Shown: in pieces, positions 1-59,639 of the stretch
How positions within the stretch are numbered: the first letter of the stretch is position 1
Layout of the letters: each line of letters starts with the position of its first letter
NCBI GenBank assembly: GCA_947624585.1
Contig: CANQKZ010000001.1
Coordinates: 1-59,639, forward strand
Length of the DNA stretch: 59,639 nt
Source of the DNA: an uncultured Oscillospiraceae bacterium
Lineage (GTDB): Bacteria > Bacillota > Clostridia > Oscillospirales > Oscillospiraceae
Direction of reading: 5' to 3'
The notes under the pieces: model-generated
The model's input: the letters and a program-made list of their open reading frames with translations, nothing else
What the model was told of the DNA's origin: nothing
Database searches by the model: none
Position numbers and translations under genes: made by a program

Positions 1-71
1 GGCCACGGGCCGCCCGTCTGGGGCTTGCGTGGGGAACCGTGACACGGGGCCACGGGCCGCCCGTCTGGGGC
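1..71. repeat. Tandem 47-bp direct repeat, about 1.5 copies, truncated by the window edge
   Basis: GGCCACGGGCCGCCCGTCTGGGGC occurs at 1-24 and again at 48-71. The longer unit CGTGGGGAACCGTGACACGGGGCCACGGGCCGCCCGTCTGGGG spans 28-70. Confidence 0.85.
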
Positions 72-76
72 TATCC

Positions 77-109
77 AAAAAGAAACGGCCCCGCCAAAAA
101 GGCGGGGCC
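77..109 (-). terminator. Rho-independent terminator of the minus-strand gene 126..1433
   Basis: Stem GGCCCCGCC (87-95), loop AAAAA, stem GGCGGGGCC (101-109). On the minus strand the hairpin is followed by GTTTCTTTTT (plus 77-86), directly after the CDS end at 126. Confidence 0.8.
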
Positions 110-125
110 ATAATTGTGTATTATT

Positions 126-1433
126 TTACTTGAATTTTTCAACAGTTTCCATATCCGTGTATATCCAGATATAACCGCCGGCCGTTAACCTTTGTCCCCT
201 AGCACATTGGGAAATATTAGAAAAGTTTATGCTTGTTTTCTTGCTTGCCGTGCGTGCGGACTCATACGCCCCGATGCAAGGCCCTATTGAATATGTACCG
301 TCGTTTTTCCGCTCAAAAGTGTATTGTGCAACAGGTTTTGCCGTTTCTGTAGATTGTTTTACCGCCGTTTCCGTATCCGTCCACCCGTACGGGGGCTTGT
401 ATCCGGCATTTACCCATTTTTCCATAATTTGACGCAATACGCGCCGGACGTTTGCCACGTCTATGCCCATTGTTTCCGCTATATCCAACGTGCCCATTCC
501 TTGCATGCGATACTTTAACACGTATTGTTGGCGAACGGTCAAGTTTAAATCCGATACCATTCTAGCAAGCTTTCTGGCCGTCTGCCTATTAGCCGTACAT
601 GTTTTAAGGCCGTACCCGTACCCGTCCGGACCGCCGGGAATATTGCCGTGCGTAGTATCGCAAGCATAACCGGCGATATCCATACACTTTCCTAGGCGAA
701 AGTAAATTTCATCCATTTTATCCGCTGTAAATTCGCTTATATAGGAATATTCGCTTAAATTTGCTTTGATGGATGAAGATTCGGATACACGGCGACGTAC
801 GGCCTTGAATGCCTCTTGAATGGGGGTTGATTCAACGGATATGTATTCCGGTTTTTCGTCGAAAGACGTATATACACGTTTTTTAAGCTTTCGGACCGTG
901 ATTTTTACGTCTAGCCAGTTTTCCGGACCGGCATATTTTGACGCAAGCCCCAGCAAGGCCGCTACGGCCTCTTGCGACAGGTCCACGCCGTCAGAAAGTG
1001 TTTCCCGCTCAAGCCGTTTTGCGTTTTCGTCCGCCTGTTTGTTTACCACTTCAATTTTGATATCGCCGTCACTGTCAATTGTCCAGTTTGTTGCGGCGTT
1101 ACTTGCGTCACGCAATCCGTTTAAGGCGGCCCTATCGGATTTTAAGCCCCGCATTAATTCCACTATGGCCGGATTAAATCCGTTATCGGATACGCCGCCC
1201 TTTTGACTGGCCGTTTTGACGTTTTGTCCCGCCGTTTTGCGCTGCGGGTCGTTAACTTTTGCCATAACGCTATTGGCAATCGCATCCGCAAGGGCTTGAA
1301 TTTCTGAGGCGTAGTCCGCGCCGCTTGCAAAGGCTTTTTCAAAATCACGCTTGAGACTGTCAAAAGTGATTTTTCCCTTGCCTTTTTCGGCGTTTTGTGG
1401 TACATTGTTAGCGGACTTGTTAGGGTTTAACAT
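126..1433 (-). CDS. Putative transcription regulator with a sigma-70 region-4-like HTH and a C-terminal NUMOD1/IENR-like DNA-binding tail
   Basis: 435-aa ORF and the only convincing minus-strand gene. LTVRQQYVLKYRMQGMGTLDIAETMGIDVANVRRVLRQI resembles sigma region 4.2. The C-terminus ...SINFSNISQCARGQRLTAGGYIWIY resembles the DNA-binding tail of phage homing-endonuclease and regulator proteins. It has its own promoter and terminator and visibly lower GC than the rest. Confidence 0.65.
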   Translation of the reverse strand: MLNPNKSANNVPQNAEKGKGKITFDSLKRDFEKAFASGADYASEIQALADAIANSVMAKVNDPQRKTAGQNVKTASQKGGVSDNGFNPAIVELMRGLKSDRAALNGLRDASNAATNWTIDSDGDIKIEVVNKQADENAKRLERETLSDGVDLSQEAVAALLGLASKYAGPENWLDVKITVRKLKKRVYTSFDEKPEYISVESTPIQEAFKAVRRRVSESSSIKANLSEYSYISEFTADKMDEIYFRLGKCMDIAGYACDTTHGNIPGGPDGYGYGLKTCTANRQTARKLARMVSDLNLTVRQQYVLKYRMQGMGTLDIAETMGIDVANVRRVLRQIMEKWVNAGYKPPYGWTDTETAVKQSTETAKPVAQYTFERKNDGTYSIGPCIGAYESARTASKKTSINFSNISQCARGQRLTAGGYIWIYTDMETVEKFK

Positions 1434-1608
1434 GGTTTTTCCCTTCCCGGCAAGTCTAGCGGGTATTTGCGGGTCTGGAAACTTAGCAAATATCCGCTTT
1501 TTTCTTGCCTTTACACCATTTAAATGCCGGGTGTAAACGGCAAAATATCAATTGAAAAGGTACTTTGTGCGGGGGAAATTGGATACTTTCGCTTGTGAAA
1601 GTATAAAC

Positions 1609-1637
1609 ATTGTACACCCGTTGACGTATGTTGTCAA
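1609..1637 (-). promoter_or_regulatory. Sigma-A-type promoter for gene 126..1433
   Basis: The minus strand reads TTGACA (plus 1632-1637), a 17-nt spacer, then TACAAT (plus 1609-1614). It lies about 170 nt upstream of the start codon at 1433. Confidence 0.7.
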
Positions 1638-1676
1638 GGATATTTTTTAGATTTTATGAAAAATTATTTTAACGTC

Positions 1677-1725
1677 CGTGGGGACCGTGACACGGGGCCA
1701 CGGGCGGGCGGATACGTCTGGGGGA
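1677..1725. repeat. Diverged third copy of the 47-bp repeat seen at 1-71
   Basis: CGTGGGGACCGTGACACGGGGCCACGGGCGGGCGGATACGTCTGGGGG matches 28-70 apart from the central GC block. The two loci bracket the sigma-like gene. Confidence 0.75.
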
Positions 1726-2063
1726 AATGGGGGGGATACGGGGCGGGGGTTACTTGACCTTTTGACGCAATAGCAAGTATGGGGGGCGGTTTTGGTTTTT
1801 GGGGGGCTTGTGAGCGCCCCAGACAGAGGATGTCGGTTCATCTGACTGACACGGGAATATTTTTGCCAATTGCCTGCGAATGCTTTGGAAACAGGAGAGA
1901 AATACCTGAAAAGTTATCTAAAATGACATTGGGACGGAGAGGAATGTTTTGGTTTATGGGAAAAATGAAGCGTGAGAAGAAAAGAAGAAAATGCTTTAAT
2001 TGAAGGGATGTGGCTTGAGAAAGCTGTCCAACAGAAAAATTGGATAACGACTAGGAAAATGCC

Positions 2064-2092
2064 TTGAGAGGATAACTTCGATTTGGTATAAT
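2064..2092 (+). promoter_or_regulatory. Sigma-A-type promoter with extended -10, driving the rightward early genes
   Basis: TTGAGA (2064-2069), 17-nt spacer, TATAAT (2087-2092), preceded by TGg (extended -10). It is divergent from the minus-strand promoter. Confidence 0.6.
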
Positions 2093-2099
2093 AACGTCA

Positions 2100-2135
2100 G
2101 TGGTCAAGGAAATTATATTGACCCGGAAAGGCGAT
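2100..2135 (+). promoter_or_regulatory. Conserved ~35-nt leader element, copy 1 of 2
   Basis: GGTCAAGGAAATTATATTGACCCGGAAAGGCGATG is repeated as TATCAAGGAAATTATATTTACCCAAAAGGGAGGCGATG at 4779-4816. Both copies sit just upstream of early genes. Confidence 0.5.
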
Positions 2136-2143
2136 GTGAACAG

Positions 2144-2980
2144 ATGGCGATCATTCGGGTGGACTTCAATAAGGTCAGGGAAGAGAGAGCGGGGAGGGGC
2201 GAGGTCATTGACCTTGACGCTGTGCGCAGGAGCGGGAGGATGCTGAGGGAGGGGCTCATTGCTCCGGCTTGCGAGGAGACGGAGAGGGAGCTTGCCGGGG
2301 AGCACGCGGCCGAGCCCATCAAGAGCCTGGAGGATATAGATAAGGTATCCAGGTATCTGAGGGGTCAGGGGCGGTGGAGAGACAATATGCTCTTTATCGT
2401 GGGGATCAACTTTGGGCTGAGGGTGAGTGATCTGCTGTCGCTAAGGTTTGCGGATCTTATCAACGAGGACTTCGCCTTTCGGGAGAGGTTCCCCATCTTT
2501 GAGAAGAAGACGAGGAACACCAGAAAGGTGAAGAAGAACCGATACGTTACCGTCAACAGGGCGGTCATCGAAGCGGTGACGGAGTTTCTGGAGCATACGC
2601 CGGGTGTGAAGCTTTCGGACTATATGTTCAGGAGCCAGTCCAACAACAGCAAGGGAGCCAATAAACCCATGAGCCGGCAGGCGGCGGATGAGATGCTCAA
2701 GGGGGTGGCCCGTGAGCTGGGGCTTGGAAACAAGATGGCGACCCACTCTTTGAGGAAGACCTTTGCCTATCACCAGATGGTGATGAGCGGGAACGACCCG
2801 AGGAAGCTGCTCCTTCTCCAGAAGATGTTCGGCCACTCCTCCGCCGCTCAGACGCTGGACTATATCGGCATTACGGGGGAAGAGATCGACGAGGCATATA
2901 GGAGGCTGAACCTGGGGAGCCGGAGGTATAACTATCTGGTGGACGGACGTATCGAGGAGTGCGACGCCATGCTGGGGTGA
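2144..2980 (+). CDS. Tyrosine recombinase (phage integrase family), short form
   Basis: 278 aa. Catalytic-domain motifs GLRVSDLLSLRF (Arg I), HSLRKTFAYH (His-x-x-Arg) and GHSSAAQTLDYIG (His/Tyr nucleophile region). Confidence 0.85.
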   Translation: MAIIRVDFNKVREERAGRGEVIDLDAVRRSGRMLREGLIAPACEETERELAGEHAAEPIKSLEDIDKVSRYLRGQGRWRDNMLFIVGINFGLRVSDLLSLRFADLINEDFAFRERFPIFEKKTRNTRKVKKNRYVTVNRAVIEAVTEFLEHTPGVKLSDYMFRSQSNNSKGANKPMSRQAADEMLKGVARELGLGNKMATHSLRKTFAYHQMVMSGNDPRKLLLLQKMFGHSSAAQTLDYIGITGEEIDEAYRRLNLGSRRYNYLVDGRIEECDAMLG

Positions 2981-3211
2981 AAGGAGCGTTTTCTGCAAAC
3001 TGAACGCCCCAATTTGCAGAAATATTTTGAGAGCCCCTGCGGCTCTAGGCGTTTCAGCCACGTTCCCTTAAATAATATATATATAGAAAAAACCATGGTT
3101 TGAAAGCTAAGGCCAATGAATACCAAAGCTCTTTGTTTACCTACCATCCTGAACGCCGGAATTTGCAGAAATGTCGGGATGTGACCAAAAAAGGAGGGAA
3201 CATTTGTTCAT

Positions 3212-4573
3212 TTGGGTAAGGAGATCACTATCGTGGACGCCCGGATGGGGAGGGGGAAGTCCTCCGCCGCCATCCGGTACATGAACGAGAACAAGGGTAA
3301 GAAGCGGTTCCTTTATATCACGCCGTACCTGAAGGAGGTGGATCGGATCTGTGAGCAGTGTGATTTTGAACAGCCGGAGGCGGACCGGGCCAGTAATACT
3401 AATATCTAATTAAAATAAGACATTTGCGACGGTCTTTTTCGCGTCATGCTGCGTCAGCCGCCTTGGGAATACATACAGTATTCCCTGCGGCGTCTTCCTT
3501 GCCTGACACGAAAAATCCTCGCCGCTCGGTGTCTCCTTTTAAATAGATATTAGTATAAGTCCGCGGAGCTCAAGGCGTACTTAGGCCGCGGTCAGAACGT
3601 CGCCGCCACCCACGCCCTTTTCTATCTGCTGGACGATGAGGCGCTGGAGCTTGTGCGAAGCCGCCGGTATTCCCTGATCGTGGACGAGAGCATCAGCGCC
3701 GCGGAGAGGCTGCTGACGACCCACAGCGACTTTGAGATCGTCACGGAACAGCTGACCACGGAGGGGCAGAACGGGAAGCTCCGATGGCGCGACCCGGAGT
3801 ATTCCGGGGCGTTCGTCCGGATCAAGGAGGCCGCGGACGCCGGGGCCCTGTTCCGGGTCGGCGCCTCCCTCATTAAAATGCTGGACCCGGAAATCTTCCG
3901 CGCCTTTGACGAGGTGACTATGCTTACGTACCTCTTTAACGGACAGTACCAGAAGGGGTATCTGGACTGCCACGGCTTCCAATACCGCGTGGTGGGCATC
4001 GAGCATGACGAGCGCGGGGCGCGGTTCTCGGACAAGCCGGACGAACCGGAGCCGGTGGACTTCGGAGAGCTTATCCGCATTGTGGATGCCCCGCGGATGA
4101 ACGCCCCCGGCAACGGGCGGCTGGCGCTTTCCAAGGGGTGGTACTCGCGCCACGGGTATTCCAGCAAGGAGATCACGGCGCTGCGTAGTGGGATGCGCAA
4201 CTTTTTCCAGGACATCACGAAGAGCACGAAGGACGACCGGTTGTGGACGTGCTTTAAGGACCATCAGCAAAAGCTGGTGGACAGGAAGACAGGGCGGTAC
4301 CGGCGGGACTTCCTGCAATCCAACGCCAGGGCGACCAACGAATACCGCCATAAGACCAATATCGCCTATATGGTGAACCGGTTCGTGGACCCGAATCTGG
4401 AGTATCTGTTTGCCAGCCGTGGGCGCGCCGTCGATGAGGACCTCTTTGCCCTGTCGGAAATGCTTCAGTGGATCTGGCGGAGCGCCATTCGGGTGGGGGA
4501 GCCCATCAACCTGTATATACCGTCCAGCCGCATGAGGAAGCTTCTCACGGATTGGATCGAACAAAATACATAA
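3212..4573 (+). pseudogene. P-loop NTPase / helicase-like gene split by a 167-nt palindromic insertion
   Basis: The N-terminal ORF 3212-3409 carries Walker A (GRGKSS). The frame re-opens at 3554 and continues to 4573 with a Walker B / DExx-like SLIVDES. Both parts are in the same frame (position mod 3 = 2). The insertion supplies the stops TAA at 3407 and TAG at 3551. Confidence 0.75.
3393..3559. mobile_element. MITE-like palindromic element, copy A, inside the NTPase gene
   Basis: 167-nt block about 90% identical to 53893-54060. It has AT-rich imperfect terminal inverted repeats (TAATACTAATATCTAATTAAAA ... TTTTAAATAGATATTAGTATA). The GC-rich interior folds as one long hairpin with apex GGGAATAC-ATACA-GTATTCCC. 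Confidence 0.8.
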
Positions 4574-4583
4574 AAGGAGAAAA

Positions 4584-4769
4584 ATGAATATGGATCAACA
4601 CTCGTGCAGTCGGTGCATTTACGCGGCGGAGTGCCTACGGGGACGCGCCTGCGGCTACTACACGCCGGAGGATGAGGGCGAGCTGGAGGAGGAGTACGCG
4701 GAGAGCGGGCGGGAGGAATACCGGCGCGCCTGGGAGGAGTACATGGAGGAGGCCGGCGGGCGCTGTTGA
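4584..4769 (+). CDS. Small hypothetical protein, Cys-rich N-terminus and acidic C-terminus
   Basis: 61-aa ORF with RBS AAAAGGAG 6 nt upstream of the ATG. It fits the gap between neighbouring + strand genes. Confidence 0.5.
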   Translation: MNMDQHSCSRCIYAAECLRGRACGYYTPEDEGELEEEYAESGREEYRRAWEEYMEEAGGRC

Positions 4770-4778
4770 GCTTTAGGT

Positions 4779-4816
4779 TATCAAGGAAATTATATTTACC
4801 CAAAAGGGAGGCGATG
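4779..4816 (+). promoter_or_regulatory. Conserved ~35-nt leader element, copy 2 of 2
   Basis: See 2100-2135. It lies about 80 nt upstream of the TTG start of the RNA polymerase-like gene. Confidence 0.5.
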
Positions 4817-4895
4817 GACTCTGGCCAGACAAGCGTCATGTCAAAAATACATCTTCAAGATACACTCGGGGCGTCTGAGAAAGGCCCGGTGGCGG

Positions 4896-6725
4896 TTGAC
4901 TTTGCCGCTGGCGGAGGCGCGGAGGAACGATGAGGTCATATCCTTAGCGGACAGCCAGGTACTGCGGTGGCTGGATGAGCTGAACGGCGTGGAGGACGCG
5001 GAGAGGCGGGCTCGGGAGCTGAAGGCGGAGATCCGAAGGCTCCGCAGGGAGCCGAACAGCGTTCAGAACAGGAGGCGGGCGAGGGCGCTGTATGCCATGC
5101 TGGACGAGGTGCAGTTCAAGCCGGACTATGTGTGCGTCATCGTCGACAAGGAGAAGGATTACCGGCGGGCCTGCCGGGGGTTCAGCATCAACGGCATGAG
5201 GTTCGAGCGGCTCCTTGGGACTAACGGGGGCGTCAAGAACGAGACCATCGTCTTCGTGAGCGCCAGACGCGCCGGGGAGCTCCGGCGGCGGATAGACAAC
5301 GGGCGAGACCAGGAGATGAAGCTGGTGCCGGCGAAGCTGGAGGCGTACAAGGCGCTGACGTGCAGCGCGTCCGACCCGGTGTCCATGCCGCGGGGCGTGC
5401 TGGTGGTGAAGGACTGCGAGACGAAATTTTTCTCGGACGTCATTTTTCTCAGCGACGAGGACGGCGGGGAGCCGCGGATGGAGGTCCGAAGCGGGACGGA
5501 GATCGAGCTTGACGAGTCCGACGGGTACGGGCTGATGCTCCCGGCTCTGGCGGAACGGTGGTCTGAGGAGCTGGGGCTCGATTATCTCGTCTCCGGCGTC
5601 AACACCAGGTTCAGCTGGGAAAAGGGGATGGTCTTTACCTTTGATTTCCTGGACTTCGCGGAGAAGAAGGCGGGGACGTATACGGTCCGGGACGCCTGGG
5701 GGGACGAGGTGGATATCCGGAACGTGGAGCTCATCCTGACCACGTCCATGGTGAAGCTCTGGGACAGCTACAAAAGCTGTGAGGAATACCTGAAAAACAG
5801 CATGGAGAACGGGTACACCTTTGGGATAGCCAAGACGTGCCCTCGGGAGCTGGAGAGCCAGAGAACGCTGAACTACCAGTTTATCCAAAGCTACGACCTG
5901 ACGGACGAGGATATCGAGAAGCTGATCGAACCGACGGTGCGGGAGATACGGGACGTGCTGTGCGACGATGCAGACAAGACGGTGCTCTTTTTGAAGGGGA
6001 TGGGCCTACACGAGAGAAGCGCCGCCGGGTGCGAGAACGACTTTGCCAAGGCGCTGATGATCGAGCCGGAGATGCTGGACGACCCGTTCGTGCAGGGGAA
6101 GATCTACCAGGCTATACGCAACAGGATCAATGAGGCGAAGGTGGGCGTTCTCAACGTACACGGGAATTACTCCATCGTGGGCGGGGACCCCTACGCGCTG
6201 TGCCAGCACATCTTTGGCCTGGAGGTGACGGGGCTTTTGAAGGCGGGGGAGATCTACAGCCGGTACTGGTCCGACGCCGGGGCGGAGAGGCTGGCGTGCT
6301 TCCGGGCGCCCATGACCTGCCACAACAACATCCGGCTCGTCCGGCCCCACAGGAGCTGGGAGGCGGACTACTGGTACCGGTATCTGACGGCGTGTACGCT
6401 GTTCAACGCCTGGGATACGGCGGCACACGCCCTCAACGGAATGGATAAAGATGGAGATTTGGTTATGCTCACGGACAATGAAGTGTTGGTGGAGAGGCTC
6501 CGGCCTATGCCGGCGCTGATGTGCGTACAGCGTAAGGCGGAGAAGAGGCTCGTCACGGAGGCGGACGCCATCCAGGCCAACATCGACAGCTTCGGGGACG
6601 ACATCGGGAAGACCACCAACTGGGTCACCTCCATGTTCGAGGTGCAGGCGCGCTATCCCAAGGACAGCGAGGAATACCGGGTGCTGGACTACAGGATCAA
6701 GTGCGGGCAGCTGTACCAACAGAAT
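4896..6725 (+). CDS. YonO-like single-subunit two-barrel RNA polymerase, exon 1
   Basis: RLACFRAPMTCHNNIRLVRP parallels the beta-prime motif NRAPTLH. About 45 aa further on, NGMDKDGDLVML carries the DxDGD metal-binding signature of double-psi beta-barrel RNAPs and RdRPs. The ORF ends in the stop (6735) that follows the proposed intron start. The TTG start is uncertain. Confidence 0.6.
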
Positions 6726-7803
6726 AACCGGGCTTAACCGGTGTGTTCACGTTCACAGTAATGTGATCGAAAAGAGATCCACTGAATTGCTGGAAAACCC
6801 TAAAGCCGTGCGGGCTACAACGCAGGAATGAAAAATCCAAACGTGATGGCGGCGAAAGCGGAAAAAACAGCACGGATGGCGCATGGTCAAATCCTAAACG
6901 CCTTAAAAATGGGCAATCAGCAGCCAAGCCCCGAATAGGGGAAGGTTCAACGACTATCCCGTATGGGAGTAGGGCGCAAGCGATTGGCGCCCGAAGTGGT
7001 GGACGCCACGATACCGTGGCGAAGATATAGTCTGAGCGTTGGCCGAAAGGCCAAGAAGTTACCTGCGAAGGAGCAGCGTCCTAATATGCTTGGCGGCATA
7101 GATCATGAACGAAGGAGGTGATAGATATGCCAGCAAAGAACTTGACCTGGAAAAGGTTTGGCAGGCTTACGGTCTTATATCGGTGCGAAGACAACGTCAC
7201 GCCGTCCGGTTATAAGACACCTATGTGGATGTGTCTGTGCGACTGCGGCAACAAGGTCGCTGTCCGCGGAAAGAGCCTGACCGGAGGCGTGACCAGGTCG
7301 TGTGGATGCCTTGCGAAAGAGTTAATGTCTGAGAGGAAGCGCGTGCATGGCGGCTTTGGTACGAGGCTGTATGCCGTATGGGACAGTATGCGCCAGCGGT
7401 GCAATAATCCAAATCATTATGCCTATGCCAATTATGGAGGACGTGGAATTTCCGTTTGTAGGGAATGGGATGATTACTCCGCTTTTCGCCGTTGGGCGTT
7501 GTCATCCGGGTATGATGACGGCGCGGGGCGTGGTGAATGCACGTTGGATCGTGTGGATACAAACGGCGACTATCGCCCGGATAATTGCAGATGGGTGAAT
7601 ATGCGGGCACAGACGAACAACAGGAGGGAGACAATCTTCCTAACCTACGAAGGTCAAACCCTGCCGTTATCAGAGTGGGCTGATATAACCGGGATCAAGT
7701 ACCCCACCCTTTGGCAAAGATATAAGCGAGGATGGCCCATAGATAAGGTACTCCTGAGGCCGTAAAAATAACCGCCAAGCAAATGAATCGCAGAACATAA
7801 CTG
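6726..7803 (+). mobile_element. Group I intron (T4 td-like core) carrying a homing-endonuclease ORF
   Basis: Core elements ACGACTATCCC..GGGAGTAGGG..GAAGATATAGTCTG (6951-7034) match the conserved P7/P3/P8 core of phage group I introns. A 50-nt block at 6911-6960 is identical to the terL intron. The proposed 5' splice site follows U6725 (GAAU pairs with GUUC 6745-6748, U.G at the site). The proposed 3' end is G7803. Splicing joins ..LYQQN|AIDKAKG.. in frame. An alternative 5' site is 6734/6735. Confidence 0.75.
7127..7765 (+). CDS. Intron-encoded HNH-like homing endonuclease candidate
   Basis: RBS GAAGGAGG precedes the ATG at 7127. It has a Cys cluster (CLCDCG..SCGC), then YGGRGISVCREW and LDRVDTNGDYRPDNCRWVNMRAQTNN (HNH_3-like). 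It is a paralogue of 15408-15926. Confidence 0.7.
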   Translation: MPAKNLTWKRFGRLTVLYRCEDNVTPSGYKTPMWMCLCDCGNKVAVRGKSLTGGVTRSCGCLAKELMSERKRVHGGFGTRLYAVWDSMRQRCNNPNHYAYANYGGRGISVCREWDDYSAFRRWALSSGYDDGAGRGECTLDRVDTNGDYRPDNCRWVNMRAQTNNRRETIFLTYEGQTLPLSEWADITGIKYPTLWQRYKRGWPIDKVLLRP

Positions 7804-8646
7804 GCAATAGACAAAGCGAAAGGAATTATTTGTAAGCCGATGCCGAGGGAGTGGCATGACAGGCACGCGGCGAATGTGATCGAGGAGCCGGAGAAGAGGA
7901 GGCTTTATCAGAGGACGGCGGTGGATAAGAAGCCGTACTTTATGCGGGTCATCTACCCGGCGCTTATGAATCAGTACAACACATACATAAAAAACACGAA
8001 TAAGAACGCCATGCGGGAGTTCGGAATGACGGTGGAGGAGCTCAAGGCCGTCCCGGAGGCGGAGAGGACCGAGAGGCAAAGGGATTTTCTGCGGTACTTC
8101 GACCGGAGTATGCCGGTGGGAGTGAGCGACTGCGTGATGAACCGCATCTGCCGGAGGATCGAGGCGGAGTTCGACGGGTACATCGGGCGGCATAACGCCT
8201 CAACGGCGTTTGACTACACCATCATGAAAAGCGGCGCGGAGTACAGCCGGGGACAGCTGGACGCCATTGTGAAGCTCTATGAGAACTACTGCCAGCGCCT
8301 GCGGAGCTTCGCCGTTTTCACAAGCTACGAGCGGGTGGACGAGTACGACTCCTTTGCCAGGATGCAGGAGATGCGCCAGGAGTTTGTGTCGGAGTGTACG
8401 AAGATCTGCCCGGACAGGAGGGCCCTTTGCGACATCGTCCTGGACATCTGCTACCGCCGGAACGGGACGAAGCGTTTTGCCTGGGAGATGTGCGGGGACG
8501 AGATCATAGAAAATCTTCTGGAGAGGCACGGCGGGGAGCTGACCTTCCCGGAGCCGGACCCGGAGGGGGACATTGTCTTTGCCGGGGAGAGGTTCACCAG
8601 AAAGACCATCAGGATCGGAGGAGAGAATGAGTATAGAGCTGAATGA
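7804..8646 (+). CDS. YonO-like RNA polymerase, exon 2
   Basis: The frame is open from 7801. It continues exon 1 after removal of the intron, and the two exons together give about 890 aa. Confidence 0.6.
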   Translation, partial: AIDKAKGIICKPMPREWHDRHAANVIEEPEKRRLYQRTAVDKKPYFMRVIYPALMNQYNTYIKNTNKNAMREFGMTVEELKAVPEAERTERQRDFLRYFDRSMPVGVSDCVMNRICRRIEAEFDGYIGRHNASTAFDYTIMKSGAEYSRGQLDAIVKLYENYCQRLRSFAVFTSYERVDEYDSFARMQEMRQEFVSECTKICPDRRALCDIVLDICYRRNGTKRFAWEMCGDEIIENLLERHGGELTFPEPDPEGDIVFAGERFTRKTIRIGGENEYRAE

Positions 8647-9403
8647 GTATGAGTGGGCGGAAAAGATGATCGGCAACAGGGACCTGGGGAAAAAGCCGGT
8701 GGAGACGCTGAGCCGCGTGGCCAGGTATTACTATGAGAACAGCTATGGCAAGCGGGATATCCGGCGGCGGCTGGACGCCTTCCTGCTCCAGTGCGACCCC
8801 AACGCGTCTTTGGTCCACTGGTCGGACACCCTGGACAGGATCGTCCGGGGCGTGGGGCGGTATAAGCTTGTGCGGATGAAGGAGGTGGCAGTCCACGAGC
8901 CGGAGCTTCGGCGCATCGAGACGCTGGAGGGGAAGCAGCTGCGCAGGCTGGCCTTTACCCTCCTGTGCGTGGCCCGGTATTGGGACAACGTCTCCGAGGC
9001 CAACAATCACTGGGTCAACACACAGGACAAGGAAATCATGAAGCTTGCGAACATCGCTACCTCCATTAAGCGGCAGAGCGCCATGATGGGACAGCTCAGA
9101 AAGCTGGGGTTCATACGGTTTTCCAAGAAAATCGACAACCTGAACGTCCGGGTGCTGTTTATGGAGGACGGGCCGGACGCCATACATATCCAGGACTTTC
9201 GGAACCTGGGCTACCAGTATTTGAAATATTGCGGGGAGCCGTACTTTGAGTGCGTGAGCTGCGGCATCACGGAGAAGATCCGGGAGCCCAACCGGGGCAG
9301 GCCGCCTAAATACTGTCCCGCCTGCGCCGCGCAGATGAGGACGAGGCAGAATGTCAACGCGGTGATGAGAAGAAGACAAGTCAGTGAGGAGGTTATGAGA
9401 TGA
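8627..9403 (+). CDS. Hypothetical protein with a C-terminal zinc ribbon
   Basis: ATG at 8627 after GGAGGAGAG. The C-terminus has CVSCG..(16)..CPAC. The start overlaps the preceding gene. Confidence 0.6.
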   Translation: MSIELNEYEWAEKMIGNRDLGKKPVETLSRVARYYYENSYGKRDIRRRLDAFLLQCDPNASLVHWSDTLDRIVRGVGRYKLVRMKEVAVHEPELRRIETLEGKQLRRLAFTLLCVARYWDNVSEANNHWVNTQDKEIMKLANIATSIKRQSAMMGQLRKLGFIRFSKKIDNLNVRVLFMEDGPDAIHIQDFRNLGYQYLKYCGEPYFECVSCGITEKIREPNRGRPPKYCPACAAQMRTRQNVNAVMRRRQVSEEVMR

Positions 9404-9765
9404 AGGGTGTGACGATTATTGCGGAGCATGTGGTGAAGAACGGCGGAGACGGCGCGTGGCTGGCCAGGGCTCTCTTTGCGGGATTTGGCGTCCTTTTGTT
9501 GTTAGGGATGTTTGGCCTCTTTTTAAAGGACTGCCATGACAGTTATTTTGATATCTATGACTGGGGCGTGGTCCTGATTGCGCTGCTGGCGATCCTGTGC
9601 TTCGGTTTTATGTGCGCTGGTGCCGCAAAGAATTTTGCCGATGATTCGACGCACATGGAATATACGGTCAAGCTGGACGAGAGGGCGAGCTATCTGGAGT
9701 TTACGGAGAGGTACGAGGTGCTGGAGGAAGAGGACGGAGTGTGTAGGGTCAGGGAGAGGGGGTAG
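9400..9765 (+). CDS. Small membrane protein, two predicted TM segments
   Basis: The ATG overlaps the upstream stop (ATGAGATGA). Hydrophobic stretches are LARALFAGFGVLLLLGMFGLFL and VVLIALLAILCFGFMCAGA. Confidence 0.6.
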   Translation: MKGVTIIAEHVVKNGGDGAWLARALFAGFGVLLLLGMFGLFLKDCHDSYFDIYDWGVVLIALLAILCFGFMCAGAAKNFADDSTHMEYTVKLDERASYLEFTERYEVLEEEDGVCRVRERG

Positions 9766-10300
9766 GGGAGGGGCGTCACCGTTTGTCTGCCTGTGCTGGA
9801 CGGAACCACCCCGGCGCTGCGCGCCACCCCGACCTAGGAGGGGCAACGTAGTTGGAGGCGGGTGCGGTTTGTCGGGGCCGGTCTGTCATCCAACCTTCGC
9901 TTCCCCCCTGCCCCCCTCCTACGAGGAGGGGGCTTAAAAGGTTGCGGCTTCGCCGCATTCTTTGATTTGTCCGCTGCGGCGGGGACGACCCTTTCGGCGC
10001 CTGCGGGCGCCACCTCCCCCGTGGGGGAGGTAGGGACGAGGGACGGGGGGCGAAGGCTCGAATACCCCGCCGCTGCGGCGGCACCCCATCTCCGGCCTAA
10101 GAGCCGCCCCTTCGGGGCGGTTGGCCTCCGAAACACGCCTGCGGGCGTAGTCTTTCCCAAAGAGGGGTTAAGGGGAATAAGGTTGCGGCTTCGCCGCGTT
10201 TTGATTATCCGCTGCGGCAACCCTTCCGGCGCTTCGCGCCACCTCCCCCAGGGGGAGGTTTGCGGGACCTGCCACCACATGCTGTGCTTGAATGGATTGT
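9766..10300. repeat. Mosaic GC-rich hairpin array R1 (unit order D-E-B-A-C-I-B-A)
   Basis: Units are shared with the other arrays. Examples are D at 9802-9844 (GGAACCACCCCGGCGCTGCGCGCCACCCCGACCTAGGAGGGGC), the hairpin CCCCCTCCT-ACG-AGGAGGGGG at 9912-9932, and the A unit ending CCTCCCCC-GT-GGGGGAGG at 10013-10030. The ORFs across it are Pro/Arg/Gly-rich shadows. Confidence 0.85.
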
Positions 10301-10461
10301 AGAGGCTTGATTTTGGGTTGCGTGTTGGAAAAAAGTTGGGGTCTGAAACCCTTGGGGGACAAGGATTTTTGGCTTGGTTGATGGGGTGTATGTATGAATG
10401 GTAATCATATCATCCCATCATGGCGCGAGCCAAATAAAAAGTAAAGGGTGAACGAAAGAAA

Positions 10462-10659
10462 TTGATCGCGATCAACAAAGAGGAGAGCCGCCTTATCCGG
10501 GAGAGATTCCCGAGGGTGACCATCGTCAGGACTATGCGGCAGAAGTCCGCGCGGCACCGCTATTATATGGAGGAGTCGCCCAAGGCTGCGAGGCTGATCG
10601 AGAGGCTGCGGGGAGCTGAGAAAAAGGAAAACGCGGTCTATACGCAGGCCCATAGGTGA
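10462..10659 (+). CDS. Small hypothetical protein
   Basis: 65-aa ORF with a TTG start, basic and helix-rich. It sits directly upstream of the phosphoesterase gene. Confidence 0.45.
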   Translation: MIAINKEESRLIRERFPRVTIVRTMRQKSARHRYYMEESPKAARLIERLRGAEKKENAVYTQAHR

Positions 10660-10675
10660 AATGGGGGTGTCATAG

Positions 10676-11866
10676 ATGGACTTATCGCAGAGGCCGAATG
10701 AGAGCAATTTGGACTATCATAAGCGCCTTGTCTATGGCAAGCTCACGGACAAAACGCTGGCGGATGTGGATTATTCGGAGCTGGCCGAGGCGCTGTACGG
10801 ACAAGCCTATGCCTCCGACGTGGCGAGAAGGATGGTGTACGGGAGCAAGCGCACGCTTGACGCCCTTGCCTTGGATGCCGAAACGGATATTGAAAGCGCG
10901 GATATCCTGACGGAGTTGGACACCAAAAAGGTCGAGCTCCAAAAGGAGCGCCAGAAGTTTTTTGACCAGCGTAACGCCTTCAATAAGGCGGTGCGGGAGC
11001 GGGCCAGGCAGGAGGAGCTCAATGAGATTCTGCTGCGGGCCGTGCGGGAGGGGGATTTGCCGGAGCTCAGGTATGAGCCGCGGGAGACGGCGCCTTCGGA
11101 CAACGACCTTCTGGTGAGCCTTAATGACCTGCACTATGGGGCGGTGGTGGAGAACTACTGGAATACATACAGCCCCGAGCGGTGCCGGGAGATGATGTGC
11201 GCGTATCTCGACAGGATCGTCGAGATCGGGCGGCTCCACAAAAGCCAGCGGTGTATTGTCTGGGAGAACGGGGACGCCATCAGCGGGAACATCCACCAGT
11301 CCATCGCCGTGACGAACAAGGAAAACGTCATCGAGCAGATCAAGGGGGTGTCGGAGCTCATCGCGGAATTCTTGGCGGAGCTGAGCCGGCATTTTGAGGC
11401 GGTGGTCTTCGTCAGCGTGGCGGGGAACCACAGCCGTCTCAATCCCAACAAGGAGATGGCGCTGGTGAGCGAGCGGCTGGATGACCTGGTGGAGTGGTAT
11501 CTAAAGGCGAGGCTCCAAGCTTTTGAGAACGTGACTATCGGCGGGGCCAGGAAGATAGACAACACCATGTACCTCATGGACGTGCGGGGGCGTACCTACT
11601 GCGGCGTCCACGGGGACTTTGACGACACGCCGGGGAAGGTGCAGACGCTTCAGACCATGGCCGGCAAGCCGGTGTACGCGGTCCTATCCGGGCACCGGCA
11701 CCACAACGAGCTGGGGGAGGTGCAGGGCGTGAAGACCGTTATGGCCGGGAGCTTCCTGGGCATGGACGACTACTGCGTCCAGAAGAGGATCGTCGGGCGG
11801 GCGGAGCAGATCGTCTGCGTCTGCACGGAGGACGGGATCTTGTGTTCCTATGACATTCCGCTGTGA
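10676..11866 (+). CDS. Calcineurin-like metallophosphoesterase (SbcD/Mre11-type nuclease candidate)
   Basis: Ordered motifs DLHYG, GDAISG, GNHS, HGDF and GHRHH. Confidence 0.8.
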   Translation: MDLSQRPNESNLDYHKRLVYGKLTDKTLADVDYSELAEALYGQAYASDVARRMVYGSKRTLDALALDAETDIESADILTELDTKKVELQKERQKFFDQRNAFNKAVRERARQEELNEILLRAVREGDLPELRYEPRETAPSDNDLLVSLNDLHYGAVVENYWNTYSPERCREMMCAYLDRIVEIGRLHKSQRCIVWENGDAISGNIHQSIAVTNKENVIEQIKGVSELIAEFLAELSRHFEAVVFVSVAGNHSRLNPNKEMALVSERLDDLVEWYLKARLQAFENVTIGGARKIDNTMYLMDVRGRTYCGVHGDFDDTPGKVQTLQTMAGKPVYAVLSGHRHHNELGEVQGVKTVMAGSFLGMDDYCVQKRIVGRAEQIVCVCTEDGILCSYDIPL

Positions 11867-11869
11867 TCG

Positions 11870-12590
11870 GGCTGGCCGAAAGGCCCTGGTCCACCATATC
11901 GCGGGGAAATCCCCCGCCAGTTTCTCCACACCAGACAGGAATCGGGCGCTGTGAAACGCAGCTCGTCTGGCCGCACAGACTATAAATCATATTGCGGAAC
12001 GTGTGCGCAATGAGGCATTCGGGCCCGGCGATCTCTCGGACGCAGATCGGATGTAAGTCCTCAACATTGAACAGAACCCGGCACGCGACGTCCTCGCTGA
12101 AGCCGCTTTGCCTTACCGCCACGCAAGCGTGACGGCTCGGGCGCGGGCTTCGCTCGTCCTCTCCCCACGCAATCTTTGATTGCGCGGGGACCCTAATGAG
12201 ACGACGATGCGGACCACGCCGGGTCAATTAAGACATATTTACCTCACGCCGCCGTGTGGACAGTCCGGTGCCTACCGGGAAAGAGCGGCGGCCTGGGGTG
12301 GATATATTTGAACAATCCCATAGCGGTAAGCCTCCCAAACATCCGGGAAGTGCTGAGCCTATGGGGTTTAGAAGCCCTGGCACGGGCTGTAGTGCCGAAT
12401 GTGTGCGGTGGCGGGATAGACACCGCCACCCGCATACTTTATATGCGGAGTGCTTGAAGCAGAAGCCGGAGGCGCTGACCGGTCAACGGCGCTGAGGGTG
12501 TGGCGGGTCACGCCCGTCTCTCCGCTCCAAAGCGCAAGCGGGCGTTGAAGCGCGAGAAGTTAAGTGCCGTATTCAGGGCGACGGGCTGGC
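11870..12590. other. ORF-free, hairpin-rich ~720-bp region; candidate large structured RNA or cis-acting site; strand unknown
   Basis: No ORF has an RBS or a recognisable protein. Many local and nested stems are present: GGCC-GAAA-GGCC (11873-11884), GCGCAATC-TTTG-ATTGCGC (12167-12185), CCCATAG(12317)...CTATGGG(12365), GGTGGCGG-GATAGACA-CCGCCACC (12407-12430) and GCATA-CTTTA-TATGC (12432-12446). Confidence 0.4.
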
Positions 12591-13065
12591 GGTGGCTGAT
12601 GATAAGACGCAGCGCGGCGCTTGTTATGTGAAAATTGGGGCGGAACCACCCCTGCCGCGCTTTGCGCGGCTGTCCCCTCCGTTGGAGGGGCTAAAGGGGA
12701 GCACACGGGTAGTCTTGCCCCTCCTACGGAGGGGTGGCGCGAAGCGCCGGGGTGGTGCTGCAATCCGTCTACCGGAAGCGTCCGTTACGCTCCACGGGCT
12801 CGAATACCCCGCCGCCGCGGCGGCACCCCTCTTCCCCGAAGAGGGGTTAAGGGGAATAAGGTTGCGCCGCGTTGCGGCGCTCTTTTATTATCCGCTGCGG
12901 TGGCCCCTTCGGCGCTTCGCGCCACCTCCCCCAAGGGGGAGGCAACCCTTTCGGCGCCTTGCGCCACCTCCCCTGGAGGGGAGGCTAAAGACGAAGGCGC
13001 AGCCCTGAAGGGGGCCCTTTCGGCGCTGCGCGCCACCTCCCCCAAGGGGAAGGTAAAAAGGGGCG
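12590..13065. repeat. Mosaic GC-rich hairpin array R2
   Basis: It contains D-type units in both orientations (12640-12695 forward, 12720-12770 inverted), C and B units (12795-12900), and three consecutive A units (12904-13055). Confidence 0.85.
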
Positions 13066-13107
13066 GGGTTGACAGAGATTGAACGAAAGAAAGGGAGAAG
13101 AAAAGGA

Positions 13108-13425
13108 ATGTTGATCAATAAATCGGATTTTGTCCAGCAGCTGGTGGACAAGTATGGGTATACGAAGGGGTCCGCCTCGACGCTGGTGGACGACTTTTTG
13201 GAGCTTTTGACTGAGGATATGGCCGAGGGGATGTCCGTGTCCTTTTATGGATTCGGGCGCTTTGGGGTCATTGAGCATGGGGGTGGGAATTGCAGGAACC
13301 CGAAGACGGGGGAGCCCTGCGATACCGCCTCTTACTATATCACCCGCTTCTATCCCGGGCAGGGCATGAAGCTGGCCGCCAGGAAGTGCGGGGACCTGTG
13401 GAAGTCGCGGAGAAGGGCGGTGTGA
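13108..13425 (+). CDS. HU/IHF-family DNA-binding protein
   Basis: NKSDFVQQLV...FYGFGRFGVIEHGGGNCRNPKTGEP...FYPGQGMK follows the HU consensus (GFGxFxV..R..RxGRNPxTGE..I....F.PGK.LK). RBS AAGGGAGAAGAAAAGG precedes the ATG at 13108. Confidence 0.8.
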   Translation: MLINKSDFVQQLVDKYGYTKGSASTLVDDFLELLTEDMAEGMSVSFYGFGRFGVIEHGGGNCRNPKTGEPCDTASYYITRFYPGQGMKLAARKCGDLWKSRRRAV

Positions 13426-13426
13426 G

Positions 13427-14446
13427 ATGGCGGACGCGCCGAAGCGAAAGAGGCTTGAAAAGACCGTTTCCGATCCGCCGCCGGTGGGAAACCAGAAGTT
13501 CTACTGCCCCCGGTGCGGTACGGCGTACAGCCGGCAGAAGGGGTATTTTCCGGTGAGCCACAGCCCTATGTACCGGATGGGCGGGTATTTGCCCTGGTGC
13601 AGTGAATGTGTGGACGAGATGTACGACGAGTACCGGAAAAAGTTGGGGGACGACCGGCGCGCCATGAAGCGGATGTGCATGAAGATGGATCTCTATTGGA
13701 GCGACAGCATCTTCGACATGGTGGAGCGGACGGCAGGGGTCAACTCACGCATCAGAAGCTACATCGGGAAGACGAATATCATCCGCTACATAGATAAGAC
13801 CTATGACGACACCCTCCAGGAGGAGGAGAAAAAGGGCGCGGCCGTCTCCCTCGCGCCCGCCGCCGACGCCGACGGAGAGGACGAGGCGGGTGTGGACGAC
13901 GAGCTTATCGAGTTCTGGGGCACCGGTTATGACGCGGATTCCTATAAGGATCTGGACAGGCGGTACACCAAGTGGACAAGCGGTGTGAAGAATATCTCCC
14001 CGGTCCACGAGGCGCTTTATAAGACCATCTGCATCAACGAGCAGATCATCGCCAGGAGCGGCGCCAAGGGGGACGTGGCGGACAAGGCGCAGAAGAACAT
14101 GATGGACGCCCTCAGCGCCCTGAACATCAAACCCTCTCAGGTCAAGAATGACAGCCAGGACGCGGAGGTGGAGAAGATGCCGCTGGGCGTGGGCATCCAA
14201 ACGTGGGAGTTTCATAGGCCGCTCCCCAGGACGCCGGAGGAGCTGAAGGACCAAAGCCGGCTCAAGAGAAATATCCTCACCTGGTTCGTGGGGAAGACCA
14301 GCAAAATGGTGGGCGCCAAGAACAGCTATTCCCGTATGTACGAGGAGGCCATGGACAAATACCGCGTCCGAAAGCCGGAGTACGCCGGCGAGGATGACGA
14401 CACGATCCTCGCTGATATTTTCGGAGACGGGGGTGACGGCGGATGA
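13427..14446 (+). CDS. Putative terminase small subunit with an N-terminal zinc ribbon
   Basis: It lies immediately upstream of terL and is translationally coupled to it (ATGA overlap at 14443). It has CPRCG...CSEC and an acidic linker. Confidence 0.55.
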   Translation: MADAPKRKRLEKTVSDPPPVGNQKFYCPRCGTAYSRQKGYFPVSHSPMYRMGGYLPWCSECVDEMYDEYRKKLGDDRRAMKRMCMKMDLYWSDSIFDMVERTAGVNSRIRSYIGKTNIIRYIDKTYDDTLQEEEKKGAAVSLAPAADADGEDEAGVDDELIEFWGTGYDADSYKDLDRRYTKWTSGVKNISPVHEALYKTICINEQIIARSGAKGDVADKAQKNMMDALSALNIKPSQVKNDSQDAEVEKMPLGVGIQTWEFHRPLPRTPEELKDQSRLKRNILTWFVGKTSKMVGAKNSYSRMYEEAMDKYRVRKPEYAGEDDDTILADIFGDGGDGG

Positions 14447-15075
14447 GTCAGGGACAGTCGAGGCGGGAGCGGGTCGTCGAGGGGATGGCGATCTGGGGGA
14501 GTTACTACCGGGAGAACATCGACGAGTTCGTGACGGACTACCTGGGGTTCACCTTTTTGAAGTGGTTTCAGCTGGCGCTTCTCGTGATGATGAATTGCTG
14601 CCGGACCTTTGTTTTGATCGCGGCCCGAGGAATCGGAAAGTCCTTCCTGGTGGCGATCTTCGCCTGCGTCCGGTGCATTTTGTACCCGGGGACGCAGGTG
14701 GTCATCACCTCCGGGACCAGGGGGCAGGCCATCAACGTCCTGGAGAAGATCCAGGTACAGCTCATGCGGGATTCCACGAATCTGCGCAACGAGATCGACC
14801 TGGAAAAATCCAAGTTCTCCGGCCAGGACGCCAAGGTGCTTTTCAAAAACGGGAGCTACATCAAGGTGGTCACGGCCAACGACTACGCCCGCAGCAACAG
14901 GGCGAACATTTTGATCGTGGACGAGTTCAGGATGCTCCGCAAGGACACCGTGGATACCGTCCTCAAGAAGTTCCTGACAAGCCGGCGGATGCCGGCGTAC
15001 AGCGAGCTGACGGACGCCGAGCGCAAAGCGGAATACGCCAAGGAGCCCAACGAGTCCTTCTACTTATCATCGGCT
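14443..15075 (+). CDS. terL: Terminase large subunit, exon 1 (ATPase domain)
   Basis: Walker A is ARGIGKSF, Walker B is ILIVDEF, and motif III is YLSSA at the exon end. TAA follows immediately as the first intron codon. Confidence 0.85.
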
Positions 15076-15945
15076 TAACGAAATAGGCCGCCAGCGCAGT
15101 AATGCACCGGTACTGATCCATCGAATTGCTGGAAACCCCTTAGAGCCATGCAGACCACAACGTAAGGATGAGAGATGCCTAAGCGTGAAGGTTTGAAAAC
15201 TGTATGGATTGGGCAATCAGCAGCCAAGCCCCGAATAGGGGAAGGTTCAACGACTATCCCGTTGAGGGAGTAGGCCGCAAGCTACTGGCGGTCGAAGCGG
15301 TGGACGCCCGTTTACGGGCGAAGATATAGTCTGAACTTTGTGGAAACGCAAAGATAATATTGGAGGTTTGGCGAACCTTTATTTGTGATTATTTGGGGGC
15401 TTCAATAATGCCAACGGAAAAAAGGGATTACAGTATTCTCGGGCAAAAATTTGGAAGGCTTGTCGTTTTAGATTTTGCCGGAAAGGATAAAGCAGGGCAT
15501 ACGCTTTTGAGATGCAAGTGCGACTGCGGGGCCGAGGTAATTGTTTCGAGGAGCAATTTGAAATCCGGGGCGACTTCATCGTGTGGCTGCGCGAGGAAAG
15601 AAATTGTTTCAAGCCTCAAAACGACACATGGCGGGAAGGGAACGCGCCTGTATAGAGTGTGGCAGGGTATGCGTGAACGATGCTCGAATCCAAACCACTC
15701 CTCTTATATGCTTTATGGCGGTAGGGGAATATCGGTATGTGATGAGTGGGATCGGGACTACTCTGCGTTCAGAGATTGGGCCATTGCCAACGGGTATGAC
15801 CCAACAGCGAAACGAGGAGAGTGTACCCTTGACCGCGTCGATTGTAACGGCTGTTATTGTCCTGAAAATTGTAGATGGGTTTCTATGCTCGTACAAAGCA
15901 ATAATAGGAGAAATAGTCACAAATAATCATCCAATAAACAAATTG
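15076..15945 (+). mobile_element. Group I intron in terL carrying a homing-endonuclease ORF
   Basis: P1 is formed by exon CGGCU (15071-15075) pairing with intron GGCCG (15086-15090), with a U.G wobble at the splice site. The core at 15211-15333 includes ACGACTATCCC, GGGAGTAGGC and GAAGATATAGTCTG. The terminal G is 15945. Splicing joins ..FYLSSA|YFKDHWSY.. in frame. Confidence 0.85.
15408..15926 (+). CDS. Intron-encoded HNH-like homing endonuclease candidate
   Basis: Paralogue of 7127-7765, with CKCDCG..SCGC, YGGRGISVCDEW and LDRVDCNGCYCPENCRWVSMLVQSNN. The likely start is ATG 15408; the track start at 15360 is less likely. Confidence 0.7.
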   Translation: MPTEKRDYSILGQKFGRLVVLDFAGKDKAGHTLLRCKCDCGAEVIVSRSNLKSGATSSCGCARKEIVSSLKTTHGGKGTRLYRVWQGMRERCSNPNHSSYMLYGGRGISVCDEWDRDYSAFRDWAIANGYDPTAKRGECTLDRVDCNGCYCPENCRWVSMLVQSNNRRNSHK

Positions 15946-17064
15946 TATTTCAAAGACCATTGGTCCTACACAAAGACGGTGGACACCTTTAAGGTGATGC
16001 TGGACGACACGAGGGCGGACTTTGTTTGCGGGCTTCCGTATCAGCTCTCCATCCAGGAGGGGCTTCTGTTCCCGGAGGATGTGGAGAGCGATATGCTGGA
16101 GTCGGACTTTAATGAGATAAAGTGGTCGATGGAGATGGAAGCGGATTTCTTCGGGGATGACGGGGACGCGTTTTTTGACTATAACTCGATCTCAAAGAAC
16201 AGGCGCATCCAATATCCCATGCTGCCGGAGAGGTTGGCCTCGGTTTTGGGGCATCCGAAGAGTATGAGGATACCGCCGAAACAGCCGGGGGAGATGAGGA
16301 TCCTGTCGGCGGATATTGCGCTTATGTCCAGCAAAAAGCAGAATAACGACGCCTCGGCGATCTTCATAAACCAGATGCTCCCCACGAAGGCGGGGCGGTA
16401 CATCAGCAACATCGTCTATACGGAATCCTCGGAGGGCCTGCGCACGGACGCGCAGGCTTTAGTTATACGCAAGCTCTTTGACGAGTTCCAATGCGACTAT
16501 ATCGTGCTGGATACCAACGGCGTGGGGCTTGGCGTCTTTGACGAGCTCTGCCACGACATCCCGGACCCGGACTCCGGGGAGATCTATCCGGCGCTTTCGT
16601 GCTGCAACGACCCAACCATGGCGGAGCGGTGCACCAACAAGGACGCGGAGAAGGTCATCTGGTCCATGAAGGCCACCAACAAGGTGAATTCCGATTGCGC
16701 GGTGCTTTTGAGAGACGGCTTCCGCAACGGACGGTTGAGACTGCTGGTCACGGAGTACGACGCCGGGGAGCTGTTGGATGGCGTGGAGGAGTTCAGGAAG
16801 CTGAGCCCGCAGCAGCAGGAGGTCGTGAAGCTGCCGTATACCAATACGACGCTTTTGATCAACGAGCTTGTGAATCTGCAAAGCGAAACGACGCCGGCGG
16901 GGGTGCGGGTCTATGAAAAGACCGGCATGAGAAAGGACCGGTATTCCAGCCTCAGCTACAACTTCTATGTGGCGACACAGCTGGAGGCAAAACAGACGAG
17001 ACGGCGCAGGAGCCAGGAGGAGCCGACGAGCTTCTTCCTGTACAGGGCGCCGAAAATCAAATAG
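15946..17064 (+). CDS. terL: Terminase large subunit, exon 2 (nuclease domain)
   Basis: It continues exon 1. Acidic motifs ILSADIALMS and DYIVLDTNGVGLGVFDEL are typical of the TerL RNase-H-like nuclease domain. Confidence 0.85.
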   Translation, partial: YFKDHWSYTKTVDTFKVMLDDTRADFVCGLPYQLSIQEGLLFPEDVESDMLESDFNEIKWSMEMEADFFGDDGDAFFDYNSISKNRRIQYPMLPERLASVLGHPKSMRIPPKQPGEMRILSADIALMSSKKQNNDASAIFINQMLPTKAGRYISNIVYTESSEGLRTDAQALVIRKLFDEFQCDYIVLDTNGVGLGVFDELCHDIPDPDSGEIYPALSCCNDPTMAERCTNKDAEKVIWSMKATNKVNSDCAVLLRDGFRNGRLRLLVTEYDAGELLDGVEEFRKLSPQQQEVVKLPYTNTTLLINELVNLQSETTPAGVRVYEKTGMRKDRYSSLSYNFYVATQLEAKQTRRRRSQEEPTSFFLYRAPKIK

Positions 17065-17110
17065 AAAGGGGGCGACAAGAACGGACGAGCAGAAAAAGGA
17101 CGTGGGAGGC

Positions 17111-18541
17111 ATGATAGGGATCTCCAGTAAGTTTGCGGTTTTGAATAAGCTCATCACCAGAGACTTAAACAAGAACACCAACACGCCGACCTTTCCCCTT
17201 TATACAAAGGAGAATATCCAGGAATACCTGAAGAACCCATACACCTATGAAAAGCAGCTGAGGAATGCGGTCACCTATATCTATGGGGCGAGCTCGCACT
17301 TCAGGCGGATCATAGCGTATTTCGCGTCCCTGACGGACTTAGCGTATGTGGTGTCGCCCTATCGGATCGACCCGGCGTCGGCCAACAAAAAGACGGTGGC
17401 CAGAAATTACAGGAGGGTCCTGAACACCATGGCGGCGATGAGCGTGCGGACACAGTTCCCGAAGATCCTGACGGTGTGCCTGAGGGAGGATGTGTTTTAC
17501 GGGACGCTGTGGGTCACCAGCGATAACATCACCATCCAGCAGCTTCCGTCGGATTACTGCGCTATCTCCACCATCGAGGGGAACGTGCCGAATGTGTCCT
17601 TTGACTTTTCCTACTTCGACAGCCACGGGGACAGCCTGCCCTTTTATCCGGCTGAGTTCACCGCGAAATACAACGCCTACCGGTCAGACCGGCAGAATAA
17701 GCGCTGGCAGGAGCTGGACGCGCCCAACTCCTTTGCCATCAAGTGCAACAACGACATCCTGGCCTACGCCGTGCCGCCCTTTGCGGGGATCCTCCGGGAG
17801 ATCTACGACATAGAGGATTATAAGGCCTTAAAGCTTACGAAGACGGCGCTGGAGAACTACGCCATGGTGGTGATGACGCTGGAGACGGACGAGGACGGGC
17901 ATTGGAAGCTCGACTACGACAAAGCCAAGGAGTTCTGGCGGAACCTGGACGCGGTCCTGCCGGAGGAGGTGGGGTCGGTCCTGACGCCGATGCCCATTGA
18001 CAAGATCAGCTTTGAGCGGACCCACACCGGGGACACGGACAACGTGGCGGAGGCGGAGAGCAATCTCTTTTCCGCGGCGGGCGTTTCCTCGCTCCTTTTC
18101 GATAACGCCAAGGCGTCGGCCAACGCGCTGGTGCTGTCTATCAAGGCGGACCAGGCCATTACCTTTGGGATCGTGAAGAGCATCGAGGACATGGTCAACC
18201 GGTTCCTCTGGGCGCAGGGGTACGGGAAGAACTTCAAGGTGACGTTCCTGGACTGCTCCCCCTTCAACCGGAAGGAGGTGGGGGATATGTACATCAAGGC
18301 GTGCCAGTACGGCCTGCCGTTCATCTCCATGTACGCGGCGTCCCAGGGTCTCAGCCAGATCGAGATGGACTCCATGAGCTTCTTGGAGAACGATGTACTG
18401 AACCTGCCGGAGAGGTTTAAGCCGCTGGAGAGCTCCGCCACCCAAAGCGCCGGCGAGGGCGCCACCGATGAGGGCGGGGCGCCCATGAAGGACGTGGACG
18501 AGCTTTCGGAGAGCGGGGAGCAGAACCGCGAGGACGCTTAG
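17111..18541 (+). CDS. Portal protein
   Basis: About 476 aa, directly after terL, with an acidic C-terminal tail. The start is ATG 17111 or GTG 17102. Confidence 0.75.
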   Translation: MIGISSKFAVLNKLITRDLNKNTNTPTFPLYTKENIQEYLKNPYTYEKQLRNAVTYIYGASSHFRRIIAYFASLTDLAYVVSPYRIDPASANKKTVARNYRRVLNTMAAMSVRTQFPKILTVCLREDVFYGTLWVTSDNITIQQLPSDYCAISTIEGNVPNVSFDFSYFDSHGDSLPFYPAEFTAKYNAYRSDRQNKRWQELDAPNSFAIKCNNDILAYAVPPFAGILREIYDIEDYKALKLTKTALENYAMVVMTLETDEDGHWKLDYDKAKEFWRNLDAVLPEEVGSVLTPMPIDKISFERTHTGDTDNVAEAESNLFSAAGVSSLLFDNAKASANALVLSIKADQAITFGIVKSIEDMVNRFLWAQGYGKNFKVTFLDCSPFNRKEVGDMYIKACQYGLPFISMYAASQGLSQIEMDSMSFLENDVLNLPERFKPLESSATQSAGEGATDEGGAPMKDVDELSESGEQNREDA

Positions 18542-18550
18542 AGGTGACGG

Positions 18551-18733
18551 ATGAAAAGGTTTGTCTATGTGTTCTGCACCGAAGACAGGGACGTGCTCCT
18601 GGCGGAGGGGTATGAGCTTCTCTGCGAGGCGAAGGAGCAGGAGGTCTATGTCTTTTTGAATCGGGAGGGAGAGCCGGAGGGGCTTACGCTTCCGAGGCTG
18701 GAGACGGATGTGGTGAGGTTTTGGGTGGGGTAG
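18551..18733 (+). CDS. Small hypothetical protein
   Basis: 60-aa ORF with RBS GAGGTG 4 nt upstream of the ATG. Confidence 0.5.
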   Translation: MKRFVYVFCTEDRDVLLAEGYELLCEAKEQEVYVFLNREGEPEGLTLPRLETDVVRFWVG

Positions 18734-19165
18734 GATCACCCCTGCGGCTTCGGCGCTGTCCGCGACCTGGGAGTGGCTTTTTGTTGTGGGCGGGTGCGGG
18801 GTGTCGGGACCGATCTGTTATCCTACCTTCGCTACCCCCCTGCCCCCTCCTACGAGGAGGGGGCTTTAAAAGGTTGCGCCGCTTTGCGGCGCTTTTTGAT
18901 TATCCGCTGCGGCGGGGAGGACCCTTTCGGCGCTGCGCGCCACCTCCCCCACGGGGGAGGTTAACGGGGGCTCGAATACCCCGCCGCTGCGGCGGCGCCC
19001 CTCTTTCCCAAAGAGGGGTCAAGGGGAATAAGGTTGCGGCGCTACGCGCCGCCTTTTATTATCCGCTGCGGCGGGGAACCCTTTCGGCGCTTCGCGCCAC
19101 CTCCCCTGAAGGGGAGGCTGACGGGCGGGTTTGGAACCCGCCCCTACATTGTAACCTCCGGAGGG
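18734..19165. repeat. Mosaic GC-rich hairpin array R3 (unit order D-E-B-A-C-B-A-F)
   Basis: Its order is almost the same as R1, which has an extra I unit and lacks the terminal F: D 18733-18775, E 18790-18865, B 18868-18915, A 18921-18960, C 18963-19020, B 19021-19075, A 19078-19118, F (GGGCGGGTTTGGAACCCGCCC) 19122-19142. Confidence 0.85.
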
Positions 19166-19178
19166 GCGGTTAATTTGT

Positions 19179-20723
19179 TTGCGGAAGGTGGTGAGCTCCA
19201 TTGTGAGCGAGAGAAAGTTGAGGATCGTGTTTGCGTCCGGGGTGAGTGGGCTTACGGAGAGGAACGGGTCCTTTGACAGCGGGGTGCTCCGTGTGGCTTA
19301 CACCGGGCGGAACCGCAACAACAGCTTTATAAGCCGGGAGACGTTTGAGCGGTGTATGCCGAGCATCTATAACTGCCCCATCGTCTGCCGGTACGACAGA
19401 CAGACGGACTCCATCGGCGGGCATGACATGGAGCTGGTGACGGACGGCGGCGGGAATATGCGCATCGTCAACATCACCCAGCCCGTGGGCGTCGTCCCCG
19501 AGAGCGCCAGGTACTGGTGGGAGGACATCGAGGACAACTCGGGGCTCCATGAGTATCTGTGCGTGGACGTGCTCCTTTGGAAGAGGCAGGAGGCGTACAG
19601 GAAGATCCGGGAGGACGGCATTACGGACGAGTCTATGGAGATCTCCGTCAAGGACGGGGCCATGGAGGACGGGGTGTATGTGATCCGGGATTTTGAGTTC
19701 AACGCTTTTTGTTTGCTGGGCTCCGTGGAGCCGTGCTTTGAGTCGGCGGCGCTGGAGATGTTCTCCAAGGACGACTTTAGAGAGCAGATGGAGGCGATGA
19801 TGCGGGACTTCAAGGAGTCCTTTTTGGCGGTTTCATCCACGAAAGAGGGTGAAGATAAATTGAATTTTTCAACGGAAGGAGGAGATGGGGCATTGGATGA
19901 GAAGATCGCTCTGGTGCGGGAATACGGGTTCGACGCGGACAAGCTGGAGTTCTCCCTGGATGAGCTGACGGCGGACGAGCTCCGGGAGAAGCTTGAGGCG
20001 CTCAAGGCCGCCGGGGAGAACGCCGGTTCCTTTGGCCTGGAGGGAAATTTTCAAAGCGAGCTCATGGACGCTCTGGGAGAAGAGAAGGTCGAAGCCTGCT
20101 GGGGGACGGACTCCAGATACTGGTTCTGGGACTACGACAGGGACCTTTCCGAGGTCTACGCCACGGATATCACCGACTGGAAGCTCTACGGCTTTGTGTA
20201 TGCCATGGACGGCGACAGCGTGAAGGTGGACTTTTCCAGCAAAAAGCGGATGAAGGTGACGGTGGAACCCTTTGACGGGGGGAGCGCCGAAGACCCGGCG
20301 GCCGGCCTGTTCGCGAGGCTGGCGGAGAAGGTGTCCGCCAAGGAGGCCGAATGGGCCGGGAAATTTCAGGCGGAGGCGGAGAAGAACGCCGGCCTGGAGG
20401 GTGAGCTCAAGGAGCTCCGGGAATTTAAACGTGACGCGGAGGACCGCGCCGCCGAAAACGAGAGGACGCAGATCCTCGGGCGCTTTGCGGACCTTGAGGG
20501 CATCGAGGCCTTTGAGGCGCTGAAGGCGGACCACGCCGGTATGACGGCGGAGGCGCTGGAGGAGAAGTGCTATGCCATCCGCGGCAGGAGCGCCGCGCCG
20601 GCGAAGTTTGCCCTGGAGCAGGGAGGCGCGCCGAAGCTCAAGGTGGAAAAGGCCGAGCCGGAGGAGAAGGAGCCTTACGGCGGGATCTTTGCCGAGTTCG
20701 GGATCAAGCCCGTGACCAAATAA
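19179..20723 (+). CDS. Putative scaffold / head-maturation protease fusion
   Basis: It lies between the portal and capsid genes. The C-terminal half is Ala/Glu/Lys-rich coiled coil (EAEKNAGLEGELKELREFKRDAEDRAAENE). The start is uncertain (TTG 19179, or GTG 19191 or 19203). Confidence 0.55.
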   Translation: MRKVVSSIVSERKLRIVFASGVSGLTERNGSFDSGVLRVAYTGRNRNNSFISRETFERCMPSIYNCPIVCRYDRQTDSIGGHDMELVTDGGGNMRIVNITQPVGVVPESARYWWEDIEDNSGLHEYLCVDVLLWKRQEAYRKIREDGITDESMEISVKDGAMEDGVYVIRDFEFNAFCLLGSVEPCFESAALEMFSKDDFREQMEAMMRDFKESFLAVSSTKEGEDKLNFSTEGGDGALDEKIALVREYGFDADKLEFSLDELTADELREKLEALKAAGENAGSFGLEGNFQSELMDALGEEKVEACWGTDSRYWFWDYDRDLSEVYATDITDWKLYGFVYAMDGDSVKVDFSSKKRMKVTVEPFDGGSAEDPAAGLFARLAEKVSAKEAEWAGKFQAEAEKNAGLEGELKELREFKRDAEDRAAENERTQILGRFADLEGIEAFEALKADHAGMTAEALEEKCYAIRGRSAAPAKFALEQGGAPKLKVEKAEPEEKEPYGGIFAEFGIKPVTK

Positions 20724-20744
20724 TTGAAAGAGGAGGAATTATCA

Positions 20745-21257
20745 ATGGCTTATACAGTGATCCGTACCGACCTGATGAGCGGTACTAAACAGCCCGCGGA
20801 TCTGGTGTCCATCCGTTTCTACGGCGAGGACAGCCAGCCCGCGGAGGTGGAAAACGGCGTTATCGTGAAGCTTGAGGGCTACGAGGACGGCCAGCGCGAG
20901 GTCTACAAGGCCAAGGCCGCCAAGGCCGGCGACAAGCTCAGTGAGTGCGCCATCGTGGCGGGCGTCGAGGTCATGTACGACGAGCGCAAAAAGAACCTGG
21001 ACGAGTACATCAACGAAAAGGGCAAGGCTGTCCGGGCCTATATCCCCCGCAGCCGCAACCTGTTCGCCCTGACCAAGGAGGGCTTCCAGGGCGGCACGGC
21101 GCCCGCCAAGGACGGCACCGTGGGCATCGGCGAGGGCGGCAAGCTCTCCACCTCCGCCAAGGATGTGGGTAAGTGCGTCCATATCGAGACGGTGGGCCGC
21201 TACACCTACTACACCATCCAGATCGGCGCGGCCGAGCCCGCCGAGGCCGGCGAGTAA
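20745..21257 (+). CDS. Hypothetical head protein (decoration-like position)
   Basis: ATG at 20745 after AGGAGG. It lies between the scaffold and major capsid genes. Confidence 0.55.
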   Translation: MAYTVIRTDLMSGTKQPADLVSIRFYGEDSQPAEVENGVIVKLEGYEDGQREVYKAKAAKAGDKLSECAIVAGVEVMYDERKKNLDEYINEKGKAVRAYIPRSRNLFALTKEGFQGGTAPAKDGTVGIGEGGKLSTSAKDVGKCVHIETVGRYTYYTIQIGAAEPAEAGE

Positions 21258-21277
21258 TCAGAAAGGAGTGAAGAAAG

Positions 21278-22294
21278 ATGGCTGATGTGAAAGACATTGT
21301 CAAGGTGGCGGTGGATGCCTACCACGGCAACGTAGAGAAATATTCTGTCGGTCAGTCCATGGAGCTGCTCCGACAGGCTCTTGTGGACGCCAATGGCGGC
21401 AGTACCGTTCTGGACTACCGCAGGATCCGTGACGGCAAGTGCAACGGGCTTTTCTCCATCGTGGAGGAGATCCTGGAGCGGACCGCCGTCGAGGGCCTTC
21501 AGGGCGATGAGTTCTTCAACGCCCTTGTGGACTTCCGCAACCTGGCGGAGGGCGACAAGAACCTCTTCGAGGTGGAGGACAACATCCTCTATGTCGTGGC
21601 CGAGGCGGCCGACGGTACCCAGGGTATCCGCCGTCAGAGGCTGGGCGGCGTGACCGAGACGAGCATCCCCACCTCCATGAAGTACGTGAAGATATACGAG
21701 GAGCTCAACCGGGTGCTTTCCGGCCGCGTGGACTTCAACCGGTTCATCAGCACCGTGTCCGAGTCCATGCGTCAGCGGCTGCTGAACGACATCTATACCC
21801 TCTGGACCGGCGCCACCGAGAAGGACTTCGGCGGGACCACCTATTTCCCCACCGCCGGAAGCTACAACGAGGATGAGCTTCTGGAGCTCGTCTCCCACGT
21901 GGAGGCGGCCGCCGGCGGCAAGCCCGCCACCATCATCGGCACCAAGAAGGCCCTCCGGAAGCTGAAGGAGTCCATCCAGAGCGACGGCGCCAAGGATGAG
22001 CTCCACAACATGGGCTATTACGGGAGCTTCTACGGCACGCCCTGCGTCGCCGTTCCCCAGCGGCACAAGGTGGGCTCCACGGACTTCGTCATGGACGACG
22101 ACACCATCACCGTCATCGCCGGCGACGACAAGCCCATCAAGGTCGTCTACGAGGGCAACCCCATCGTGATCCCCGGCAATCCTCTGGACAACGCCGACCT
22201 CACCCAGGAGTACCTGTACGGTGAGAAGTACGGCCTCGGCATCGTCCTGGCCGGCGGCAACGCCGGTGTGGGACGGTATGAGATGACGGAATAA
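21278..22294 (+). CDS. Major capsid protein
   Basis: 338 aa with strong RBS AAAGGAG, in the canonical position after the scaffold gene. A structured 3' module follows the stop. Confidence 0.75.
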   Translation: MADVKDIVKVAVDAYHGNVEKYSVGQSMELLRQALVDANGGSTVLDYRRIRDGKCNGLFSIVEEILERTAVEGLQGDEFFNALVDFRNLAEGDKNLFEVEDNILYVVAEAADGTQGIRRQRLGGVTETSIPTSMKYVKIYEELNRVLSGRVDFNRFISTVSESMRQRLLNDIYTLWTGATEKDFGGTTYFPTAGSYNEDELLELVSHVEAAAGGKPATIIGTKKALRKLKESIQSDGAKDELHNMGYYGSFYGTPCVAVPQRHKVGSTDFVMDDDTITVIAGDDKPIKVVYEGNPIVIPGNPLDNADLTQEYLYGEKYGLGIVLAGGNAGVGRYEMTE

Positions 22295-22297
22295 AAT

Positions 22298-22620
22298 AAC
22301 TGGCGAAAAATGGCTGCGCCATTTTCCTGCTAAGGGGAACGTGCGGAAACCCTCCGTGAAAAGCCTGCGGGCTTTTCCCAGAGGGTTTCCTGCTGTCACG
22401 CTGCGCGCGCCGCAAGCGGCACACTTGCGTGACAAGAGGTATTTTTTCCGACATACATACCGCCGGAAAAAATGCTCGATAGGGGGGTCTCCCCTTGAAG
22501 GGATTGGGGGCGAACGTGGTCTATCGGGGCTGCTCAAAGCCCTTTGGCCTCCCACCTCATCCGGCGCCTGCGGGCGCAGACTCAAGGGGGAGGCAAATTA
22601 AATCTTTGCGAGCCGGTCCC
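22298..22620. repeat. Post-gene structured module (copy 1 of 3) plus hairpin units (array R4)
   Basis: Hairpin AAAATGGC-TGC-GCCATTTT at 22307-22325. Nested long hairpin GGAAACCCTC..[AAAAGCC-TGCG-GGCTTTT]..GAGGGTTTCC at 22345-22390. Hairpin TTTTTTCCG..CGGAAAAAA at 22442-22472. Related modules occur at 26048-26235 and 49540-49815. Confidence 0.8.
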
Positions 22621-22686
22621 TGCTCAGGACGCGGCTTCTTCGTCCGGGATTTGGACGGGGGATATGAATAAAAGGAGAGTAGAAAA

Positions 22687-23250
22687 ATGGCAAATACAAG
22701 ATCGGGGAAGGCCCAGGAGACGGTGAAGGCGCCGGAGGTTGAGGCGGCGAATGTCGAAGCGCCGAAGACCGAGACGGCGAGGGCGCGGGAGAAGCCGACG
22801 GTGAAGGAGGTGGACCCGAACCAGTATGTCACTGTCCGCAACGGGTTCCAGGGGAGGCTTGTCTACGTCAGCAAGAAGACGGGGGAGAAGTACGTCTGGG
22901 ACAGCTTCGGGGACGAGCAGGACATGGAGCTTTCAGAGCTGAAGAGGGCCAGGAGCTCCGCCAAGAAGCACTTCATCAACAACTGGTTCATGTTCGATGA
23001 GCCGTGGGTCGTGGACTATCTTGGCCTCGGGCAGTATTACAAGGGAGCCGTGAAGATCGAGGATTTTGACAAGATCTTCGCCCTGCCCGCGGGCAAGATC
23101 CGGGAGGCCGTTTCCGGTATGCCCGCCGGACAGAAGCGGTCCGCCGCCTATCGGGCGCGGCAGCTCATCGCCGAGGGGGCCATTGATTCCAACAAGGCGA
23201 TCACGGCGCTGGAGGAGAGCCTTGGGGTCGAGCTCGTGGAGAGAGCATAA
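22687..23250 (+). CDS. Hypothetical structural-module protein
   Basis: 187-aa ORF with RBS AAAAGGAGAG. Confidence 0.6.
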   Translation: MANTRSGKAQETVKAPEVEAANVEAPKTETARAREKPTVKEVDPNQYVTVRNGFQGRLVYVSKKTGEKYVWDSFGDEQDMELSELKRARSSAKKHFINNWFMFDEPWVVDYLGLGQYYKGAVKIEDFDKIFALPAGKIREAVSGMPAGQKRSAAYRARQLIAEGAIDSNKAITALEESLGVELVERA

Positions 23251-23265
23251 GGCGGGCGGTGACGT

Positions 23266-23718
23266 ATGAAGACCGTGCCTTATAACCTTTTCACGGCGGC
23301 GTTCCTGAGTAAGGTGTCGGAGTTCGACCTGCCGGCCATGGGGGACCTGGAGCGCAACGAGACGGTGGACGGATATATGAAGCGGGCCATAGCGGATTTC
23401 AGAAAAAACTGTAAGTATGATTTCTCGACGACCGCCGACGATGTCCTGCGCCGGTTCGATGTGGAGGTCCCGGACGAGGATATCGACGAGCTTGTCCAGA
23501 TTGTCTCGGAGGGGATGCTGGTGCAGTGGATGAAGCCGGCGGTGTACCGGCAGGAGCTCATGGAGAACATCCTGACCACCAGGGATTTCTCCGCCTATTC
23601 CCCGGCGGAGCTTTTGCACCGCGTCCGGGAGGCGTATGACCTGGCACAGCGGGACTTTGTCCAGATGGTGCGAGAGTATTCCTTTAACCACGGGGACCTG
23701 ACGGAGCTGCACCTATGA
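23266..23718 (+). CDS. Putative head-tail connector/adaptor
   Basis: 150 aa, the first of a tightly packed run of small genes between capsid and tail. The call rests on position. Confidence 0.5.
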   Translation: MKTVPYNLFTAAFLSKVSEFDLPAMGDLERNETVDGYMKRAIADFRKNCKYDFSTTADDVLRRFDVEVPDEDIDELVQIVSEGMLVQWMKPAVYRQELMENILTTRDFSAYSPAELLHRVREAYDLAQRDFVQMVREYSFNHGDLTELHL

Positions 23719-24056
23719 CGGTTTCTACCAGGGTGGGCGTGCCGATGGGCGCCGAGGCGCTGGCGGGGTACTTCCGGGAGCTGGTCAACCGGTTCTTTAA
23801 AATCCTCCCCATCCGGGAGGACGGCGGGGAGACGCTGGACACATATATGAGAAGCCTGCAGGCGGAGATCTTGGGGTACAAGGAGCTTTTTGAGGCGACG
23901 GAAGACGACCCCATGCTTTTGTCCCTCGCGGCGACTCTGCAATATTTCATCGACCACCCGGAGATGGAGCTTCGGAGCATGAGAAGAGAGATCTTCAGGG
24001 CGATCTCCGTCTGCAACAAGCTCAAGGCGCGGTACGCCGTACCGAAGGAGGGGTGA
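23715..24056 (+). CDS. Hypothetical head-tail joining protein
   Basis: 113 aa, with a start/stop overlap with the upstream gene. Confidence 0.5.
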   Translation: MTVSTRVGVPMGAEALAGYFRELVNRFFKILPIREDGGETLDTYMRSLQAEILGYKELFEATEDDPMLLSLAATLQYFIDHPEMELRSMRREIFRAISVCNKLKARYAVPKEG

Positions 24057-24059
24057 TAG

Positions 24060-24824
24060 ATGGACCCATGGAAGAGCTATTGCGCCAGGATGGAGACGCG
24101 GGGCCTTGACCGGCGGGAGGCGGCGCTGAAAAGAGAGCGGCGGTTCCTGATCGGCAGGATGCCGGCGAGTCTTTCCTACCATAAGCTCACCGTGGACGGG
24201 GCGGAGCGGGAGATGGCGGTCATCAACTCGGACGACCTGACCCTGAAAACGCTGTGCTCCAGGCCGGGGGAGGACATTCCCCACGGGGGACTTGTGCGGT
24301 GGATGGACAACTACTGGCTGATCACCGAGAAGGACGCGAACAACGAGGTCTACACCAGGGCCAAAATGCGGCAGTGCAACTACCTTTTGCGGTGGGTGGA
24401 CGATCGGGATAACGTCCTGGAGCGGTGGTGCGTGGTGGAGGACGGTACGAAATATCTGACGGGGGAATACGGGGACAACAACTTTGTGGTGACGCGGGGG
24501 GACTCGCGGGTGTATCTGTATTTGCCCAGGGATAAGGACACCGTCAGGCTCAACCGTAAAAGCAGGTTCCTTATCGACGACTACGGGTCGCCGAACGTGC
24601 TGGCCTACAGGCTTACGAAGCCCTTTAAGATGGGCGGGAGCTTCAACGGCAGCGGCGTTTTGGCCTTTGTGCTCACGGAGTGCAACGTGGAGGAGACGGA
24701 CGACCTGGAGCGGCATATCGCCAACTACTATGAACACTTCCCGCGCCGTGGGGACGCCGGGGCTCCGGAGGAGCCGGAAGGGCCGGCGGAGAGCGGCGGG
24801 GAGGAAGGGGGCTCGTGGCTGTGA
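24060..24824 (+). CDS. Hypothetical structural protein
   Basis: 254 aa, in the compact operon arrangement. Confidence 0.55.
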   Translation: MDPWKSYCARMETRGLDRREAALKRERRFLIGRMPASLSYHKLTVDGAEREMAVINSDDLTLKTLCSRPGEDIPHGGLVRWMDNYWLITEKDANNEVYTRAKMRQCNYLLRWVDDRDNVLERWCVVEDGTKYLTGEYGDNNFVVTRGDSRVYLYLPRDKDTVRLNRKSRFLIDDYGSPNVLAYRLTKPFKMGGSFNGSGVLAFVLTECNVEETDDLERHIANYYEHFPRRGDAGAPEEPEGPAESGGEEGGSWL

Positions 24825-25327
24825 CGGGACTGGATGAATTCTATGCCTACAAAAATCAGCTGGCGGAGGACCTTCTGACCAATGAGAAGATCCTGCGGCT
24901 GCTCAGCCCCACGGGCGTGCCGGCGGAGAGGCCGCGGGAGCTGATGTACGCGCAGGTGTTCCCCTATGAATATATGCCGGACACGGTGGAGACGGCGAAC
25001 ACCTATGTTTTCTGCGACGTGGACGTGTCGAAGTCCATGGATAAGACGTACCTAAAGCCGGTCCTCTATGTCTGGATCTTAGTCCACAAGAGCCTTTTGC
25101 GCCTACCGGGCGGGGCCGGGGTGCGCACCGACGCGGTGGCGGCGGAGATCGTCCGGGCTGTCAACGGAAGCCGCAAATACGGCCTGGGGGAGCTGGACTT
25201 CTACTCGGCCAAGCGGTTCTCGCCCATCACGGACTACCAGGGGAAGGTGCTGACCTTCAACGCCGAGGAGTTCAACAGGCTCAGCCCCACAAGACAGCCT
25301 GTCCCCTCCAACCGGAGGCGGAGGTGA
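24815..25327 (+). CDS. Hypothetical structural protein
   Basis: 170 aa, with a GTG start overlapping the upstream gene end. Confidence 0.5.
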   Translation: MAVTGLDEFYAYKNQLAEDLLTNEKILRLLSPTGVPAERPRELMYAQVFPYEYMPDTVETANTYVFCDVDVSKSMDKTYLKPVLYVWILVHKSLLRLPGGAGVRTDAVAAEIVRAVNGSRKYGLGELDFYSAKRFSPITDYQGKVLTFNAEEFNRLSPTRQPVPSNRRRR

Positions 25328-25331
25328 GCCT

Positions 25332-26051
25332 ATGCCCATAAGGCACCTGCTCTATCAAAAGCGCATACAGGTAACCCCGTATATCGCTGTCGAGGTGCCT
25401 ACGGTGGGGGAGATCCTGGAGCGCGAGGACGACTATTACAGCATGGTCTCCATGCTGACGGCGATGCCCATCGACATGATGGTACAGCTGGACGACATCG
25501 GGGTGGACTTCGCGTCCATTAACGAGTATGAGCTGTTCCTGATGCTCTTTAATACGCTGAAGGAGATGAACACGGAACTTATCTTCGGCGGGCTAGACCT
25601 CAAGGGCTTCGAGCCGGCTATCAACCCGGACAATAACCAGATCATGCTGGCAGACAAAAGGAGCGGGGCCAGGATAGACCGGGCGGTACACGGGAAGATC
25701 GCGGGGACGCTGAGGATGCTCCACGGCCTGGAGAAGGACAACCGGCGGCCAGGGAACGACTCGGCGAAGAGCTATATGATCGAGCGGGCCAGGGCGAAGA
25801 TGAAGCGCGCGCGGGGGCGGACGAGCGGCTCACAGCTGGAGGAGCTGATCGTCGCGCTGGTGAATACGGCGGAATTTCCTTACGATTACGAGGAGACACG
25901 AGAACTCTCGATCTATCAGTTCAACCAGAGCCTGCGGCAAATCATCCATAAGATCGACTACGACCACCGGATGCAGGGAGTCTTCGCCGGGACCATCGAC
26001 GCCAAGGGGCTGAGCCAGGAGGATCTGACGTGGGTGAGGAGACTGGCTTGA
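25332..26051 (+). CDS. Hypothetical structural protein
   Basis: 239 aa. Its stop codon lies inside the hairpin TTGAAAGGGC-TGGC-GCCCTTTCAA. Confidence 0.55.
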   Translation: MPIRHLLYQKRIQVTPYIAVEVPTVGEILEREDDYYSMVSMLTAMPIDMMVQLDDIGVDFASINEYELFLMLFNTLKEMNTELIFGGLDLKGFEPAINPDNNQIMLADKRSGARIDRAVHGKIAGTLRMLHGLEKDNRRPGNDSAKSYMIERARAKMKRARGRTSGSQLEELIVALVNTAEFPYDYEETRELSIYQFNQSLRQIIHKIDYDHRMQGVFAGTIDAKGLSQEDLTWVRRLA

Positions 26052-26620
26052 AAGGGCTGGCGCCCTTTCAATGCCAAAGGGGATGCGTGCGAAAACATCG
26101 GGCTGAATTCCGCAGAATTCAGCCCGATGTTTTCTGCCGTTTTGCTCCGCGCACTCGCTTCGCTCGCACACTCCGCAAAACAAAAGGTATTTTTTCCGAC
26201 GTACATGCCGCCGGAAAAAATGCTCGATGAGGGGAGCGTTGCGGCGTGGACGACCCTTCCGGCGCTTCGCGCCACCTCCCCCAAGGGGGAGGCTAGGATG
26301 AGGGACGAAGGCTCGAATACCCCGCCGCCGCGGCGGCACCCCTTTTTCCGAAAAAGGGGCAGGGGGAATAAGGATGCAGCTTTTCGCGCCGCGTTTTGAT
26401 TATCCGCACGGCGGGGACGGGCGGGTTTGGAACCCGCCCCTACAGTTTTAAATTGCGTTCAATCAACGCCGTAGGGGCCGCCACTCCTGGCGGCCCGTGG
26501 CTCGATGACCTCCAAGGTCGCGGTTTATGCGCCGGGTTTGGCGCCCCGTCGGCCCCGAAAAAGGCAATCAAAATGTGTTTCACCCGTCCAGTCGCCGGAC
26601 GGGTTTTGTGTGTTTGAGAA
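26048..26620. repeat. Post-gene structured module (copy 2 of 3) plus mosaic hairpin array R5
   Basis: 10-bp hairpin at 26048-26071. Perfect 20-bp stem GAAAACATCGGGCTGAATTC-CGCA-GAATTCAGCCCGATGTTTTC at 26090-26133. Hairpin TTTTTTCCG..CGGAAAAAA at 26190-26220. These are followed by A, C, B, F and G units at 26255-26500. Confidence 0.85.
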
Positions 26621-26644
26621 TTGGCGGCAGAAAGGAAGAAGGAC

Positions 26645-27457
26645 ATGTATACTACCAACGACAAAACGATCACCAGTATCGAGACGATCACCGCCTTTGA
26701 TGTGGTCACGGGCGATTACCTTTTCACCCTCGATGAGCTTCAGAACGCGACGATCTCTCAGACGCAGGAGAAGACGGATATCACCGGTAAGCAGGGGCGG
26801 AAGCTCAACAGCCTGAAGCGGAACAAGGCGGTGACCATCAGCGGCAACAACGGTATGGTCTCCAGCGGGCTTCTGGAGCTCCAGACCGGCGGTAAGTTCG
26901 AGAGCACCGTCACGCCCGTCATGTGGACCGACTATGTGACGGTCACCGGCGGCAAGGGTACCACCGAGTACAAGGCTGTGGGCACTGCCGGCAACGAGAT
27001 CACCAATCTCTATCTCCACAATACCGACGGCACCCAGGGGAAAGCCTTTACCCAGGGCCTGGAGGCCGGACCCGGCAAGTTCACATACGACCCCGGCACC
27101 AAGGAGCTGGCCTTCGACGAAGAGGATGTCCCCGACGGGGCCGAGGTCGTGGTCTACTACAACCGGCAGATCAAGGCCAGCGTGCTCACCAACATGAGCG
27201 ACACTTACTCCGGCAAGGCCAAGCTCTACATCGACGCCTTCTGCGAGGACAAGTGCGGCAACGTCTTTCGGATGCAGTTCTACATCCCCAAGGCGGACTT
27301 CAACGGCGAGTTCGACCTGGAGATGGGCGACAACCAGACCGTCCACGCCTTCGAGGCGGAGTCTCTGGCCGGCGCCGGCTGCGGCACCCACAACTCCAGC
27401 GGTATGCTCTGGACCTACACCGTCTTCGGCGCCAACGACGAGGACTACACCGAATAA
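26645..27457 (+). CDS. Major tail protein
   Basis: 270 aa, Thr/Gly-rich and beta-type in sequence, upstream of the chaperone and tape-measure genes. ATG at 26645 after AAAGGAAGAAGG. Confidence 0.65.
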   Translation: MYTTNDKTITSIETITAFDVVTGDYLFTLDELQNATISQTQEKTDITGKQGRKLNSLKRNKAVTISGNNGMVSSGLLELQTGGKFESTVTPVMWTDYVTVTGGKGTTEYKAVGTAGNEITNLYLHNTDGTQGKAFTQGLEAGPGKFTYDPGTKELAFDEEDVPDGAEVVVYYNRQIKASVLTNMSDTYSGKAKLYIDAFCEDKCGNVFRMQFYIPKADFNGEFDLEMGDNQTVHAFEAESLAGAGCGTHNSSGMLWTYTVFGANDEDYTE

Positions 27458-27468
27458 GTAAGGCGCGT

Positions 27469-27648
27469 ATGGCAGGGAATAAAAGGATCTGCCGGGTCTG
27501 CGGCAGGGCATATACGCCCTGCCAAAGCCCGGCTATCGCTTCCAGGGTATTTCGCTGGCAGGACGTGACCTGCTCGCCGGAGTGCGGAGCTGAGTATTTG
27601 GCGCGGGTGATGGCGTCAAGGGAGAAGAAGGAAGAGGCGGGGAAGTGA
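27469..27648 (+). CDS. Small zinc-ribbon protein
   Basis: 59 aa, MAGNKRICRVCGRAYTPC...CSPECGAEY (CxxC...CxxC). Confidence 0.45.
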   Translation: MAGNKRICRVCGRAYTPCQSPAIASRVFRWQDVTCSPECGAEYLARVMASREKKEEAGK

Positions 27649-28040
27649 GGGGGTGGGTAGAACCACCCCTGCGCCTTCGGCGCTGTCCCCGACCTAGGAG
27701 GGGCTGGGGTGACGGGGCGGGGATGATTTGTCGGGACCGCTCAGTCATCCAACCCTCGCTTCCCCCCCCCTACCCCCTCCTACGAGGAGGGGGCGACCCT
27801 TTCGGCGCTTCGCGCCACCTCCCCTGAAGGGGAGGCAAAAAGGTTTGCGCCTGCGGCGCATTCTTGGATTTGCCCGCGCGGCGGGGACGGGGGCTCGAAT
27901 CCCCCCCCCTACCCCCCCTTTGCCCCAAAGGGGGTCAAAAAGGTTGCGGCGCTTTGCGCCGCGTTTTGATTATCCGCCGCGGCGGGGCCCTTCAGTCACG
28001 GCCTTTGGCCGTGCCAGCTCCCCCAAGGGGGAGCTATTTT
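27649..28040. repeat. Mosaic GC-rich hairpin array R6 (unit order D-E-A-B-C-B-A')
   Basis: It uses the same unit set as R1 and R3. The last A unit has both stems changed in a compensatory way (CACGGCC-TTT-GGCCGTG and GCTCCCCC-AA-GGGGGAGC). Confidence 0.85.
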
Positions 28041-28101
28041 GCGGCCCGGAGGGGTGACGACGAGGACGGAGTGTGCTCCGTCCTTTTTTCTTGGAGGATG
28101 G

Positions 28102-28566
28102 ATGGAGAGGCAGAAGTTTAATGTGGACGCGGATAAGGAGAAGAGGACCTGTGACGGGGTCGTCTTCGACAGCGGGCTTGAGATGAGATATTACCGGGAC
28201 GTGCTCTGTCCCCAAGTGGAGAGCGGTGAGGTGAGGCGGTTTGAGCTTCAGAAGGAATACATACTGCAACCGGAGTTTCGTCGGGACGGTAAGACGGTCA
28301 GGCCCATTACATATGTGGCGGATTTTTATATAGAGTACGCGGACGGGTCCGTGCTGGTGGTGGACACCAAGGGGTGTCCGGACAGCGTGGCAAAGCTGAA
28401 GAGAAAGATGTTCTGGTACGTCTACCCGGAGCTGCCCTACAGGTGGCTGTCCTACGTGGAGAAGTGGGGTGGGTGGCTGGACTACGAGACGGTGAAAAAG
28501 CTGCGCGCCGAGGAGAAGCGCAAGAAAAAGAAGGAAAAGGAGCGTTTGGAAAATGGCCAAGACTGA
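28102..28566 (+). CDS. DUF1064-like PD-(D/E)xK nuclease candidate
   Basis: FDSGLEMRYY...ITYVADFYIEYADGSVLVVDTKG is the typical core of the small phage nuclease family, followed by a Lys-rich tail. Confidence 0.6.
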   Translation: MERQKFNVDADKEKRTCDGVVFDSGLEMRYYRDVLCPQVESGEVRRFELQKEYILQPEFRRDGKTVRPITYVADFYIEYADGSVLVVDTKGCPDSVAKLKRKMFWYVYPELPYRWLSYVEKWGGWLDYETVKKLRAEEKRKKKKEKERLENGQD

Positions 28567-29170
28567 AAAGAAAATCTCGGTGAACACGTTTGAGAAAATC
28601 ATGAAGGAGCATTTTACGCCCGTCGTCACGGTGAGGTGGCACGAGGCGGACATCACGGTCAAGAGGTCCCTGTCGCTGATGGAGATGCTGAAATTTGCCC
28701 AGTCCGTGGCGGAGAGCTGTTTTGACGAGACGCGGGGATTTGTCCCGGAGCTTGCGGACTTTGTGATCCGCAGCAACATTATGGAGATGTACGGGAACTT
28801 TCGCCTGCCGGAGGAGTTGGAGAAGCGGTATGAGCTCCTTTACAACACGGACGCCGTGGAGACGGTGACGGAGAATGTGAACCGGCAGCAGCTCCAGGAG
28901 CTGGTGGACGCCATTGACAGAAAGATCCGGTATATGTGCGACACCAGGGTCAACGATCTGAGCATCCGGTTCCGTCAGGTGGCGGAGGCGCTGGAGGCCA
29001 TGAGCAAGAGCGCCGGGGAGATCTTCGAGGGCGTCACCGCCGACGACCTGAGAAAGCTCATAGGGGCCGTAGGCGAGCACGGGAAGACCGACGAGGAGAA
29101 GATCGTGGAGGCGGTCCTGAAGCATAAGGCGAGCGCTCCCGCGAAGGAGTCCGGGACGGATGAGCATTGA
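28553..29170 (+). CDS. Putative tail assembly chaperone
   Basis: 205 aa, acidic, upstream of the tape-measure gene. Confidence 0.5.
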   Translation: MAKTEKKISVNTFEKIMKEHFTPVVTVRWHEADITVKRSLSLMEMLKFAQSVAESCFDETRGFVPELADFVIRSNIMEMYGNFRLPEELEKRYELLYNTDAVETVTENVNRQQLQELVDAIDRKIRYMCDTRVNDLSIRFRQVAEALEAMSKSAGEIFEGVTADDLRKLIGAVGEHGKTDEEKIVEAVLKHKASAPAKESGTDEH

Positions 29171-29789
29171 TATAGCCTCCATCATGGGCAAGGTCCGGGC
29201 GTACAGCCAGACCCCGGCGGGGAAGGCGAAGATGAAGGAGGCGGTGGAACGAATGCGGCGGGAGGGTCGGACGCGCACGGCGGCGGGGAGCCGGCTCATG
29301 TCCCCCGCCGAGATGGAGAGCGCGGCGCTGAGGCTGGCGGACGCCATCCGGAAGGCCGCGCAGTCCTACGATCTGCCGGCGTCGGTGATGAACAACGTGA
29401 ACAGTTTGGCAGCCACGAAGCCCTATCAGACGGAGGACGGGGGCTGGCGGGTGGATCTTTACTTCACGGACGACTTAAGCCGTGAGTCGCTGTACCCGGA
29501 GGAATATGAGGGGGGTGTTGCGAACATCATCGCCCTTTTCAATAACGGGTATCTGGCGAATGACTTTGTATACGGCTGGTGGGACGGGCACAAGCCGACG
29601 GGCGAGGAGAGCAAGATCAGGAGCGGCACCGTGGAAAACTCCGCCTTTGTGCGAAGCCGCCTTGCGCGGCCGGGCTTGCAGTTCATGCAGAAGGCGGTGG
29701 AGGACTTTAACGCGACGGTGGGGAAGGCCACCGGCGCGAGGGCGGTGCTGGCGCCGATTTATGAGGAGGTGCCCAGTTACACCGGGTGA
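29160..29789 (+). CDS. Hypothetical tail-module protein (second chaperone-position gene)
   Basis: 209 aa. Its ATG overlaps the upstream gene end and it lies in the +1 frame relative to that gene. Confidence 0.5.
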   Translation: MSIDIASIMGKVRAYSQTPAGKAKMKEAVERMRREGRTRTAAGSRLMSPAEMESAALRLADAIRKAAQSYDLPASVMNNVNSLAATKPYQTEDGGWRVDLYFTDDLSRESLYPEEYEGGVANIIALFNNGYLANDFVYGWWDGHKPTGEESKIRSGTVENSAFVRSRLARPGLQFMQKAVEDFNATVGKATGARAVLAPIYEEVPSYTG

Positions 29790-30110
29790 AACCCTTCCGC
29801 CTCGCTTCGCTCGACACCTCCTCCACGGGGGAGGTTAACGGGGCTCGAATACCCCGGCCCTGCGGGGCCACCCCTTTTTCCGAAAAAGGGGTCAAGGGGA
29901 ATAAGGTTGCGCCGCGTTGCGGCGCTTTTTTGATTATCCGCTGCGGCAACCCTTCCGGCACTTCGCGCCACCTCCCCCAAGGGGGGAGGTTAAAAACGGG
30001 CGGGTTTGGAACCCGTCCCTACAAAAAAGGCTGCGTCATTTCGCGGCGGTTGCGCTGCGATGCGCGCCTGCGGGCGTGTACCGGAGGGGAATTGGTAACG
30101 GAGGAAGGTG
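29790..30110. repeat. Mosaic GC-rich hairpin array R7 (A-C-B-A-F-I units)
   Basis: C unit GGGCTCGAATACCCCGGCCCTGCGGGGCCACCCCTTTTTCCGAAAAAGGGG at 29842-29892, followed by B, A and F units. Confidence 0.8.
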
Positions 30111-30120
30111 ATGGAGGAGG

Positions 30121-33100
30121 ATGGCGAAGGTGATCGACGCGGGGTCGGATATACAGCTGCTGTTTGGCGTGCTGGGCGGCGGAGAACTGAGCGGCGAGAG
30201 CGGGGCGCTTATCAAAAGGCAGCTGACGGAGCTGCAAAGGGCGCTGAACGCCGACCCCTTTAAAATAAAGGTAGCGCTGGACACGGAGGCGGGCGGGAAG
30301 AAGTCCTGGAGCAGTATGCTCCAGACGAAGCTCAACGCGCTGGGTGACAGCGAAAAATTTTCCATAAAAATCTCCAAGCTGGATATCGGGGACGGGGCGA
30401 TTGGGGATCTCAAGAGGCGAATCGAGGCGGTCCTCAATACGCTCAGTCTGGAGCGTGGCGTCTCCCTCTCCGTAAAGGCGGAGGATGTGGGGGAGGTCGC
30501 CTCGAAGGTTAAGGCCGCGGGGGACGCCGCCGCGGAGGCCGCCAGAAAGACGGCAGAGTTCAACGCGCAGATGGAGACGTTGAACGGCCAGAAAAGCGAG
30601 GTTCTAAAGGCGCTGAACGCCGCTGAGAAAGCGGACCTGACGGAGGAGGAGAGCGCCAGAGTCCGGGAGCTTCGGACGCAGTACGAGGGCTACGCGAAGA
30701 GCATCTATGAGGTGAACGCGGCCAAGAGTGTCGCTACGCCGGAGCATAGGGCAGAAATCGAGGCCGAGGGCAGGGCGATCCTGGAGAACGTCAATGCCCT
30801 GAACGAGGAACGCCGCGCCAGAGATGAGGCGGCGAAGTCGGCAGAAAGGGAAGCCGCCCAGAGTGCCGCCGATGAAAGGGCTAAGGCAAACGAGGCAAAC
30901 CTGTATAAGCAGATCGCGGACGCGATCATACGGGTACAGGCGGCCCAGCAGAATTGGACGGCGGCACAGCACGGCAACGCCAGTGTGGATTACGCGCAGC
31001 TGGATGGGTATATTCAGAGGTTGCAAAATCTGAGGGCGACGCTGGATACGGTGACGCCAGAGAAGGCCAAGGCGACCCTGGCGGATATCATCAGGGAATT
31101 CAAAAATTCCTCGGAGGCGATCCGGGCCGCCGGGGAGAACACCAGGACCTTTACGGAGCGGCTGGGTGGACTTGCCAGTAAATTCGGGATCTGGCTGAGC
31201 GCGTCGCGCATCGTGATGATGGCGGTGAGGCTTACAAAACAACTGGTCCGCGCCTCCATAGAGCTGGACGACGCCATGACGCAGCTGCAGATCGTGACAC
31301 GGGCCAGTAACGAGGAGCTGGAGGCGTATTCCAAGACCGCCGCCGAGACGGCGCGCAGGATAGGCTCGTCCATCTCGGACTTTGTTGGCTCCACAACGAC
31401 CTACGCGAGGCTGGGGTATAATACGGAGCAGTCCAGCGCGCTGGCGCAGTATACGGCGATGCTCCAGAATGTGGGGAATATTGAGGTCGGCGACGCCCAG
31501 GACGCCATCACGTCTATCGTGAAGGCGTTCGGTATCGGGGTGGATGAGATCGAGTCCGTGATGGACAAGCTGGTTGTCACAGGCAACAACTTCCCCATTT
31601 CCGTCAGCCAGATCGCCGAGGGCATGACCAATGCCTCCTCGGCGCTGGCGGCGGCGGGGAATACATTTGACCAGTCCGTGGCGCTGCTGACGGCGGCCAA
31701 TACGACGGTGCAAAACGCCGCTAAAGCTTCGACCGGTCTTCGGACCATTGCGGCAAGGCTCCGGAACACGAAGACGGAGCTGGACGATCTGGGCGAGGCA
31801 ATGATCGAGGGGACGTATGAGGAGCTTGTAGCGGCCCTCACAAAATACAACGTGGCGCTTCGGGACTCCGCCGGGGAGTTCAGAAGTACATATGACATCA
31901 TCGCGGATATCGCCGAGGTCTGGGACAAGATGTCTACCACGGAGCAGGCGGGGCTTGCCACGGCGGTCTCCGGTACGAGACAGCAGGCGATTTTCTTCTC
32001 GCTGGTGGAGCAGTTCCAGGAAGCGCAGGGGGCCATGGAGGACATGGCGAACAGCGCCGGGACGCTGGAGGAATCCTACGGCATTTACATGGACAGCGTC
32101 ACGGCCCACGTCAACCAGCTCAAGGCGGCCTTTCAGGGGCTGGGGCAGGAGACGTTCACCAGGGAGTTTTTGGTGGGCGTTGTAGATCTCGGCACTACGC
32201 TTGTGAATATCGCCGGCGCGGTCATGGATGTGGTCAATAAGCTGGGCGGGCTCAACACCGTGCTCTACACGACGCTGGGCATTCTGGCGACCATCAACGC
32301 CCAGGCGATCCTGGCGCAAATCAAAAAGATCCTCGGAATTTTTCCGAAGGTCATCTCCTTCGTGACAAGGCTGGGGCAGGCGGTGCCCATTGCGATCAGC
32401 CTGTTCCGCGAGGGAGACCTGGCGGCCCTGGACGGGGCGCCGACGGTCTTAGGAAAAATCACCACGGCCTTGCAGGCTGTGGGTATCTCTGCCAGCGCCG
32501 CGCAGATCGCGGTAGGTGCCTTTGTGGCCGTGCTGGGCGTGGTGCTCCTGGCGGTCAGCGCGCACAATCGGGCCATGGAGGAGGCCAGACAGCGCGCCGA
32601 GGAGGCGGCGAGGGCCTATGAAACAACGGTTTCCTCCATCGACGGGTATAAAGAAAAGATCGCCGAGCTCAAGCGCTCTCTGGACGAGGGGAACCTCTCC
32701 CAGGAGGAGGCGTACAACGCCCGCGTGGAGCTTCTGGCCCTCCAGGGGGAAATACGGGACGCCTACGGGAAAGAGGCCGAGGCTATTGACCTGGTGGGGG
32801 ACAGCGCGGAGAGATCCGCCGAAAAGCTAAGCGGCCTGACCCGCGCCGCCGCCAATGAGTTTTTGTCGGCAAACGCCTCGGAGATAGACAAGGCCATCGA
32901 GAAGATGGAAACCGTCAGGGAGTATTTCAGCGGACAAGGCGCACCCGGTTTGATTGGTGATTCCGGGGCGAACGCGGAAGTAACCAAGGCCATTCGGGAT
33001 ATCGTAAGTAAATACAAGCACGCATGGCTGGAATACGGCTTGGACACGAAAACCGGCGGAAAGCTTATGTCGCTCCATGTAACGGCCGACGCGGAGGACG

Positions 33101-36100
33101 CCAAGGAGACGCTGGTAGGGCTGGCCGCGGATTTTGAGAAGCTCAGAAAGGATTTCCTTGAAAAGGGAATCAATATAGAGGAAATTTTCCCCAGTGATAA
33201 TACCTTTGCCGAGAAATTTGAGAAGACGATCAGCAGGGTAGATGAGATCATCGAGGAGTATGGGGAGACATACGACAAGGCCATTCAGGCGAAAATCGTC
33301 CAAAACGATGTGTATGCCGGCGTGATGGACCAAATCACCGGGGCAAACAAGGCGCTTCGGGAGGCCGTGGCTTCGGGAGACGCTGTGGAGCTGGCGGAGG
33401 CGGCGGAGGCCGTCAGCCGGCTGTTCGTAGACCCGGAGCGAATCGACGATGCCGGCGTGCGCAAGTATATGGAGGAGCTTATTGCCCAGATGCAGGCGGA
33501 GGCGCTGAAATATGCCATCAATGTGAGGCTCGCGGCGGACGTGGACACGGACGACTGGACGAAGAGGGTCAAGGCGGCGCTGGGGGTCCTCGCCGGGGAG
33601 GACGGCGTCGTCACGGCGACGGACATCCGCGACGCCGGCATTACGGCCAGGGCCGAGGGCGAGAACGCCGCCCAGACCCGCGGATATATGAGCGCCGAGG
33701 CGTTGGCGTGGGCCGAGCTGGACATAGCGGCCAGCGAGTACCACACGGACGTGGAGGGGCTCATACCGCTTCTGGAGCAGTACGGGTATCTCACCAAGAG
33801 CGCGACGGACGAGATGGATGGCGAGACGGCGGCGGCCGTGGAGCTCGCGGACGCGCTGTCTGCGCTTGGCGGGCTTTACGATTTGCTGACCAAAGCGCAA
33901 AGCGAGATGGATGCCGGCGGCCTTTCCCCCGGGACGGCGCAGTCCATTATCAAGGAGCTTGCCGAGGCCGGAGAGGACTACACAGAGTACCTCACGGAGG
34001 AGAACGGCGTTCTGAAGCTCAACACAGAGGCTTGGGACGCGTATATTGCCGCGAAGCGGGCGGCGGCGGACGGCGGTGTGGGCAAGGCGGTCGTCGAGAG
34101 CATGATCGACGAGGCGGCGCTCACGAGGCTGGACGACGCGAGAGAGCGGCTGGAGGAGCTCCAAAAGGCGCTGGACGGGCTGGACGGCGCGGACGAGCTC
34201 AGCACGGATGCCTATGAAACTCTGGAGGGGCTCCTGCCGGGTATTACCTCTCGCGTCAACAGCGTGAAGGACGCTCAGGAGCTTTTGAACGAGGCCATCG
34301 CCAAGCAGAAGGAGGTAACGGCGGAGGCATACGCTGAGTATGTTTGGGGCGCCGAGAACTCCATCTTTGCCGACGAAGACCGGTGCGAGAGAATTCTGGC
34401 GGAGAACCAGGGGCTGACGGACACCCTCAATAAATGCTACGGCGTAGATCTGGACAACTGGGGCGACCTTGCCAAGGGCAAGTGGGCCATTGAAAAGAGC
34501 CTGGTCGGGGACCTGTCCGAGCTGTGGCAGAAATACCACAATGTGTCCGACGAGGAACTGAAATCCTCCATCCAAAAGCTGGAGTCCAAGGACCGCGTTA
34601 AGACCAAGGTGGGTAGGTTGCTGCAAGAGGGCGGATTTCTCCCGGAGGACGCGCTCATAGGGCTGAACGACGAAGAGCGGAAGGAGCTTGACGACATGAA
34701 GGCCGCCCTGGCCGTCCGGCAAGAGCTGGCGCGGCAGTGGCAGGAGCTCAATGACGCCATCAACGGCGCCGGCTCCGGCGGGTCGGGCTCCAAGAGTGTC
34801 GAGGCGTATATCGCGGACATCGACCGGTTCCGCAAGGCCGTGGAGGCGCTGCGGAAGGCGCAGGAGGACCGGGAGCGGGTCGAGGGGAGCATTGAGGGCG
34901 CCGGGAGCTACGAGCGGAAGATCGGGCTGGAGCAGGAGCTCATCACGGCGTATAAGTCCGAGCAGGAGGCCCTGCACGCGCTCAACGACGCCAGGGACGA
35001 GGCTATCGCCGAGGGGGCGGAGTCCCTCCGGGCGCTGGGCTTTGAGGTGGCATACAACGCCGACACCAATGAGCTGTGGATCGAAAACCTGGAGCATTTA
35101 AACGAGCTCACGGCCAAAAGCCGCGGCAAATACGACTCCCTCCAGGAGGCCACCAACGGGCTGCGGAAGGAAACGGAGGAGCTCATTGAGACCATCACGG
35201 ACCTCAATGAGAAAAACCGGGAGGGTTCCAAGTCGTGGCTGGAGATCGAGAAAAGCATCCGCGAGGCGATGCTGGCGGTCTTCGAAATGCGCCGGGCGGC
35301 CAGAGAGAACGCCGTCACCCTGAACGAAAACTGGCAGGAAAACGCCATTGAGGGGTATGACTACGGCGGCGTCCGGCTGTACACGGAGAACCTGATCGCC
35401 CAGCGCCGCGCCATGCAGGAGGAGCTCCACCGGGAGGCGGAGTATTACCGGTCCCTGGGGTATTCAGACACCAGCGACGAGGTAAGCGAGCTTTCGGACC
35501 TGTGGTGGGACTACGAGCGGGAGATCAGCGAGGCGGTGGCCACGGCCTGGGGGCAGGTGGTGGACAACGCCAGCTCCGCCGTGGACGAGATACAGGAGGT
35601 ATACGATGTTCTCCACGAGGCGGCGGACGAGTTCGCGGCCAACGGGTTCATCACCGTGGACACCTTCCAGTCCATTGTGGGGCTGGGGGCGCAGTATATG
35701 CGGTATCTCACCGACGAGAACGGGCTTTTGAAAATCAACCACGACAGCATCGACGCCGTCATTGCCGCGAAGACCCGGGAGCTGGCGATGAATGAGGCGC
35801 TGGCGTATGTGGAGAGGCTCAGGGCGTCCTTGCAGGATGGGAACATCGAGCAGCTCCAGGAGCTTTTGTATGCCACCACGCAGGCCACCGGCGGAACGTG
35901 GGGGCTGATTTACGCCAATCTCGCCCTCCTTGACCTGGACGGCGATCAGTATGAGGCGGCGCTCCACAATATCAACGCCATACGGGCGCTGGCGGACGCG
36001 GCGGTCTCCGGCGTGGGGCAGACGGCCGGGAGCCTTTCCAATGAGCTCCAGGACATGAAGACGGGGCTGGACGATATCCTGAAGTATGTCATGGACATGC

Positions 36101-37329
36101 TCAAGCAGAGAGTTCAGGACCAGATCGACGCCCTGGAGGATATGAAGGACGCCTATGCCGAGCTCATTGACCTGAGAAAGAAGTCCCTGGAGAACGCCGA
36201 GAAGGAGGCGGACTACCAGGAGACGGTGGCCGAGAAGACCAGGGAGCTTGCGAAGCTCCAGGAGCGCATCGACGCTTTGAGCCTGGACAACAGCCGGGAC
36301 GCCGCGGCCCAGCGTGCCAAGCTGGAGGAGGAGATGGCCGATCTCCAGAAGGAGCTGGCGGACACCCAGGCCGACCACGCCAGGGAGGCCCAGGAGGATG
36401 CCCTGGACGATATGCAAAGTGCCTACGAGGCGGAGAAGGACGGAGAGATCGCGGCGCTGGAGGAGAGCGTTTCGTCCACGGAGAAGCTTTATCGGATGGC
36501 AATCGAGTATATCCGGGACAACTGGGAGACGCTGAAGGACGAGCTTATCCAATGGAACTATGAGGTCGGGACAAGCTTCCAGTATGATATCGAGAACGCC
36601 TGGGACGCGGCGTTGAAAGCGGCGCAGAGGTACGGGGACTACGTGACGGCGCTGGGGGGCATCGACGCGGATATAAGCGCCGCCGGCGGGAGCGTCCATA
36701 ACGATACCGTTTCCGGGAGCACACAGTATGACGCGTCCGCCTCCAGAGAGGAAGAGATACACGCCATCATCCGGGAGATGTGGGCAAACGCCCAGGCGTG
36801 GTTCGGCGCGGACGAGGACGGCCGGAAGAGGCTGGATCAGAGGAACCTTGATCTGGGAAACAGGCTGGCCGCCTATGGGATCAACGCCAGACGTGAAAAC
36901 GGGACATGGTACGAGGGCGACGAGCTTTTGTTTGAGAAGTATAAGAAGTACCTCTACCACAAGGGCGGGATCGCCGGAGACAAGCCGACGCTGAAGCAAA
37001 ACGAGGTGCTGGCTGTGCTGGAGAAGGGAGAGCCGGTCCTCGATAAGAGGAAAGAGGCGGGGCTTTTCAGGCTGGTGGATTTCACCACGGACCTTATGAA
37101 CCGGTTTGACCGCCTGACGGCGGCGCGTGGCGCGGAGGGCCTTTTCGGTAATGTCCGCAGGCCGGTCCCGGAGGTGGGACGCCTATTCCCGGAGGGGAAG
37201 CGGGGAATATCGGTGCAGTTCGGGGACGTGTACATCTACGGCGCGGACGACAGGACCGTGGAGAAGCACCGGGAGGTCAACCGGCAGTTTGTGAATGACG
37301 TTATTAAGCAGCTGGGGCTGAAGAGGTGA
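30121..37329 (+). CDS. Tail tape measure protein (2402 aa)
   Basis: Giant Ala/Glu/Leu-rich coiled-coil ORF with hydrophobic segments near residues 640-790. The TMP-core-like region is AQYTAMLQNVGNIEVGDAQDAITSIVKAFGI. It lies between the chaperone and Dit genes. Confidence 0.9.
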   Translation: MAKVIDAGSDIQLLFGVLGGGELSGESGALIKRQLTELQRALNADPFKIKVALDTEAGGKKSWSSMLQTKLNALGDSEKFSIKISKLDIGDGAIGDLKRRIEAVLNTLSLERGVSLSVKAEDVGEVASKVKAAGDAAAEAARKTAEFNAQMETLNGQKSEVLKALNAAEKADLTEEESARVRELRTQYEGYAKSIYEVNAAKSVATPEHRAEIEAEGRAILENVNALNEERRARDEAAKSAEREAAQSAADERAKANEANLYKQIADAIIRVQAAQQNWTAAQHGNASVDYAQLDGYIQRLQNLRATLDTVTPEKAKATLADIIREFKNSSEAIRAAGENTRTFTERLGGLASKFGIWLSASRIVMMAVRLTKQLVRASIELDDAMTQLQIVTRASNEELEAYSKTAAETARRIGSSISDFVGSTTTYARLGYNTEQSSALAQYTAMLQNVGNIEVGDAQDAITSIVKAFGIGVDEIESVMDKLVVTGNNFPISVSQIAEGMTNASSALAAAGNTFDQSVALLTAANTTVQNAAKASTGLRTIAARLRNTKTELDDLGEAMIEGTYEELVAALTKYNVALRDSAGEFRSTYDIIADIAEVWDKMSTTEQAGLATAVSGTRQQAIFFSLVEQFQEAQGAMEDMANSAGTLEESYGIYMDSVTAHVNQLKAAFQGLGQETFTREFLVGVVDLGTTLVNIAGAVMDVVNKLGGLNTVLYTTLGILATINAQAILAQIKKILGIFPKVISFVTRLGQAVPIAISLFREGDLAALDGAPTVLGKITTALQAVGISASAAQIAVGAFVAVLGVVLLAVSAHNRAMEEARQRAEEAARAYETTVSSIDGYKEKIAELKRSLDEGNLSQEEAYNARVELLALQGEIRDAYGKEAEAIDLVGDSAERSAEKLSGLTRAAANEFLSANASEIDKAIEKMETVREYFSGQGAPGLIGDSGANAEVTKAIRDIVSKYKHAWLEYGLDTKTGGKLMSLHVTADAEDAKETLVGLAADFEKLRKDFLEKGINIEEIFPSDNTFAEKFEKTISRVDEIIEEYGETYDKAIQAKIVQNDVYAGVMDQITGANKALREAVASGDAVELAEAAEAVSRLFVDPERIDDAGVRKYMEELIAQMQAEALKYAINVRLAADVDTDDWTKRVKAALGVLAGEDGVVTATDIRDAGITARAEGENAAQTRGYMSAEALAWAELDIAASEYHTDVEGLIPLLEQYGYLTKSATDEMDGETAAAVELADALSALGGLYDLLTKAQSEMDAGGLSPGTAQSIIKELAEAGEDYTEYLTEENGVLKLNTEAWDAYIAAKRAAADGGVGKAVVESMIDEAALTRLDDARERLEELQKALDGLDGADELSTDAYETLEGLLPGITSRVNSVKDAQELLNEAIAKQKEVTAEAYAEYVWGAENSIFADEDRCERILAENQGLTDTLNKCYGVDLDNWGDLAKGKWAIEKSLVGDLSELWQKYHNVSDEELKSSIQKLESKDRVKTKVGRLLQEGGFLPEDALIGLNDEERKELDDMKAALAVRQELARQWQELNDAINGAGSGGSGSKSVEAYIADIDRFRKAVEALRKAQEDRERVEGSIEGAGSYERKIGLEQELITAYKSEQEALHALNDARDEAIAEGAESLRALGFEVAYNADTNELWIENLEHLNELTAKSRGKYDSLQEATNGLRKETEELIETITDLNEKNREGSKSWLEIEKSIREAMLAVFEMRRAARENAVTLNENWQENAIEGYDYGGVRLYTENLIAQRRAMQEELHREAEYYRSLGYSDTSDEVSELSDLWWDYEREISEAVATAWGQVVDNASSAVDEIQEVYDVLHEAADEFAANGFITVDTFQSIVGLGAQYMRYLTDENGLLKINHDSIDAVIAAKTRELAMNEALAYVERLRASLQDGNIEQLQELLYATTQATGGTWGLIYANLALLDLDGDQYEAALHNINAIRALADAAVSGVGQTAGSLSNELQDMKTGLDDILKYVMDMLKQRVQDQIDALEDMKDAYAELIDLRKKSLENAEKEADYQETVAEKTRELAKLQERIDALSLDNSRDAAAQRAKLEEEMADLQKELADTQADHAREAQEDALDDMQSAYEAEKDGEIAALEESVSSTEKLYRMAIEYIRDNWETLKDELIQWNYEVGTSFQYDIENAWDAALKAAQRYGDYVTALGGIDADISAAGGSVHNDTVSGSTQYDASASREEEIHAIIREMWANAQAWFGADEDGRKRLDQRNLDLGNRLAAYGINARRENGTWYEGDELLFEKYKKYLYHKGGIAGDKPTLKQNEVLAVLEKGEPVLDKRKEAGLFRLVDFTTDLMNRFDRLTAARGAEGLFGNVRRPVPEVGRLFPEGKRGISVQFGDVYIYGADDRTVEKHREVNRQFVNDVIKQLGLKR

Positions 37330-37790
37330 GGGCATTTCGGCGCTTCGCGCTGCCTCTCCCCACGGGGAGTTTAGGGGCGGGGCGGTGGAGCGGGCAGTCA
37401 CTCTTGGCGGCCCGCGTTGCGGGTTTCGGATTGCCTCCGATAAACGCCGTAGGGGCCGCCGCCCACGGCGGCCCGTATCTCCGATAACCGCCATTTCCCG
37501 TTTTATCGGGACCTTTCCCGTCGCGCCATGTATCACGGGCGGGCACATAGGCCCGCCCCTACAGGGGGATGGGAAAGGTTATCCCATTCAACCGACATCG
37601 GAGGATTTCGAAACGCGGGCCGCCGTGGGCGGCGGCCCCTACGGCGTTGTTCGAGCGGGTCAATGGCCGATGAGCGGGCCGCCCGGCTGCGCCCGCAGGC
37701 GCGTTTCACAGCGCAACCGCCGCAACGCGGTGGCTCTTAGCGCGGAGATGCGGCCCCTGCTACGGTTTTTGAGGGAAGAAAGCAAGAAAA
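37330..37790. repeat. Hairpin array R8 containing a 33-bp perfect inverted repeat
   Basis: AACGCCGTAGGGGCCGCCGCCCACGGCGGCCCG at 37443-37475 has its exact reverse complement at 37616-37648. A-, F- and I-type units flank it. Confidence 0.85.
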
Positions 37791-37815
37791 TATTTGGAAA
37801 TGGGGGTGAGAGAGG

Positions 37816-38601
37816 GTGTTTGAAGGGTATGAGTTTACGTTTGCCGGGAGGTCGTGCAGGGAGTTTGGGCTGATGCTGTACGACATTGACGGCAGGGGGC
37901 AGGAGGATGTGGCCTTCGGGAACAAGGGGAGCATTGTGGAGACAAGGACGAACCGGAGAGTGAAGCCTATCCACTTCGGCGTTTCGTATCACCGGGAGCC
38001 GCTTCAATTCAAGCTGGTCTTTGGGGCGGAGAGACCCCTGGACAGGTTTGAAATGGAGGAGGTTGCCCTGTGGCTGACGGGGCGCCAGGAATATCAGTGG
38101 CTCACCGTGGAGCAACCGGACATGGAGGAGGTGCAGTACAGGTGCCTCATCACCAGCCTCACGCCCATTTCGGTGGGGTGGCTGCCCTATGCCTTTGAGG
38201 CGGAGGTCACGTGCGACTGCCCCTATGCCTACGGGCCGCCTGTGGAGGAGAGCTTTCAGATCCGGGGAGAGACGAGGCTTCTGATACGGGACGGCGGGTC
38301 GGTATGGGAGACCGTAAGGCCGGCGATGGTCTTTGTGCCGGAGAGCGGAACGGAGAGCCTGAGCATCGTCAATGAGGACGACGGAGGGCGGGAGTTCCGG
38401 CTGGACGGTATCCCGGCGGGAGCGCGGGTGGCGGTGGACGGCGACAGCGGGATCATCGAGGACACCGCCGGCGGGGCAAATCTGTACGGGGGCTTCAATC
38501 TGAGCTTTCTCCGCCTTGTCCACGGGGACAATCACCTGACGGTGCGTGGAGACGGGGCGCTCACGCTGTCCTGGAGGCCCTACCGGAACACGGCCGGTTG
38601 A
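37816..38601 (+). CDS. Distal tail protein (Dit)
   Basis: 261 aa, immediately after the TMP gene. The N-terminus FEGYEFTFAGRSCREFGLMLYDIDG is typical of the siphovirus tail family. Confidence 0.75.
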   Translation: MFEGYEFTFAGRSCREFGLMLYDIDGRGQEDVAFGNKGSIVETRTNRRVKPIHFGVSYHREPLQFKLVFGAERPLDRFEMEEVALWLTGRQEYQWLTVEQPDMEEVQYRCLITSLTPISVGWLPYAFEAEVTCDCPYAYGPPVEESFQIRGETRLLIRDGGSVWETVRPAMVFVPESGTESLSIVNEDDGGREFRLDGIPAGARVAVDGDSGIIEDTAGGANLYGGFNLSFLRLVHGDNHLTVRGDGALTLSWRPYRNTAG

Positions 38602-38624
38602 TAACGGGCGACAAGGAGGGATAA

Positions 38625-41600
38625 ATGGTTCTGGATTACGCGAAGCTGACGCTGGACAAGGACGGGAACCCGGAGGAGCCGGCGCTTGTCCTGAAGACCA
38701 TGGGGGAGGAGACGATCGGCGTGATCCCCGGGGTCAGCGGCCTCAAGCTTCACATTAAGTTTTCGGAGCCGAGCGTCATGACCTTTGACGTGGCGGCGGT
38801 AATCGACGGGAAGCCGAACTGGATATACAGCCTGCTCACGGGGTATAAGCTCATCTACACAAAGGGTTACGGCATCTATGTGACGGTGAACCCGGAGAGG
38901 GAGTCCGACGGCGTCCTGGACGTGAAGCACATCGAGGCGTACTCCATCGAGTACGTTTTGAATACAAAGAAGTTTTTTATCGAGGAGGGGACGTTTCGGT
39001 TTTACGACCAGACGAACCCCAAAAACCCGGACACGGTGGTGGGAAGACTGCTGGAGGCGGCCGCCGGCTGGGGCGTTGGGTATGTGTCCCCGTCCCTGGC
39101 GCAGAGGTACAGGACCTTTGACCGGTACGACGATTTTTTACTGCCCTTTATGTACGGGACGGCCAAGGAGAAGTATCGGTGCGTCTTTGTCTTCGACCCG
39201 TATAAGAGGACGTTCAGCGCCTATGACGCGGACGAGGCGGTGAGGCCGCTGCCGATCTATCTGGATTTTGACAACCTGGTCACGCAGCTTTCCGTGGAGG
39301 AGCTGAGCGACGAGCTGGTGACGGCGCTGCGGCCCTACGGGGCGGACGAGCTGGACATCCGGGCGGTGAACCCAATCGGGACGAACTGGCTCTATGATCT
39401 GAGCTTTTTTATCTCCGAGGGAGATATTGCCGGGGCGCTGGCGGAGAAGTGGACGGCGTGGCAAAGGAGCATCCGGAACAACCGGGAGTATTATAAGGGA
39501 CTCACGGCGCTGCGGGCCTCCGCCACGGCAAGGCTTTTGGCGGCAAAGGCGGCGCTGACGGACCTCAAGGGGGAGCTTGACAGCCTGCGCGGACAGCAGA
39601 GCGTCACCATCCAGGCCCTCGCCCTGGAGACTACGGAGGATGGAAGGGCCTATCAACAGAGGCTTCTTGACGAGCTGAACCGGCAGATCCGGGAAAAGGA
39701 GACGGAATATAATGAGCAGCAGGAGGCCATCCGCGAGCTTGAGGCGCTTTTGGACCCGGAGGAGCCGGATTCCTACGCGGCGCGGATCGTGAAGCTCACG
39801 GGGGAGCTGGCCTTCGAGGCTTATTTTACCAAAGACGAGCAGGAGAAGCTCTCCAAATTCTTTATCGAGCAGGACTTGACAGACGAGACCTTCGTAGCCA
39901 CGGACGTGGACACCGCCGTCTCCGGCGCCTCCTACGCGCTGGAGGGCGGGTCGGTGGCGGCGGAGGGGTCGCGCATGACCAGGGTGGAGCTTGCGGAGTA
40001 CGGAAAGAGGATGTACACCATGGCCGGCGGGACCATAAGTCTTCAAGGCGGGACCGCGCTTACGGGAGACATCATCCGGGGAACGCTGGAGGCCGGCGAG
40101 GACGGGACATTCGTGCTCAGCGCCTACGCCGGGACCATCCGGGCGGGGGAGAGTACGGCCCAAAGCGGGATGATCACCGTCTCCGGCAGGCTCTCCGGCT
40201 TTGAGGACGACATCGGGCCTGTGACGGAGGAGGGCATTACGACCTACGAGGGGACGAGGCTGAACTTTTCCGTCTCGGAGGGGTCTTTATACCTCACCGC
40301 CAACGTGAGCGATTATCAGAAGTACAGCGTCCAGACGGAGCTTTTGGAGTTTGCCGAGGACGCCCTGAGGGAGGCGGCCACGCCTACCTACGAATTCAGC
40401 GTGGATTCCGGGAACTTTATCTTCGCCAAGGAGTTCGCCCCCTTCCGGGACAAGCTGGAGCTGGGGCGAGGCGTCTATCTGAACGTGGGGGACAGGAGAG
40501 TCATTACCCCGTATATCATCGAGTTTGAGCTGGATTTTGAGGACAGGAGCGCCTTTTCGCTGGTCTTCTCCAATAGGTTCAAGCGGTACGATAACGTCAA
40601 TACCCTGCGGGACATGGTGGAGAAGAGCTATTCCTACAGCAGGAGCTTCGACGCCAGCCGCCATATCTATAACAAGACCGCGGGACAGGCCTCGGCGGTG
40701 TCGGACTTTATGGCGGGGTCCCTGGACGCGGCGAGGAACACCATCATCGGGGCGTCCAACCAAAGCGTCGTCATTGACGGGGCGGGTATTCAGGTGGGGG
40801 GAGACTCCAGATACCAGCTCCGGGTAGTGGATAAAATGATCGCCATGACGGATGACGGCTGGGACACGGCAAAGCTGGCGATAGGGCTTTTCGCCGCCCC
40901 GGAGGTGGGGGAATACTGGGGCGTGAACGCGGACGTGGTCGGCGGCAGGCTCTTGATAGGCAATAACCTTATCCTGGAAAATCCCCTGGTGGACGAGCAC
41001 AACAACCCCACGGGCGTCATGCAGTTCAAGGTAGACAGCACGGGAGCGTGGCTCAACAACGCCACGTTCCTTTTGCAGAAGGACGGCGGAGGTAAGCTGC
41101 TCCTGGACCCCCGGTACGGCATTGTGGCCGGGACCGGGGATATCTATTCCACAAATGGGACGACGGTGACGCCGAGCTTTGTGGACGAGCAGGGTTACCC
41201 CGTTTTGGATGACGACGGGATGCCGAAAAACGCCAACTTCTACCTGGACCTGCGGGACGGCAGCGCGTATTTCCGCGGGAGCGGCGCCTTTAAGGGCATC
41301 GTCAGGGCGAGGGACTTCATCTCGGATCTGACGGGGGAGTCCATGTTCAACGGGTCCGGACAGCTCAAGGAGGGCTACCTGGAGCTCACGGACGTGAACG
41401 GGCGTATCACCTCCGTCGAGGTAGACGCCGGCAAGATCTCCGCCAGGGTGGAGGAGGTGGCGGCGAAGGCGTCGGAGGATCTGTCTAAATTTACGACCGA
41501 GATGCTCTCTTTGACGGGGAACCTCCAGGCACAGATCGACGGACAGGTGGAGACGCACTACTACGACTACGAGCCGTCGCTCTTTAACGCGCCGGCCTCC

Positions 41601-42980
41601 GGCTGGACGACGGAGGAGGAGCGACAGAAGCACGAGGGCGACCTCTTCTTCGACAGGGGCACAGGGTATGCCTACCGGTTCTTAAAGGAAAACGGCAAAT
41701 GGAAATGGCAGATGATCCAGGACACCGACATCACCAAGGCCATCAAGGCGGCCGCGGCGGCTCAGGACACGGCGGACCACAAACGGCGGGTCTTCACCGC
41801 CACGCCTACGCCGCCCTATGACGTGGGTGACCTGTGGGCGCAGGGCCCCGACGGGGAGCTGATGCGGTGCAGGACGGCGCGGTCCGGCGGGAGCTTTGTG
41901 GAGAGCGACTGGGAGAAGGCCGGAAAGTATACGGACGACAGCGCGCTCAACACATTTTTGATCGGCCAGTATAAGACGGACCTGGACGGCATCAGGACGC
42001 AGGCGGACCAGAAGGCCGAGACGTGGTATCAGGACGCAGACCCCTCTACGGCGTGGACAAGCGCGGAGGCGAAGGCGGAGCACAAGGGAGATATGTGGTA
42101 CTGCACCGGCTCCGGCGATACCACGCACTACCAGAAGTTCTGGCGGTGGAGCGGGAGCGGGTGGCAGGAGACGACGAGCACCCCGCCGGAGGAGGTCTTC
42201 GACAGCATCGACGGCAAGGCGCAAATATTCATTTCACAGCCGAAGCCGCCCTATCGGCAGGGGGATTTGTGGTTCAACTCCGACACCTCGGATATTTTGA
42301 CGTGCGTGCAGGAAAGACTGAGCGGAGATTACGCCGCCGGGGACTGGGAGAAGCGGAACAAATATACCGACGACACCTACGCCGCGAATAAGTATTCCGA
42401 GCTTGACCTGAGGATAAACAGCATCAAGCTTGAGGTAGCCAACGGAGATACAAAATCCTCTCTGACGCTGAAGGCCGGCGAGACAGTCCTGTCAAGCGCG
42501 GATATAACTCTCGATGGCGTCGTGACCTTCGAGGGGCTCAGAAGCGGGACGACTGTTATTGACGGCGGATGGATAAGCACGGAGAACCTTAACCTCACCG
42601 GGAAAATCACGTGGGGGGACCTCAATTCCACAGTGCAGAGCAACATTAACAACCGTGGCGTGTCGGCGGCTACGGTCCACACGCTGATTGAGCAGGATTT
42701 GGTGGCCTCGCCGAAGATCAAAGGCGGAGAATTTTGGGATCTCAATGACACCGGAAGGCTTACTTTGAGCACATCTTTTAGCGGGAATACACCTATCCCG
42801 CACTTAAAGTTTACAAGGGCAGACGGTCGTACACTTTTTAGCGTATATGACGGGGATTTAGGTACGGCAATCAGCGGTTCTAACAATAATTTTTCAATGA
42901 TTATTGGAGAGTCGGCAACACAGGCACGTGGCACATGGGATTTTTCCATGGCCACCGTCACCGGCCTGCGGATTGCGTGA
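38625..42980 (+). CDS. Tail-associated lysin-type tip protein (Tal), 1451 aa
   Basis: Large ORF after Dit with an N-terminal gp27-like region, a central coiled coil and a C-terminal beta-rich extension. Confidence 0.8.
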   Translation: MVLDYAKLTLDKDGNPEEPALVLKTMGEETIGVIPGVSGLKLHIKFSEPSVMTFDVAAVIDGKPNWIYSLLTGYKLIYTKGYGIYVTVNPERESDGVLDVKHIEAYSIEYVLNTKKFFIEEGTFRFYDQTNPKNPDTVVGRLLEAAAGWGVGYVSPSLAQRYRTFDRYDDFLLPFMYGTAKEKYRCVFVFDPYKRTFSAYDADEAVRPLPIYLDFDNLVTQLSVEELSDELVTALRPYGADELDIRAVNPIGTNWLYDLSFFISEGDIAGALAEKWTAWQRSIRNNREYYKGLTALRASATARLLAAKAALTDLKGELDSLRGQQSVTIQALALETTEDGRAYQQRLLDELNRQIREKETEYNEQQEAIRELEALLDPEEPDSYAARIVKLTGELAFEAYFTKDEQEKLSKFFIEQDLTDETFVATDVDTAVSGASYALEGGSVAAEGSRMTRVELAEYGKRMYTMAGGTISLQGGTALTGDIIRGTLEAGEDGTFVLSAYAGTIRAGESTAQSGMITVSGRLSGFEDDIGPVTEEGITTYEGTRLNFSVSEGSLYLTANVSDYQKYSVQTELLEFAEDALREAATPTYEFSVDSGNFIFAKEFAPFRDKLELGRGVYLNVGDRRVITPYIIEFELDFEDRSAFSLVFSNRFKRYDNVNTLRDMVEKSYSYSRSFDASRHIYNKTAGQASAVSDFMAGSLDAARNTIIGASNQSVVIDGAGIQVGGDSRYQLRVVDKMIAMTDDGWDTAKLAIGLFAAPEVGEYWGVNADVVGGRLLIGNNLILENPLVDEHNNPTGVMQFKVDSTGAWLNNATFLLQKDGGGKLLLDPRYGIVAGTGDIYSTNGTTVTPSFVDEQGYPVLDDDGMPKNANFYLDLRDGSAYFRGSGAFKGIVRARDFISDLTGESMFNGSGQLKEGYLELTDVNGRITSVEVDAGKISARVEEVAAKASEDLSKFTTEMLSLTGNLQAQIDGQVETHYYDYEPSLFNAPASGWTTEEERQKHEGDLFFDRGTGYAYRFLKENGKWKWQMIQDTDITKAIKAAAAAQDTADHKRRVFTATPTPPYDVGDLWAQGPDGELMRCRTARSGGSFVESDWEKAGKYTDDSALNTFLIGQYKTDLDGIRTQADQKAETWYQDADPSTAWTSAEAKAEHKGDMWYCTGSGDTTHYQKFWRWSGSGWQETTSTPPEEVFDSIDGKAQIFISQPKPPYRQGDLWFNSDTSDILTCVQERLSGDYAAGDWEKRNKYTDDTYAANKYSELDLRINSIKLEVANGDTKSSLTLKAGETVLSSADITLDGVVTFEGLRSGTTVIDGGWISTENLNLTGKITWGDLNSTVQSNINNRGVSAATVHTLIEQDLVASPKIKGGEFWDLNDTGRLTLSTSFSGNTPIPHLKFTRADGRTLFSVYDGDLGTAISGSNNNFSMIIGESATQARGTWDFSMATVTGLRIA

Positions 42981-42988
42981 GGTGAGAC

Positions 42989-43573
42989 ATGGCAAGCTTT
43001 TCTTTGAGCCAAAACGCGGCGGGCACCGTCCTTTACTGGACTGTCAGCGGGATTCAGGCGGGGGACCTTGTGGTCTTTCACATCCGCTATGAGCCCAACG
43101 ACAACAACGCCCATTACAGGCGGTTCCCCGCTGACGGCACCTATACGGCTTCCGGTACGACCTACGACTTCAACTGCCCCATCGAGCCGGGGCAACATTA
43201 CGCCTGCACCGTCAACATCAATCTCGCGGGCACCAACCTTCCGCTCCAGTACATCACGGCCAACGGCTCGCCGGGGCGGCCAAGCAACTGGACATGGCCG
43301 ACGACGATATATTCCGGCGCGCCCTATGAGAACCTGACGGCGGCGATATGGAGCAGCTTTGAGAGCCGCATCAACGAGTTTCGGCGGTACAAGGGCGGGA
43401 GCAATTACGGATTCACCGCGCCGGTGAGCGGCGTGACGCTTTTGAATACGTGCTTTTCCGAGGCGGAGGCGGCTATCAGCGGCATATCCGGGCATGGGAC
43501 GGTGCCGGCGGTAAGGGAGCTGTCTATGGCGTACTTATCCGGGCTGGCGGACGCGTTGAACGTGGTGACGTAG
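42989..43573 (+). CDS. Hypothetical tail/baseplate protein
   Basis: 194 aa, with RBS GGTGAG upstream of the ATG. Confidence 0.55.
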   Translation: MASFSLSQNAAGTVLYWTVSGIQAGDLVVFHIRYEPNDNNAHYRRFPADGTYTASGTTYDFNCPIEPGQHYACTVNINLAGTNLPLQYITANGSPGRPSNWTWPTTIYSGAPYENLTAAIWSSFESRINEFRRYKGGSNYGFTAPVSGVTLLNTCFSEAEAAISGISGHGTVPAVRELSMAYLSGLADALNVVT

Positions 43574-44225
43574 GAGGGAGTTTCTGAGTGGTTCGATAGT
43601 CGTCCCCACCCTGCCCATCGCTTCGCTCGGGATCGTCGTCGCTGATGCCGCTTTGCTTCGCCCTCCCGTTGGTCGGGCTCAGGTGCTGGCATCGCTCATC
43701 TCCGGCCTAAGAGCCGCCGCTACGCGGCGGTTGGCCTCGTGATGCGCGCCTGCGGGCGCAGTCCTCTCCCCAGCGGGCAACAGCCCGCCGGGGACCCCGG
43801 AGGGAGGGGCTTTAAGGTGCGCGGTTTGTCGGGAATGCTCTGTCATCCCACGCTCGCTTCCCCCCTGCCCCCCTCCTGCGGGGAGGGCTCTAAGACGGGG
43901 CGGGTGCGTTTTATCGGAACCATTCCGTCAACGCATCCTCTTTTGCCCCTCCTAGGTCGGGGTGGCGCGAAGCGCCGGGGTGGTTCCGTCTATCGGACCG
44001 CGCAAATAATCGCACTCACCCCCCGTCTTAGAGCCCTCCCCGCAGGGCGGGGAGGGGGAGGGGTGAGGTGGGAGCCGAAGGGCTTTGAGTGGCTGCGGTG
44101 AACGCACGCACCTCATCCGGCGCCTGCGGGCGCCACCTCATCTCCGCGCTAAGCGCCGCCCTTCGGGCGGTTGCGCTGTGATGCGCGCCTGCGGGCGCAG
44201 CCCTGAAGGGGAGGCTAAGGGGCAT
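43574..44225. repeat. Hairpin array R9 containing a 22-bp perfect inverted repeat around an inverted D unit
   Basis: CGGGGAGGGCTCTAAGACGGGG at 43879-43900 has its reverse complement at 44021-44042. An inverted D unit lies at 43945-43987. E- and I-type units are present, and a segment is shared with 49640-49757. Confidence 0.85.
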
Positions 44226-44257
44226 ACGACATATTTGGGAGAATGAAAGGAGAACAT

Positions 44258-44455
44258 ATGAAGGAAGAGATCATGCGCAGGCTGGGGACGGTGCTGACGG
44301 CGCTGAACAGCATTTATGTAAGCGGGAAGGGAAATTTGGCCAACCTGGCGAACAGCATTTTTATTCTGGAGGACACCGAAAAGATCCTGGAGAAGATGAA
44401 TATCACAGCGGCGCAGGCGCCCCAAGAGGGCGCGGAGGAGCAGAAGCATGAATGA
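44258..44455 (+). CDS. Small hypothetical protein
   Basis: 65 aa, with ATG 44258 after AAAGGAG. Confidence 0.5.
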   Translation: MKEEIMRRLGTVLTALNSIYVSGKGNLANLANSIFILEDTEKILEKMNITAAQAPQEGAEEQKHE

Positions 44456-44828
44456 GCGCGGCGCGAGGGTGCTGCCGGAGATCGAATTTGTGGGGGGCGG
44501 GGCGCAGGAGTATCTGTTCCACTCCTACTTTTCCCCGAACGGCAGGCCCTTTGACCTGGAGGGGTGTACGGCGAGCTTCGCGGTGACGTCGGTTTTGAAC
44601 CGGTACGGCGAGCCGGTCATCTCCAAGGCCATGACGGTGGTGGAGGGAGACGGCCAGACGAACCTTTTGAGGGTGGTGCTGGAGCCGGAGGACACCGTGG
44701 GGCTGGCGGGGAAATATCTTTACCAGATCACCGTCCGGGGCGAGGATGGGAAGACGGACCCGCCGGCCCAGGGTGAGATGGTTATACACAACAACATTGA
44801 TAAGCGGTTCGTGATGGGGCGGGCGTAA
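44448..44828 (+). CDS. Hypothetical tail-accessory protein
   Basis: 126 aa. The start overlaps the upstream stop. The sequence looks beta-rich. Confidence 0.55.
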   Translation: MNERGARVLPEIEFVGGGAQEYLFHSYFSPNGRPFDLEGCTASFAVTSVLNRYGEPVISKAMTVVEGDGQTNLLRVVLEPEDTVGLAGKYLYQITVRGEDGKTDPPAQGEMVIHNNIDKRFVMGRA

Positions 44829-44895
44829 AAGAACATAGGTTTGTGAAACCACCCCTGCCGCTTCGCGGCTGCCCCGACCTAGGAGGGGCTTTATA
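44829..44895. repeat. Single D-type hairpin unit (R10)
   Basis: AAACCACCCCTGCCGCTTCGCGGCTGCCCCGACCTAGGAGGGGC, with inner stem GCCGC-TTC-GCGGC. Confidence 0.8.
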
Positions 44896-44914
44896 GGATA
44901 AGGAGGCGTGGGAT

Positions 44915-45340
44915 ATGAATACGACATACTGGCTCAATACCATAGCCGGGAATATTTTTAACGCGCAGACGGACCCGCCGCTGCCGAAGAAATTCTATTT
45001 TGGGGTGAGCAAGACCTACCCCAGTGAGGACCAAAGCAACGTCAGCGAGCCCGTAGGGGGAGGGTATCAGAGGGTGGAGCTCACCTCCCTGAAGCTGTCC
45101 GGCACCGGAGCCGTGGTCAACGGGGGGAGTATACAGATGCCGGAGAGCACACAAAGCTGGGGCGTGATGAACGCCTGGTGCGTGTTCGACTCCCCCAGCG
45201 GCGGGAAGCTTTTGGTCTACGACTACTTCCGGAATCCGGAGACGGACAAGCCGGAGACGAGGACGGTGGACCCGGGGACGGTGCTTCATCTGAAGCCGGA
45301 GACCGTCACCTTGTATGTGAAGAACGACAGGACGGAGTGA
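44915..45340 (+). CDS. Hypothetical tail-fibre-module protein
   Basis: 141 aa, with RBS AAGGAGG. Confidence 0.55.
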   Translation: MNTTYWLNTIAGNIFNAQTDPPLPKKFYFGVSKTYPSEDQSNVSEPVGGGYQRVELTSLKLSGTGAVVNGGSIQMPESTQSWGVMNAWCVFDSPSGGKLLVYDYFRNPETDKPETRTVDPGTVLHLKPETVTLYVKNDRTE

Positions 45341-45365
45341 CGGGCTCCGGTAAGGAAGGAGCTCT

Positions 45366-46076
45366 ATGAGGGAATGGAATATCACCCTGCCGTCAAGGCG
45401 GCGGGAGTTCGACATCGCCCTGCCGGGGAGATTGCGGGAAGCGAGGCTGTGGATCCATGAGCTGCCCTTCCGGGATCAGATCCGCGCGGCAGGGGCGCTT
45501 TTTGTCGGCGCCGCCGCGGCTGTTCTGCTGAGAAAAAGCGTCCGGGGAAAGGACGGAACCAGCACGGGCGGCAGGGCGGCCGCCCCTGGGAAGGCCGTCA
45601 GTGTCCGGCCGCAGGGGGAGCTCATCGCCGGCGGGCGTTCAACGGTCTCCGCGCGCAAGAAGACGGAGGCCTCCGGGGCAGCTTTGGCGGACGGAAGGGT
45701 CTTATCTGTCGAGAAGCGCGCGGCGGTACAGGGTGAGGACGGTGTCCTCATCGGAGGCGCCGCGGCCGCGCCGGGGAAGGGGCTTTCGGTCAAGGCCGCG
45801 GAGACGGTCAGGACCGGAGGCAAGGCCGAAGCGAAAAAGGATGTGGCGGTCCGCGCCTGTTCCTCCGCCGCCGTTGGCGGCAGGGCCGTAAGGCCGGTGC
45901 TGGAGGCGGATGTCCGGGCGCGCCTCAGGGAGGAGCTTTTTGCCGGCGGGAGGCTTGGCAAAGGGACGCAAATTCTGGCGCAAAGGCCCCTCCGGGAGGC
46001 AGACCCCATGACCTTGGGGGAGATGGACGGCATGAGCCTTGCCGAGCTGGACTATACCGTTTTGGAGGAATGGTGA
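45366..46076 (+). CDS. Hypothetical low-complexity protein
   Basis: 236 aa, with RBS GGAAGGAG. It has internal degenerate repeats (GGRAAAPGKAVSV / GGAAAAPGKGLSV), so coding status is less certain. Confidence 0.4.
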   Translation: MREWNITLPSRRREFDIALPGRLREARLWIHELPFRDQIRAAGALFVGAAAAVLLRKSVRGKDGTSTGGRAAAPGKAVSVRPQGELIAGGRSTVSARKKTEASGAALADGRVLSVEKRAAVQGEDGVLIGGAAAAPGKGLSVKAAETVRTGGKAEAKKDVAVRACSSAAVGGRAVRPVLEADVRARLREELFAGGRLGKGTQILAQRPLREADPMTLGEMDGMSLAELDYTVLEEW

Positions 46077-46101
46077 CGGCGGAAGATTTGGAGGAGACAA
46101 A

Positions 46102-46980
46102 GTGTACTACATAACATTGGACGAGAACATGAACCTCGTCACAACGGTGCTGGAGCCGGTATACAGAGGGGACAATCTGAGCCGGAAAATCACGTATCTC
46201 GTGCCGCTGAGGGTGGGGGAGATCGACATGATGACGGCCACGGCGTATTTGTGCTTTCTCCGGGCGGACGGGGAACCGGATGTGGTGATGCTGGAGCGGT
46301 CCGAGGAGGTATATAAGGAGACACATCTTCAATATACCCTGCCGGTCACCTGCAAGCTCACCAAATACGCCGGGGAGGTGGTCACCTGGATGCAGATCTA
46401 TGCGGGGCCGGCCTCCTGCCCAACGGTGGCCAAGAGCGGGGAGAACGTGATACGGGTCATGGAATCGAAGGACATGGACGCGTATCTGGGAGACTGGCGC
46501 TCGGATAAGGTGCTGACGGCGCTTTACCAAATGAAGACGCGCACAGACGAGAAGATCGCCGAGGAGGCGGACAGCCTGCGGGCGCTGGTGGCGGAAAAGG
46601 CGGACAACCTGGTCTTTGACCCGGAGGACAGCACGATCCAGCTCACCTCCGACGGGGAGCCGGTGGGGGATAAGATCTACGTGAACGCCATTCAGGGAAA
46701 GGTGGTGACCCAGGTGGCGCTGACCGTAGACGGAGAGATGATGGTCTTTTACGCGGACGGGACATACACGAACCTTGGGAAGGTGCAGGGGCAGGACGGG
46801 AAGGTGTATGTGCCACACGTGGATGAACGGAAGGTGCTGACGTTCACCATCGAGGATGAGGCCGGAGAGATCCCGGGGCCGGTGGATATGAATCCAAGCG
46901 ATGAGTGGAGCGAGATGGATTCCACCGGGACGGAGACGGATTATGTCTGGGAGCCGATGGGGAGCGGCGACCGGTCATAA
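46102..46980 (+). CDS. Baseplate upper protein-like (BppU-type N-terminus) candidate
   Basis: GTG 46102 after GGAGGAG. The call rests on the N-terminal beta-domain-like sequence and on position. Confidence 0.5.
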   Translation: MYYITLDENMNLVTTVLEPVYRGDNLSRKITYLVPLRVGEIDMMTATAYLCFLRADGEPDVVMLERSEEVYKETHLQYTLPVTCKLTKYAGEVVTWMQIYAGPASCPTVAKSGENVIRVMESKDMDAYLGDWRSDKVLTALYQMKTRTDEKIAEEADSLRALVAEKADNLVFDPEDSTIQLTSDGEPVGDKIYVNAIQGKVVTQVALTVDGEMMVFYADGTYTNLGKVQGQDGKVYVPHVDERKVLTFTIEDEAGEIPGPVDMNPSDEWSEMDSTGTETDYVWEPMGSGDRS

Positions 46981-47013
46981 ATTATAAAACAGATGATTTG
47001 GAAGGAGGGAAAG

Positions 47014-48069
47014 ATGGCTGCGAATGTGATTTTTATGCACGGCACGCGGGAGCAGTTTGACCGCATTCCGGTGAAGGACAGTAATACGCTGTACTGGATC
47101 GAGGATGAGAAGGCGCTGTACCGGGGAAACGACCTCTATGGCACAGGCCGGGAGGCCACGCGCTCCGCGGCGGGGCTTTTGTCCGCGGAGGACAAGAAGC
47201 GTCTCGACGAGCTGGCCGGCGGCGGCATCTCTACGCTGACAGCGGTGGACGGGTCCCTTGAGGTGACGGGCGAGGGGTACAGCCGGGGCCTGAAGGTCAG
47301 GATCTCCGGGCAGGAGCACAACGGGCTTACCCTGGAGGAGGACGGGCTCTTTGCGGCGCCGCCCAGTGCGGGGAGCGGCCTTGAGGCGGTGGACAGGGCG
47401 CTGGCGCTCAAGCTCGACCAGGAGAAGGCCGGCGGGCTCAGCGTGACCGAGAAGGGGCTTGCGCTGGAGCCGGTGACGGCGGAGAGGCCGGGCGCCATGA
47501 CCGCCGAGGACAAGGCTTTTCTGGACGCGATCCCTGTTCTCTACGAGGGGAAGAAGTATGAGGTGGTGGGACTTCTCGCCGGGTGCCGCGCCGATGTGTA
47601 CGGGCGGGAGATCCGGGTATTTTTCCCGGAGGACGCGCCATTTAAGCAGCCCAGCGGCGAGGCGAACGGCCGGGACGACAAGAACTACTACTTCGGCGTG
47701 CGGTTCTTCGCCCCCGATGGAGCGGTGAAGTTCAAGGAGGGCGAAAAGGCCGCAGACGGTGACTTTGAGACCTTTGACGGGTCCAGCTCCGGCACGGACA
47801 AGTACGGACGCCATTACGATGTGTGCTGGTTCCCCGCCGCGCGCACCGAGGATGAGGGACACTCCTGGACGTATAACGGCGCGGGAAGCGAGCCCGGCAG
47901 GTGCGCCGGGTGGTATCACACCATCGAGTGGTACGGCGAGGACGAGAAGCCCATCAGCAGCGAGACGGTGCGGGTGAACCTGACGAATGATGGCTGCCAT
48001 AACAGCCTGAAGCCGTCGCTGGGGTTGGAGAATACGGCGGAGACGCTGGTGTGGCAGGAGATGGTATAA
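47014..48069 (+). CDS. Tail fibre / receptor-binding candidate
   Basis: 351 aa, with ATG 47014 after GAAGGAGGG. The N-terminus NVIFMHGTREQFDRIPVKDSNTLYWIEDEKALYRGNDLYG is typical of Gram-positive phage fibre N-termini. Confidence 0.6.
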   Translation: MAANVIFMHGTREQFDRIPVKDSNTLYWIEDEKALYRGNDLYGTGREATRSAAGLLSAEDKKRLDELAGGGISTLTAVDGSLEVTGEGYSRGLKVRISGQEHNGLTLEEDGLFAAPPSAGSGLEAVDRALALKLDQEKAGGLSVTEKGLALEPVTAERPGAMTAEDKAFLDAIPVLYEGKKYEVVGLLAGCRADVYGREIRVFFPEDAPFKQPSGEANGRDDKNYYFGVRFFAPDGAVKFKEGEKAADGDFETFDGSSSGTDKYGRHYDVCWFPAARTEDEGHSWTYNGAGSEPGRCAGWYHTIEWYGEDEKPISSETVRVNLTNDGCHNSLKPSLGLENTAETLVWQEMV

Positions 48070-48260
48070 GACTGTGACGGGCGGGTTTTGAACCCGCCCC
48101 TACAGGGGACGGCGGAGAACGGGGCTTCGATCCCTCAGTCGCTTCGCGACAGCTCCCTTTGCGAAAGGGAGCCTACACACCCCGGAAGCTTTCTAAAGAC
48201 GGGGCCCTACCGCCTCACTGCGCTCGGCGCCTCCCCAGGGGGTTAAGATGAAAGCATCGT
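48070..48260. repeat. Hairpin array R11 (F unit and degenerate A-type units)
   Basis: GGGCGGGTTTTGAACCCGCCCCTACA at 48080-48105, and GGGAGC-TGTCGCGAAGCGACTGA-like palindromes shared with 53610-53660. Confidence 0.7.
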
Positions 48261-48299
48261 TTTATCTTATCATTACATTAAAAATAGGAGGGAAGAAGT

Positions 48300-49541
48300 A
48301 TGGCTGTGAACAAGGTAGCATTCAGGCTCGGTCTGCGTGATGCGCTGAAAAATGCGCCCAATGTGGAGGGGACGTTCAGCGTTACCACGGACGAGCACGC
48401 GCTGTATCTGGACGTGGCGGGCGGTCAGCGCATCAGGCTCGGCGATTTTATCAAGGTGGCGAAGCTCACCGACCTTGAGGCGATCACGGAGCCCGCGGAG
48501 ACCGCCCTTTACTACGTGGAGGAGATCAACTGCCTCGCCTGCCACGACGGTGAGGACTGGGTCCAGATCAACCGGGACACCGGCGCCACGAAGGTGGAGG
48601 TCACCGGCGGCGGCAACGGCATCGCCAGCGCCGTCTATGACAAGGACTCCCGCACCATCAAGATCACCATCGACAAGACCTTCCTCACCGCCGAGGATGT
48701 GGGCACCAAGATCTCCGATGTGGTGGGCACTGTCCCCGACGAGAAGACCGTTGTCGAGTACATCGACGAGAAGACCAAGGATACCGCTTCCAAGGAGGAG
48801 ATCGCCGGCATCACCACCCGCCTCGGCGCTCTGGAGGGCGCCGAGGGTAAGGAGAAGTGGGACAAGGCTGCCGAGGATGTGGACACCGTTATGGGCGATT
48901 ACCTGAAGACGGCGGACAAGACTGTCCTGGAGGGGAAGATCAACGCCAAGCAGGACAAGCTTGTCTTCGAGGGCACCTACAATGCCGACAACAACAAGGC
49001 CGCTACCATGGCGGACGTGACCGCCGCCGTGTCGGGGCTGTCCGGCGCCATGCACTGGATCGGCACGGTGGAGACGGAGCCCAACGCCGAATCCGGCGCC
49101 AGACGCCAGAAGGGGGACGTTGTCTCCTACAATGGCGTGGAGTACGCCTGGGACGGCAGCGCGTGGCAGAAGCTGGGCGACGAGTCCATGTACTCCGAGA
49201 AGGTCACGGGTTGGGACGAAGCGGCCGCGCAGAAGCACACCCACGACAACGCCACCGAGCTTGACAAGATCAAGACCGGCGACAAGGAGAAGTGGGACGC
49301 CGCCGCCGGTAAGGCCGATACCAACTCCGCCGCCATTACCGCCATCAAGGATGACAAGACGCTCACCAGCTTCAGCGCGGTCAAGACGGAGCTGGACAAG
49401 AAGGCCAACAGCACGGATGTGACGGCGCTTGTGGGCGATGCGCAGGGTGTCGATGCCACCACCATCAAGCAGGCCGCCAAGGAGGCCGAGGAGTACGCAG
49501 ACACGAAAATCAATGAAGCGCTGACTTGGGGGAGCTTCTAA
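48300..49541 (+). CDS. Tail fibre-like structural protein
   Basis: 413 aa, with strong RBS AGGAGGGAAG. Repetitive Thr/Lys/Asp-rich segments. The stop codon lies inside a 14-bp-stem hairpin. Confidence 0.65.
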   Translation: MAVNKVAFRLGLRDALKNAPNVEGTFSVTTDEHALYLDVAGGQRIRLGDFIKVAKLTDLEAITEPAETALYYVEEINCLACHDGEDWVQINRDTGATKVEVTGGGNGIASAVYDKDSRTIKITIDKTFLTAEDVGTKISDVVGTVPDEKTVVEYIDEKTKDTASKEEIAGITTRLGALEGAEGKEKWDKAAEDVDTVMGDYLKTADKTVLEGKINAKQDKLVFEGTYNADNNKAATMADVTAAVSGLSGAMHWIGTVETEPNAESGARRQKGDVVSYNGVEYAWDGSAWQKLGDESMYSEKVTGWDEAAAQKHTHDNATELDKIKTGDKEKWDAAAGKADTNSAAITAIKDDKTLTSFSAVKTELDKKANSTDVTALVGDAQGVDATTIKQAAKEAEEYADTKINEALTWGSF

Positions 49542-49860
49542 TTAGAGAGGGGCTGCGCCCCTCTCTAATTAAGAGGAAACGTGCGGGAACCCCTGTGAAA
49601 AGCCTGCGGGCTTTTCCCAGGGGCTCCCTGCTGTTTTGCTGCGCGCACGGCCTCGTCGTCGCTGATGCCGCTTTGCCTCGGGCTCCCTTCGGTCGCCCTC
49701 GGGCGCTGGCATCGCTCTTCCTCTCCCCAGCGGGCAACAGCCCGCCGGGGACCCCAGGCCGCACACTCCGCAAAACAAAAGGTATTTTTTCCGACGTACA
49801 TGCCGCCGGGAAAAATATTTGAATTGTGGTCTTAACATTGAGAACAACAGCACAGGGCAA
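49540..49860. repeat. Post-gene structured module (copy 3 of 3) plus array R12
   Basis: Hairpin AATTAGAGAGGGGC-TGC-GCCCCTCTCTAATT at 49540-49570. The nested long hairpin at 49577-49630 is homologous to 22345-22390. CACTCCGCAAAACAAAAGGTATTTTTTCCGACGTACATGCCGCCGG is nearly identical to 26170-26215. Confidence 0.8.
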
Positions 49861-49940
49861 TTTTGGACGGTCAGAGACGCAAAACTGCCTGCCGGGAGAC
49901 CGGCGGCTTTGATATAGTCCGTGCCCGGAGGGGAGAAGAC

Positions 49941-50168
49941 ATGGCGCTTTTTAAGATTTTGAAAGGCGAAAGCTCGCGCATTGATACGGGGACCACGAAA
50001 TTTAACGAGGGCTACGCCTATTTTACGCCGGACGACGCCGGGTTCTACATTGACGCCAGCGTGGGTGGGAGCCAAAAGCGTATCCGCATCAACCGCAGGG
50101 AGGTCGTGAGCGCCCAGACGCCGGTAAGGTCCGACGAAGGGGACACGTGGCTCCAGGAGGTGGAGTAG
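49941..50168 (+). CDS. Small fibre-N-terminus-like protein
   Basis: 75 aa. MALFKILKGESSRIDTGTTKFNEGYAYFTPDD resembles prophage tail-fibre N-terminal modules. It ends ..GDTWLQEVE. Confidence 0.5.
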   Translation: MALFKILKGESSRIDTGTTKFNEGYAYFTPDDAGFYIDASVGGSQKRIRINRREVVSAQTPVRSDEGDTWLQEVE

Positions 50169-50202
50169 ATGGAAAGAGCAGAGGAGAAGGGGGTAACGTG
50201 AT

Positions 50203-50409
50203 ATGGCGGAGACGAGGTATTACCACCTTCATCTGACGGACAGCGACGCCGAGAAGTTTTTGGCCTGGCGAGAGGCGATGAACGGGACGGAGGCGTCCAA
50301 TATGGTCAAAATCGACGCGGCGCTTTATGAGAAGGAGCGTGTCGTCATATCCGCTGAGCAGCCGGAGGGGCTGACGGAAAACGACACGTGGCTTGAGGAG
50401 GTGGGATGA
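50203..50409 (+). CDS. Small hypothetical protein
   Basis: 68 aa, ending ..NDTWLEEVG, the same C-terminal motif as the preceding ORF. Confidence 0.45.
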   Translation: MAETRYYHLHLTDSDAEKFLAWREAMNGTEASNMVKIDAALYEKERVVISAEQPEGLTENDTWLEEVG

Positions 50410-50410
50410 T

Positions 50411-51832
50411 ATGGCAGAGAAAGTGAAGAAGGTACGGGAGAAGAAGCTCATCAACGGAGAGTGGGTAACGATCCACCGGGAGACGGGCGCAAGCTCCGTG
50501 AAGTTCGATGACGGGAGCACGTTCCAGGAGAAGCTGGACAGCGGGGAGCTCAAGGGGCCCAAGGGCGATCAGGGCGCGGTGGGCGCGCAGGGAACGGCGG
50601 GCGCGCCCGGTAAGGACGGCGCCGCTGGCGCCAAGGGCGACACAGGCGATACGTGGGTGCCCAGCGTGGACGCCTCCACGGGGGCGCTGTCGTGGGCAAA
50701 GAACAGCGGTGTGATGCCGCAGACAGTGAACATCAAAGGACCGCAGGGGGCGACGGGTCCTGCCGGCCCTACCGGCCCTGCCGGTGCGAAAGGGACGGAC
50801 GGGGTTTCCCCTACGGTGAAGGTGTCCAAGTCCGGCACCGTTACCACCGTCACTTTCACCGACGCCGCCGGAGATAAGGTTGCCACCATCAACGACGGCA
50901 AGAACGGCGCAAATGGGACAAACGGAACTAACGGCAAGGACGGCGCGGCGGGGGCGCGGGGCAGCCAGTGGTTTTCCGGCACGGGAGTGACAGGAAACAG
51001 CGGCACCGCCGCCGTGTTCGCCAATTCCGGCGTCAGCTCCGCTCTTGTGGGAGATTGGTATCTCAACACCAACACAGGGTACGTCTACACCTGTACGCTT
51101 GAGGGCGTGGCCTCCGTGGCGAAATGGGTATACAAGGGAAGTATCAAAGGCGTGACGGGTGCTGCCGGCCCAGCCGGGCCCGCTGGCGCCGCGGGCGCGA
51201 AGGGCGACACCGGGGCGGCGGGGCCCAACACTGTGAGCACTTCCACCGGCACCAACATCACGGGGCTTTTGAAGGGCAACGGGAGCAAGGTGGCGCAGGC
51301 AGTTGCGGACACGGATTACCTGACACCTGATACTGCCTCCGGCACATATATGCCCATAAAGGGCGGGAAGTTCACGGGCAACGTCAGCGGGCAATATTTT
51401 ACCGGTACGTGGCTGCAAACCACGGCGGCGGGTAATCTCGCTTCGGCGGCCTCCAAAATAGCCGTGCTTGACGACAAAGGGTGGGTGTATTACCGCACCC
51501 CGGCGCAGATACTCGGCGACATCGGGGCTGTGCCAACGACCCGCAAGGTCAACGGCAAGGCGCTGTCGACGGATATCTCACTTTCTGCGGCGGACGTAAG
51601 CGCAAGGCCATTGACCTGGACGCCCACAGCCGCTGACGTGAAAGCGCTTCCGCTGGCGGGCGGGACGATGACGGGCAATATTGCCATGGGCAGCCACAAG
51701 GTGACGGGGCTGGCGACACCGACGGCGAGCACAGACGCGGCAACGAAAGGGTATGTGGACGGCAAGATCCAATACGGCACCTCCGTCCCCGCGACGCTGG
51801 CGGACGGCGTCGTGTACCTGGTCTACGAATGA
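50411..51832 (+). CDS. Collagen-like repeat tail fibre protein
   Basis: Two Gly-X-Y tracts (GPKGDQGAVGAQGTAGAPGKDGAAGAKGDTGDT, and a second GPAGPAGAAGAKGDTGAAGP). ATG at 50411. Confidence 0.8.
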   Translation: MAEKVKKVREKKLINGEWVTIHRETGASSVKFDDGSTFQEKLDSGELKGPKGDQGAVGAQGTAGAPGKDGAAGAKGDTGDTWVPSVDASTGALSWAKNSGVMPQTVNIKGPQGATGPAGPTGPAGAKGTDGVSPTVKVSKSGTVTTVTFTDAAGDKVATINDGKNGANGTNGTNGKDGAAGARGSQWFSGTGVTGNSGTAAVFANSGVSSALVGDWYLNTNTGYVYTCTLEGVASVAKWVYKGSIKGVTGAAGPAGPAGAAGAKGDTGAAGPNTVSTSTGTNITGLLKGNGSKVAQAVADTDYLTPDTASGTYMPIKGGKFTGNVSGQYFTGTWLQTTAAGNLASAASKIAVLDDKGWVYYRTPAQILGDIGAVPTTRKVNGKALSTDISLSAADVSARPLTWTPTAADVKALPLAGGTMTGNIAMGSHKVTGLATPTASTDAATKGYVDGKIQYGTSVPATLADGVVYLVYE

Positions 51833-51841
51833 GGTGAGGGC

Positions 51842-52546
51842 ATGAGTATTGAAGTCGCGGGCAAGCAGATCAAGGAGCTCCGCATCGGTGTGAACGGCCA
51901 ACCCCGGACGGTGACGGAGGGGTGGGTCGGCGTGAACGGGGCGCCCAGACGGTTCTACTCCGCCTCCGTTCCGCTGTCCTCGTTTGAGATCGGGAGCCTG
52001 GTGTACATCAAGGAGGACGGTGTGCCGGCGCCGTACATCGTTTCAGGGCATGAGTATGATATAAGAGCACTCTCTAGCGAGTCAGTGGTAAGATCTGTGC
52101 TTGTACGGCAGGAAATAACGGGATATTACAAACCCTTACAAGTTTCGTCAGCGTCACAGTCCTATGAGGAAAGTCTTGACCCGGCGGTCATTGAGGCGGC
52201 AAAAGTTCCCATTCTGATAATAGTTGGGCAACAGCCATATGCGGTGTCCTTTGCCTTGCTTATGGTTCAGCTTGGTCTGAGCTTGTCAGGATACGACACC
52301 TCAAAACTGCAGGAGCTTCCCAACGCAAGTACGCTAAAGATGTGTGATCAATGGTTGGGTGATATGAGGCGCGCCCGAAGTGTGGGCAACTCTACTAGCT
52401 ACCGGGCATACACAAACCAATTTGGGGTACCCTCAGAAGCCGTAGTTAGCAATGCGCTGAATTCGGTCTCCCACGGCTTCCGACCTGTTCTGTACCTGCC
52501 GGGAGAGACGATGTTTAACAAGGGCAGCGGGGAGTTTGTGGGGTAA
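51842..52546 (+). CDS. Fibre-tip / receptor-binding candidate, paralogue 1
   Basis: 234 aa. The N-terminal ~75 aa and C-terminal ~70 aa are highly similar to 52822-53499, and the middle is divergent. Confidence 0.65.
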   Translation: MSIEVAGKQIKELRIGVNGQPRTVTEGWVGVNGAPRRFYSASVPLSSFEIGSLVYIKEDGVPAPYIVSGHEYDIRALSSESVVRSVLVRQEITGYYKPLQVSSASQSYEESLDPAVIEAAKVPILIIVGQQPYAVSFALLMVQLGLSLSGYDTSKLQELPNASTLKMCDQWLGDMRRARSVGNSTSYRAYTNQFGVPSEAVVSNALNSVSHGFRPVLYLPGETMFNKGSGEFVG

Positions 52547-52821
52547 GAGGAAAGTTGTGTGGTTATGGAGCGGACAAGCATTTCGGCGGCGGGATGATCG
52601 TTTGACCGACGTGGGCAAAATGTTCGTTCGGCGCTTTCTATATAAAAGCAATCATACAGTGGGAGGTCAAATATGGAAAATAGAACTAACATAAAATTCC
52701 AGCGGGGGGGGGTAAGTAATCCTTTAGTTACCCATTCTGCCGACGGCGGAGATGAGCCCGACCGATACCCCCAGACGCCGGAGGGCGGCGCGGCCTGCCC
52801 GGTCAACGGGTGAGGTGGGGC

Positions 52822-53499
52822 ATGAGTATACAAATCGGGGACAGGCAGGTCAAAGAGCTCTACATCGGCGTGAACGGGCAGCCCAGGAAGGTGACGGAGG
52901 GGTATGTGGGGGTGAATGGCGTGCCACGTAGGTTCTACTCCGCCGCAATCCCGCTTTCTTCGTTCGAGGTGGGGAGTTTGGTATACATCAAGGAGAACGG
53001 GGTGTTGGCACCGTATATTGTATCCGGGCATGAGTATGATGAAAGCTTTACGGAAATATCCGAGAAGTTCTCCGTATTGGTGCGGCAGGAGCCGGCCGAG
53101 TATGTGAAGGGCTGGGTGTTAGACGCAACATTGACCAGGTTTTGTGCCTCTCTCGACCCTGTGGTACAGACGCTACTTGAATCGAATGCTGGTTTGTGTA
53201 ACCTCATGTTCCTTAGTATGCTGGGGCTGAGCCTGCCAAATTACTTTCCCGGAAAACTGCAGGAGCTTCCCAACGCAAGTACGCTAAAGATGTGTGATCA
53301 ATGGTTGGGTGATACAAGGCGCGCTGCAGACGGGAGTAGAATTGTGACTTATCGCGCATACACAAGTGTGTTCGGGAGTCTCTCTGAAGCCGCAAGTGAC
53401 GACAAAGTATTGAGTAGTCCCACCCACGGGTTCCGTCCCTCTTTGTCCCTGCCTGGAGAGACGAAGTTTGATGCGAAGACGGGGGAGCTTGTGGGGTAA
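52822..53499 (+). CDS. Fibre-tip / receptor-binding candidate, paralogue 2
   Basis: 225 aa, with the same RBS context (GAGGTGGGGCATG versus GAGGTGAGGGCATG). It shares the block CAGGAGCTTCCCAACGCAAGTACGCTAAAGATGTGTGATCAATGGTTGGGTGATA with paralogue 1. Confidence 0.65.
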   Translation: MSIQIGDRQVKELYIGVNGQPRKVTEGYVGVNGVPRRFYSAAIPLSSFEVGSLVYIKENGVLAPYIVSGHEYDESFTEISEKFSVLVRQEPAEYVKGWVLDATLTRFCASLDPVVQTLLESNAGLCNLMFLSMLGLSLPNYFPGKLQELPNASTLKMCDQWLGDTRRAADGSRIVTYRAYTSVFGSLSEAASDDKVLSSPTHGFRPSLSLPGETKFDAKTGELVG

Positions 53500-53870
53500 A
53501 GGAAGGTCGTAAGTTTAAAGAGGTCACGGCGAAGGCGCCCCATATAGGGCCCCTCCCCATAGAAGGGGGCAGGGGGGTGGCGAGGGCAGGGAGAGTGAGC
53601 GGTTGACGAGAGCCTCGATCCCTCAGTCGCTTCGCGACGGCTCCCTTTTCGTAAAGGGAGCCGTCGCAACCCGGAAGGGCTCAGAAGACGGGGAAGCGGG
53701 CCGCCAGGAGTGGCGGCCCCTACAACAGCCCTTCGGTAGACGCCGTAGGGGCGGTCTCTCTTGGCTGCCCGCGGGGGGGGCGGAACCACCCCGGCGCTTC
53801 GCACCACCCCGACCTGGGAGGGGCTGACCCTTCTGGCGCCTATAGGAAGCGGTTGACATCCTTCCGGCGG
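53500..53870. repeat. Hairpin array R13 (G, D and A-like units)
   Basis: GGGCCGCCAGGAGTGGCGGCCCCTACA (G unit) near 53698-53725, and D unit GGAACCACCCCGGCGCTTCGCACCACCCCGACCTGGGAGGGGC at 53783-53825. Confidence 0.75.
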
Positions 53871-53892
53871 CGGTGTATGATACGGGTATACT

Positions 53893-54060
53893 GTAATACT
53901 AATATCCAATTAAAATCAGCCATTCGCGGCGGTCTTTTTCGCGTCATGCGGCGTCAGCCGCCTTGGAAATACCAATGGGTATTCCCTGCGGCGTCTTCCT
54001 TGCCTGACGCGAAAAATCCTCGCCGCTCGGTGTCTCCTTTTAAATAGATATTAGTATAAG
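53893..54060. mobile_element. MITE-like palindromic element, copy B, intergenic
   Basis: 168 nt, about 90% identical to 3393-3559, with the same terminal inverted repeats. The apex differs in a compensatory way (GGAAATAC-CAATGG-GTATTCC versus GGGAATAC-ATACA-GTATTCCC). Confidence 0.8.
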
Positions 54061-54074
54061 CCGGGAGGAAAGCT

Positions 54075-54359
54075 ATGAAGGTCAAGCTGAAGTGCGTGAA
54101 GGACGGATGGAGCGCGTGCAGGACAGATAGGGAGTATGTGGTCAAGATGCTCCTTCACGAGCGGGACGGAGAAAAAGAGGACGCCGTGGAGATACTGGCG
54201 GACGACGGAAAGCTTGTGTTTGTCCCGCTGTCGGAGTGCGTGGTCACGGACGACTACAAGGGGGAGAAATTCCGGGAGTTCACCGCGTATGACGACGAGG
54301 GAGAAGACCCGCCCGAGCCCCTCTATAAGCGCGTTTTCAAGGGGAAGAAAGGGAAATAA
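54075..54359 (+). CDS. Small hypothetical protein
   Basis: 94 aa, with RBS GGGAGGAAAG, immediately after MITE copy B. Confidence 0.55.
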   Translation: MKVKLKCVKDGWSACRTDREYVVKMLLHERDGEKEDAVEILADDGKLVFVPLSECVVTDDYKGEKFREFTAYDDEGEDPPEPLYKRVFKGKKGK

Positions 54360-54433
54360 AACGACAATTTCATGACCGAGTTTCAGGGCCTCGCCGATAG
54401 CGGGGCCCTATTTCTATGGGAAAGGAGGCGGTT

Positions 54434-55459
54434 ATGGGACGTAAGACGAGGCAGAACAAGATCTGCACGCCGGAGCTGATCGCGAAAATCAATCCGAAAA
54501 ACGTAAGGCTCACGGAGGATTTTCTGGAATATCTGCGCAGCGTGGGCAAGGCGGAGAGTACGGTGAAGGCGTATGAAAACGACCTTCACATTTTCTTTGT
54601 CTGGGCACTCCAGAACGCGGACAACAAATATTTCCCGGAGATCAGCAAGCGGGATATCGTGGCGTATCAGAACTGGCTTTTGCGGCAAAACGAAAATTCG
54701 CCCGCCAGGGTAAGGCGGCTCAAGAGTACGCTGTCGTCTCTGAGCAACTACATCGAGGCTATCATGGACGACGAGCTGCCGCACTTCCGGTCCATCGTCC
54801 GAAAGATAGAAAACCCGGTGAACGAGCCCACCAGGGAGAAGACGGTGCTGACGGACGAGCAGACAAAGACCATCCTCGACACCCTGGTGGAGAGAGGGCA
54901 GTATGAGCAGGCGTGCTTTTTCGCGCTGGCGCTCTATTCGGGGAGGAGAAAGTCGGAGCTGCTGCGGTTTAAGGTGTCCTATTTCGACGAGGAAAATATC
55001 ATCTACGGCTCGCTCTATAGGACGCCGGAGAAGATCCGGACGAAGGGCAGGGGCGTCAACGGGAAGATGCTGACCTGCTATGTGCTGGCAAAGCCCTTCA
55101 AGCCGTATCTGGACCTCTGGATGAAGCAGAGAGAGGAGCGGGGCATCGAGAGCGAGTGGCTGTTCCCGGACAGGAGCGACCAGACGCGCCACGCGCCCAT
55201 TACGACGGCGAACAGCTGGGCGGAGATGTATTCCAGGATCAGCGGGACGGACATCTATATGCACTGTCTGAGGCACGCCTTTACCACGAATCTGGCGAAG
55301 GCGGACATACCGGATTCTGTGATACAGGCCATTGTTGGCTGGGAGTCAGCTGACATGGTGCGCGTTTATGTGGATACAGACAGCGAGGAGGAGTTCGGAA
55401 AGTATTTCGCGGACGGGGAGCTTGTGGGGCGCAAGCCCGGGGAGCTCTCGGAATTGTGA
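54434..55459 (+). CDS. Tyrosine recombinase, XerC/D-like (SAM-like N-domain plus catalytic domain)
   Basis: ALYSGRRKSELLRF (Arg I), HCLRHAFTTNL (His-x-x-Arg) and GWESADMVRVYVD (Tyr). ATG 54434 follows AAAGGAGG; an in-frame ATG at 54416 is also possible. Confidence 0.85.
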   Translation: MGRKTRQNKICTPELIAKINPKNVRLTEDFLEYLRSVGKAESTVKAYENDLHIFFVWALQNADNKYFPEISKRDIVAYQNWLLRQNENSPARVRRLKSTLSSLSNYIEAIMDDELPHFRSIVRKIENPVNEPTREKTVLTDEQTKTILDTLVERGQYEQACFFALALYSGRRKSELLRFKVSYFDEENIIYGSLYRTPEKIRTKGRGVNGKMLTCYVLAKPFKPYLDLWMKQREERGIESEWLFPDRSDQTRHAPITTANSWAEMYSRISGTDIYMHCLRHAFTTNLAKADIPDSVIQAIVGWESADMVRVYVDTDSEEEFGKYFADGELVGRKPGELSEL

Positions 55460-55466
55460 GGGGAGC

Positions 55467-56363
55467 ATGAAGTATTCAGAGGCAAACAGGCCGCTCGTGT
55501 GTATGCAGACGCAGAGCCGGTGCTATAAGGAGACGCGGAAAATGAAGGTGCTGGGCGTTTTGTGGCACAGCACGGGGGCGAACAACCCCCAGCTCCGGCG
55601 CTATGTCCAGCCCAGCGACGACGACCCCAACAGGGAGGAGCTTTTGCGAATCCTGGGGGTCAACAAAAACCGCAACGACTGGAACCATGTCTCCGTGGGC
55701 GCCGGCCTTAACTGCTGGATCGGGAAGCTGGCGGACGGGACGGTGGCGACGGTGCAGACCATGCCGTGGGATTTCCGCCCGTGGGGGTGCGGCCACGGGA
55801 AGAAGGGGTCGTGCAATTCCGGTTGGATACAATTTGAAATGGCGGAAGATTCTTTGAACGATCCTGTATATTTTGGCGCCGTTTATAGGGAGGCTTGCGA
55901 GATCACGGCGTATTTGTGCAAGCTTTATGGAATCGACCCGCATGGGACGGTGAGGGTCAACGGGGCGGATATCCCGACGATCCTGTGCCACCACGACAGC
56001 TATGTGCTGGGGTTCGGGTCCGGGCATGTGGACGTGACGCATTGGTTTCCGAGGTTCGGGAAGTCCATGGAGACGGCCAGGGATGACGTGGCGGCCTTGC
56101 TGGCCGCCGATAAGGAGGATGAAGACGTGAGCTTTGAGAAATTCATGGAGTACATGAACCAGTACCGTGGGAGCATCCAGGACAACGACAGCGGTACATG
56201 GAGCCAGGAGGCCAGAGACTGGGCCGTTCGGACGGGAATGGTCGCCGGGATGGGGACTCTGCCCACCGGGGAGCCCAACTATGCCTGGGAGGACTTTTTG
56301 ACCAGAGAGCAGATGGCGATGCTGCTCTACCGCTTCGCACAGATGATGGGCAAGGCGTCCTGA
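55467..56363 (+). CDS. Endolysin: N-acetylmuramoyl-L-alanine amidase (Amidase_2/PGRP type) with an SLH-like C-terminal domain
   Basis: LWHSTGANNP...WGCGHG...ILCHHDSYVLGFGSGHVDVTHW is typical of amidase_2. The C-terminus WSQEARDWAVRTGMVAGMG...FLTREQMAMLLYRF resembles an S-layer homology motif. Confidence 0.75.
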   Translation: MKYSEANRPLVCMQTQSRCYKETRKMKVLGVLWHSTGANNPQLRRYVQPSDDDPNREELLRILGVNKNRNDWNHVSVGAGLNCWIGKLADGTVATVQTMPWDFRPWGCGHGKKGSCNSGWIQFEMAEDSLNDPVYFGAVYREACEITAYLCKLYGIDPHGTVRVNGADIPTILCHHDSYVLGFGSGHVDVTHWFPRFGKSMETARDDVAALLAADKEDEDVSFEKFMEYMNQYRGSIQDNDSGTWSQEARDWAVRTGMVAGMGTLPTGEPNYAWEDFLTREQMAMLLYRFAQMMGKAS

Positions 56364-56746
56364 TGAAGGGGAAGCATGAGAGGCAAAGGGAGCGGGAGGA
56401 GCAAAAGCGGGTGACGGCCCTTGGAAGGTTCATCCGGCACATGGCGGGGCTGGGATTTACCAACCGGTGCGCCATATATATCCTCCTGTTCCTTGTCGCC
56501 GGGATCGCCGGCGGATTTATCCTGGCGGTGCTGAGCATCAGATACCAGTACGCCGGGGCGCTGGCCTGCTGGACGGTGGTGTTCACGCCCATAGGGACGG
56601 CGGTCGGCGTCGTGCTGGGGAAGATCGTGGACAAAAACAGGGCGGAGAACGTGTCCGGGAACGGGGACGGGATCACCTTTGCCGCCGCCGCGGCGAAGGG
56701 ATTTGCGAAGGAAACGAAGACGGGCCAACAGAGCCCGCCTATTTAA
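56363..56746 (+). CDS. Membrane protein, holin candidate
   Basis: 127 aa with two hydrophobic segments (CAIYILLFLVAGIAGGFILAVL, LACWTVVFTPIGTAVGVVLG). The ATG overlaps the endolysin stop. Confidence 0.55.
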   Translation: MKGKHERQREREEQKRVTALGRFIRHMAGLGFTNRCAIYILLFLVAGIAGGFILAVLSIRYQYAGALACWTVVFTPIGTAVGVVLGKIVDKNRAENVSGNGDGITFAAAAAKGFAKETKTGQQSPPI

Positions 56747-56764
56747 TATAAAGGAGGGACGCGC

Positions 56765-57088
56765 ATGAATGAGTGGGTGCGACTGATCGTGTCGGCGCTG
56801 CTGACGCTGGCGACTACGATCCCGCTGGTCATCAAGCTGGTGGAGTATGTGAAGAAGACCATCAAGGAGAAAAACTGGCCGGAGGTCGTGAAGATCGTGA
56901 TGGGCTACATGGAGAGGGCCGAGAAAATGTTTGAAAAGGGCGCCGACCGTAAGGAGTGGGTGCTGGCGATGGTCAGGGCGTCCGCGGAGCTGGTCAAGTA
57001 TGAGCTGGATATGGACGCGATTTCCAGCCTTATCGACGAGCTTTGCGATATGAGCAAAATCGTGAACGCGCCGCCCAGTGTAGGGTGA
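56765..57088 (+). CDS. LL-H-type holin-like protein
   Basis: 107 aa with a single N-terminal TM (WVRLIVSALLTLATTIPLVI) followed by a charged helical region typical of the LL-H holin family. Confidence 0.6.
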   Translation: MNEWVRLIVSALLTLATTIPLVIKLVEYVKKTIKEKNWPEVVKIVMGYMERAEKMFEKGADRKEWVLAMVRASAELVKYELDMDAISSLIDELCDMSKIVNAPPSVG

Positions 57089-57113
57089 TTCGGCGCGTAG
57101 ATGGGAGGCGGAT

Positions 57114-57566
57114 ATGAGCGTGAGCGAGATCGTCGGATGGAGCGGCGGCGGGGTGCTGCTCCTGATGACGCTGATACAGATCGCCCCGATCAAGTGGAAC
57201 CCCTGGTCGTGGCTGGCGAAGATGCTTGGGAGAGCTATCAACGCCGAGGTGCTGGGGGAGATCACGAACATCAAGCAGAAGCAGACCGAGGTGCAGGAGA
57301 AGCTGGAGGAGCATATCCAGGACGACGACGAACGGGATAAAAGCCTGACGCGCCGGAGGATCCTGGAGTTCAATATAAAGCTCATGCGCGGGGAGAATTA
57401 CACGCATGAGTATTTCACCGATATGCTTCAGGACATAGACGACTACGAGGGATACTGCAAGACCCATCCGGGGTACAAGAACAACCGGGCAAGGCTCGCC
57501 ATTGAGAATATCAAGAGAGTGTATGACGAGCACGCCAGGAAGGGAGATTTTCTCGGAGGGGTGTAA
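57114..57566 (+). CDS. Membrane-anchored hypothetical protein
   Basis: 150 aa with an N-terminal TM (GGGVLLLMTLIQIAPI), followed by a strong terminator. Confidence 0.6.
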   Translation: MSVSEIVGWSGGGVLLLMTLIQIAPIKWNPWSWLAKMLGRAINAEVLGEITNIKQKQTEVQEKLEEHIQDDDERDKSLTRRRILEFNIKLMRGENYTHEYFTDMLQDIDDYEGYCKTHPGYKNNRARLAIENIKRVYDEHARKGDFLGGV

Positions 57567-57576
57567 AACAAGAAAA

Positions 57577-57613
57577 GGGGGAACCGTCGAAAGGCGGTTC
57601 CCCCTGGCTTTTT
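57577..57613 (+). terminator. Rho-independent terminator ending the late/lysis operon
   Basis: Stem GGGGGAACCG (57577-57586), 8-nt loop, stem CGGTTCCCCC (57595-57604), then TGGCTTTTT. Confidence 0.85.
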
Positions 57614-57628
57614 GATATGCTTGTCCTA

Positions 57629-57657
57629 TTTACATCACATAACGGCTGTGATATAAT
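57629..57657 (+). promoter_or_regulatory. Candidate promoter of the serine recombinase gene
   Basis: TTTACA (57629-57634), 17-nt spacer, TATAAT (57652-57657), preceded by TGa (extended -10). Confidence 0.55.
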
Positions 57658-57692
57658 ATGTTTATCATCTTTACAGAGAGAGGGGAGAGTGT

Positions 57693-59639
57693 ATGAGCGA
57701 CACGCAGAAGTTCGCGATTTACTCCCGAAAATCAAAATTCACGGAAAAGGGGGAAAGTATTGAAAACCAAATTGAGATGTGCAAGCAGTATCTCCAGCTT
57801 CACTATGGAGAAGACGCCGCCAAGGAGGCGCTGGTTTTTGAGGACGAGGGTTTTTCCGGCGGGACGTTGGATAGACCTTGCTTCAAAAAGATGATGGAGG
57901 CCGCCAATAGGGAGAGCTTTTCGGCTATCGTGGTCTATCGGCTGGACCGTATCAGCAGGAACATCGGGGATTTTGCGAAGCTGATCGAGCAGCTCAACGC
58001 GCTTGGGACAGGGTTCATCTCTATCAAGGAGCAGTTCGACACGTCCTCGCCGGTCGGGAGAGCGATGATGTACATTTCATCGGTGTTCTCTCAGCTGGAG
58101 AGGGAGACGATTGCGGAGCGTATTCGGGATAATATGCACGAGCTCAGCAAGACCGGACGGTGGCTTGGCGGGATCACGCCGACGGGGTATTGCTCCGAGG
58201 GCGTTACAAGGGTGAATGTGGACGGGAAGACGAAAAAGGCGTTTAAGCTGAAAATCATCCCGGAAGAAATAAGGATCGTAAAGCTTATTTATGATAAGTT
58301 TTTGGAGACGAATTCTCTGACGAAAACGGAGACGTTTCTGTTGAATAATGGATATGTCTCAAAAAACGGCAAAAATTATACGAGATTTTCTATCAGGGCT
58401 ATTCTGACCAATCCGGTGTATATGGTGGCGGACGAAAAGGCGTACCAATATTTTACCAGCCGAGGCGCCGATGTGTATGCCGAGGAAAAGGACTTCGACG
58501 GTTCGCATGGGGTCATGACGTATAACCGCACGCTCCAAAAAACGGGGCACGCGAATCAGATAAGGCCAATCGGAGAATGGATCGTTTCCGTTGGGCAGCA
58601 TGAGGGCGTTATCAGCGGCGAGACATGGGCGAAGGTACAGGCAAACCTGGAGGTCAATAGATCTAAGAGTTATAGAAAACCAAGGAGCCATGTGGCGCTG
58701 CTTTCCGGACTGCTGGTTTGCGGAAACTGCGGGGAGTTCATGAGGCCGAAGCTTACAAACCGGGTCAACGCTGATGGAGAGTACATTTATATGTACAAGT
58801 GCTCGATGAAGGAACGGAGCCTGCGGCATAAGTGCATGATGCGGGATTGCAACGGGAATGAGTTGGACAAGGAGATCATTGAGCAGGTCAAGGCTTTGAG
58901 CGAAGATGGGTCCGCTTTTTCCCGCCAGATTGAAAGGAACGAGAAAGAACGGGACGGAAAGGCAGACGAGTATAAAAAAGAAATCGCCCAGCTGGAAAAA
59001 GAAATTGCCGATAACGAGAACGAAATCAAAGGAATTGCCGCTGCGGTTGGAAAGGCCGGAGAGACTGCGGCGACATATCTCTTTGAACGAATCGAGGAGC
59101 TGCATAACAGAAATGTTAAGGCGAGAGAAAGAGTCGAGACGTTGAAAGAACTGACGGCGTCCAATGATATGTCCATGGCGGAGTTCGATATGCTGGCCGA
59201 TCTGCTCAGGTCGTTCCGCGGTACTGTGGATAAAATGAGCGTCGAAGAAAAAAGAGCGGCGATTAGGACGTTCGTAAAAAAGATTATCTGGGACGGGAAC
59301 AACGCGCATATGGTGTTGTTCGGTTCCGACTATGAGTATGAGTTCCCTGACGTTCCGATTGGCTTGGATACGGCAGAGAATGGGGAACACGAAAATTTTG
59401 ATGAATGGGTAGAAAGGTGGAATGTGAAGCCGTTAGGTGAGGATAGCGAACGAGATCCTCATGTATTTTCGGGCTCAGCGCAAGTCCGCCGGGGACGTGT
59501 CGCTGTCGGAGACCATCGACTCCGACGCCGAGGGGGGAAATCTGTCCCTCATGGACGTGGTTTGCGCCGAGGACGACGTTTTCGAGCGCTTGAGCTCTCA
59601 GGACGTGTACGCGCGGCTGCGCCGCCATGTGCGGGAGGG
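57693..59639 (+). CDS. Large serine recombinase (SpoIVCA/SprA-like); ORF still open at the window end
   Basis: Absent from the ORF track because no in-frame stop occurs before 59639. ATG 57693 follows AGGGGAGAG. The resolvase catalytic domain has AIYSRKSK (Ser nucleophile), VVYRLDRISRN and QLERETIAERI. There is a recombinase domain, a zinc ribbon (CGNCG...YKCS..RHKC) and a coiled coil (EIAQLEKEIADNENEIK). Recognisable homology ends near 59390. Confidence 0.9.
   Translation, partial: MSDTQKFAIYSRKSKFTEKGESIENQIEMCKQYLQLHYGEDAAKEALVFEDEGFSGGTLDRPCFKKMMEAANRESFSAIVVYRLDRISRNIGDFAKLIEQLNALGTGFISIKEQFDTSSPVGRAMMYISSVFSQLERETIAERIRDNMHELSKTGRWLGGITPTGYCSEGVTRVNVDGKTKKAFKLKIIPEEIRIVKLIYDKFLETNSLTKTETFLLNNGYVSKNGKNYTRFSIRAILTNPVYMVADEKAYQYFTSRGADVYAEEKDFDGSHGVMTYNRTLQKTGHANQIRPIGEWIVSVGQHEGVISGETWAKVQANLEVNRSKSYRKPRSHVALLSGLLVCGNCGEFMRPKLTNRVNADGEYIYMYKCSMKERSLRHKCMMRDCNGNELDKEIIEQVKALSEDGSAFSRQIERNEKERDGKADEYKKEIAQLEKEIADNENEIKGIAAAVGKAGETAATYLFERIEELHNRNVKARERVETLKELTASNDMSMAEFDMLADLLRSFRGTVDKMSVEEKRAAIRTFVKKIIWDGNNAHMVLFGSDYEYEFPDVPIGLDTAENGEHENFDEWVERWNVKPLGEDSERDPHVFSGSAQVRRGRVAVGDHRLRRRGGKSVPHGRGLRRGRRFRALELSGRVRAAAPPCAGG
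59430..59465. other. Approximate prophage/host junction (attR)
   Basis: Host-like sigK coding sequence starts between 59437 and 59449. A 7-bp inverted repeat TGAGGAT(10 nt)ATCCTCA lies at 59438-59461. The exact crossover cannot be placed without attL or attB. Confidence 0.45.
59437..59639 (+). CDS. sigK: 3' segment of a split sigK-like sporulation sigma factor gene (partial)
   Basis: The frame with position mod 3 = 1 reads (VRIA)NEILMYFRAQRKSAGDVSLSETIDSDAEGGNLSLMDVVCAEDDVFERL. B. subtilis SigK, as recalled, reads [41 protein letters not shown]. The match is closer to SigK than to SigE ([23 protein letters not shown]). No start codon is present and TAG lies at 59434. Confidence 0.7.
   Translation, partial: MRIANEILMYFRAQRKSAGDVSLSETIDSDAEGGNLSLMDVVCAEDDVFERLSSQDVYARLRRHVRE

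Follow-up and report, generated by a model that had tools for sequence, protein, structure and literature searches.

The window analyzed here is a stretch of 59,639 nucleotides from a rabbit gut metagenome and holds an SPbeta-like phage or prophage. A gene for a YonO-type RNA polymerase is interrupted in this window, and it appears in its ORF list as two separate ORFs, 4896-6737 and 7840-8646. The sequence between the two exons has the features of a group I intron and contains an ORF of its own. With 52% G+C, the intron is poorer in G+C than exon 1 (61%) and exon 2 (57%). All these features are collected in Table 1. The ORFs, the core strings and the 212-aa intron ORF given in a preliminary description of this DNA were all found where it had placed them.

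Table 1. Features of the interrupted RNA polymerase gene and of its intron.
Feature	Position	Strand	Evidence or remarks
Exon 1, YonO-type RNA polymerase gene, 610 aa	4896-6725	+	PF05183, phrog_25339, phrog_8308, tblastn to SPbeta yonO
P1 stem-loop	6722-6748	+	Local P1/P2 fold z = -3.6; GAAU/GUUC constant, extension covaries in 4 lineages
Group I intron, IA2-like, 1078 nt	6726-7803	+	RF00028, 88 bits; boundaries from homologue colinearity
P2 hairpin UCAC/GUGA	6753-6766	+	Covaries: CACC/GGUG, GUACC/GGUGC, GUACG/CGUGC
Catalytic core	6778-7054	+	Rfam alignment, all pairs checked
P3	6778-6784/6997-7003	+	Core
P4	6788-6793/6917-6922	+	Core
P5, with long P5 extension	6798-6800/6911-6913	+	Core
P6	6929-6932/6938-6941	+	Core
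P7	6952-6956/7028-7032	+	Core
P7.1, UCCC/GGGA	6957-6960/6965-6968	+	Core
P7.2, GGGCGC/GCGCCC	6972-6977/6987-6992	+	Core
P8	7005-7010/7015-7020	+	Core
P9	7039-7044/7049-7054	+	Core
Long-range helices, 5' strands (outer CUGCGA 7063-7068, inner 7084-7096)	7063-7096	+	Inverted repeat I4, covariation
Small hairpin GGA-GCAGCG-UCC between the two 5' strands	7070-7081	+	Covaries in 4 lineages
Intron ORF, 212 aa, putative homing endonuclease	7127-7765	+	phrog_374, phrog_3377
Long-range helices, 3' strands (inner 7772-7784, outer UCGCAG 7788-7793)	7772-7793	+	Covariation
Exon 2, RNA polymerase gene, 280 aa + stop	7804-8646	+	phrog_35857 and phrog_8308 span the junction; homologues

The host gene had been described as YonO-type, and our results agree with this. 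The Pfam RdRP profile PF05183 matches the polymerase with 46.7 bits (cut-off 23.8, E 2.6e-12), and the DKDGD metal-binding motif corresponds to residues 517-521 of exon 1. In tblastn searches, SPbeta yonO shows about 25% identity with the polymerase, with E values from 1e-24 to 1e-28 for the yonO genes of the SPbeta group. YonV-, YonJ- and YonG-like genes are neighbours of the polymerase in related loci. A sequence search of the polymerase against the PDB gave only noise. The RdRP/YonO profile, the DxDGD motif and the yonO homology point to a YonO-type single-polypeptide, two-barrel RNA polymerase. SPbeta YonO itself is the only one for which DNA-dependent RNA synthesis has been demonstrated (PMC5467207).

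The group I intron proposed earlier is confirmed by an Rfam scan: The match to RF00028 at 6726-7055 covers the full model (positions 1-253), with 88.0 bits, the gathering threshold being 50, and E 3.9e-21. This is far beyond chance, and the score is that of typical functional phage introns. The core strings are ACGACTATCCC (6951-6961), GGGAGTAGGG (6965-6974) and GAAGATATAGTCTG (7021-7034). The boundaries of the intron are fixed by comparison with uninterrupted homologues, since the ligated reading frame is colinear with them. When U6725, the last base of exon 1, is joined to G7804, a protein of 890 amino acids is obtained, which is colinear without gaps with thousands of such homologues. The junctions first suggested, after 6725 and after 7803, are the ones obtained in this alignment. 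The predicted ligated peptide, ..KCGQLYQQN/AIDKAKGIICKPMPREW.. (the slash indicates the junction), agrees with the uninterrupted homologues residue for residue: Those with 864-917 aa and 72-76% identity all read CGQL[FY]QQNAIDKAKGI at this point. In the phrog_35857 profile, exon 1 stops at position 72, and the second residue of exon 2 corresponds to position 74. The last intron base, G7803, is the omega G. A terminal G is present in the window intron and in all the related introns extracted whole (17/17); U-1 and omega G are invariant in the related introns found at the same site.

The exon strand of P1, GAAU (6722-6725), is paired with the guide GUUC (6745-6748) through G6722-C6748, A6723-U6747, A6724-U6746, and a U6725.G6745 wobble at the splice site. 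This pairing had already been noticed, but P1 had been considered to have only 4 bp; in fact, it continues 6 bp into the intron. The extension is formed by A6726-U6744, a bulged G6743, and the pairing of A6727-G6731 with C6738-U6742; the loop that closes it is GCUUAA. The local P1/P2 fold has -19.7 kcal/mol, and none of 200 shuffled sequences is as good. In Rfam's own alignment, the P1 pairs are non-canonical; we have used instead the P1 that folds well and is conserved.

The remaining structure was compared with three contigs, L168, L169 and L173, which have an intron at the same site. Every core pair of the window, L168 and L169 is either canonical or G.U, and in L173 only one P8 position fails to pair. 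P2, P3, P5, P6, P7.2, P8 and P9 covary among the four sequences, while P4 and P7 are invariant. The hallmark of IA2 introns, P7.1 and P7.2 between P7 and P3', is present in the window; L169 and L173 have only P7.2. Both of the helices that bridge the ORF are preserved by compensatory changes in four lineages. They close the loop which contains the ORF, and the 3' splice site is thereby returned to the core. By inspection of the sequence, a P10 with three pairs may be drawn (G7804.U6744, C7805-G6743 and A7806-U6742), which is not kept in L168 or L173. We do not claim this P10, as it is weak and unconserved among lineages. The minimum-energy fold of the whole intron does not recover the core, which is paired with the ORF, as expected for a 1.1-kb RNA; this result carries little weight for or against the structure.

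The intron ORF begins with an ATG at 7127, ends with a TAA at 7765, and is preceded by a Shine-Dalgarno sequence, AGGAGG (7113-7118), 8 nt 5' of the ATG. It is matched by phrog_374 (E 1.5e-64), phrog_3377, phrog_2081 and phrog_953. All of them are named 'HNH endonuclease', a name which is an annotation, not a functional test. We have found no Pfam match to the ORF at E <=0.1, nor to 39 members of its family at E <=1, and no match in NCBIfam or in a sequence search of the PDB; hhalign detected nothing between this ORF and an ORF with NUMOD4+HNH_3. At least 4757 relatives of the ORF exist, and none has Pfam domains. The 'HNH-like' label of the preliminary description comes only from the PHROG family names, and what holds of it is the endonuclease-like nature of the ORF. 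In an alignment of the 39 sequences, D141, R142, N153, C154, Q162 and N165 are invariant. When aligned by eye to HNH_3, an invariant Arg occupies the position of the catalytic His, so the canonical HNH histidine is absent according to this alignment. Three parts are predicted (AF2 model, pLDDT 94.6): a Cys-rich beta module at the N-terminus, a beta-beta-alpha element within a central domain, and helices at the C-terminus. The closest relatives, with 66-70% identity, are all found at the same intron site in other phages. The ORF most likely codes for a site-specific DNA endonuclease. A second intron with a related core is found in the terL gene of the same window, and its ORF is 56% identical to the 212-aa ORF.

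At least 20 phage contigs in public metagenomes carry the same intron at the same site (q610/611). The site is occupied in the window, in L168-L172 and in L173-L190. The Rfam scores are 94 bits for L168 and 78 bits for L169; a third clade is formed by 18 IMG/VR contigs. The polymerases of the other carriers are only 37-65% identical to the one in the window. The intron is missing in all of the closest IMG/VR relatives (80/80), and also in PMBT24 and BUCT082. Homologous genes are polymorphic, with the intron present or absent at one precise site. The codons that flank the intron are always CAACAGAAT/GCAATAGAY. The upstream 9-mer is found in 9 of the 72 intron-less alleles, the downstream 9-mer in none of the 72. 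These fixed flanking codons are an indirect sign of possible co-conversion by homing. Candidate intron-less targets for the ORF product are ..CAGCAGAATGCCATCGACAAAGC.. and ..TGCGGACAGCTTTTTCAGCAGAATGCCATCGACAAAGCGAAAGG.., with GCAATAGAC as a variant. Two matches to the junction pattern in genome_contigs, L191 and L192, were discarded: They encode no polymerase, and by our own estimate about one chance match is expected.

No RNA runs containing the window were found. Runs labelled 'RNA' from wastewater and aquatic samples, in which the related L180 allele occurs, yielded just short contigs, and these belong to divergent intron-less alleles. A contig that skips the intron was rejected as spliced L180, as its joint reads CACG and its exon-1 side diverges by 12%, which indicates a different intron-less allele. 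A metatranscriptome contig with exon 1 joined directly to GCTATTGATAAAACT was also rejected as a spliced form, being again another allele.

Phage IA2 introns with endonuclease ORFs include those of T4 td, nrdB and sunY, SPbeta bnrdE/bnrdF, the DNA polymerase genes of SPO1/SP82 (I-HmuI), and Bastille (I-BasI). The window intron belongs to the same Rfam family and shares several known features with them: P7.1/P7.2 insertions, U-1 and omega G, an insertion point in a strongly conserved motif of a gene essential to the phage, an ORF that is looped from a peripheral helix and has a Shine-Dalgarno sequence to itself, and presence or absence among relatives. On the other hand, those introns are found in nucleotide-metabolism or DNA polymerase genes, while the host gene in the window codes for a YonO-type RNA polymerase. 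The window ORF also differs: It is placed after P9, within a bridge of two helices that resembles P9.1, and it belongs to a family with neither a Pfam model nor the HNH His.

Introns in phage RNA polymerase genes have been described in other cases. PhiPA3 gp210 is the endonuclease of an intron in an RNA polymerase beta-subunit gene, and it cleaves the homologue of that gene in a competitor phage; it is an HNH enzyme of the canonical type, with its catalytic His, and the H82R mutant is dead (PMC11620839). In 201phi2-1, a mobile intron is found in the RNA polymerase gene gp273/gp274 (PMC2919709). As in the window, these are group I introns with an endonuclease, placed beside catalytic or invariant residues of a phage RNA polymerase gene. 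However, the polymerases concerned there are multisubunit enzymes from jumbo phages of Pseudomonas, while the window gene codes for a YonO/RdRP-like enzyme made of a single polypeptide, from a phage of the Clostridia type. The window ORF has a natural Arg at the position aligned with the catalytic His of gp210. In crAss-like delta and zeta phages, whose genomes have many group I introns in core genes, the block for a single-polypeptide two-barrel RNA polymerase has been drawn with an intron-encoded LAGLIDADG endonuclease, with no site-level description comparable to that of the window intron (bioRxiv 10.1101/2020.07.20.212944). These phages differ in having Bacteroidetes hosts, a giant polymerase, and another endonuclease family.

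We have also detected unannotated group-I-like insertions in other YonO-type genes: Clostridium phage c-st, Enterocloster CB457P1/P2 and others, and MT835481. These genes have 24-43% identity to the window polymerase over the matched part. The insertions have P7 strands AACGACTA and (GAT)ATAGTC, U-1, and a terminal G. When Rfam is restricted to the insertions alone, CB457P1 site B scores 46.8 bits, c-st 20.4, and CB457P1 site A 13.7; without this restriction, nothing is detected in these interrupted YonO-type loci, either at gathering or at E <=1. The insertion points are different from that of the window: ELD/KLKG is 9 nt downstream, and DxD/GD is inside the catalytic motif. The cultivable Enterocloster phages CB457P2 and PMBT24 differ from each other in the neighbouring intron. 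The ORF is upstream of P7, or there is no ORF, and the endonucleases are NUMOD4+HNH_3 or AP2-containing. The CB457P2 intron ORF and the window ORF have a common N-terminal Cys module of about 75 aa (hhalign 96%).

These comparisons bear on the suggestion that a YonO-type gene is a new target for such introns, which holds only in part. We have found no report of this kind in the literature; nevertheless, the same-site intron is present in the public contigs mentioned above, the c-st and Enterocloster genes have group-I-like insertions of their own, and other RNA polymerase genes of phages were already known to contain introns (PMC11620839, PMC2919709).

We consider, with a probability of about 0.88, that positions 6726-7803 of the window are a mobile phage IA2-type group I intron in the YonO-type polymerase gene of an SPbeta-like phage or prophage. 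Splicing, endonuclease activity and homing are what we infer for it. The polymerase gene would be transcribed through the intron, whose RNA would fold with U6725 offered by P1, paired with G6745, and with P3-P9 as the core. The two long-range helices would loop out the 0.64-kb ORF and carry G7803 to the core. Free guanosine would attack after U6725, and the freed 3' OH would then attack after G7803. The joined exons would give an mRNA for the intact 890-aa polymerase (...QLYQQN-AIDKAKG...), while translation of the unspliced RNA would end three codons into the intron. The intron ORF would be translated from its own ribosome-binding site, and its product would most likely cut this gene in co-infecting relatives whose alleles have no intron. 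As the cut is repaired, these alleles would receive a copy of the intron and of a few flanking exon bases.

A wider reading, which we regard as possible but rather unlikely, combines an unrecognised class of homing endonucleases, reuse of the Cys module, and QQNAIDKAKG and DxDGD as hotspots of competing endonuclease lineages. The core of the ORF could then be a variant beta-beta-alpha nuclease, with the invariant Asp-Arg pair replacing the HNH histidine, or have another catalytic fold. Its N-terminal Cys-rich DNA-binding module would be shared with an unrelated HNH/AP2-type intron endonuclease whose target is 9 nt away in the same polymerase motif, and the endonucleases may be weapons between co-infecting phages, by analogy with PhiPA3 gp210.

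Another explanation is that splicing has been lost, or was never needed, and that the gene works in pieces, with polypeptides of 613 aa and 268 aa (from M7840) assembling into a polymerase. Some T4-like phages have nrdA split by the insertion of a homing endonuclease. In favour of this idea, the c-st and Enterocloster pieces are annotated in GenBank as separate genes, there is an ATG 36 nt into exon 2, and no RNA run with the window was found. We nevertheless give it little credit. Four diverged lineages have kept a complete ribozyme core that covaries, together with U-1 and omega G, and no Shine-Dalgarno sequence is found ahead of ATG 7840. Moreover, the break is inside an invariant motif: Twelve residues, AIDKAKGIICKP, would be lost, and exon 1 would acquire a non-homologous NRA tail.

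Even less probable is a dead remnant, that is, a decaying intron in an inactivated prophage RNA polymerase gene. The window comes from a metagenome, so its phage may not be viable, and the ORF has no HNH-type catalytic His. However, neither exon is truncated and no conserved motif is missing, the Rfam score is as high as for typical functional introns of phages, and the terL intron, in an essential gene, is equally intact. The ORF is also intact, and the invariance of D141/R142 argues for function rather than decay.

For the 5' splice site, the preliminary description gave 6734/6735 as an alternative; we find this very improbable and reject it because three residues (NRA) would be added to a motif without insertions in any inspected homologue. 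Rfam aligns P1 around GGGCUUAAC, and in the paralogous terL intron, where splicing would be after GGCU, there is a U.G pair in the matching string CGGCU/UAA. However, Rfam flags its own P1 pairs there as non-canonical, and in the window intron the P1 extension has GCUUAA as its loop. In L168, L169 and L173, what follows GAAU bears no relation to the window sequence, yet GAAU still pairs with GUUC. An intein is excluded because the exon 1 frame meets a stop three codons after entering the insertion, and because the ORF uses another frame and has a Shine-Dalgarno sequence to itself.

Gene callers and GenBank split such polymerase genes into two or three 'hypothetical proteins', for example CST179/CST178 in c-st and CB457P1_00001-00003 in Enterocloster. 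One review takes the c-st exon-1 fragment for the enzyme. Recognition of the introns gives full-length YonO-type polymerases for annotation, phylogeny and expression. These findings do not change our understanding of how group I introns function. With them, however, the gene for a two-barrel RNA polymerase made of a single polypeptide joins those essential genes of phages that group I introns have colonised, and the existence of at least three insertion points in two invariant motifs marks these motifs as functionally critical. A very common, uncharacterised family of intron ORFs is brought to attention, and the insertion sites in YonO-type genes are natural material for studies of competition between introns and their endonucleases.

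The segment 6726–7803 of the window is a genuine and well-formed group I intron of the mobile kind, which interrupts a YonO-type RNA polymerase gene. The two ORFs reported in the preliminary description (4896–6737 and 7840–8646) are present, and the 1.1-kb interval between them contains the core strings ACGACTATCCC, GGGAGTAGGG and GAAGATATAGTCTG. When 6725 is joined to 7804, an 890-aa protein is obtained, with 4813 relatives at E ≤1e-20 in a large protein database. The best ones are uninterrupted proteins of 864–917 aa with 72–76% identity. The predicted ligation product, ...DYRIKCGQL[FY]QQNAIDK[AT]KGI[IL]A[KR]PMP..., is found without gaps in all nine homologues read, and also in the DNA of 72 intron-less alleles (80 IMG/VR loci). 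The profile phrog_8308 covers both exons, and phrog_35857 spans the junction: exon 1 reaches profile position 72, exon 2 continues from position 74 with its second residue. The continuous protein proposed earlier is thus colinear with its homologues. A shift of one base in either splice site alters the Asn or the Ala codon, so the boundaries lie after U6725 and after G7803. The other 5' junction that had been considered, 6734/6735, is rejected, since it would add Asn-Arg-Ala to the ligated protein.

The host gene is of the YonO type, as suggested before. Exon 1 has a match to Pfam PF05183 (RdRP, to which QDE-1 and YonO belong; E 2.6e-12), and its residues 517–521 are the metal-binding motif DKDGD. 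Hits of the ligated protein in tblastn searches include yonO of SPbeta and its relatives, at about 25% identity (E 1e-24 to 1e-28); Clostridium phage c-st, several Enterocloster phages and the Bacillus phage BUCT082 have nearer homologues. For YonO itself, DNA-dependent RNA polymerase activity has been demonstrated (PMC5467207). YonV-, YonJ- and YonG-like genes adjoin the polymerase in related loci, which together with the yonO homology indicates that the element in the window is an SPbeta-like phage or prophage. The DNA runs containing it come from a rabbit gut metagenome. None of the RNA runs searched contained the window, and from those with a related allele the only contigs obtained were of different alleles that lack the intron. 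In many homologues the start lies about 27 residues further upstream (917-aa forms), and some (890 aa, MTLPIAE...) begin at the position equivalent to 4896. In the window the upstream stretch lies in another frame (ORF 4766–4933), so the start is placed at TTG 4896, although it is uncertain whether this is the true start codon.

The Rfam group I model RF00028 matches 6726–7055 over its whole length (88.0 bits, E 3.9e-21; gathering score 50). P1 had been described as only 4 bp, but the four exon pairs GAAU/GUUC, which include a U6725.G6745 wobble, extend into the intron: A6726-U6744 is followed, past a bulged G6743, by ACCGG (6727–6731)/CCGGU (6738–6742) and a GCUUAA loop. The local fold of P1 and P2 has an energy of -19.7 kcal/mol (z = -3.6), and none of 200 shuffles was as good. 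The core comprises P3 to P9 with P7.1 and P7.2, a hallmark of the phage IA2 subgroup. Downstream of P9, two long-range helices close a loop that contains the intron ORF; G7803 is 10 nt past the outer one. In the minimum-energy fold, a hairpin covers the Shine-Dalgarno sequence and ATG of this ORF. Its AUCAU...GUGAU part recurs in L168 and is absent in L169, two metagenomic phage contigs with an intron at the same site. As modelled, this hairpin could limit translation of the ORF.

Coordinates of the features described, in the window unless another sequence is named
Feature	Position	Remarks
Polymerase exon 1	4896–6725	
Polymerase intron	6726–7803	1078 nt
Polymerase exon 2	7804–8646	
Outer bridging helix	7063–7068/7788–7793	CUGCGA/UCGCAG
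Small hairpin	7070–7081	between 5' strands of the two bridging helices
Inner bridging helix	7084–7096/7772–7784	
ORF-start hairpin	7102–7106/7118–7122 and 7095–7100/7126–7131	
Polymerase intron ORF	7127–7765	ATG to TAA, 212 aa; AGGAGG 8 nt before ATG
Hairpin repeat clusters	9805–10261; 12715–13055	units GCGCCACCTCCCCCNNGGGGGAGG and CGGCGCTKCGCGCC
YonJ-like metallophosphatase gene	10676–11866	
DUF3800-XI RNA motif	11868–11915	58 bits (gathering score 37.8)
Terminase exon 1	14443–15075	large-terminase-like gene
Terminase intron	15076–15945	Rfam match 15066–15353, 88.1 bits
Terminase intron ORF	15399–15926	
Terminase exon 2	15946–17064	
c-st (L005, AP008983.1) insertion	3097–3413	317 nt, ORF-less, site A, between CST179 and CST178
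CB457P1 insertions		two, group-I-like, unannotated
CB457P2 insertion		one, unannotated; AP2-containing ORF
MT835481 (L006, MT835481.1) insertion		one, unannotated; NUMOD4+HNH_3 ORF
L169 YonO-type gene	789–5478	three exons
CB457P1 (L001, OP172753.1) further intron	5945–6276	93.6 bits

The nearest relatives of the intron ORF (66–70% identity) are all found in the same layout: exon 1, about 380 nt, ORF, exon 2. Rfam scores of the intron core are 94.2 bits in L168 and 78.4 bits in L169. A search with the 3' intron-exon junction gave 18 additional IMG/VR contigs, whose polymerases are 48% (exon 1) and 37–39% (exon 2) identical to that of the window. Their insertion is exactly between residues 610 and 611 of the ligated polymerase, with introns of 1038–1045 nt and ORFs of 205–207 aa. 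We compared structures in four lineages: the window, L168, L169 and L173, another contig with this intron. GAAU/GUUC, P4 and P7 do not vary. Pairing is kept with differing sequences in the P1 extension, P2, P3, P5, P6, P7.2, P8 and P9, as well as in the small hairpin and the two helices that bridge the ORF. The variants of P3 are UCCACUG/UGGUGGA, GCCUAUCG/UGGUAGGC, CCCUUUG/UGGAGGG and UUCAUUG/UGGUGAA; examples for the inner bridging helix are AUAUGCUUGGCGG/CCGCCAAGCAAAU, ACUUGUUUAAU/AUUAAACAAGU and UUGUCUGUUAUAU/AUAUAACAGACAA. No conservation of P10 pairing was found among these lineages. The pairing kept across lineages is strong comparative evidence for selection on the RNA structure, including the part which would bring the core and the 3' splice site together again. 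Together with the Rfam match and the junction, it bears out the group I assignment.

The intron ORF had been called HNH-like. Four PHROG families labelled 'HNH endonuclease' (374, 3377, 2081 and 953) match it, with E down to 1.5e-64, but curated HNH profiles match neither this ORF nor any of 38 relatives. A PDB sequence search gave no match, nor did hhalign with a canonical NUMOD4+HNH_3 intron ORF. The AlphaFold model, a confident one (pLDDT 94.6), begins with a Cys-rich beta module and ends with a helical part; the central domain between them contains a beta-beta-alpha element (residues 139–142, 154–157 and 159–164) and the invariant residues D141, R142, N153, C154, Q162 and N165; in an alignment by eye, an Arg occupies the position of the HNH_3 histidine. 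With this Arg and no match to HNH profiles, PDB or the canonical ORF, 'HNH-like' is unproven, and the most fitting name for the product is a putative homing endonuclease, from a family that is uncharacterised. The first 75 residues do align with the N-terminal end of another intron ORF, that of Enterocloster phage CB457P2 (hhalign probability 96%, E 1e-9), which targets the same polymerase motif.

The intron is absent in all 80 nearest IMG/VR relatives, and also in PMBT24 and BUCT082, while the identical site is occupied in polymerases down to 37–48% identity. Its G+C content is 52%, compared with 57–61% in the exons. All intron-bearing alleles are flanked by CAACAGAAT upstream and GCAATAGAY downstream; among the 72 intron-less alleles the upstream 9-mer is found in nine and the downstream 9-mer in none. 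This pattern would fit either co-conversion during homing or selection for P1 pairing and endonuclease immunity, and is no proof of homing. We also note that a wastewater contig of run X9 is an intron-less allele related to the intron-bearing contig L180 (2251/3295): there are two differences in 267 nt on the exon-2 side and 32 in 257 on the exon-1 side. The contrast may mark a breakpoint of recombination at the homing site.

Other insertions are found in YonO-type genes; those in the public phage records are group-I-like and unannotated. The Enterocloster phages CB457P1 and CB457P2 (L003, L004) have one between ELD and KLKG, 9 nt downstream of the window site; both positions belong to site B. 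At site A, the DxDGD motif is interrupted between DxD and GD in CB457P1, c-st, MT835481 and L169. The five insertions in GenBank records have U before them, G at the end and P7 strands AACGACTA and (GAT)ATAGTC. Their ORFs, where present, differ in type from that of the window intron, being NUMOD4+HNH_3 or AP2-containing. Rfam at normal settings does not detect these insertions; restricted to them, its scores are 46.8 bits (E 2e-10) at site B of CB457P1, 13.7 bits at site A of that phage and 20.4 bits (E 0.004) in c-st. The human gut contig L169 has a site-A insertion with a NUMOD4+HNH_3 ORF, recognised from gene layout and ORF only, 276 nt from a site-B intron whose ORF belongs to the same family as that of the window. 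In GenBank, the pieces of split YonO-type genes are separate hypothetical proteins, and a 2021 review (PMC7824862) gives the exon-1 fragment as the c-st enzyme.

A second intron in the window, as good an Rfam match as the first, interrupts a large-terminase-like gene. Its boundaries are predicted, with P1 (CGGCU.G), the reading frame and a terminal G as guides. The ligated product matches Terminase_6N, with TerL_ATPase slightly below cut-off. The core closely resembles that of the polymerase intron, and the ORFs are 56% identical. Between two CDSs annotated 'hypothetical protein', CB457P1 has a further group I intron, after which comes a GIY-YIG/NUMOD3 (I-TevI-like) ORF. Elsewhere in the window, an Rfam DUF3800-XI motif directly follows the YonJ-like gene, and G+C-rich hairpin repeats of one family, in two clusters, flank the region with this gene. 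The 64-nt copies are 84% alike, with parts inverted; because of these repeats, many overlapping spurious ORFs appear there.

In the best-supported mechanism, transcription would pass through the intron, the intron RNA would fold, and guanosine would initiate a two-step transesterification at U6725 and G7803. The 890-aa polymerase would then be translated, and the separately translated ORF product would promote homing. The analysis establishes that the element belongs to the group I family, where it begins and ends, that its structure is conserved, and that one precise site is polymorphic for it; catalysis, endonuclease activity and homing are inferred. As to whether the target is new, our literature search found no paper connecting YonO-type genes with introns, but introns are known in other phage RNA polymerase genes. 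In PhiPA3, the gp210 intron lies in a beta-subunit gene, and the HNH endonuclease of this intron attacks PhiKZ (PMC11620839); 201phi2-1 has a mobile intron between gp273 and gp274 (PMC2919709); and in a preprint on crAss-like phages an intron-encoded LAGLIDADG endonuclease is drawn in the RNA polymerase gene block (10.1101/2020.07.20.212944). The element is of a textbook type and of moderate interest. Its points of note are the target gene, the uncharacterised endonuclease-like family, and independent insertions clustered in two invariant polymerase motifs. Judged by the sequences compared, the YonO-type gene is a recurrent insertion target.

What the first reader, a model, noticed from the sequence alone, without database searches (positions are those of the whole stretch)
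9766..53870. Thirteen intergenic gaps are filled by mosaic arrays of short GC-rich hairpin units with compensatory stem changes
Arrays occupy about 5 kb in total: 9766-10300, 12590-13065, 18734-19165, 22298-22620, 26048-26620, 27649-28040, 29790-30110, 37330-37790, 43574-44225, 44829-44895, 48070-48260, 49540-49860 and 53500-53870. They are built from a small vocabulary of units.
- A: CCCTTTCGGCGCTTCGCGCCACCTCCCCCAAGGGGGAGG
- B: AAGGGGAATAAGGTTGCGGC-TTC-GCCGCGTTTTGATTATCCGCTGCGGC
- C: GGGCTCGAATACCCCGCCGCTGCGGCGGCACCCCTCTTTCCCAAAGAGGGG
- D: GGAACCACCCCGGCGCTTCGCGCCACCCCGACCTAGGAGGGGC
- E: about 75 nt, ending CCCCCTCCT-ACG-AGGAGGGGG
- F: GGGCGGGTTTGGAACCCGCCC
- G: GGGGCCGCCGCCCACGGCGGCCC

Three loci repeat closely related long orders: D-E-B-A-C-B-A-F at 18733-19142, the same at 9802-10260 with an extra I unit and no F, and a permuted D-E-A-B-C-B-A' at 27658-28035.

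Between copies the stems change in a compensatory way while the loops drift. Examples are GCGGC/GCCGC versus GCGCCGC/GCGGCGC versus GCGGCGC/GCGCCGC, CCCCTCTT/AAGAGGGG versus CCCCTTTTT/AAAAAGGGG versus CCCCCTTTG/CAAAGGGGG, and GGCGC/GCGCC versus CACGGCC/GGCCGTG. This points to selection on folding.

D units occur in both orientations, which suggests modular mobility like REP/BIME elements. Such density inside one phage late operon is unusual. Possible roles, all speculative, are RNA stabilisers or processing sites, insulators or terminators for the phage-encoded RNAP, or hairpin DNA signals.
Basis: seen in the sequence. Interest (0 to 1): 0.85.

Follow-up and report, generated by a model that had tools for sequence, protein, structure and literature searches.

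The report
Host hairpin repeats colonising a phage
The gaps between the late genes of this SPbeta-like gut phage are packed with short GC-rich hairpin repeats that also fill gaps on the chromosome of its likely bacterial host, so they are fast-turning-over REP/BIME-like repeats, not phage-specific RNA signals; one unit type belongs to a cross-phylum family with the sequence symmetry of a triple helix.

Summary
About 5.1 kb in 13 intergenic gaps consists of some 55 copies of about 13 unit types. All copies are intergenic and 52 of 55 lie on the coding strand.

The units are not phage-specific. Chromosomal contigs of rabbit-gut Oscillospiraceae MAGs carry arrays of the same units at 80-100% identity, next to ackA and other housekeeping genes. 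The isolate Vescimonas fastidiosa shares unit A and the GTAG-tagged REP units F and G.

The arrays are unstable. A 94-96% identical phage has a 30-nt spacer where the window has a 444-nt array. It carries different or inverted units at three other junctions. Units are also nested precisely inside other units.

No Rfam family and no sequenced phage matches the units. I read the arrays as host-shared, mobile or recombinogenic REP/BIME-like elements. They are probably tolerated because a YonO-type phage RNA polymerase ignores hairpins. Any role as terminators or RNA stabilisers would be secondary.

Units A, S and D also belong to a cross-phylum class: mirror pyrimidine tract, variable GC hairpin, pyrimidine arm, loop, purine arm. 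The mirror tract covaries with the arm (0 of 20000 permutations). That pattern is expected for an intrastrand triplex, as in E. coli boxC/TMECO.

The parts
9766..10300 (+). Array 1: D 9802-9844, E 9861-9933, B, A 9996-10030, C 10055-10167 interrupted by nested unit I at 10088-10151, B 10170-10218, A 10221-10260.
   Evidence: nested I insertion shown in alignment A2
12086..12230 (+). The same junction carries it inverted in the related phage contig L171.
12590..13065 (+). Array 2: D-like units (one on the minus strand at 12717-12756), C 12796-12846, B 12849-12900, then three A units (12908, 12946, 13015). It is followed directly by an HU-like gene at 13069-13425.
18735..19178 (+). Array 3: D-E-B-A-C-B-A-F. 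It is absent from the 94-96% identical phage contig L167, which has a 30-nt terminator-like spacer at this position.
22298..22620 (+). Array 4, after the major capsid gene: terminator-like T unit 22334-22396, AT-rich P unit 22432-22480, and an A-like unit with an internal insert near 22545-22590.
   Evidence: An independent contig, L168, is 99.96% identical over this region.
26048..26620 (+). Array 5: T-like hairpin, P 26165-26228, A 26254, C 26310, B 26363, F (REP with CTAC tail) 26417-26444, GTAG REP at 26471. The related phage contig L169 carries a D-like unit here instead.
27649..28040 (+). Array 6: D-E-A-B-C-B-A' (permuted order). The related phage contig L170 has a reversed J unit at this junction.
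29790..30110 (+). Array 7, before the tape-measure gene: A-like, C 29841, B 29894, A 29950, F 29996-30023.
37330..37790 (+). Array 8, after the tape-measure gene: an A-like unit; an inverted pair of GTAG REPs (G units at 37448-37474 on + and 37617-37643 on -) flanking an F-like REP at 37537-37565. This is a REPIN/BIME-like doublet.
43574..44225 (+). Array 9: J 43635-43697, I 43697-43763 inserted between J and K, K 43766-43798, E 43821-43887, D on the minus strand 43945-43987, and an A unit split by an I-like insert at about 44120-44195.
   Evidence: 89% identity over 310 nt to host contig L069 in reverse orientation
44829..44895 (+). Array 10: a single D-like unit.
   Evidence: Identical in contigs L172-L174.
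48070..48260 (+). Array 11: F REP 48077-48104 and S unit 48124-48173. S has the same Y'-hairpin-Y-loop-R architecture as unit A.
49540..49860 (+). Array 12: T 49578-49620, J 49655-49717, K 49723-49755, P 49760-49816.
53500..53870 (+). Array 13: S 53615-53662, an inverted pair of GTAG REPs (53714 on -, 53745 on +), D 53782-53824. It ends at a sigma-70-like promoter match at 53853-53881.
4896..7765 (+). YonO-like single-subunit RNA polymerase gene (PF05183 match), split by a group I intron at 6726-7055. It is the presumed transcriber of the array-bearing late region.
   Evidence: YonO properties are taken from PMC5467207.

Best explanation
The arrays are mosaics of small, non-coding, GC-rich palindromic elements that belong to the intergenic repeat repertoire of the phage's Oscillospiraceae host lineage.

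Three kinds of unit are present:
- classical GTAG-tagged REPs (units F and G), some arranged as inverted doublets
- double-hairpin units with a mirror pyrimidine tract (A, S, D)
- longer composite hairpins (B, C, E, I, J, K, T, P)

How they got there (inferred). They entered and keep turning over in the phage genome by insertion of single units, including into the stems of other units. They also move by copy or recombination of multi-unit blocks between phage and host copies, or between phage copies. Host enzymes acting in trans are the likely agents, for example a REP-associated Y1 (HUH) transposase for the GTAG units. The window encodes no such enzyme among the 36 ORFs scanned against Pfam.

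Why they persist (inferred). They survive only in intergenic spacers. They can accumulate to about 10% of the late region because that region is probably transcribed as one long operon by a YonO-type RNA polymerase. That enzyme lacks the flap domain needed for hairpin-dependent pausing and termination.

Likely consequences (inferred). On the transcript the sense-oriented hairpins would act incidentally, or after co-option, as barriers to 3' exonucleases. The terminator-like B and T units would block host RNA polymerase.

What is shown: shared identity with the host chromosome, nested insertions, polymorphism between near-identical phages, and the strand bias. What is inferred: the mobilising enzyme, tolerance by the YonO-type polymerase, and any effect on RNA.
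For: Host sharing.
- L069 and L110 come from MAG Lapin-021__bin36 and L113 from Lapin-004__bin88. They carry arrays of 1.2 kb and 0.3-0.4 kb made of units A, B, C, D, E, I, J, K, P and T, at 80-100% identity to window copies, with no similarity to the window's coding DNA.
- L069 encodes acetate kinase, a HIGH nucleotidyltransferase, an M20 peptidase and an amidase.
- The Vescimonas fastidiosa chromid has unit A after the EF-G terminator, and GTAGGGGCSG REPs in its hairpin-filled gaps.
- The window has 9 exact GTAGGGGCSG sites, all inside arrays.

Turnover.
- L167 is 94-96% identical on both sides of array 3 but has a 30-nt spacer there.
- L169, L170 and L171 carry different or inverted units at three other junctions, and their contigs break inside arrays.
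- Syntenic relatives with 40-48% GC have gaps of about 40-80 nt where the window has about 390 nt.

Insertion.
- Unit I sits exactly inside unit C, and in L069 that I unit holds a further 103-nt insert.
- I-like inserts also split J/K and an A unit, always after C(C/T)C.

Other points.
- 52 of 55 copies are on the + strand.
- B units are the top terminator-like sites on the sense strand: 30 sites found against 10.8 expected.
- No Rfam match for the units at E up to 5 and no match in 50,697 phage records.
- YonO transcribes the SPbeta late genes as one operon, pauses little, and lacks the flap domain (PMC5467207).
- REPs generally lie downstream of genes, in co-directional and convergent gaps (PMC3733652). 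Unit A copies in other phyla do the same: convergent 21, co-directional 34, divergent 2.
Against: - No RAYT or other transposase was found in the window, and the host genome could not be searched for one. Mobilisation in trans is therefore unproven.
- Only F and G carry the GTAG tag.
- Most arrays are unidirectional rather than alternating as in BIMEs.
- The strand bias could reflect a selected RNA function, or simply a few block duplications.
- Host assignment rests on MAG contigs and on shared repeats, not on a CRISPR or prophage link.
- REPs are reported to be confined to core genome regions in other species (PMC3733652). A phage this rich in them is atypical and could indicate positive selection.
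Confidence: 0.7

Rival explanations
1. The arrays are functional parts of the phage transcription programme. Sense-strand hairpins would stabilise segments of the long late transcript against 3' exonucleases or direct its processing. The terminator-like B and T units would insulate late genes from host RNA polymerase read-through while the YonO-type enzyme reads through. On this view the host copies are the source of the parts but the phage retains them by selection.
For: - Strong strand bias, 52 of 55.
- Arrays begin immediately after stop codons and fill essentially every gap over 60 nt between 9.7 and 53.9 kb, and none outside that stretch.
- Terminator-like sites are enriched about threefold.
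- T units follow the capsid and yomV-like genes.
- YonO lacks the flap needed for hairpin-dependent termination (PMC5467207).
- REPs stabilise upstream mRNA in E. coli (cited in PMC3733652).
Against: - A 96% identical phage lacks array 3 entirely and keeps only a small terminator there.
- The content at other junctions differs or is inverted.
- There is no G.U excess in the stems.
- The same units lie in both orientations in the host chromosome.
Confidence: 0.2
2. Units of the A/S/D class act through a three-stranded structure. This would be either a pyrimidine-motif triple helix in the transcript or the displaced + strand, or a purine-motif intrastrand triplex on the complementary DNA strand. 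The structure could stall polymerases or nucleases, or mark sites for recombination, and that activity would drive the instability of the arrays.
For: - The mirror tract covaries with the pyrimidine arm across 17 arm types: own-type score 6.06 of 7 against 4.67 for other types, reached by 0 of 20000 permutations. A direct-repeat model gives no signal.
- 357 such modules occur in 1.3 Mb, against 0-3 in shuffles.
- The linker is a perfect hairpin in 258 of 394 modules, against 6.7 after shuffling, with 59 different stems.
- Variants with A at a T position fit the purine-motif rule T.A-T.
- TMECO/boxC forms a triplex in vitro and marks unstable loci (PMC4666352).
Against: - The window's own A copies match the ideal third strand at only 5-6 of 8-9 positions.
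- Runs of C+.G-C triplets are unstable at neutral pH.
- The loci were collected by seeding on one unit type, so the abundance figures are biased.
- No structural experiment was possible.
Confidence: 0.3
3. The repeats are an assembly or binning artefact: chimeric joins of repeat-rich reads, or phage contigs mis-binned into the 'host' MAGs.
For: The related phage's contigs break inside arrays. The host evidence comes from MAGs.
Against: - Independent assemblies from other samples reproduce three arrays at 99.9-100% identity.
- L069 carries housekeeping genes on both sides of an array.
- The cultured isolate Vescimonas fastidiosa carries unit A and the REPs.
Confidence: 0.03

Closest known systems
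REP / BIME / REPIN elements (GTAG-tagged repetitive extragenic palindromes mobilised by RAYT/TnpA_REP)
   Same: - Short GC-rich imperfect palindromes in high copy.
- Strictly extragenic and mostly 3' of genes.
- Clustered into mosaics.
- Stems kept by compensatory change.
- Units F and G have the GTAG tetranucleotide directly 5' of the stem and occur as inverted doublets at 37449/37633 and 53714/53745.
- They are also present in host-family chromosomes.
   Different: - Most units (A-E, I-K) have no GTAG or CGTC tag.
- Arrays are almost entirely unidirectional rather than alternating.
- Units are more numerous and longer, up to 75 nt.
- They sit in a phage genome, whereas REPs are reported as restricted to core chromosomal regions (PMC3733652).
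- No RAYT gene was seen.
- GTAG REPs were not reported from Firmicutes in that 2013 survey.
E. coli boxC / TMECO intrastrand triplex motif repeats (Holder et al. 2015, PMC4666352)
   Same: - Intergenic and repeated.
- Three G/C-rich blocks in which one block mirrors another.
- The complement of unit A has the class II order: pyrimidine, purine, reverse-Hoogsteen purine.
- Associated with locally unstable loci.
   Different: The first 'loop' is itself a 13-22-nt GC hairpin with a variable sequence, outside the 1-6-nt loops searched by ITxF. Blocks are 7-8 nt rather than 9 nt. The distribution spans many phyla rather than Proteobacteria alone. Triplex formation is untested.
Pneumococcal BOX elements and Deinococcus small non-coding repeats (modular mosaic intergenic repeats; recalled from my own knowledge, not tested here)
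   Same: A small vocabulary of modules combined in variable order and number, forming stable secondary structures in intergenic DNA.
   Different: There is no sequence relationship. Those elements are not known from phage late operons.
GC clusters of yeast mitochondrial DNA and palindromic repeats of Volvox organelle genomes (the Volvox case is in PMC2670323, abstract seen)
   Same: Selfish GC-rich palindromes that inflate the intergenic DNA of a small, compact genome and insert into one another.
   Different: Those are eukaryotic organelles, with unrelated sequences and an unknown, probably different, mobilisation mechanism.
Intercistronic RNase III hairpins of T7-like phages (recalled from my own knowledge)
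   Same: Hairpins between genes of a long transcript made by a processive phage RNA polymerase, which could define stable 3' ends.
   Different: T7 sites are single, conserved, phage-specific and positionally stable. Here the arrays are multi-unit, shared with the host, and vary between near-identical phages.

Membership tests
REP (repetitive extragenic palindrome), GTAG superfamily | 20-40-nt GC-rich imperfect palindrome with a conserved GTAG tetranucleotide at one end | tested here: met
   This holds for units F and G only. There are 9 exact GTAGGGGCSG sites plus 1 with one mismatch, each followed by a stem-loop, and all lie in arrays. Units A-E and I-K lack the tag.
REP (repetitive extragenic palindrome), GTAG superfamily | High copy number in the host chromosome, in extragenic positions, mostly in co-directional or convergent gaps | tested here: inconclusive
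   The units are present in the chromosomal gaps of L069, L110, L113 and Vescimonas L164. Only 8-40 kb per genome could be read, so genome-wide copy number is unknown. Unit A in other phyla: convergent 21, co-directional 34, divergent 2 (using a crude gene caller).
REP (repetitive extragenic palindrome), GTAG superfamily | Association with a RAYT / TnpA_REP (Y1 HUH transposase) gene in the genome | not testable with these tools
   No Y1_Tnp hit among the 36 distinct window ORFs scanned against Pfam; two further ORFs were scanned only against PHROGs and matched an integrase and a family of unknown function. The host genome is not available beyond short loci.
BIME / REPIN | REPs arranged in pairs of alternating (inverted) orientation separated by short linkers | tested here: not met
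   52 of 55 units share one orientation. Only the G/F REPs at 37448-37643 and 53700-53765 form inverted doublets.
MITE | Terminal inverted repeats and target-site duplication flanking each copy | tested here: not met
   The precisely bounded nested insert I (ATCTCCGG...GGGCGTAG) has no target duplication and no terminal inverted repeats at its ends.
Intrastrand triplex motif repeats (boxC/TMECO type) | Three consecutive blocks: a pyrimidine block, its Watson-Crick purine partner, and a third block that mirrors one of them | tested here: met
   Mirror covariation across 17 arm types, reached by 0 of 20000 permutations. The window's S units match 7 of 9 positions and its A units 5-6 of 8-9.
Intrastrand triplex motif repeats (boxC/TMECO type) | Short loops (1-6 nt in ITxF) between the blocks, and the TMECO consensus CCCTCNCCC-N3-6-GGGNGAGGG-N3-GGGNGAGGG | tested here: not met
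   The linker between the third strand and the duplex is a 13-22-nt hairpin. The sequence does not fit the TMECO consensus.
Intrastrand triplex motif repeats (boxC/TMECO type) | Demonstrated triple-helix formation by CD, NMR or footprinting | not testable with these tools
   No tool here predicts or measures triplexes.
Any Rfam RNA family | Covariance-model match at or near the gathering score | tested here: not met
   Only two group I introns and DUF3800-XI pass the gathering score. Nothing overlaps the units even at E up to 5.
Intrinsic (rho-independent) terminators | GC-rich stem-loop followed by a T run on the transcribed strand | tested here: met
   B units at 18876, 19036, 27945 and 29909 are among the top-listed terminator-like sites on the sense strand (30 sites against 10.8 expected). 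A T-unit hairpin with a CTGTTTT tail at 49608-49630 is also listed; other T-unit tails were read by eye. This is a consensus match only, and units A, C, D and E lack T runs.

The most novel reading that the evidence does not exclude
Units A, S and D may be members of a previously undescribed, pan-bacterial class of intergenic elements. The class was seen in Alphaproteobacteria, Chloroflexota, Dormibacterota, Deinococcus, Bacteroidales, Clostridia, Nitrospinota and a CPR genome.

Its conserved feature is not sequence but a three-part symmetry: third-strand pyrimidine tract, variable GC hairpin, pyrimidine arm, loop, purine arm. This would be a hairpin-clamped intrastrand triple helix.

On this reading the phage arrays are a concentrated display of such structures. 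The triplex, in RNA or in single-stranded DNA, would be what the cell or a mobilising enzyme recognises.
Probability: 0.3. Interest if true: 0.8.

Novelty: new variant of a known kind. Interest (0 to 1): 0.6.

Why it matters
REP-like elements are usually described as features of the core chromosome. Here a phage carries about 5 kb of its host lineage's repeat repertoire, and near-identical phages differ in it. This gives a natural system for three questions:
- How do such elements move? The nested insertions show precise boundaries and a preferred C(C/T)C target.
- Do phages ferry these elements between hosts?
- Does a hairpin-blind phage RNA polymerase create a safe harbour for them?

There is also a practical consequence. 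The arrays fragment metagenomic assemblies of this phage group.

The mirror-repeat covariation, if it reflects a real triple helix, would extend the boxC/TMECO idea to a much wider and structurally distinct family. It is directly testable with oligonucleotides.

Tried and rejected
- Rfam at gathering and permissive thresholds: no family for the units.
- BLAST of an array against 50,697 phage records: nothing. Against plasmids: only two 42-45-nt unit A hits.
- Metagenome scan with the E-unit core: two hits with no detectable similarity to the window beyond the 20-nt pattern, so the lineage is rare in JGI data.
- IMG/VR scans: unit A core in 33 contigs and the C core in 3. All are scattered copies, with no comparable arrays.
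- Unit A as a 5' leader that sequesters a Shine-Dalgarno sequence: only 27 of 127 copies have any start codon at a suitable distance, and few of those are ATG. Rejected.
- A specific neighbouring gene, such as a transposase, for unit A: no family recurs in more than 10 of about 150 loci.
- RNA-specific folding signal: G.T 2 against A.C 4, so none.
- RNAalifold on a MAFFT alignment of A units failed because the loops were misaligned. I replaced it with structure-aware scripts.
- A direct-repeat (alternative Watson-Crick pairing) explanation for the upstream tract: no own-versus-cross signal.
- Exact look-up of the capsid protein initially found no contig. Cluster look-ups later gave the close relatives.
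- Literature searches found no description of these units or of REP arrays in phages.

Full report
**What the window is**

The window is a complete 59,639-nt contig of a phage with about 60% GC. Its long gene cluster is on the + strand.

Its genes identify it as SPbeta-like:
- A YonO/RdRP-type single-subunit RNA polymerase gene (4896-6737, PF05183), split by a group I intron.
- A YonJ-like gene, an HU-like gene and a terminase interrupted by a second group I intron.
- A portal (phrog_2739), a YonD-like gene, a YonB-type capsid, a 2402-aa tape measure, tail genes and an amidase.

The portal is 38% identical to that of Brevibacillus phage Sundance. It is 66-71% identical to IMG/VR contigs of 40-48% GC.

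Yes.
- The repeat finder recovers the unit families.
- The A core occurs 13 times with up to 2 mismatches, against 0.18 expected.
- A BLAST map of 13 unit consensus sequences gives 55 copies. It reproduces the orders D-E-B-A-C-B-A-F, the variant with an extra I unit, and the permuted one.
- The gaps fold at -0.42 to -0.60 kcal per nt in the twelve long arrays, and -0.34 in the 67-nt single-unit gap.
- They hold 11.5 hairpins of at least 7 bp per kb, against 2.2 per kb in coding DNA.
- Independent assemblies from other samples are 99.9-100% identical across three arrays. This rules out an assembly artefact.

Compensatory stem differences exist:
- C hairpin 1: CGCCGC/GGCGGC versus GGCCC/GGGCC.
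- C hairpin 2: CTCTT/AAGAG versus CTTTTT/AAAAAG versus CCTTTG/CAAAGG.
- A hairpin 1: GGCGC versus GTCGC versus CACGGCC.

Within this lineage, however, they rest on few events. In the B stem a single central pair flips (C-G in 5 copies, G-C in 4), and 13 of 500 shuffles reach the observed covariation score. G.T mismatches (2) do not exceed A.C mismatches (4). Nothing therefore says the folding is specifically RNA.

**Are the units phage-specific?**

No.

A scan of one genome per species with the A core returned more than 120 stretches. BLAST of the window gaps against these loci singled out three contigs from rabbit-gut Oscillospiraceae MAGs.

- L069 carries a 1.2-kb array and a 0.3-kb array built of units A, B, C, D, E, I, J, K, P and T at 80-100% identity. 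Units occur in both orientations. There is no similarity to the window's coding DNA.
- The genes around those arrays are acetate kinase, a HIGH nucleotidyltransferase, an M20 peptidase and an amidase. This is chromosome, not phage.
- In the cultured Vescimonas fastidiosa, intergenic gaps are likewise filled with GC hairpins. These include unit A just after the EF-G terminator, and repeated GTAGGGGCSG-stem-loop elements, some in inverted pairs.

The window's F and G units are the same GTAG-plus-palindrome type. There are 9 exact copies, all inside arrays. That is the defining signature of REPs recognised by RAYT transposases (PMC3733652, PMC8266576).

**Are the arrays stable parts of the phage?**

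No.

Cluster look-ups found contigs of a phage 92-96% identical to the window.
- L167 aligns at 94% up to window 18669 and at 96% from 19174 onward. It has a 30-nt spacer with a small terminator hairpin where the window has the 444-nt array 3.
- After the yomV-like gene, the relative has a D-like unit instead of the window's T-P-A-C-B-F.
- Before the DUF1064 gene, it has a reversed J unit.
- At 12086-12200, the J/K unit is inverted.
- That phage's contigs end inside arrays.
- More distant syntenic relatives have gaps of about 40-80 nt at junctions where the window has about 390 nt.

Alignment A2 shows unit I (64 nt) inserted exactly inside hairpin 2 of unit C. In L069 the same I unit holds a further 103-nt insert in its central loop. 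I-like inserts also split J/K at 43697 and an A unit at about 44120. Each time the insert follows C(C/T)C and there is no target duplication. These are marks of insertional mobility.

**What the arrays most likely are and do**

The best reading is that host-lineage REP/BIME-like elements have colonised the phage's intergenic spacers and turn over quickly there.

Why so many in a phage?
- If the YonO-like enzyme here behaves the same way (an inference), hairpin arrays would not be polar in the late region.
- The arrays lie only between 9.7 and 53.9 kb. None lies in the flanking regions, which carry integrase-type genes and sigma-70-like promoter matches.
- Sense-strand B units are the strongest terminator-like sites, with 30 sites found against 10.8 expected.

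A secondary role in blocking host RNA polymerase or in protecting RNA 3' ends is therefore plausible. The loss and replacement of arrays in near-identical phages makes an essential, position-specific function unlikely.

The strand bias of 52 to 3 is real. It may partly reflect block duplication, selection against antisense hairpins, or strand-specific single-strand insertion.

**An unexpected lead**

Nearly all genome hits to the A core carried the same extended unit, cccctcCGGCGCTTCGCGCCACCTCCCC-loop-GGGGAGG. They came from Alphaproteobacteria, Chloroflexota, Dormibacterota, Deinococcus, Bacteroidales, Clostridia, Nitrospinota and a CPR genome.

Position of the unit. It is not tied to a start codon or to any neighbouring gene family. 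It lies like a REP: convergent 21, co-directional 34, divergent 2.

The mirror symmetry. The upstream tract CCCCTCC is the mirror of the pyrimidine arm CCTCCCC. It is therefore the parallel Hoogsteen partner of the purine arm GGGGAGG.

Tests of that symmetry:
- A structure-only scan found 251 double-hairpin units with 17 different arms. The upstream tract tracks the arm as a mirror repeat. Examples are CTCTCCC with CCCTCTC, CCTCCCT with TCCCTCC, and CCCCCCT with TCCCCCC.
- The own-type score is 6.06 of 7, against 4.67 for other types. None of 20000 permutations reaches it. A direct-repeat model shows no signal.
- Modules defined without any hairpin-1 requirement number 357 in 1.3 Mb, against 0-3 in shuffles.
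- Their linker is a perfect hairpin in 258 of 394 cases, against 6.7 after shuffling, with 59 different stems.

How this compares with known triplex motifs. A mirror repeat combined with an inverted repeat is the requirement for an intrastrand triplex. On the unit strand it would be the class IV pyrimidine motif, which is possible in RNA. On the complement it would be the class II purine motif, the class of E. coli boxC/TMECO. That motif forms a triplex in vitro and marks unstable loci (PMC4666352). The ITxF search used in that study allowed loops of only 1-6 nt, so hairpin-linked units would have been missed.

Caveats:
- The loci were seeded on one unit type.
- The window's own A copies are imperfect, matching 5-6 of 8-9 positions. 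Its S units are better at 7 of 9.
- Runs of C+ are unfavourable at neutral pH.
- No structural test was possible.

**Verdict**

The REP/BIME-like reading and the claim of selection on folding are supported.

The finding is still more than ordinary, for three reasons:
- The density of host repeats in a phage and their documented turnover are unusual.
- The nested insertions offer a handle on the mechanism.
- The mirror-repeat architecture is a testable and possibly new structural class.

Noticed in passing
window 6726-7055 and 15066-15353; L167 1-100, 197-844 and 4868-5071: Two group I introns (88 bits each) interrupt the YonO-like RNA polymerase gene and the terminase gene. The 94-96% identical phage L167 carries additional intron-like inserts, in the portal (with a GIY-YIG/NUMOD3 endonuclease ORF) and in the capsid gene near window position 22215. 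Intron content therefore varies between close relatives, as the arrays do.
   Followed up: partly
window 11868-11915: A full-length DUF3800-XI RNA (RF02975, 58.2 bits, E 2.5e-10) lies one base after the stop of the YonJ-like gene and is conserved in relative L171. In SPbeta an unannotated non-coding RNA lies beside the YonO promoter (PMC5467207). A link between the two is possible but untested.
   Followed up: no
window 3478-3559 and 53979-54060: An 82-nt direct repeat, 99% identical and ending in an AT-rich TATAAG-type stretch, brackets the whole RNA-polymerase-plus-late region. A sigma-70-like match (TTGACA-17-TATGAT) lies at 53853-53881. These could be duplicated promoter or regulatory regions, or recombination sites.
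   Followed up: no
window 22417-22473, 26165-26221, 49760-49816; L069 173-232: The 57-nt AT-rich unit P contains the inverted repeat TTTTTTCCG-N13-CGGAAAAAA. It is 98-100% identical between the phage and host MAG contig L069. In the window it always follows a T unit whose flanks are conserved while its long stem differs completely between copies.
   Followed up: partly
window 13069-13425: An HU/IHF-family DNA-binding protein gene (PF00216, E 1.5e-17) starts immediately after array 2. E. coli BIMEs are known to bind IHF (from my own knowledge), so a phage HU acting on the arrays is conceivable.
   Followed up: no
loci L008-L160 (genome and viral contigs from many phyla): Unit A's extended sequence cccctcCGGCGCTTCGCGCCACCTCCCC-loop-GGGGAGG recurs nearly unchanged in very distant phyla, including cultured Caulobacter, Asticcacaulis, Stakelama, Deinococcus and Aminobacter. 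In some genomes it forms tandem arrays with periods of 46-139 nt (L020, L064, L080, L081, L112).
   Followed up: partly
L167, L169, L170, L171 (Logan SRR29273036): At least six of the eight contig ends of the related phage fall inside repeated sequence: a hairpin unit at the 3' end of L169, both ends of L170 and both ends of L171, and group I intron sequence at both ends of L167 and the 5' end of L169. These repeats fragment short-read assemblies of this phage group.
   Followed up: yes
window 51842-52546 and 52810-53499: Two adjacent paralogous genes, with DNA repeats of 228 nt at 79% and 105 nt at 86%, follow a collagen-repeat tail fibre gene (50393-51832).
   Followed up: no
window 10057-10070, 27889-27905 and other C units: Unit C begins with GGCTCGAATACCCC. 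The variant at 27889 reads GGGGGCTCGAATCCCCC, a 5-bp stem with a 7-nt loop resembling a tRNA T-arm. ARAGORN finds no tRNA in the window.
   Followed up: no

Follow-up and report, generated by a model that had tools for sequence, protein, structure and literature searches.

In Bacillus subtilis, the skin/SpoIVCA-Skr and SPbeta/SprA-SprB systems each consist of a prophage or prophage remnant that is bounded by a large serine recombinase (LSR) and splits a mother-cell gene, and phage and non-phage elements can exchange the recombinase-att unit of these systems (PMC6957869, PMC4191935, PMC5499854). The skin element of C. difficile combines a constitutive LSR with a regulated recombination directionality factor (RDF), CD1234 (PMC5025042), and LSR-edged skin elements have been published by Galperin et al. 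for 15 Firmicutes species (bioRxiv 10.1101/2022.02.25.481979). Complete phages have also been described within sigK: the inducible Clostridium perfringens phage phiS63 is a temperate siphovirus whose precise excision restores the gene (PMC3442830), and the 105-kb infectious Alicyclobacillus phage MMB025 is identical to a sigK-integrated prophage (PMC13141910). The novelty that the original prediction implied for a phage in sigK is thus not sustained. The locus described here lies at the end of a 59,639-nucleotide stretch of DNA from an uncultured Oscillospiraceae bacterium, the whole of which we refer to as the window. It has the layout typical of skin, with an LSR that lies at the element's edge and reads in the direction of the 3' part of sigK (bioRxiv 10.1101/2022.02.25.481979), and all parts of the skin-like interpretation that could be tested were supported. 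We propose, with a probability of roughly three in four, that the window comprises 59.4 kb from the right-hand side of a temperate prophage of siphovirus type inside sigK, together with 189 bp of the host gene, and that excision of the phage on induction, possibly in the mother cell, would rebuild sigK.

The boundary between element and host was located at 59449/59450, with the LSR gene upstream and 189 bp coding for SigK region 2.4/3 downstream. In a frame other than that of the LSR, stop codons at 59410, 59425 and 59434 precede a frame that is open from 59437 to the end of the window and translates as VRIANEILMYFRAQRKSAGDVSLSETIDSDAEGGNLSLMDV...RLRRHVRE. As originally described, this segment has a stop close upstream and no start codon ahead of it, and a full-length, uninterrupted sigma gene that might have been missed upstream of the fragment was found in none of the frames of the window. 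The SigK frame of about 200 bp that had been read at this end required one correction: SigK regions 2.4/3 are encoded from 59449 onwards, while the opening four residues, VRIA (59437-59448), come from element DNA belonging to the P arm of attR, which imitates sigK. This P arm (CCGTTAGGTGAGGATAGCG; 59430..59448, + strand) lies within the 3' end of the LSR open reading frame (ORF) and is conserved in 16 other junctions. The first host bases of sigK are the AA of AAC at 59449-59451, and this AA (59449..59450, + strand) is the predicted crossover dinucleotide, corresponding to bases 1-2 of the Asn codon in the motif ENEILM, as deduced from the relatives L339, L187 and L263. The remaining host DNA (59451..59639, + strand), which encodes regions 2.4/3, is ended by the window edge. 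The coding sequence of sigK is broken by element DNA, and the 3' fragment that is left has no start codon of its own.

Against NCBIfam profiles, the 67-residue translation of the fragment scored 45.8 and 43.7 bits for SigK, over profile positions 111-164 of 235, versus 36.1 and 33.6 bits for SigE, scores that serve only to rank SigK over SigE because the fragment is too short for the SigK cut-off. With 289 and 279 bits, full-length orthologues from intact relatives pass this cut-off of 252 bits, and they lie far under that of SigE (208-211 bits; cut-off 339). Fragment and orthologues therefore agree with the earlier assignment to a sporulation sigma factor and not a non-sporulation one; judged by profile, the fragment is best read as SigK, and SigE or another sigma factor was ruled out on the scores of fragment and orthologues. 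The intact relatives have ARC[IV]ENEILM at the insertion site, and the sigK orthologues of relatives carry a pro-sequence. The host would be a gut Oscillospiraceae-type Clostridia bacterium whose sigK encodes pro-sigma-K.

The LSR gene (57693..59639, + strand) starts with the ATG at 57693 and encodes the catalytic motif YSRKS at residues 10-14, with the Pfam domains Resolvase (1.4e-32), Recombinase (3.8e-18) and Zn_ribbon_recom (1.9e-10) all above cut-off. Its closest solved structures are the TP901-1 integrase and SPbeta SprA, although the match to SprA is distant (54 bits over the catalytic region), and a protein search of deposited phages gave LSRs of Terrisporobacter and Clostridium phages, with identities of at most 38.5%. 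By these features it is a complete LSR of the phage integrase type, situated at the very edge of the element. The original claim that this gene sits directly against the junction holds insofar as an intact LSR at the element's edge is directed towards the 3' part of sigK, but the ORF does not end there. Its LSR-homologous part ends at approximately 59390-59435, and the ORF continues through attR into sigK DNA, giving 649 codons to the window end without a stop; in the integrated state it thereby carries 63 or more additional codons, an unnatural extension rich in Arg. As a side finding, we noted that the LSR stop codon straddles the crossover or lies past it. Because of this position, the C-terminal tail of the LSR would differ between the integrated and excised states, which might conceivably contribute to directionality control. 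Upstream of the gene is a predicted sigma-A-type promoter (57629..57657, + strand; TTTACA, 17 nt, TATAAT; 11/12 matches) with an extended -10 TG and a palindrome, TCACA-N7-TGTGA, within the spacer. Across the start of the LSR gene lies a small ORF (57617-57763), an overlap like that of skr in B. subtilis; as it begins before the predicted promoter, right after a terminator, it was rejected as an RDF candidate.

The same junction, CCGYTAnGTGAGGATAGCr/AAYGARAT ("RIA/NEILM"; slashes mark the joint), was found behind homologous LSRs at about 17 other loci. It occurs in about 10 of the approximately 72 Oscillospiraceae-type species representatives sampled, so that a single recombinase-att module splits sigK in a sizeable share of gut Clostridia, and cultured strains carrying it include Flavonifractor sp. 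An92, Pseudoflavonifractor sp. HCP28S3_F10 and Faecousia intestinalis CLA-AA-H192. The P arm is common to 17 attR junctions; that of the window is identical to the P arm of Flavonifractor sp. An92, agrees with the family consensus, and forms an inverted repeat with the P' arms at the attL sites of relatives. All 52 database homologues of the sigma fragment are 118 residues or shorter, most of them C-terminal pieces of sigK, and an LSR lies directly upstream of the sigK piece in each of the five long contexts looked at (L001, L003, L005, L006 and L008); the 3' half in L003 is 81% identical to the fragment studied here. The best 120 matches to the N-terminal half of sigK are nearly all split 5' halves, and those sampled terminate in EN+AIL[ST], with an attL junction that reads "EN/AILT".

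Three relatives contain complete elements of 6-10 kb with both sigK halves present: L187/L188 (6.1 kb), L263 (7.3 kb) and L336-L340 (about 10 kb), a set with a 3.57-Mb genome record among its members and with the LSR clade closest to that of the window (67% identical). Joining the L187 halves in silico at the AA core yields an intact, in-frame sigK. In L339, attL and attR have only AA in common at their centre, which implies the same sigK joint as in L187. The attP palindromes of L187 and L263 are likewise centred on AA, and the P and P' arms of L187 are inverted repeats at 17 of 19 positions. The attP of the relatives can be written as the imperfect palindrome CCGYTAnGnGAGGATAGC-r-AA-y-GCTATCCTnnCnTArCGG. 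These att sites are of the LSR type, with imperfect inverted-repeat arms around a 2-bp crossover, and recombination in the relatives takes place at the 2-bp core AA in the Asn codon of the conserved ENEILM, at the end of region 2.4. Comparing sigK halves and intact genes among relatives, akin to the alignment originally suggested for defining attB and the crossover, has placed both at this codon, with an in-frame gene after joining. Integration was made by the LSR, whose gene is the last of the element and contains the P arm of attP in its 3' end. In some relatives sigK is split twice, the second site being in the region 4.2 helix (ISRSYVSR/IEK). Phages, mobilizable islands and defence islands carry the same recombinase-att module in relatives, and the module may be exchangeable.

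According to the mechanism that we propose, the 5' half of sigK would lie further left than the window reaches, at a predicted attL reading ...ATYA(A/S)RC(I/V)E-AA-y-GCTATCCTCACCTAACGG... and followed by phage DNA to the left of a repeat array. The predicted products of excision would read ...GAR AAC GAG ATC CTC ATG... at attB and CCGTTAGGTGAGGATAGCG AA y GCTATCC... at attP. The LSR would be produced constitutively from its own sigma-A-type promoter, like CD1231 of C. difficile and SprA of SPbeta, and a putative RDF would set the direction, excision versus integration. Expression of this factor on prophage induction, possibly in the sporulating mother cell, would excise the phage whole and rebuild sigK. 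Excision may be specific to the mother cell, and lysogeny and excision may be coupled to sporulation, as the original prediction raised.

Alternatively, sigK may be a passive target, a conserved and safe attB in which the resident prophage knocks out sigma-K and late sporulation and from which it leaves only by induction or curing, with no mother-cell programme. We consider this somewhat unlikely. No RDF was found, the search (tblastx) for one as a protein common to the window and 17 other elements at the site having returned the LSR only, no sporulation promoter came to light, and the LSR promoter is of the vegetative type. A sporulation phenotype has not been established for phiS63 or MMB025 either (PMC3442830, PMC13141910), and some Oscillospiraceae have been described as non-spore-forming (bioRxiv 10.1101/2022.02.25.481979). 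However, although sigK is split very often in this clade, the sampled halves are open, conserved frames, which argues that the gene is still in use and is regularly rebuilt. Moreover, the experimentally tested B. subtilis and C. difficile skin elements, as well as SPbeta, all pair an LSR that is constitutive or under separate control with an RDF that sporulation controls (PMC5025042, PMC6957869). A broader proposal, which we put forward as a doubtful extension of excision that rebuilds sigK, is that the gene is a multi-site landing pad (ENEILM and region 4.2) for serine-recombinase elements in gut Oscillospiraceae and related Clostridia, that some genomes need two excisions, and that the state-dependent LSR tail aids directionality. 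If true, two recombinases and two independent excisions would be needed for sigma-K in some genomes, making a two-key developmental switch.

The 57.6 kb to the left of the LSR is siphovirus-type phage, and the element as a whole is at least 59.4 kb with 59% GC. Near its left end are orf435 (126..1433, - strand), a conserved early protein of the phage family with a weak sigma-r4/GerE-type HTH, a NUMOD-like domain and a low GC content of 47%, and tyrosine recombinase 1 (2144..2980, + strand), a phrog_216 integrase conserved in 80 related viral contigs. An RdRP-like (YonO-type) RNA polymerase gene (4896..8646, + strand; Pfam RdRP 2.6e-12) is present in two pieces, 4896-6737 and 7840-8646, both of which match phrog_35857. 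The terminase large subunit region (14443..17064, + strand) comprises an N-terminal part at 14443-15078 and a downstream ORF at 15583-17064. It is followed by a portal protein (16967..18541, + strand; phrog_2739, 2.6e-106), a candidate major capsid protein (21278-22294) matching phrog_4088, a family with no assigned function, and a 2402-residue tail tape measure protein (30121..37329, + strand; phrog_4211, 2.1e-97). Further to the right are the distal tail protein Dit (37816-38601, + strand), a large tail protein (38625-42980, + strand), a tail fibre protein with collagen-like repeats (50393..51832, + strand), tyrosine recombinase 2 (54416..55459, + strand) and a lysis cassette (55332..57566, + strand) made up of an endolysin (55332-56363) and small membrane proteins (56765-57088 and 57114-57566). 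No match to a sheath family was found among the ORFs scanned. As read from its genes, a co-oriented block, this would be a temperate, siphovirus-type tailed phage, and the terminase, portal, tape measure, Dit, tail, fibre and endolysin genes bear out the earlier description of the DNA as phage. The accompanying claim that the genes are apparently intact stands with a qualification, as the terminase and RdRP-like genes look split, each being interrupted by a group I intron (Intron_gpI, 15066-15353 in the terminase gene; Intron_gpI, 88 bits, 6726-7055 in the RdRP-like gene).

Since the GC3 of the LSR (0.64) is lower than that of the phage (0.81), and since, in about 80 related phage contigs that share the left-hand module, neither an LSR nor sigK DNA occurs within 10 kb of it, the LSR module may be a recent acquisition or may come from a separate resident element. 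In the latter case the recombinase and att sites would derive from a small resident skin element and the phage would be a passenger, inserted in or beside it through a tyrosine recombinase. The phage carries two tyrosine recombinases, and the closest LSRs (54-68% identical) lie on 6-10 kb non-phage elements. Such a composite origin is nevertheless improbable. Between the last lysis gene and the start of the LSR gene lie only 126 bp, which contain the intrinsic terminator of the lysis operon (57576..57605, + strand; 13-bp stem with 9 G-C pairs, T tract) and the promoter but no other cargo. In the related phage L316/L335, where the lysis cassette is syntenic and tyrosine recombinase 2 has the same position, a different LSR occupies the exact slot behind the cassette, which argues that the slot is the position of the family's integration module. 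Tyrosine recombinase 2 has phage genes on both sides and so defines no prophage end; being internal to the phage, it was ruled out as the enzyme of the sigK insertion. Tyrosine recombinase 1 might still be a candidate, but at its right-hand end the element has an unambiguous LSR attR. The phage would leave together with the element either way.

Returning to a prophage integrated by its own LSR, its left part would extend beyond the window. The window begins inside an iteron-like repeat array (1..72, with a third copy at about 1678-1725), and more than 15 related IMG/VR contigs stop in the equivalent array, just beyond the terminator of the orf435 homologue. As many related contigs break in this array and conserved phage genes lie further left in relatives, the idea that the window's left end is the true end of the prophage was rejected; the window starts at an assembly break and not at attL. 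Exact-protein look-ups returned no record for orf435, sought for leftward extension, and only a 2.7-kb contig for tyrosine recombinase 1. The predicted attL, or P' arm, had no match in viral contigs, and a looser attL pattern matched 120 loci in metagenome contigs, none with genes of this phage beside attL. Within the window, a search for a second P-arm copy marking an internal attL matched the attR copy alone, weaker matches being at chance level, and neither the window nor the 10-kb flanks of the split loci L001-L074 contained a 5' half of sigK. By analogy with the relatives, the phage would lie whole between the two sigK halves. That the final 190 bp were wrongly joined to a phage contig is very unlikely: the host part is short, the window ends inside it and the left end is an assembly break, but the junction coincides exactly with the conserved P arm and core of the LSR family, and LSR-sigK adjacency recurs in dozens of independent assemblies, isolate genomes included.

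Few intact phages have been listed as living in sigK, phiS63 and MMB025, and the locus adds to them a large, apparently functional phage of a gut Oscillospiraceae-type host. Its target is defined as the AA in the Asn codon of ENEILM, and the palindromic arms of attP overlap the recombinase gene at its end. In these metagenome-assembled genomes, many sigK genes that count as "missing" or "truncated" have probably been split and not lost, and the cultured strains with the same junction could reveal whether prophage carriage gates sporulation and hence the transmission of gut anaerobes. Compared with phiS63, which has a Clostridium host, 33.6 kb and 27.5% GC, the element is larger and richer in GC, and its integrase gene has the same orientation as sigK, whereas that of phiS63 is opposite (PMC3442830). 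The attB core of phiS63 contains AATGAAAT, an N-E-I coding string that resembles the site used here (PMC3442830), but in our reading of the published core, GTAATGAAAT would fit a G-N-E-I motif about 30 codons downstream of ENEILM. MMB025 shares with this element its large size, apparent functionality, inverted repeats, very short core and adjacent site-specific recombinase; its published core is TCTC, versus AA within AAYGAR here, and it belongs to another phage lineage, with a host of class Bacilli (PMC13141910). In C. difficile, the CD1231 promoter is likewise sigma-A-type (TTTAAA/TATAAT versus TTTACA/TATAAT here) with inverted repeats near both, and the model of constitutive LSR and regulated RDF is the same, but the skin element is a defective 14.6 kb and sigma-K lacks the pro-sequence of the orthologues here (PMC5025042). 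SPbeta, an active phage, has a YonO-type RNA polymerase and introns, as does this phage with its RdRP-like gene and two group I introns (PMC6957869, PMC4191935, PMC5499854), although its target gene is spsM, and B. subtilis skin uses another sigK site. The skin elements surveyed by Galperin et al. span 2.6-48 kb, smaller than the element here, and that survey reports neither a high frequency in gut Oscillospiraceae nor doubly split genes (bioRxiv 10.1101/2022.02.25.481979).

The original prediction placed a fragment of SigK region 2.4/3 beside the large serine recombinase (LSR) gene at the right end of the window. We translated the region in all frames, besides reading it directly. Stops at 59410, 59425 and 59434, in a frame other than that of the LSR, precede an open stretch from 59437 to the window end (VRIANEILMYFRAQRKSAGDVSLSETIDSDAEGGNLSLMDVVCAEDDVFERLSSQDVYARLRRHVRE), and no uninterrupted sigma gene was found upstream of the junction in any frame. 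Scored against NCBIfam, this 67-aa fragment gave 45.8 and 43.7 bits with SigK (profile positions 111–164 of 235) and 36.1 and 33.6 bits, under the SigK scores, with SigE. Since the fragment is short, full-length orthologues from related genomes were tested as well. These reached 289 and 279 bits with SigK (cut-off 252) and 208–211 bits with SigE (cut-off 339), and carry a hydrophobic pro-sequence ending FP(K/R)PLS. Domain matches and the ranking of SigK above SigE, for fragment and orthologues alike, thus bear out the predicted identity over both a different sigma factor and a hidden full-length gene.

All 52 of the 52 database homologues of the fragment were no longer than 118 aa, the majority being C-terminal sigK pieces, and an LSR gene lay directly upstream in the same orientation in 5/5 long contexts looked at (relative loci L001, L003, L005, L006 and L008). 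A scan over species-representative genomes returned 80 sigK loci, for the most part from Oscillospiraceae (genera Faecousia, Limivicinus, Lawsonibacter, Flavonifractor and Pseudoflavonifractor). sigK was intact at about 62 of these, reading ...ATYA(A/S)RC(I/V)ENEILM..., and about 10 showed ...RIA|NEILM... in its place. Alignment of 17 split junctions revealed an arm, CCGYTAnGTGAGGATAGCr, kept on the element side directly 5' of AAY GAR AT. The window copy of this arm (the P arm of attR, the right junction; 59430–59448) has the same sequence as in Flavonifractor sp. An92 (L040), and we interpret the window junction as a conserved recombinase site rather than a chance fusion. Because the P arm occupies these positions, the 'VRIA' that opens the sigK-looking frame is element DNA resembling sigK, and host DNA starts within the AAC codon at 59449–59451. 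The sigK frame originally drawn from 59437 therefore stands from this codon onwards, without its first residues.

The best 120 matches to the N-terminal half of sigK were nearly all 109–182 aa long with a region 2 domain only, and those sampled end ...RC(C/I)EN, followed by AIL(S/T). Their DNA reads ...GAR AAY GCTATCCTnACnTArCGG at the junction, an inverted repeat of the attR arm. Complete elements with both sigK halves were found at L187/L188 (6.1 kb), L263 (7.3 kb) and L336–L340 (about 10 kb, one 3.57-Mb genome record included), the last carrying the LSR clade nearest to the window LSR (67% identity). In L339, attL, the left junction, reads ...GAG AAC GCTATGC... and attR ...TATAGCA AAT GAA..., with AA as the only central common sequence; the palindrome GGATAGC-rAAy-GCTATCC is centred on this AA. 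A non-palindromic 2-bp core flanked by inverted-repeat arms is a signature of LSRs. Joining the halves in silico at AA restored an in-frame ...RCIENEVLMYF... (L187). Comparison of the two junctions thus gave AA as the crossover dinucleotide in relatives, and homology places the window crossover at 59449–59450. The window attL, outside the stretch, should read ...GAR AA y GCTATCCTCACCTAACGG. At L182 (10001–14694) and L184, two serine recombinase genes (401 and 565 aa) come after the sigK 5' half, with cobalamin genes behind them and no sigK 3' half following; these loci may be rearranged or decayed, or the 3' half may be located elsewhere.

The window attL was sought beyond the stretch by protein look-up and among viral and metagenome contigs, and was not recovered. 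The window starts within a short repeat array (1–72), just beyond the terminator of orf435 (126–1433, minus strand), a low-GC gene with a weak sigma-r4/GerE HTH and a NUMOD-like domain. With a further copy at 1678–1725, these iteron-like direct repeats flank orf435; such repeats also lie at L099:8216–8343. In 80 related IMG/VR phage contigs (55–135 kb), orf435 occurs together with tyrosine recombinase 1 and the RNA polymerase gene; more than 15 of these contigs likewise end within the equivalent array, and contigs that read through it have more conserved phage genes on its left. The window thus starts at an assembly break, and the prophage extends beyond it, with attL further left. The array might serve in partition or as an origin, or be simply an assembly-breaking repeat.

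The LSR gene starts at ATG 57693 on the plus strand, with the ribosome-binding region GAGAGGGGAG 5' of it. Its product has Resolvase, Recombinase and Zn_ribbon_recom domains, each over the Pfam cut-off, and a YSRKS motif, which is typical for serine recombinases; the nearest relatives of solved structure are TP901-1 integrase and SPbeta SprA. The right end runs from the lysis cassette (ending at 57566) through a strong terminator (57576–57605) and a near-consensus predicted sigma-A promoter (57629–57657; TTTACA, 17 nt, TATAAT, extended -10 TG) to the LSR gene. A perfect palindrome within the promoter spacer, TCACA-N7-TGTGA, may act as a repressor operator. At window 59390–59639, L187:16440–16490 and L339:11740–11790, the P arm of attP, the site on the excised element, sits inside the LSR gene 3' end, and in relatives the LSR stop TGA straddles the crossover (AGC AAA TGA), so the LSR C-terminal tail differs between integrated and excised forms. 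In the window, AAC replaces the AAT of relatives, and the LSR reading frame consequently has no stop and extends into sigK DNA by at least 63 codons, rich in Arg. LSR homologues span 558 to 790 aa, a spread that fits variable C-terminal tails.

Save orf435, the real genes of the window share a single codon-position GC pattern and lie on the plus strand. For the tail, PHROGs and Pfam identified a 2402-aa tape measure, a distal tail protein, another tail protein of 1451 aa and collagen-like fibres. The same scans gave an exonuclease, a terminase large subunit, a portal protein and several virion proteins, along with two tyrosine recombinases and an endolysin. No sheath family matched among the scanned ORFs, which points to a siphovirus-type phage. 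Two broken-looking genes each contain one group I intron (Rfam RF00028, 88 bits each): at 6726–7055 in the RdRP/YonO-like RNA polymerase gene (4896–6737 plus 7840–8646) and at 15066–15353 in the terminase gene (14443–15078 plus 15583–17064). The introns would account for the breaks, making it reasonable to regard the phage as apparently intact, as first proposed. The low-GC3 ORF after each intron (7118–7765 and 15360–15926) matched no Pfam family and could be a putative homing endonuclease. The 613-aa protein at 4896–6737 (Pfam RdRP, PF05183, 2.6e-12; phrog_25339, 1.8e-191) is kept at 63–77% identity across about 80 related gut phage contigs, and we take its family to be the one including SPbeta YonO-type single-subunit RNA polymerases. 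A DUF3800-XI RNA motif (RF02975), with 58 bits against a gathering score of 37.8, lies at 11868–11915, directly 3' of the exonuclease gene (10676–11866).

Counting against the LSR as the phage's own are its GC3 (0.64 versus 0.81 for the phage and 0.86 for the sigK fragment), the location of the nearest LSRs in small non-phage elements, and the 80 phage relatives, which showed neither an LSR nor sigK DNA up to 10 kb from the left-hand module they share. Counting for it are the gap of only 126 bp between the last lysis gene and the LSR start, and the related phage L316/L335 (6760–8271), which has tyrosine recombinase 2, endolysin and holin-like genes ordered as in the window and, in the slot after them, a different LSR that lies on the opposite strand (31% identity). 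Beyond that LSR lie dUTPase, nrdG-like and nrdD-like genes. We concluded that the post-lysis slot is the integration-module position of the phage family, at which modules appear to be exchanged, and that the window module was swapped in; this agrees with experiments showing recombinase-att units to be exchangeable (PMC6957869). Alternatively, the phage is possibly nested with a separate LSR element, an arrangement that would leave the outcome the same, since excision of that element would take the phage with it. The cargo of the same recombinase-att module in sigK varies widely (L175–L181, L336–L340, L001, L005), including RepA_N/NikA-like with Z1/AIPR abortive-infection genes, Mob_Pre with SNF2/DndD-like defence genes, acetyltransferases and RHS/Fic toxins. 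In these bacteria sigK is a hot spot at which defence islands, as well as phages, integrate.

Many relatives carry a second split of sigK, inside the region 4.2 helix (...ISRSYVSR|RN*), beyond which lies another mobile element. The middle piece starts RIA|NEILM and ends ...ISRSYVSR plus 1–8 foreign residues, where IEKKAL normally follows (loci L005:10001–10354, L006:3491–3844, L008:8887–9216 and L010:2207–4035; proteins P0004, P0005, P0008, P0010, P0011, P0020, P0028, P0032, P0033 and P0037). At L010, the middle piece is 100 aa long and has an LSR gene pointing at it from either side, and the second element there encodes an exonuclease and a cI-like repressor besides its opposite-strand LSR; second elements elsewhere carry GmrSD/Fic/TnpV in one case and Phage_rep_org_N/IstB in another. 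Rebuilding such a gene would need two different recombinases, and we found no description of a twice-split sigK in the skin-element literature consulted for comparison.

The element is inserted within sigK. Its LSR is intact as read, with its own predicted promoter, and relatives define the att structure and core, with their halves predicted to rejoin in frame. By analogy with C. difficile CD1231/CD1234, B. subtilis SpoIVCA/Skr and SPbeta SprA/SprB (PMC5025042, PMC6957869, PMC5499854), the LSR would be made constitutively and an RDF (recombination directionality factor) would trigger attL x attR recombination, the RDF perhaps being expressed on induction and also from a mother-cell promoter. 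The search for an RDF as a protein common to the window and other elements at the site returned the LSR alone. Split sigK halves are very common in the clade, and that those sampled are nonetheless open, conserved frames indirectly supports regular rebuilding of sigK.

We take the phiS63 core, GTAATGAAAT, to read as a G-N-E-I motif about 30 codons downstream of the ENEILM site. This core is published (PMC3442830), and functional phages known inside sigK include phiS63 (PMC3442830) and MMB025 (PMC13141910). Published skin elements from 15 species have an LSR at the edge, mostly immediately 5' of the C-terminal sigK fragment, and share no other genes (bioRxiv 10.1101/2022.02.25.481979). Against this background, only the host group, the phage's size and type, the exact site and the high frequency of the arrangement in gut Clostridia are new.
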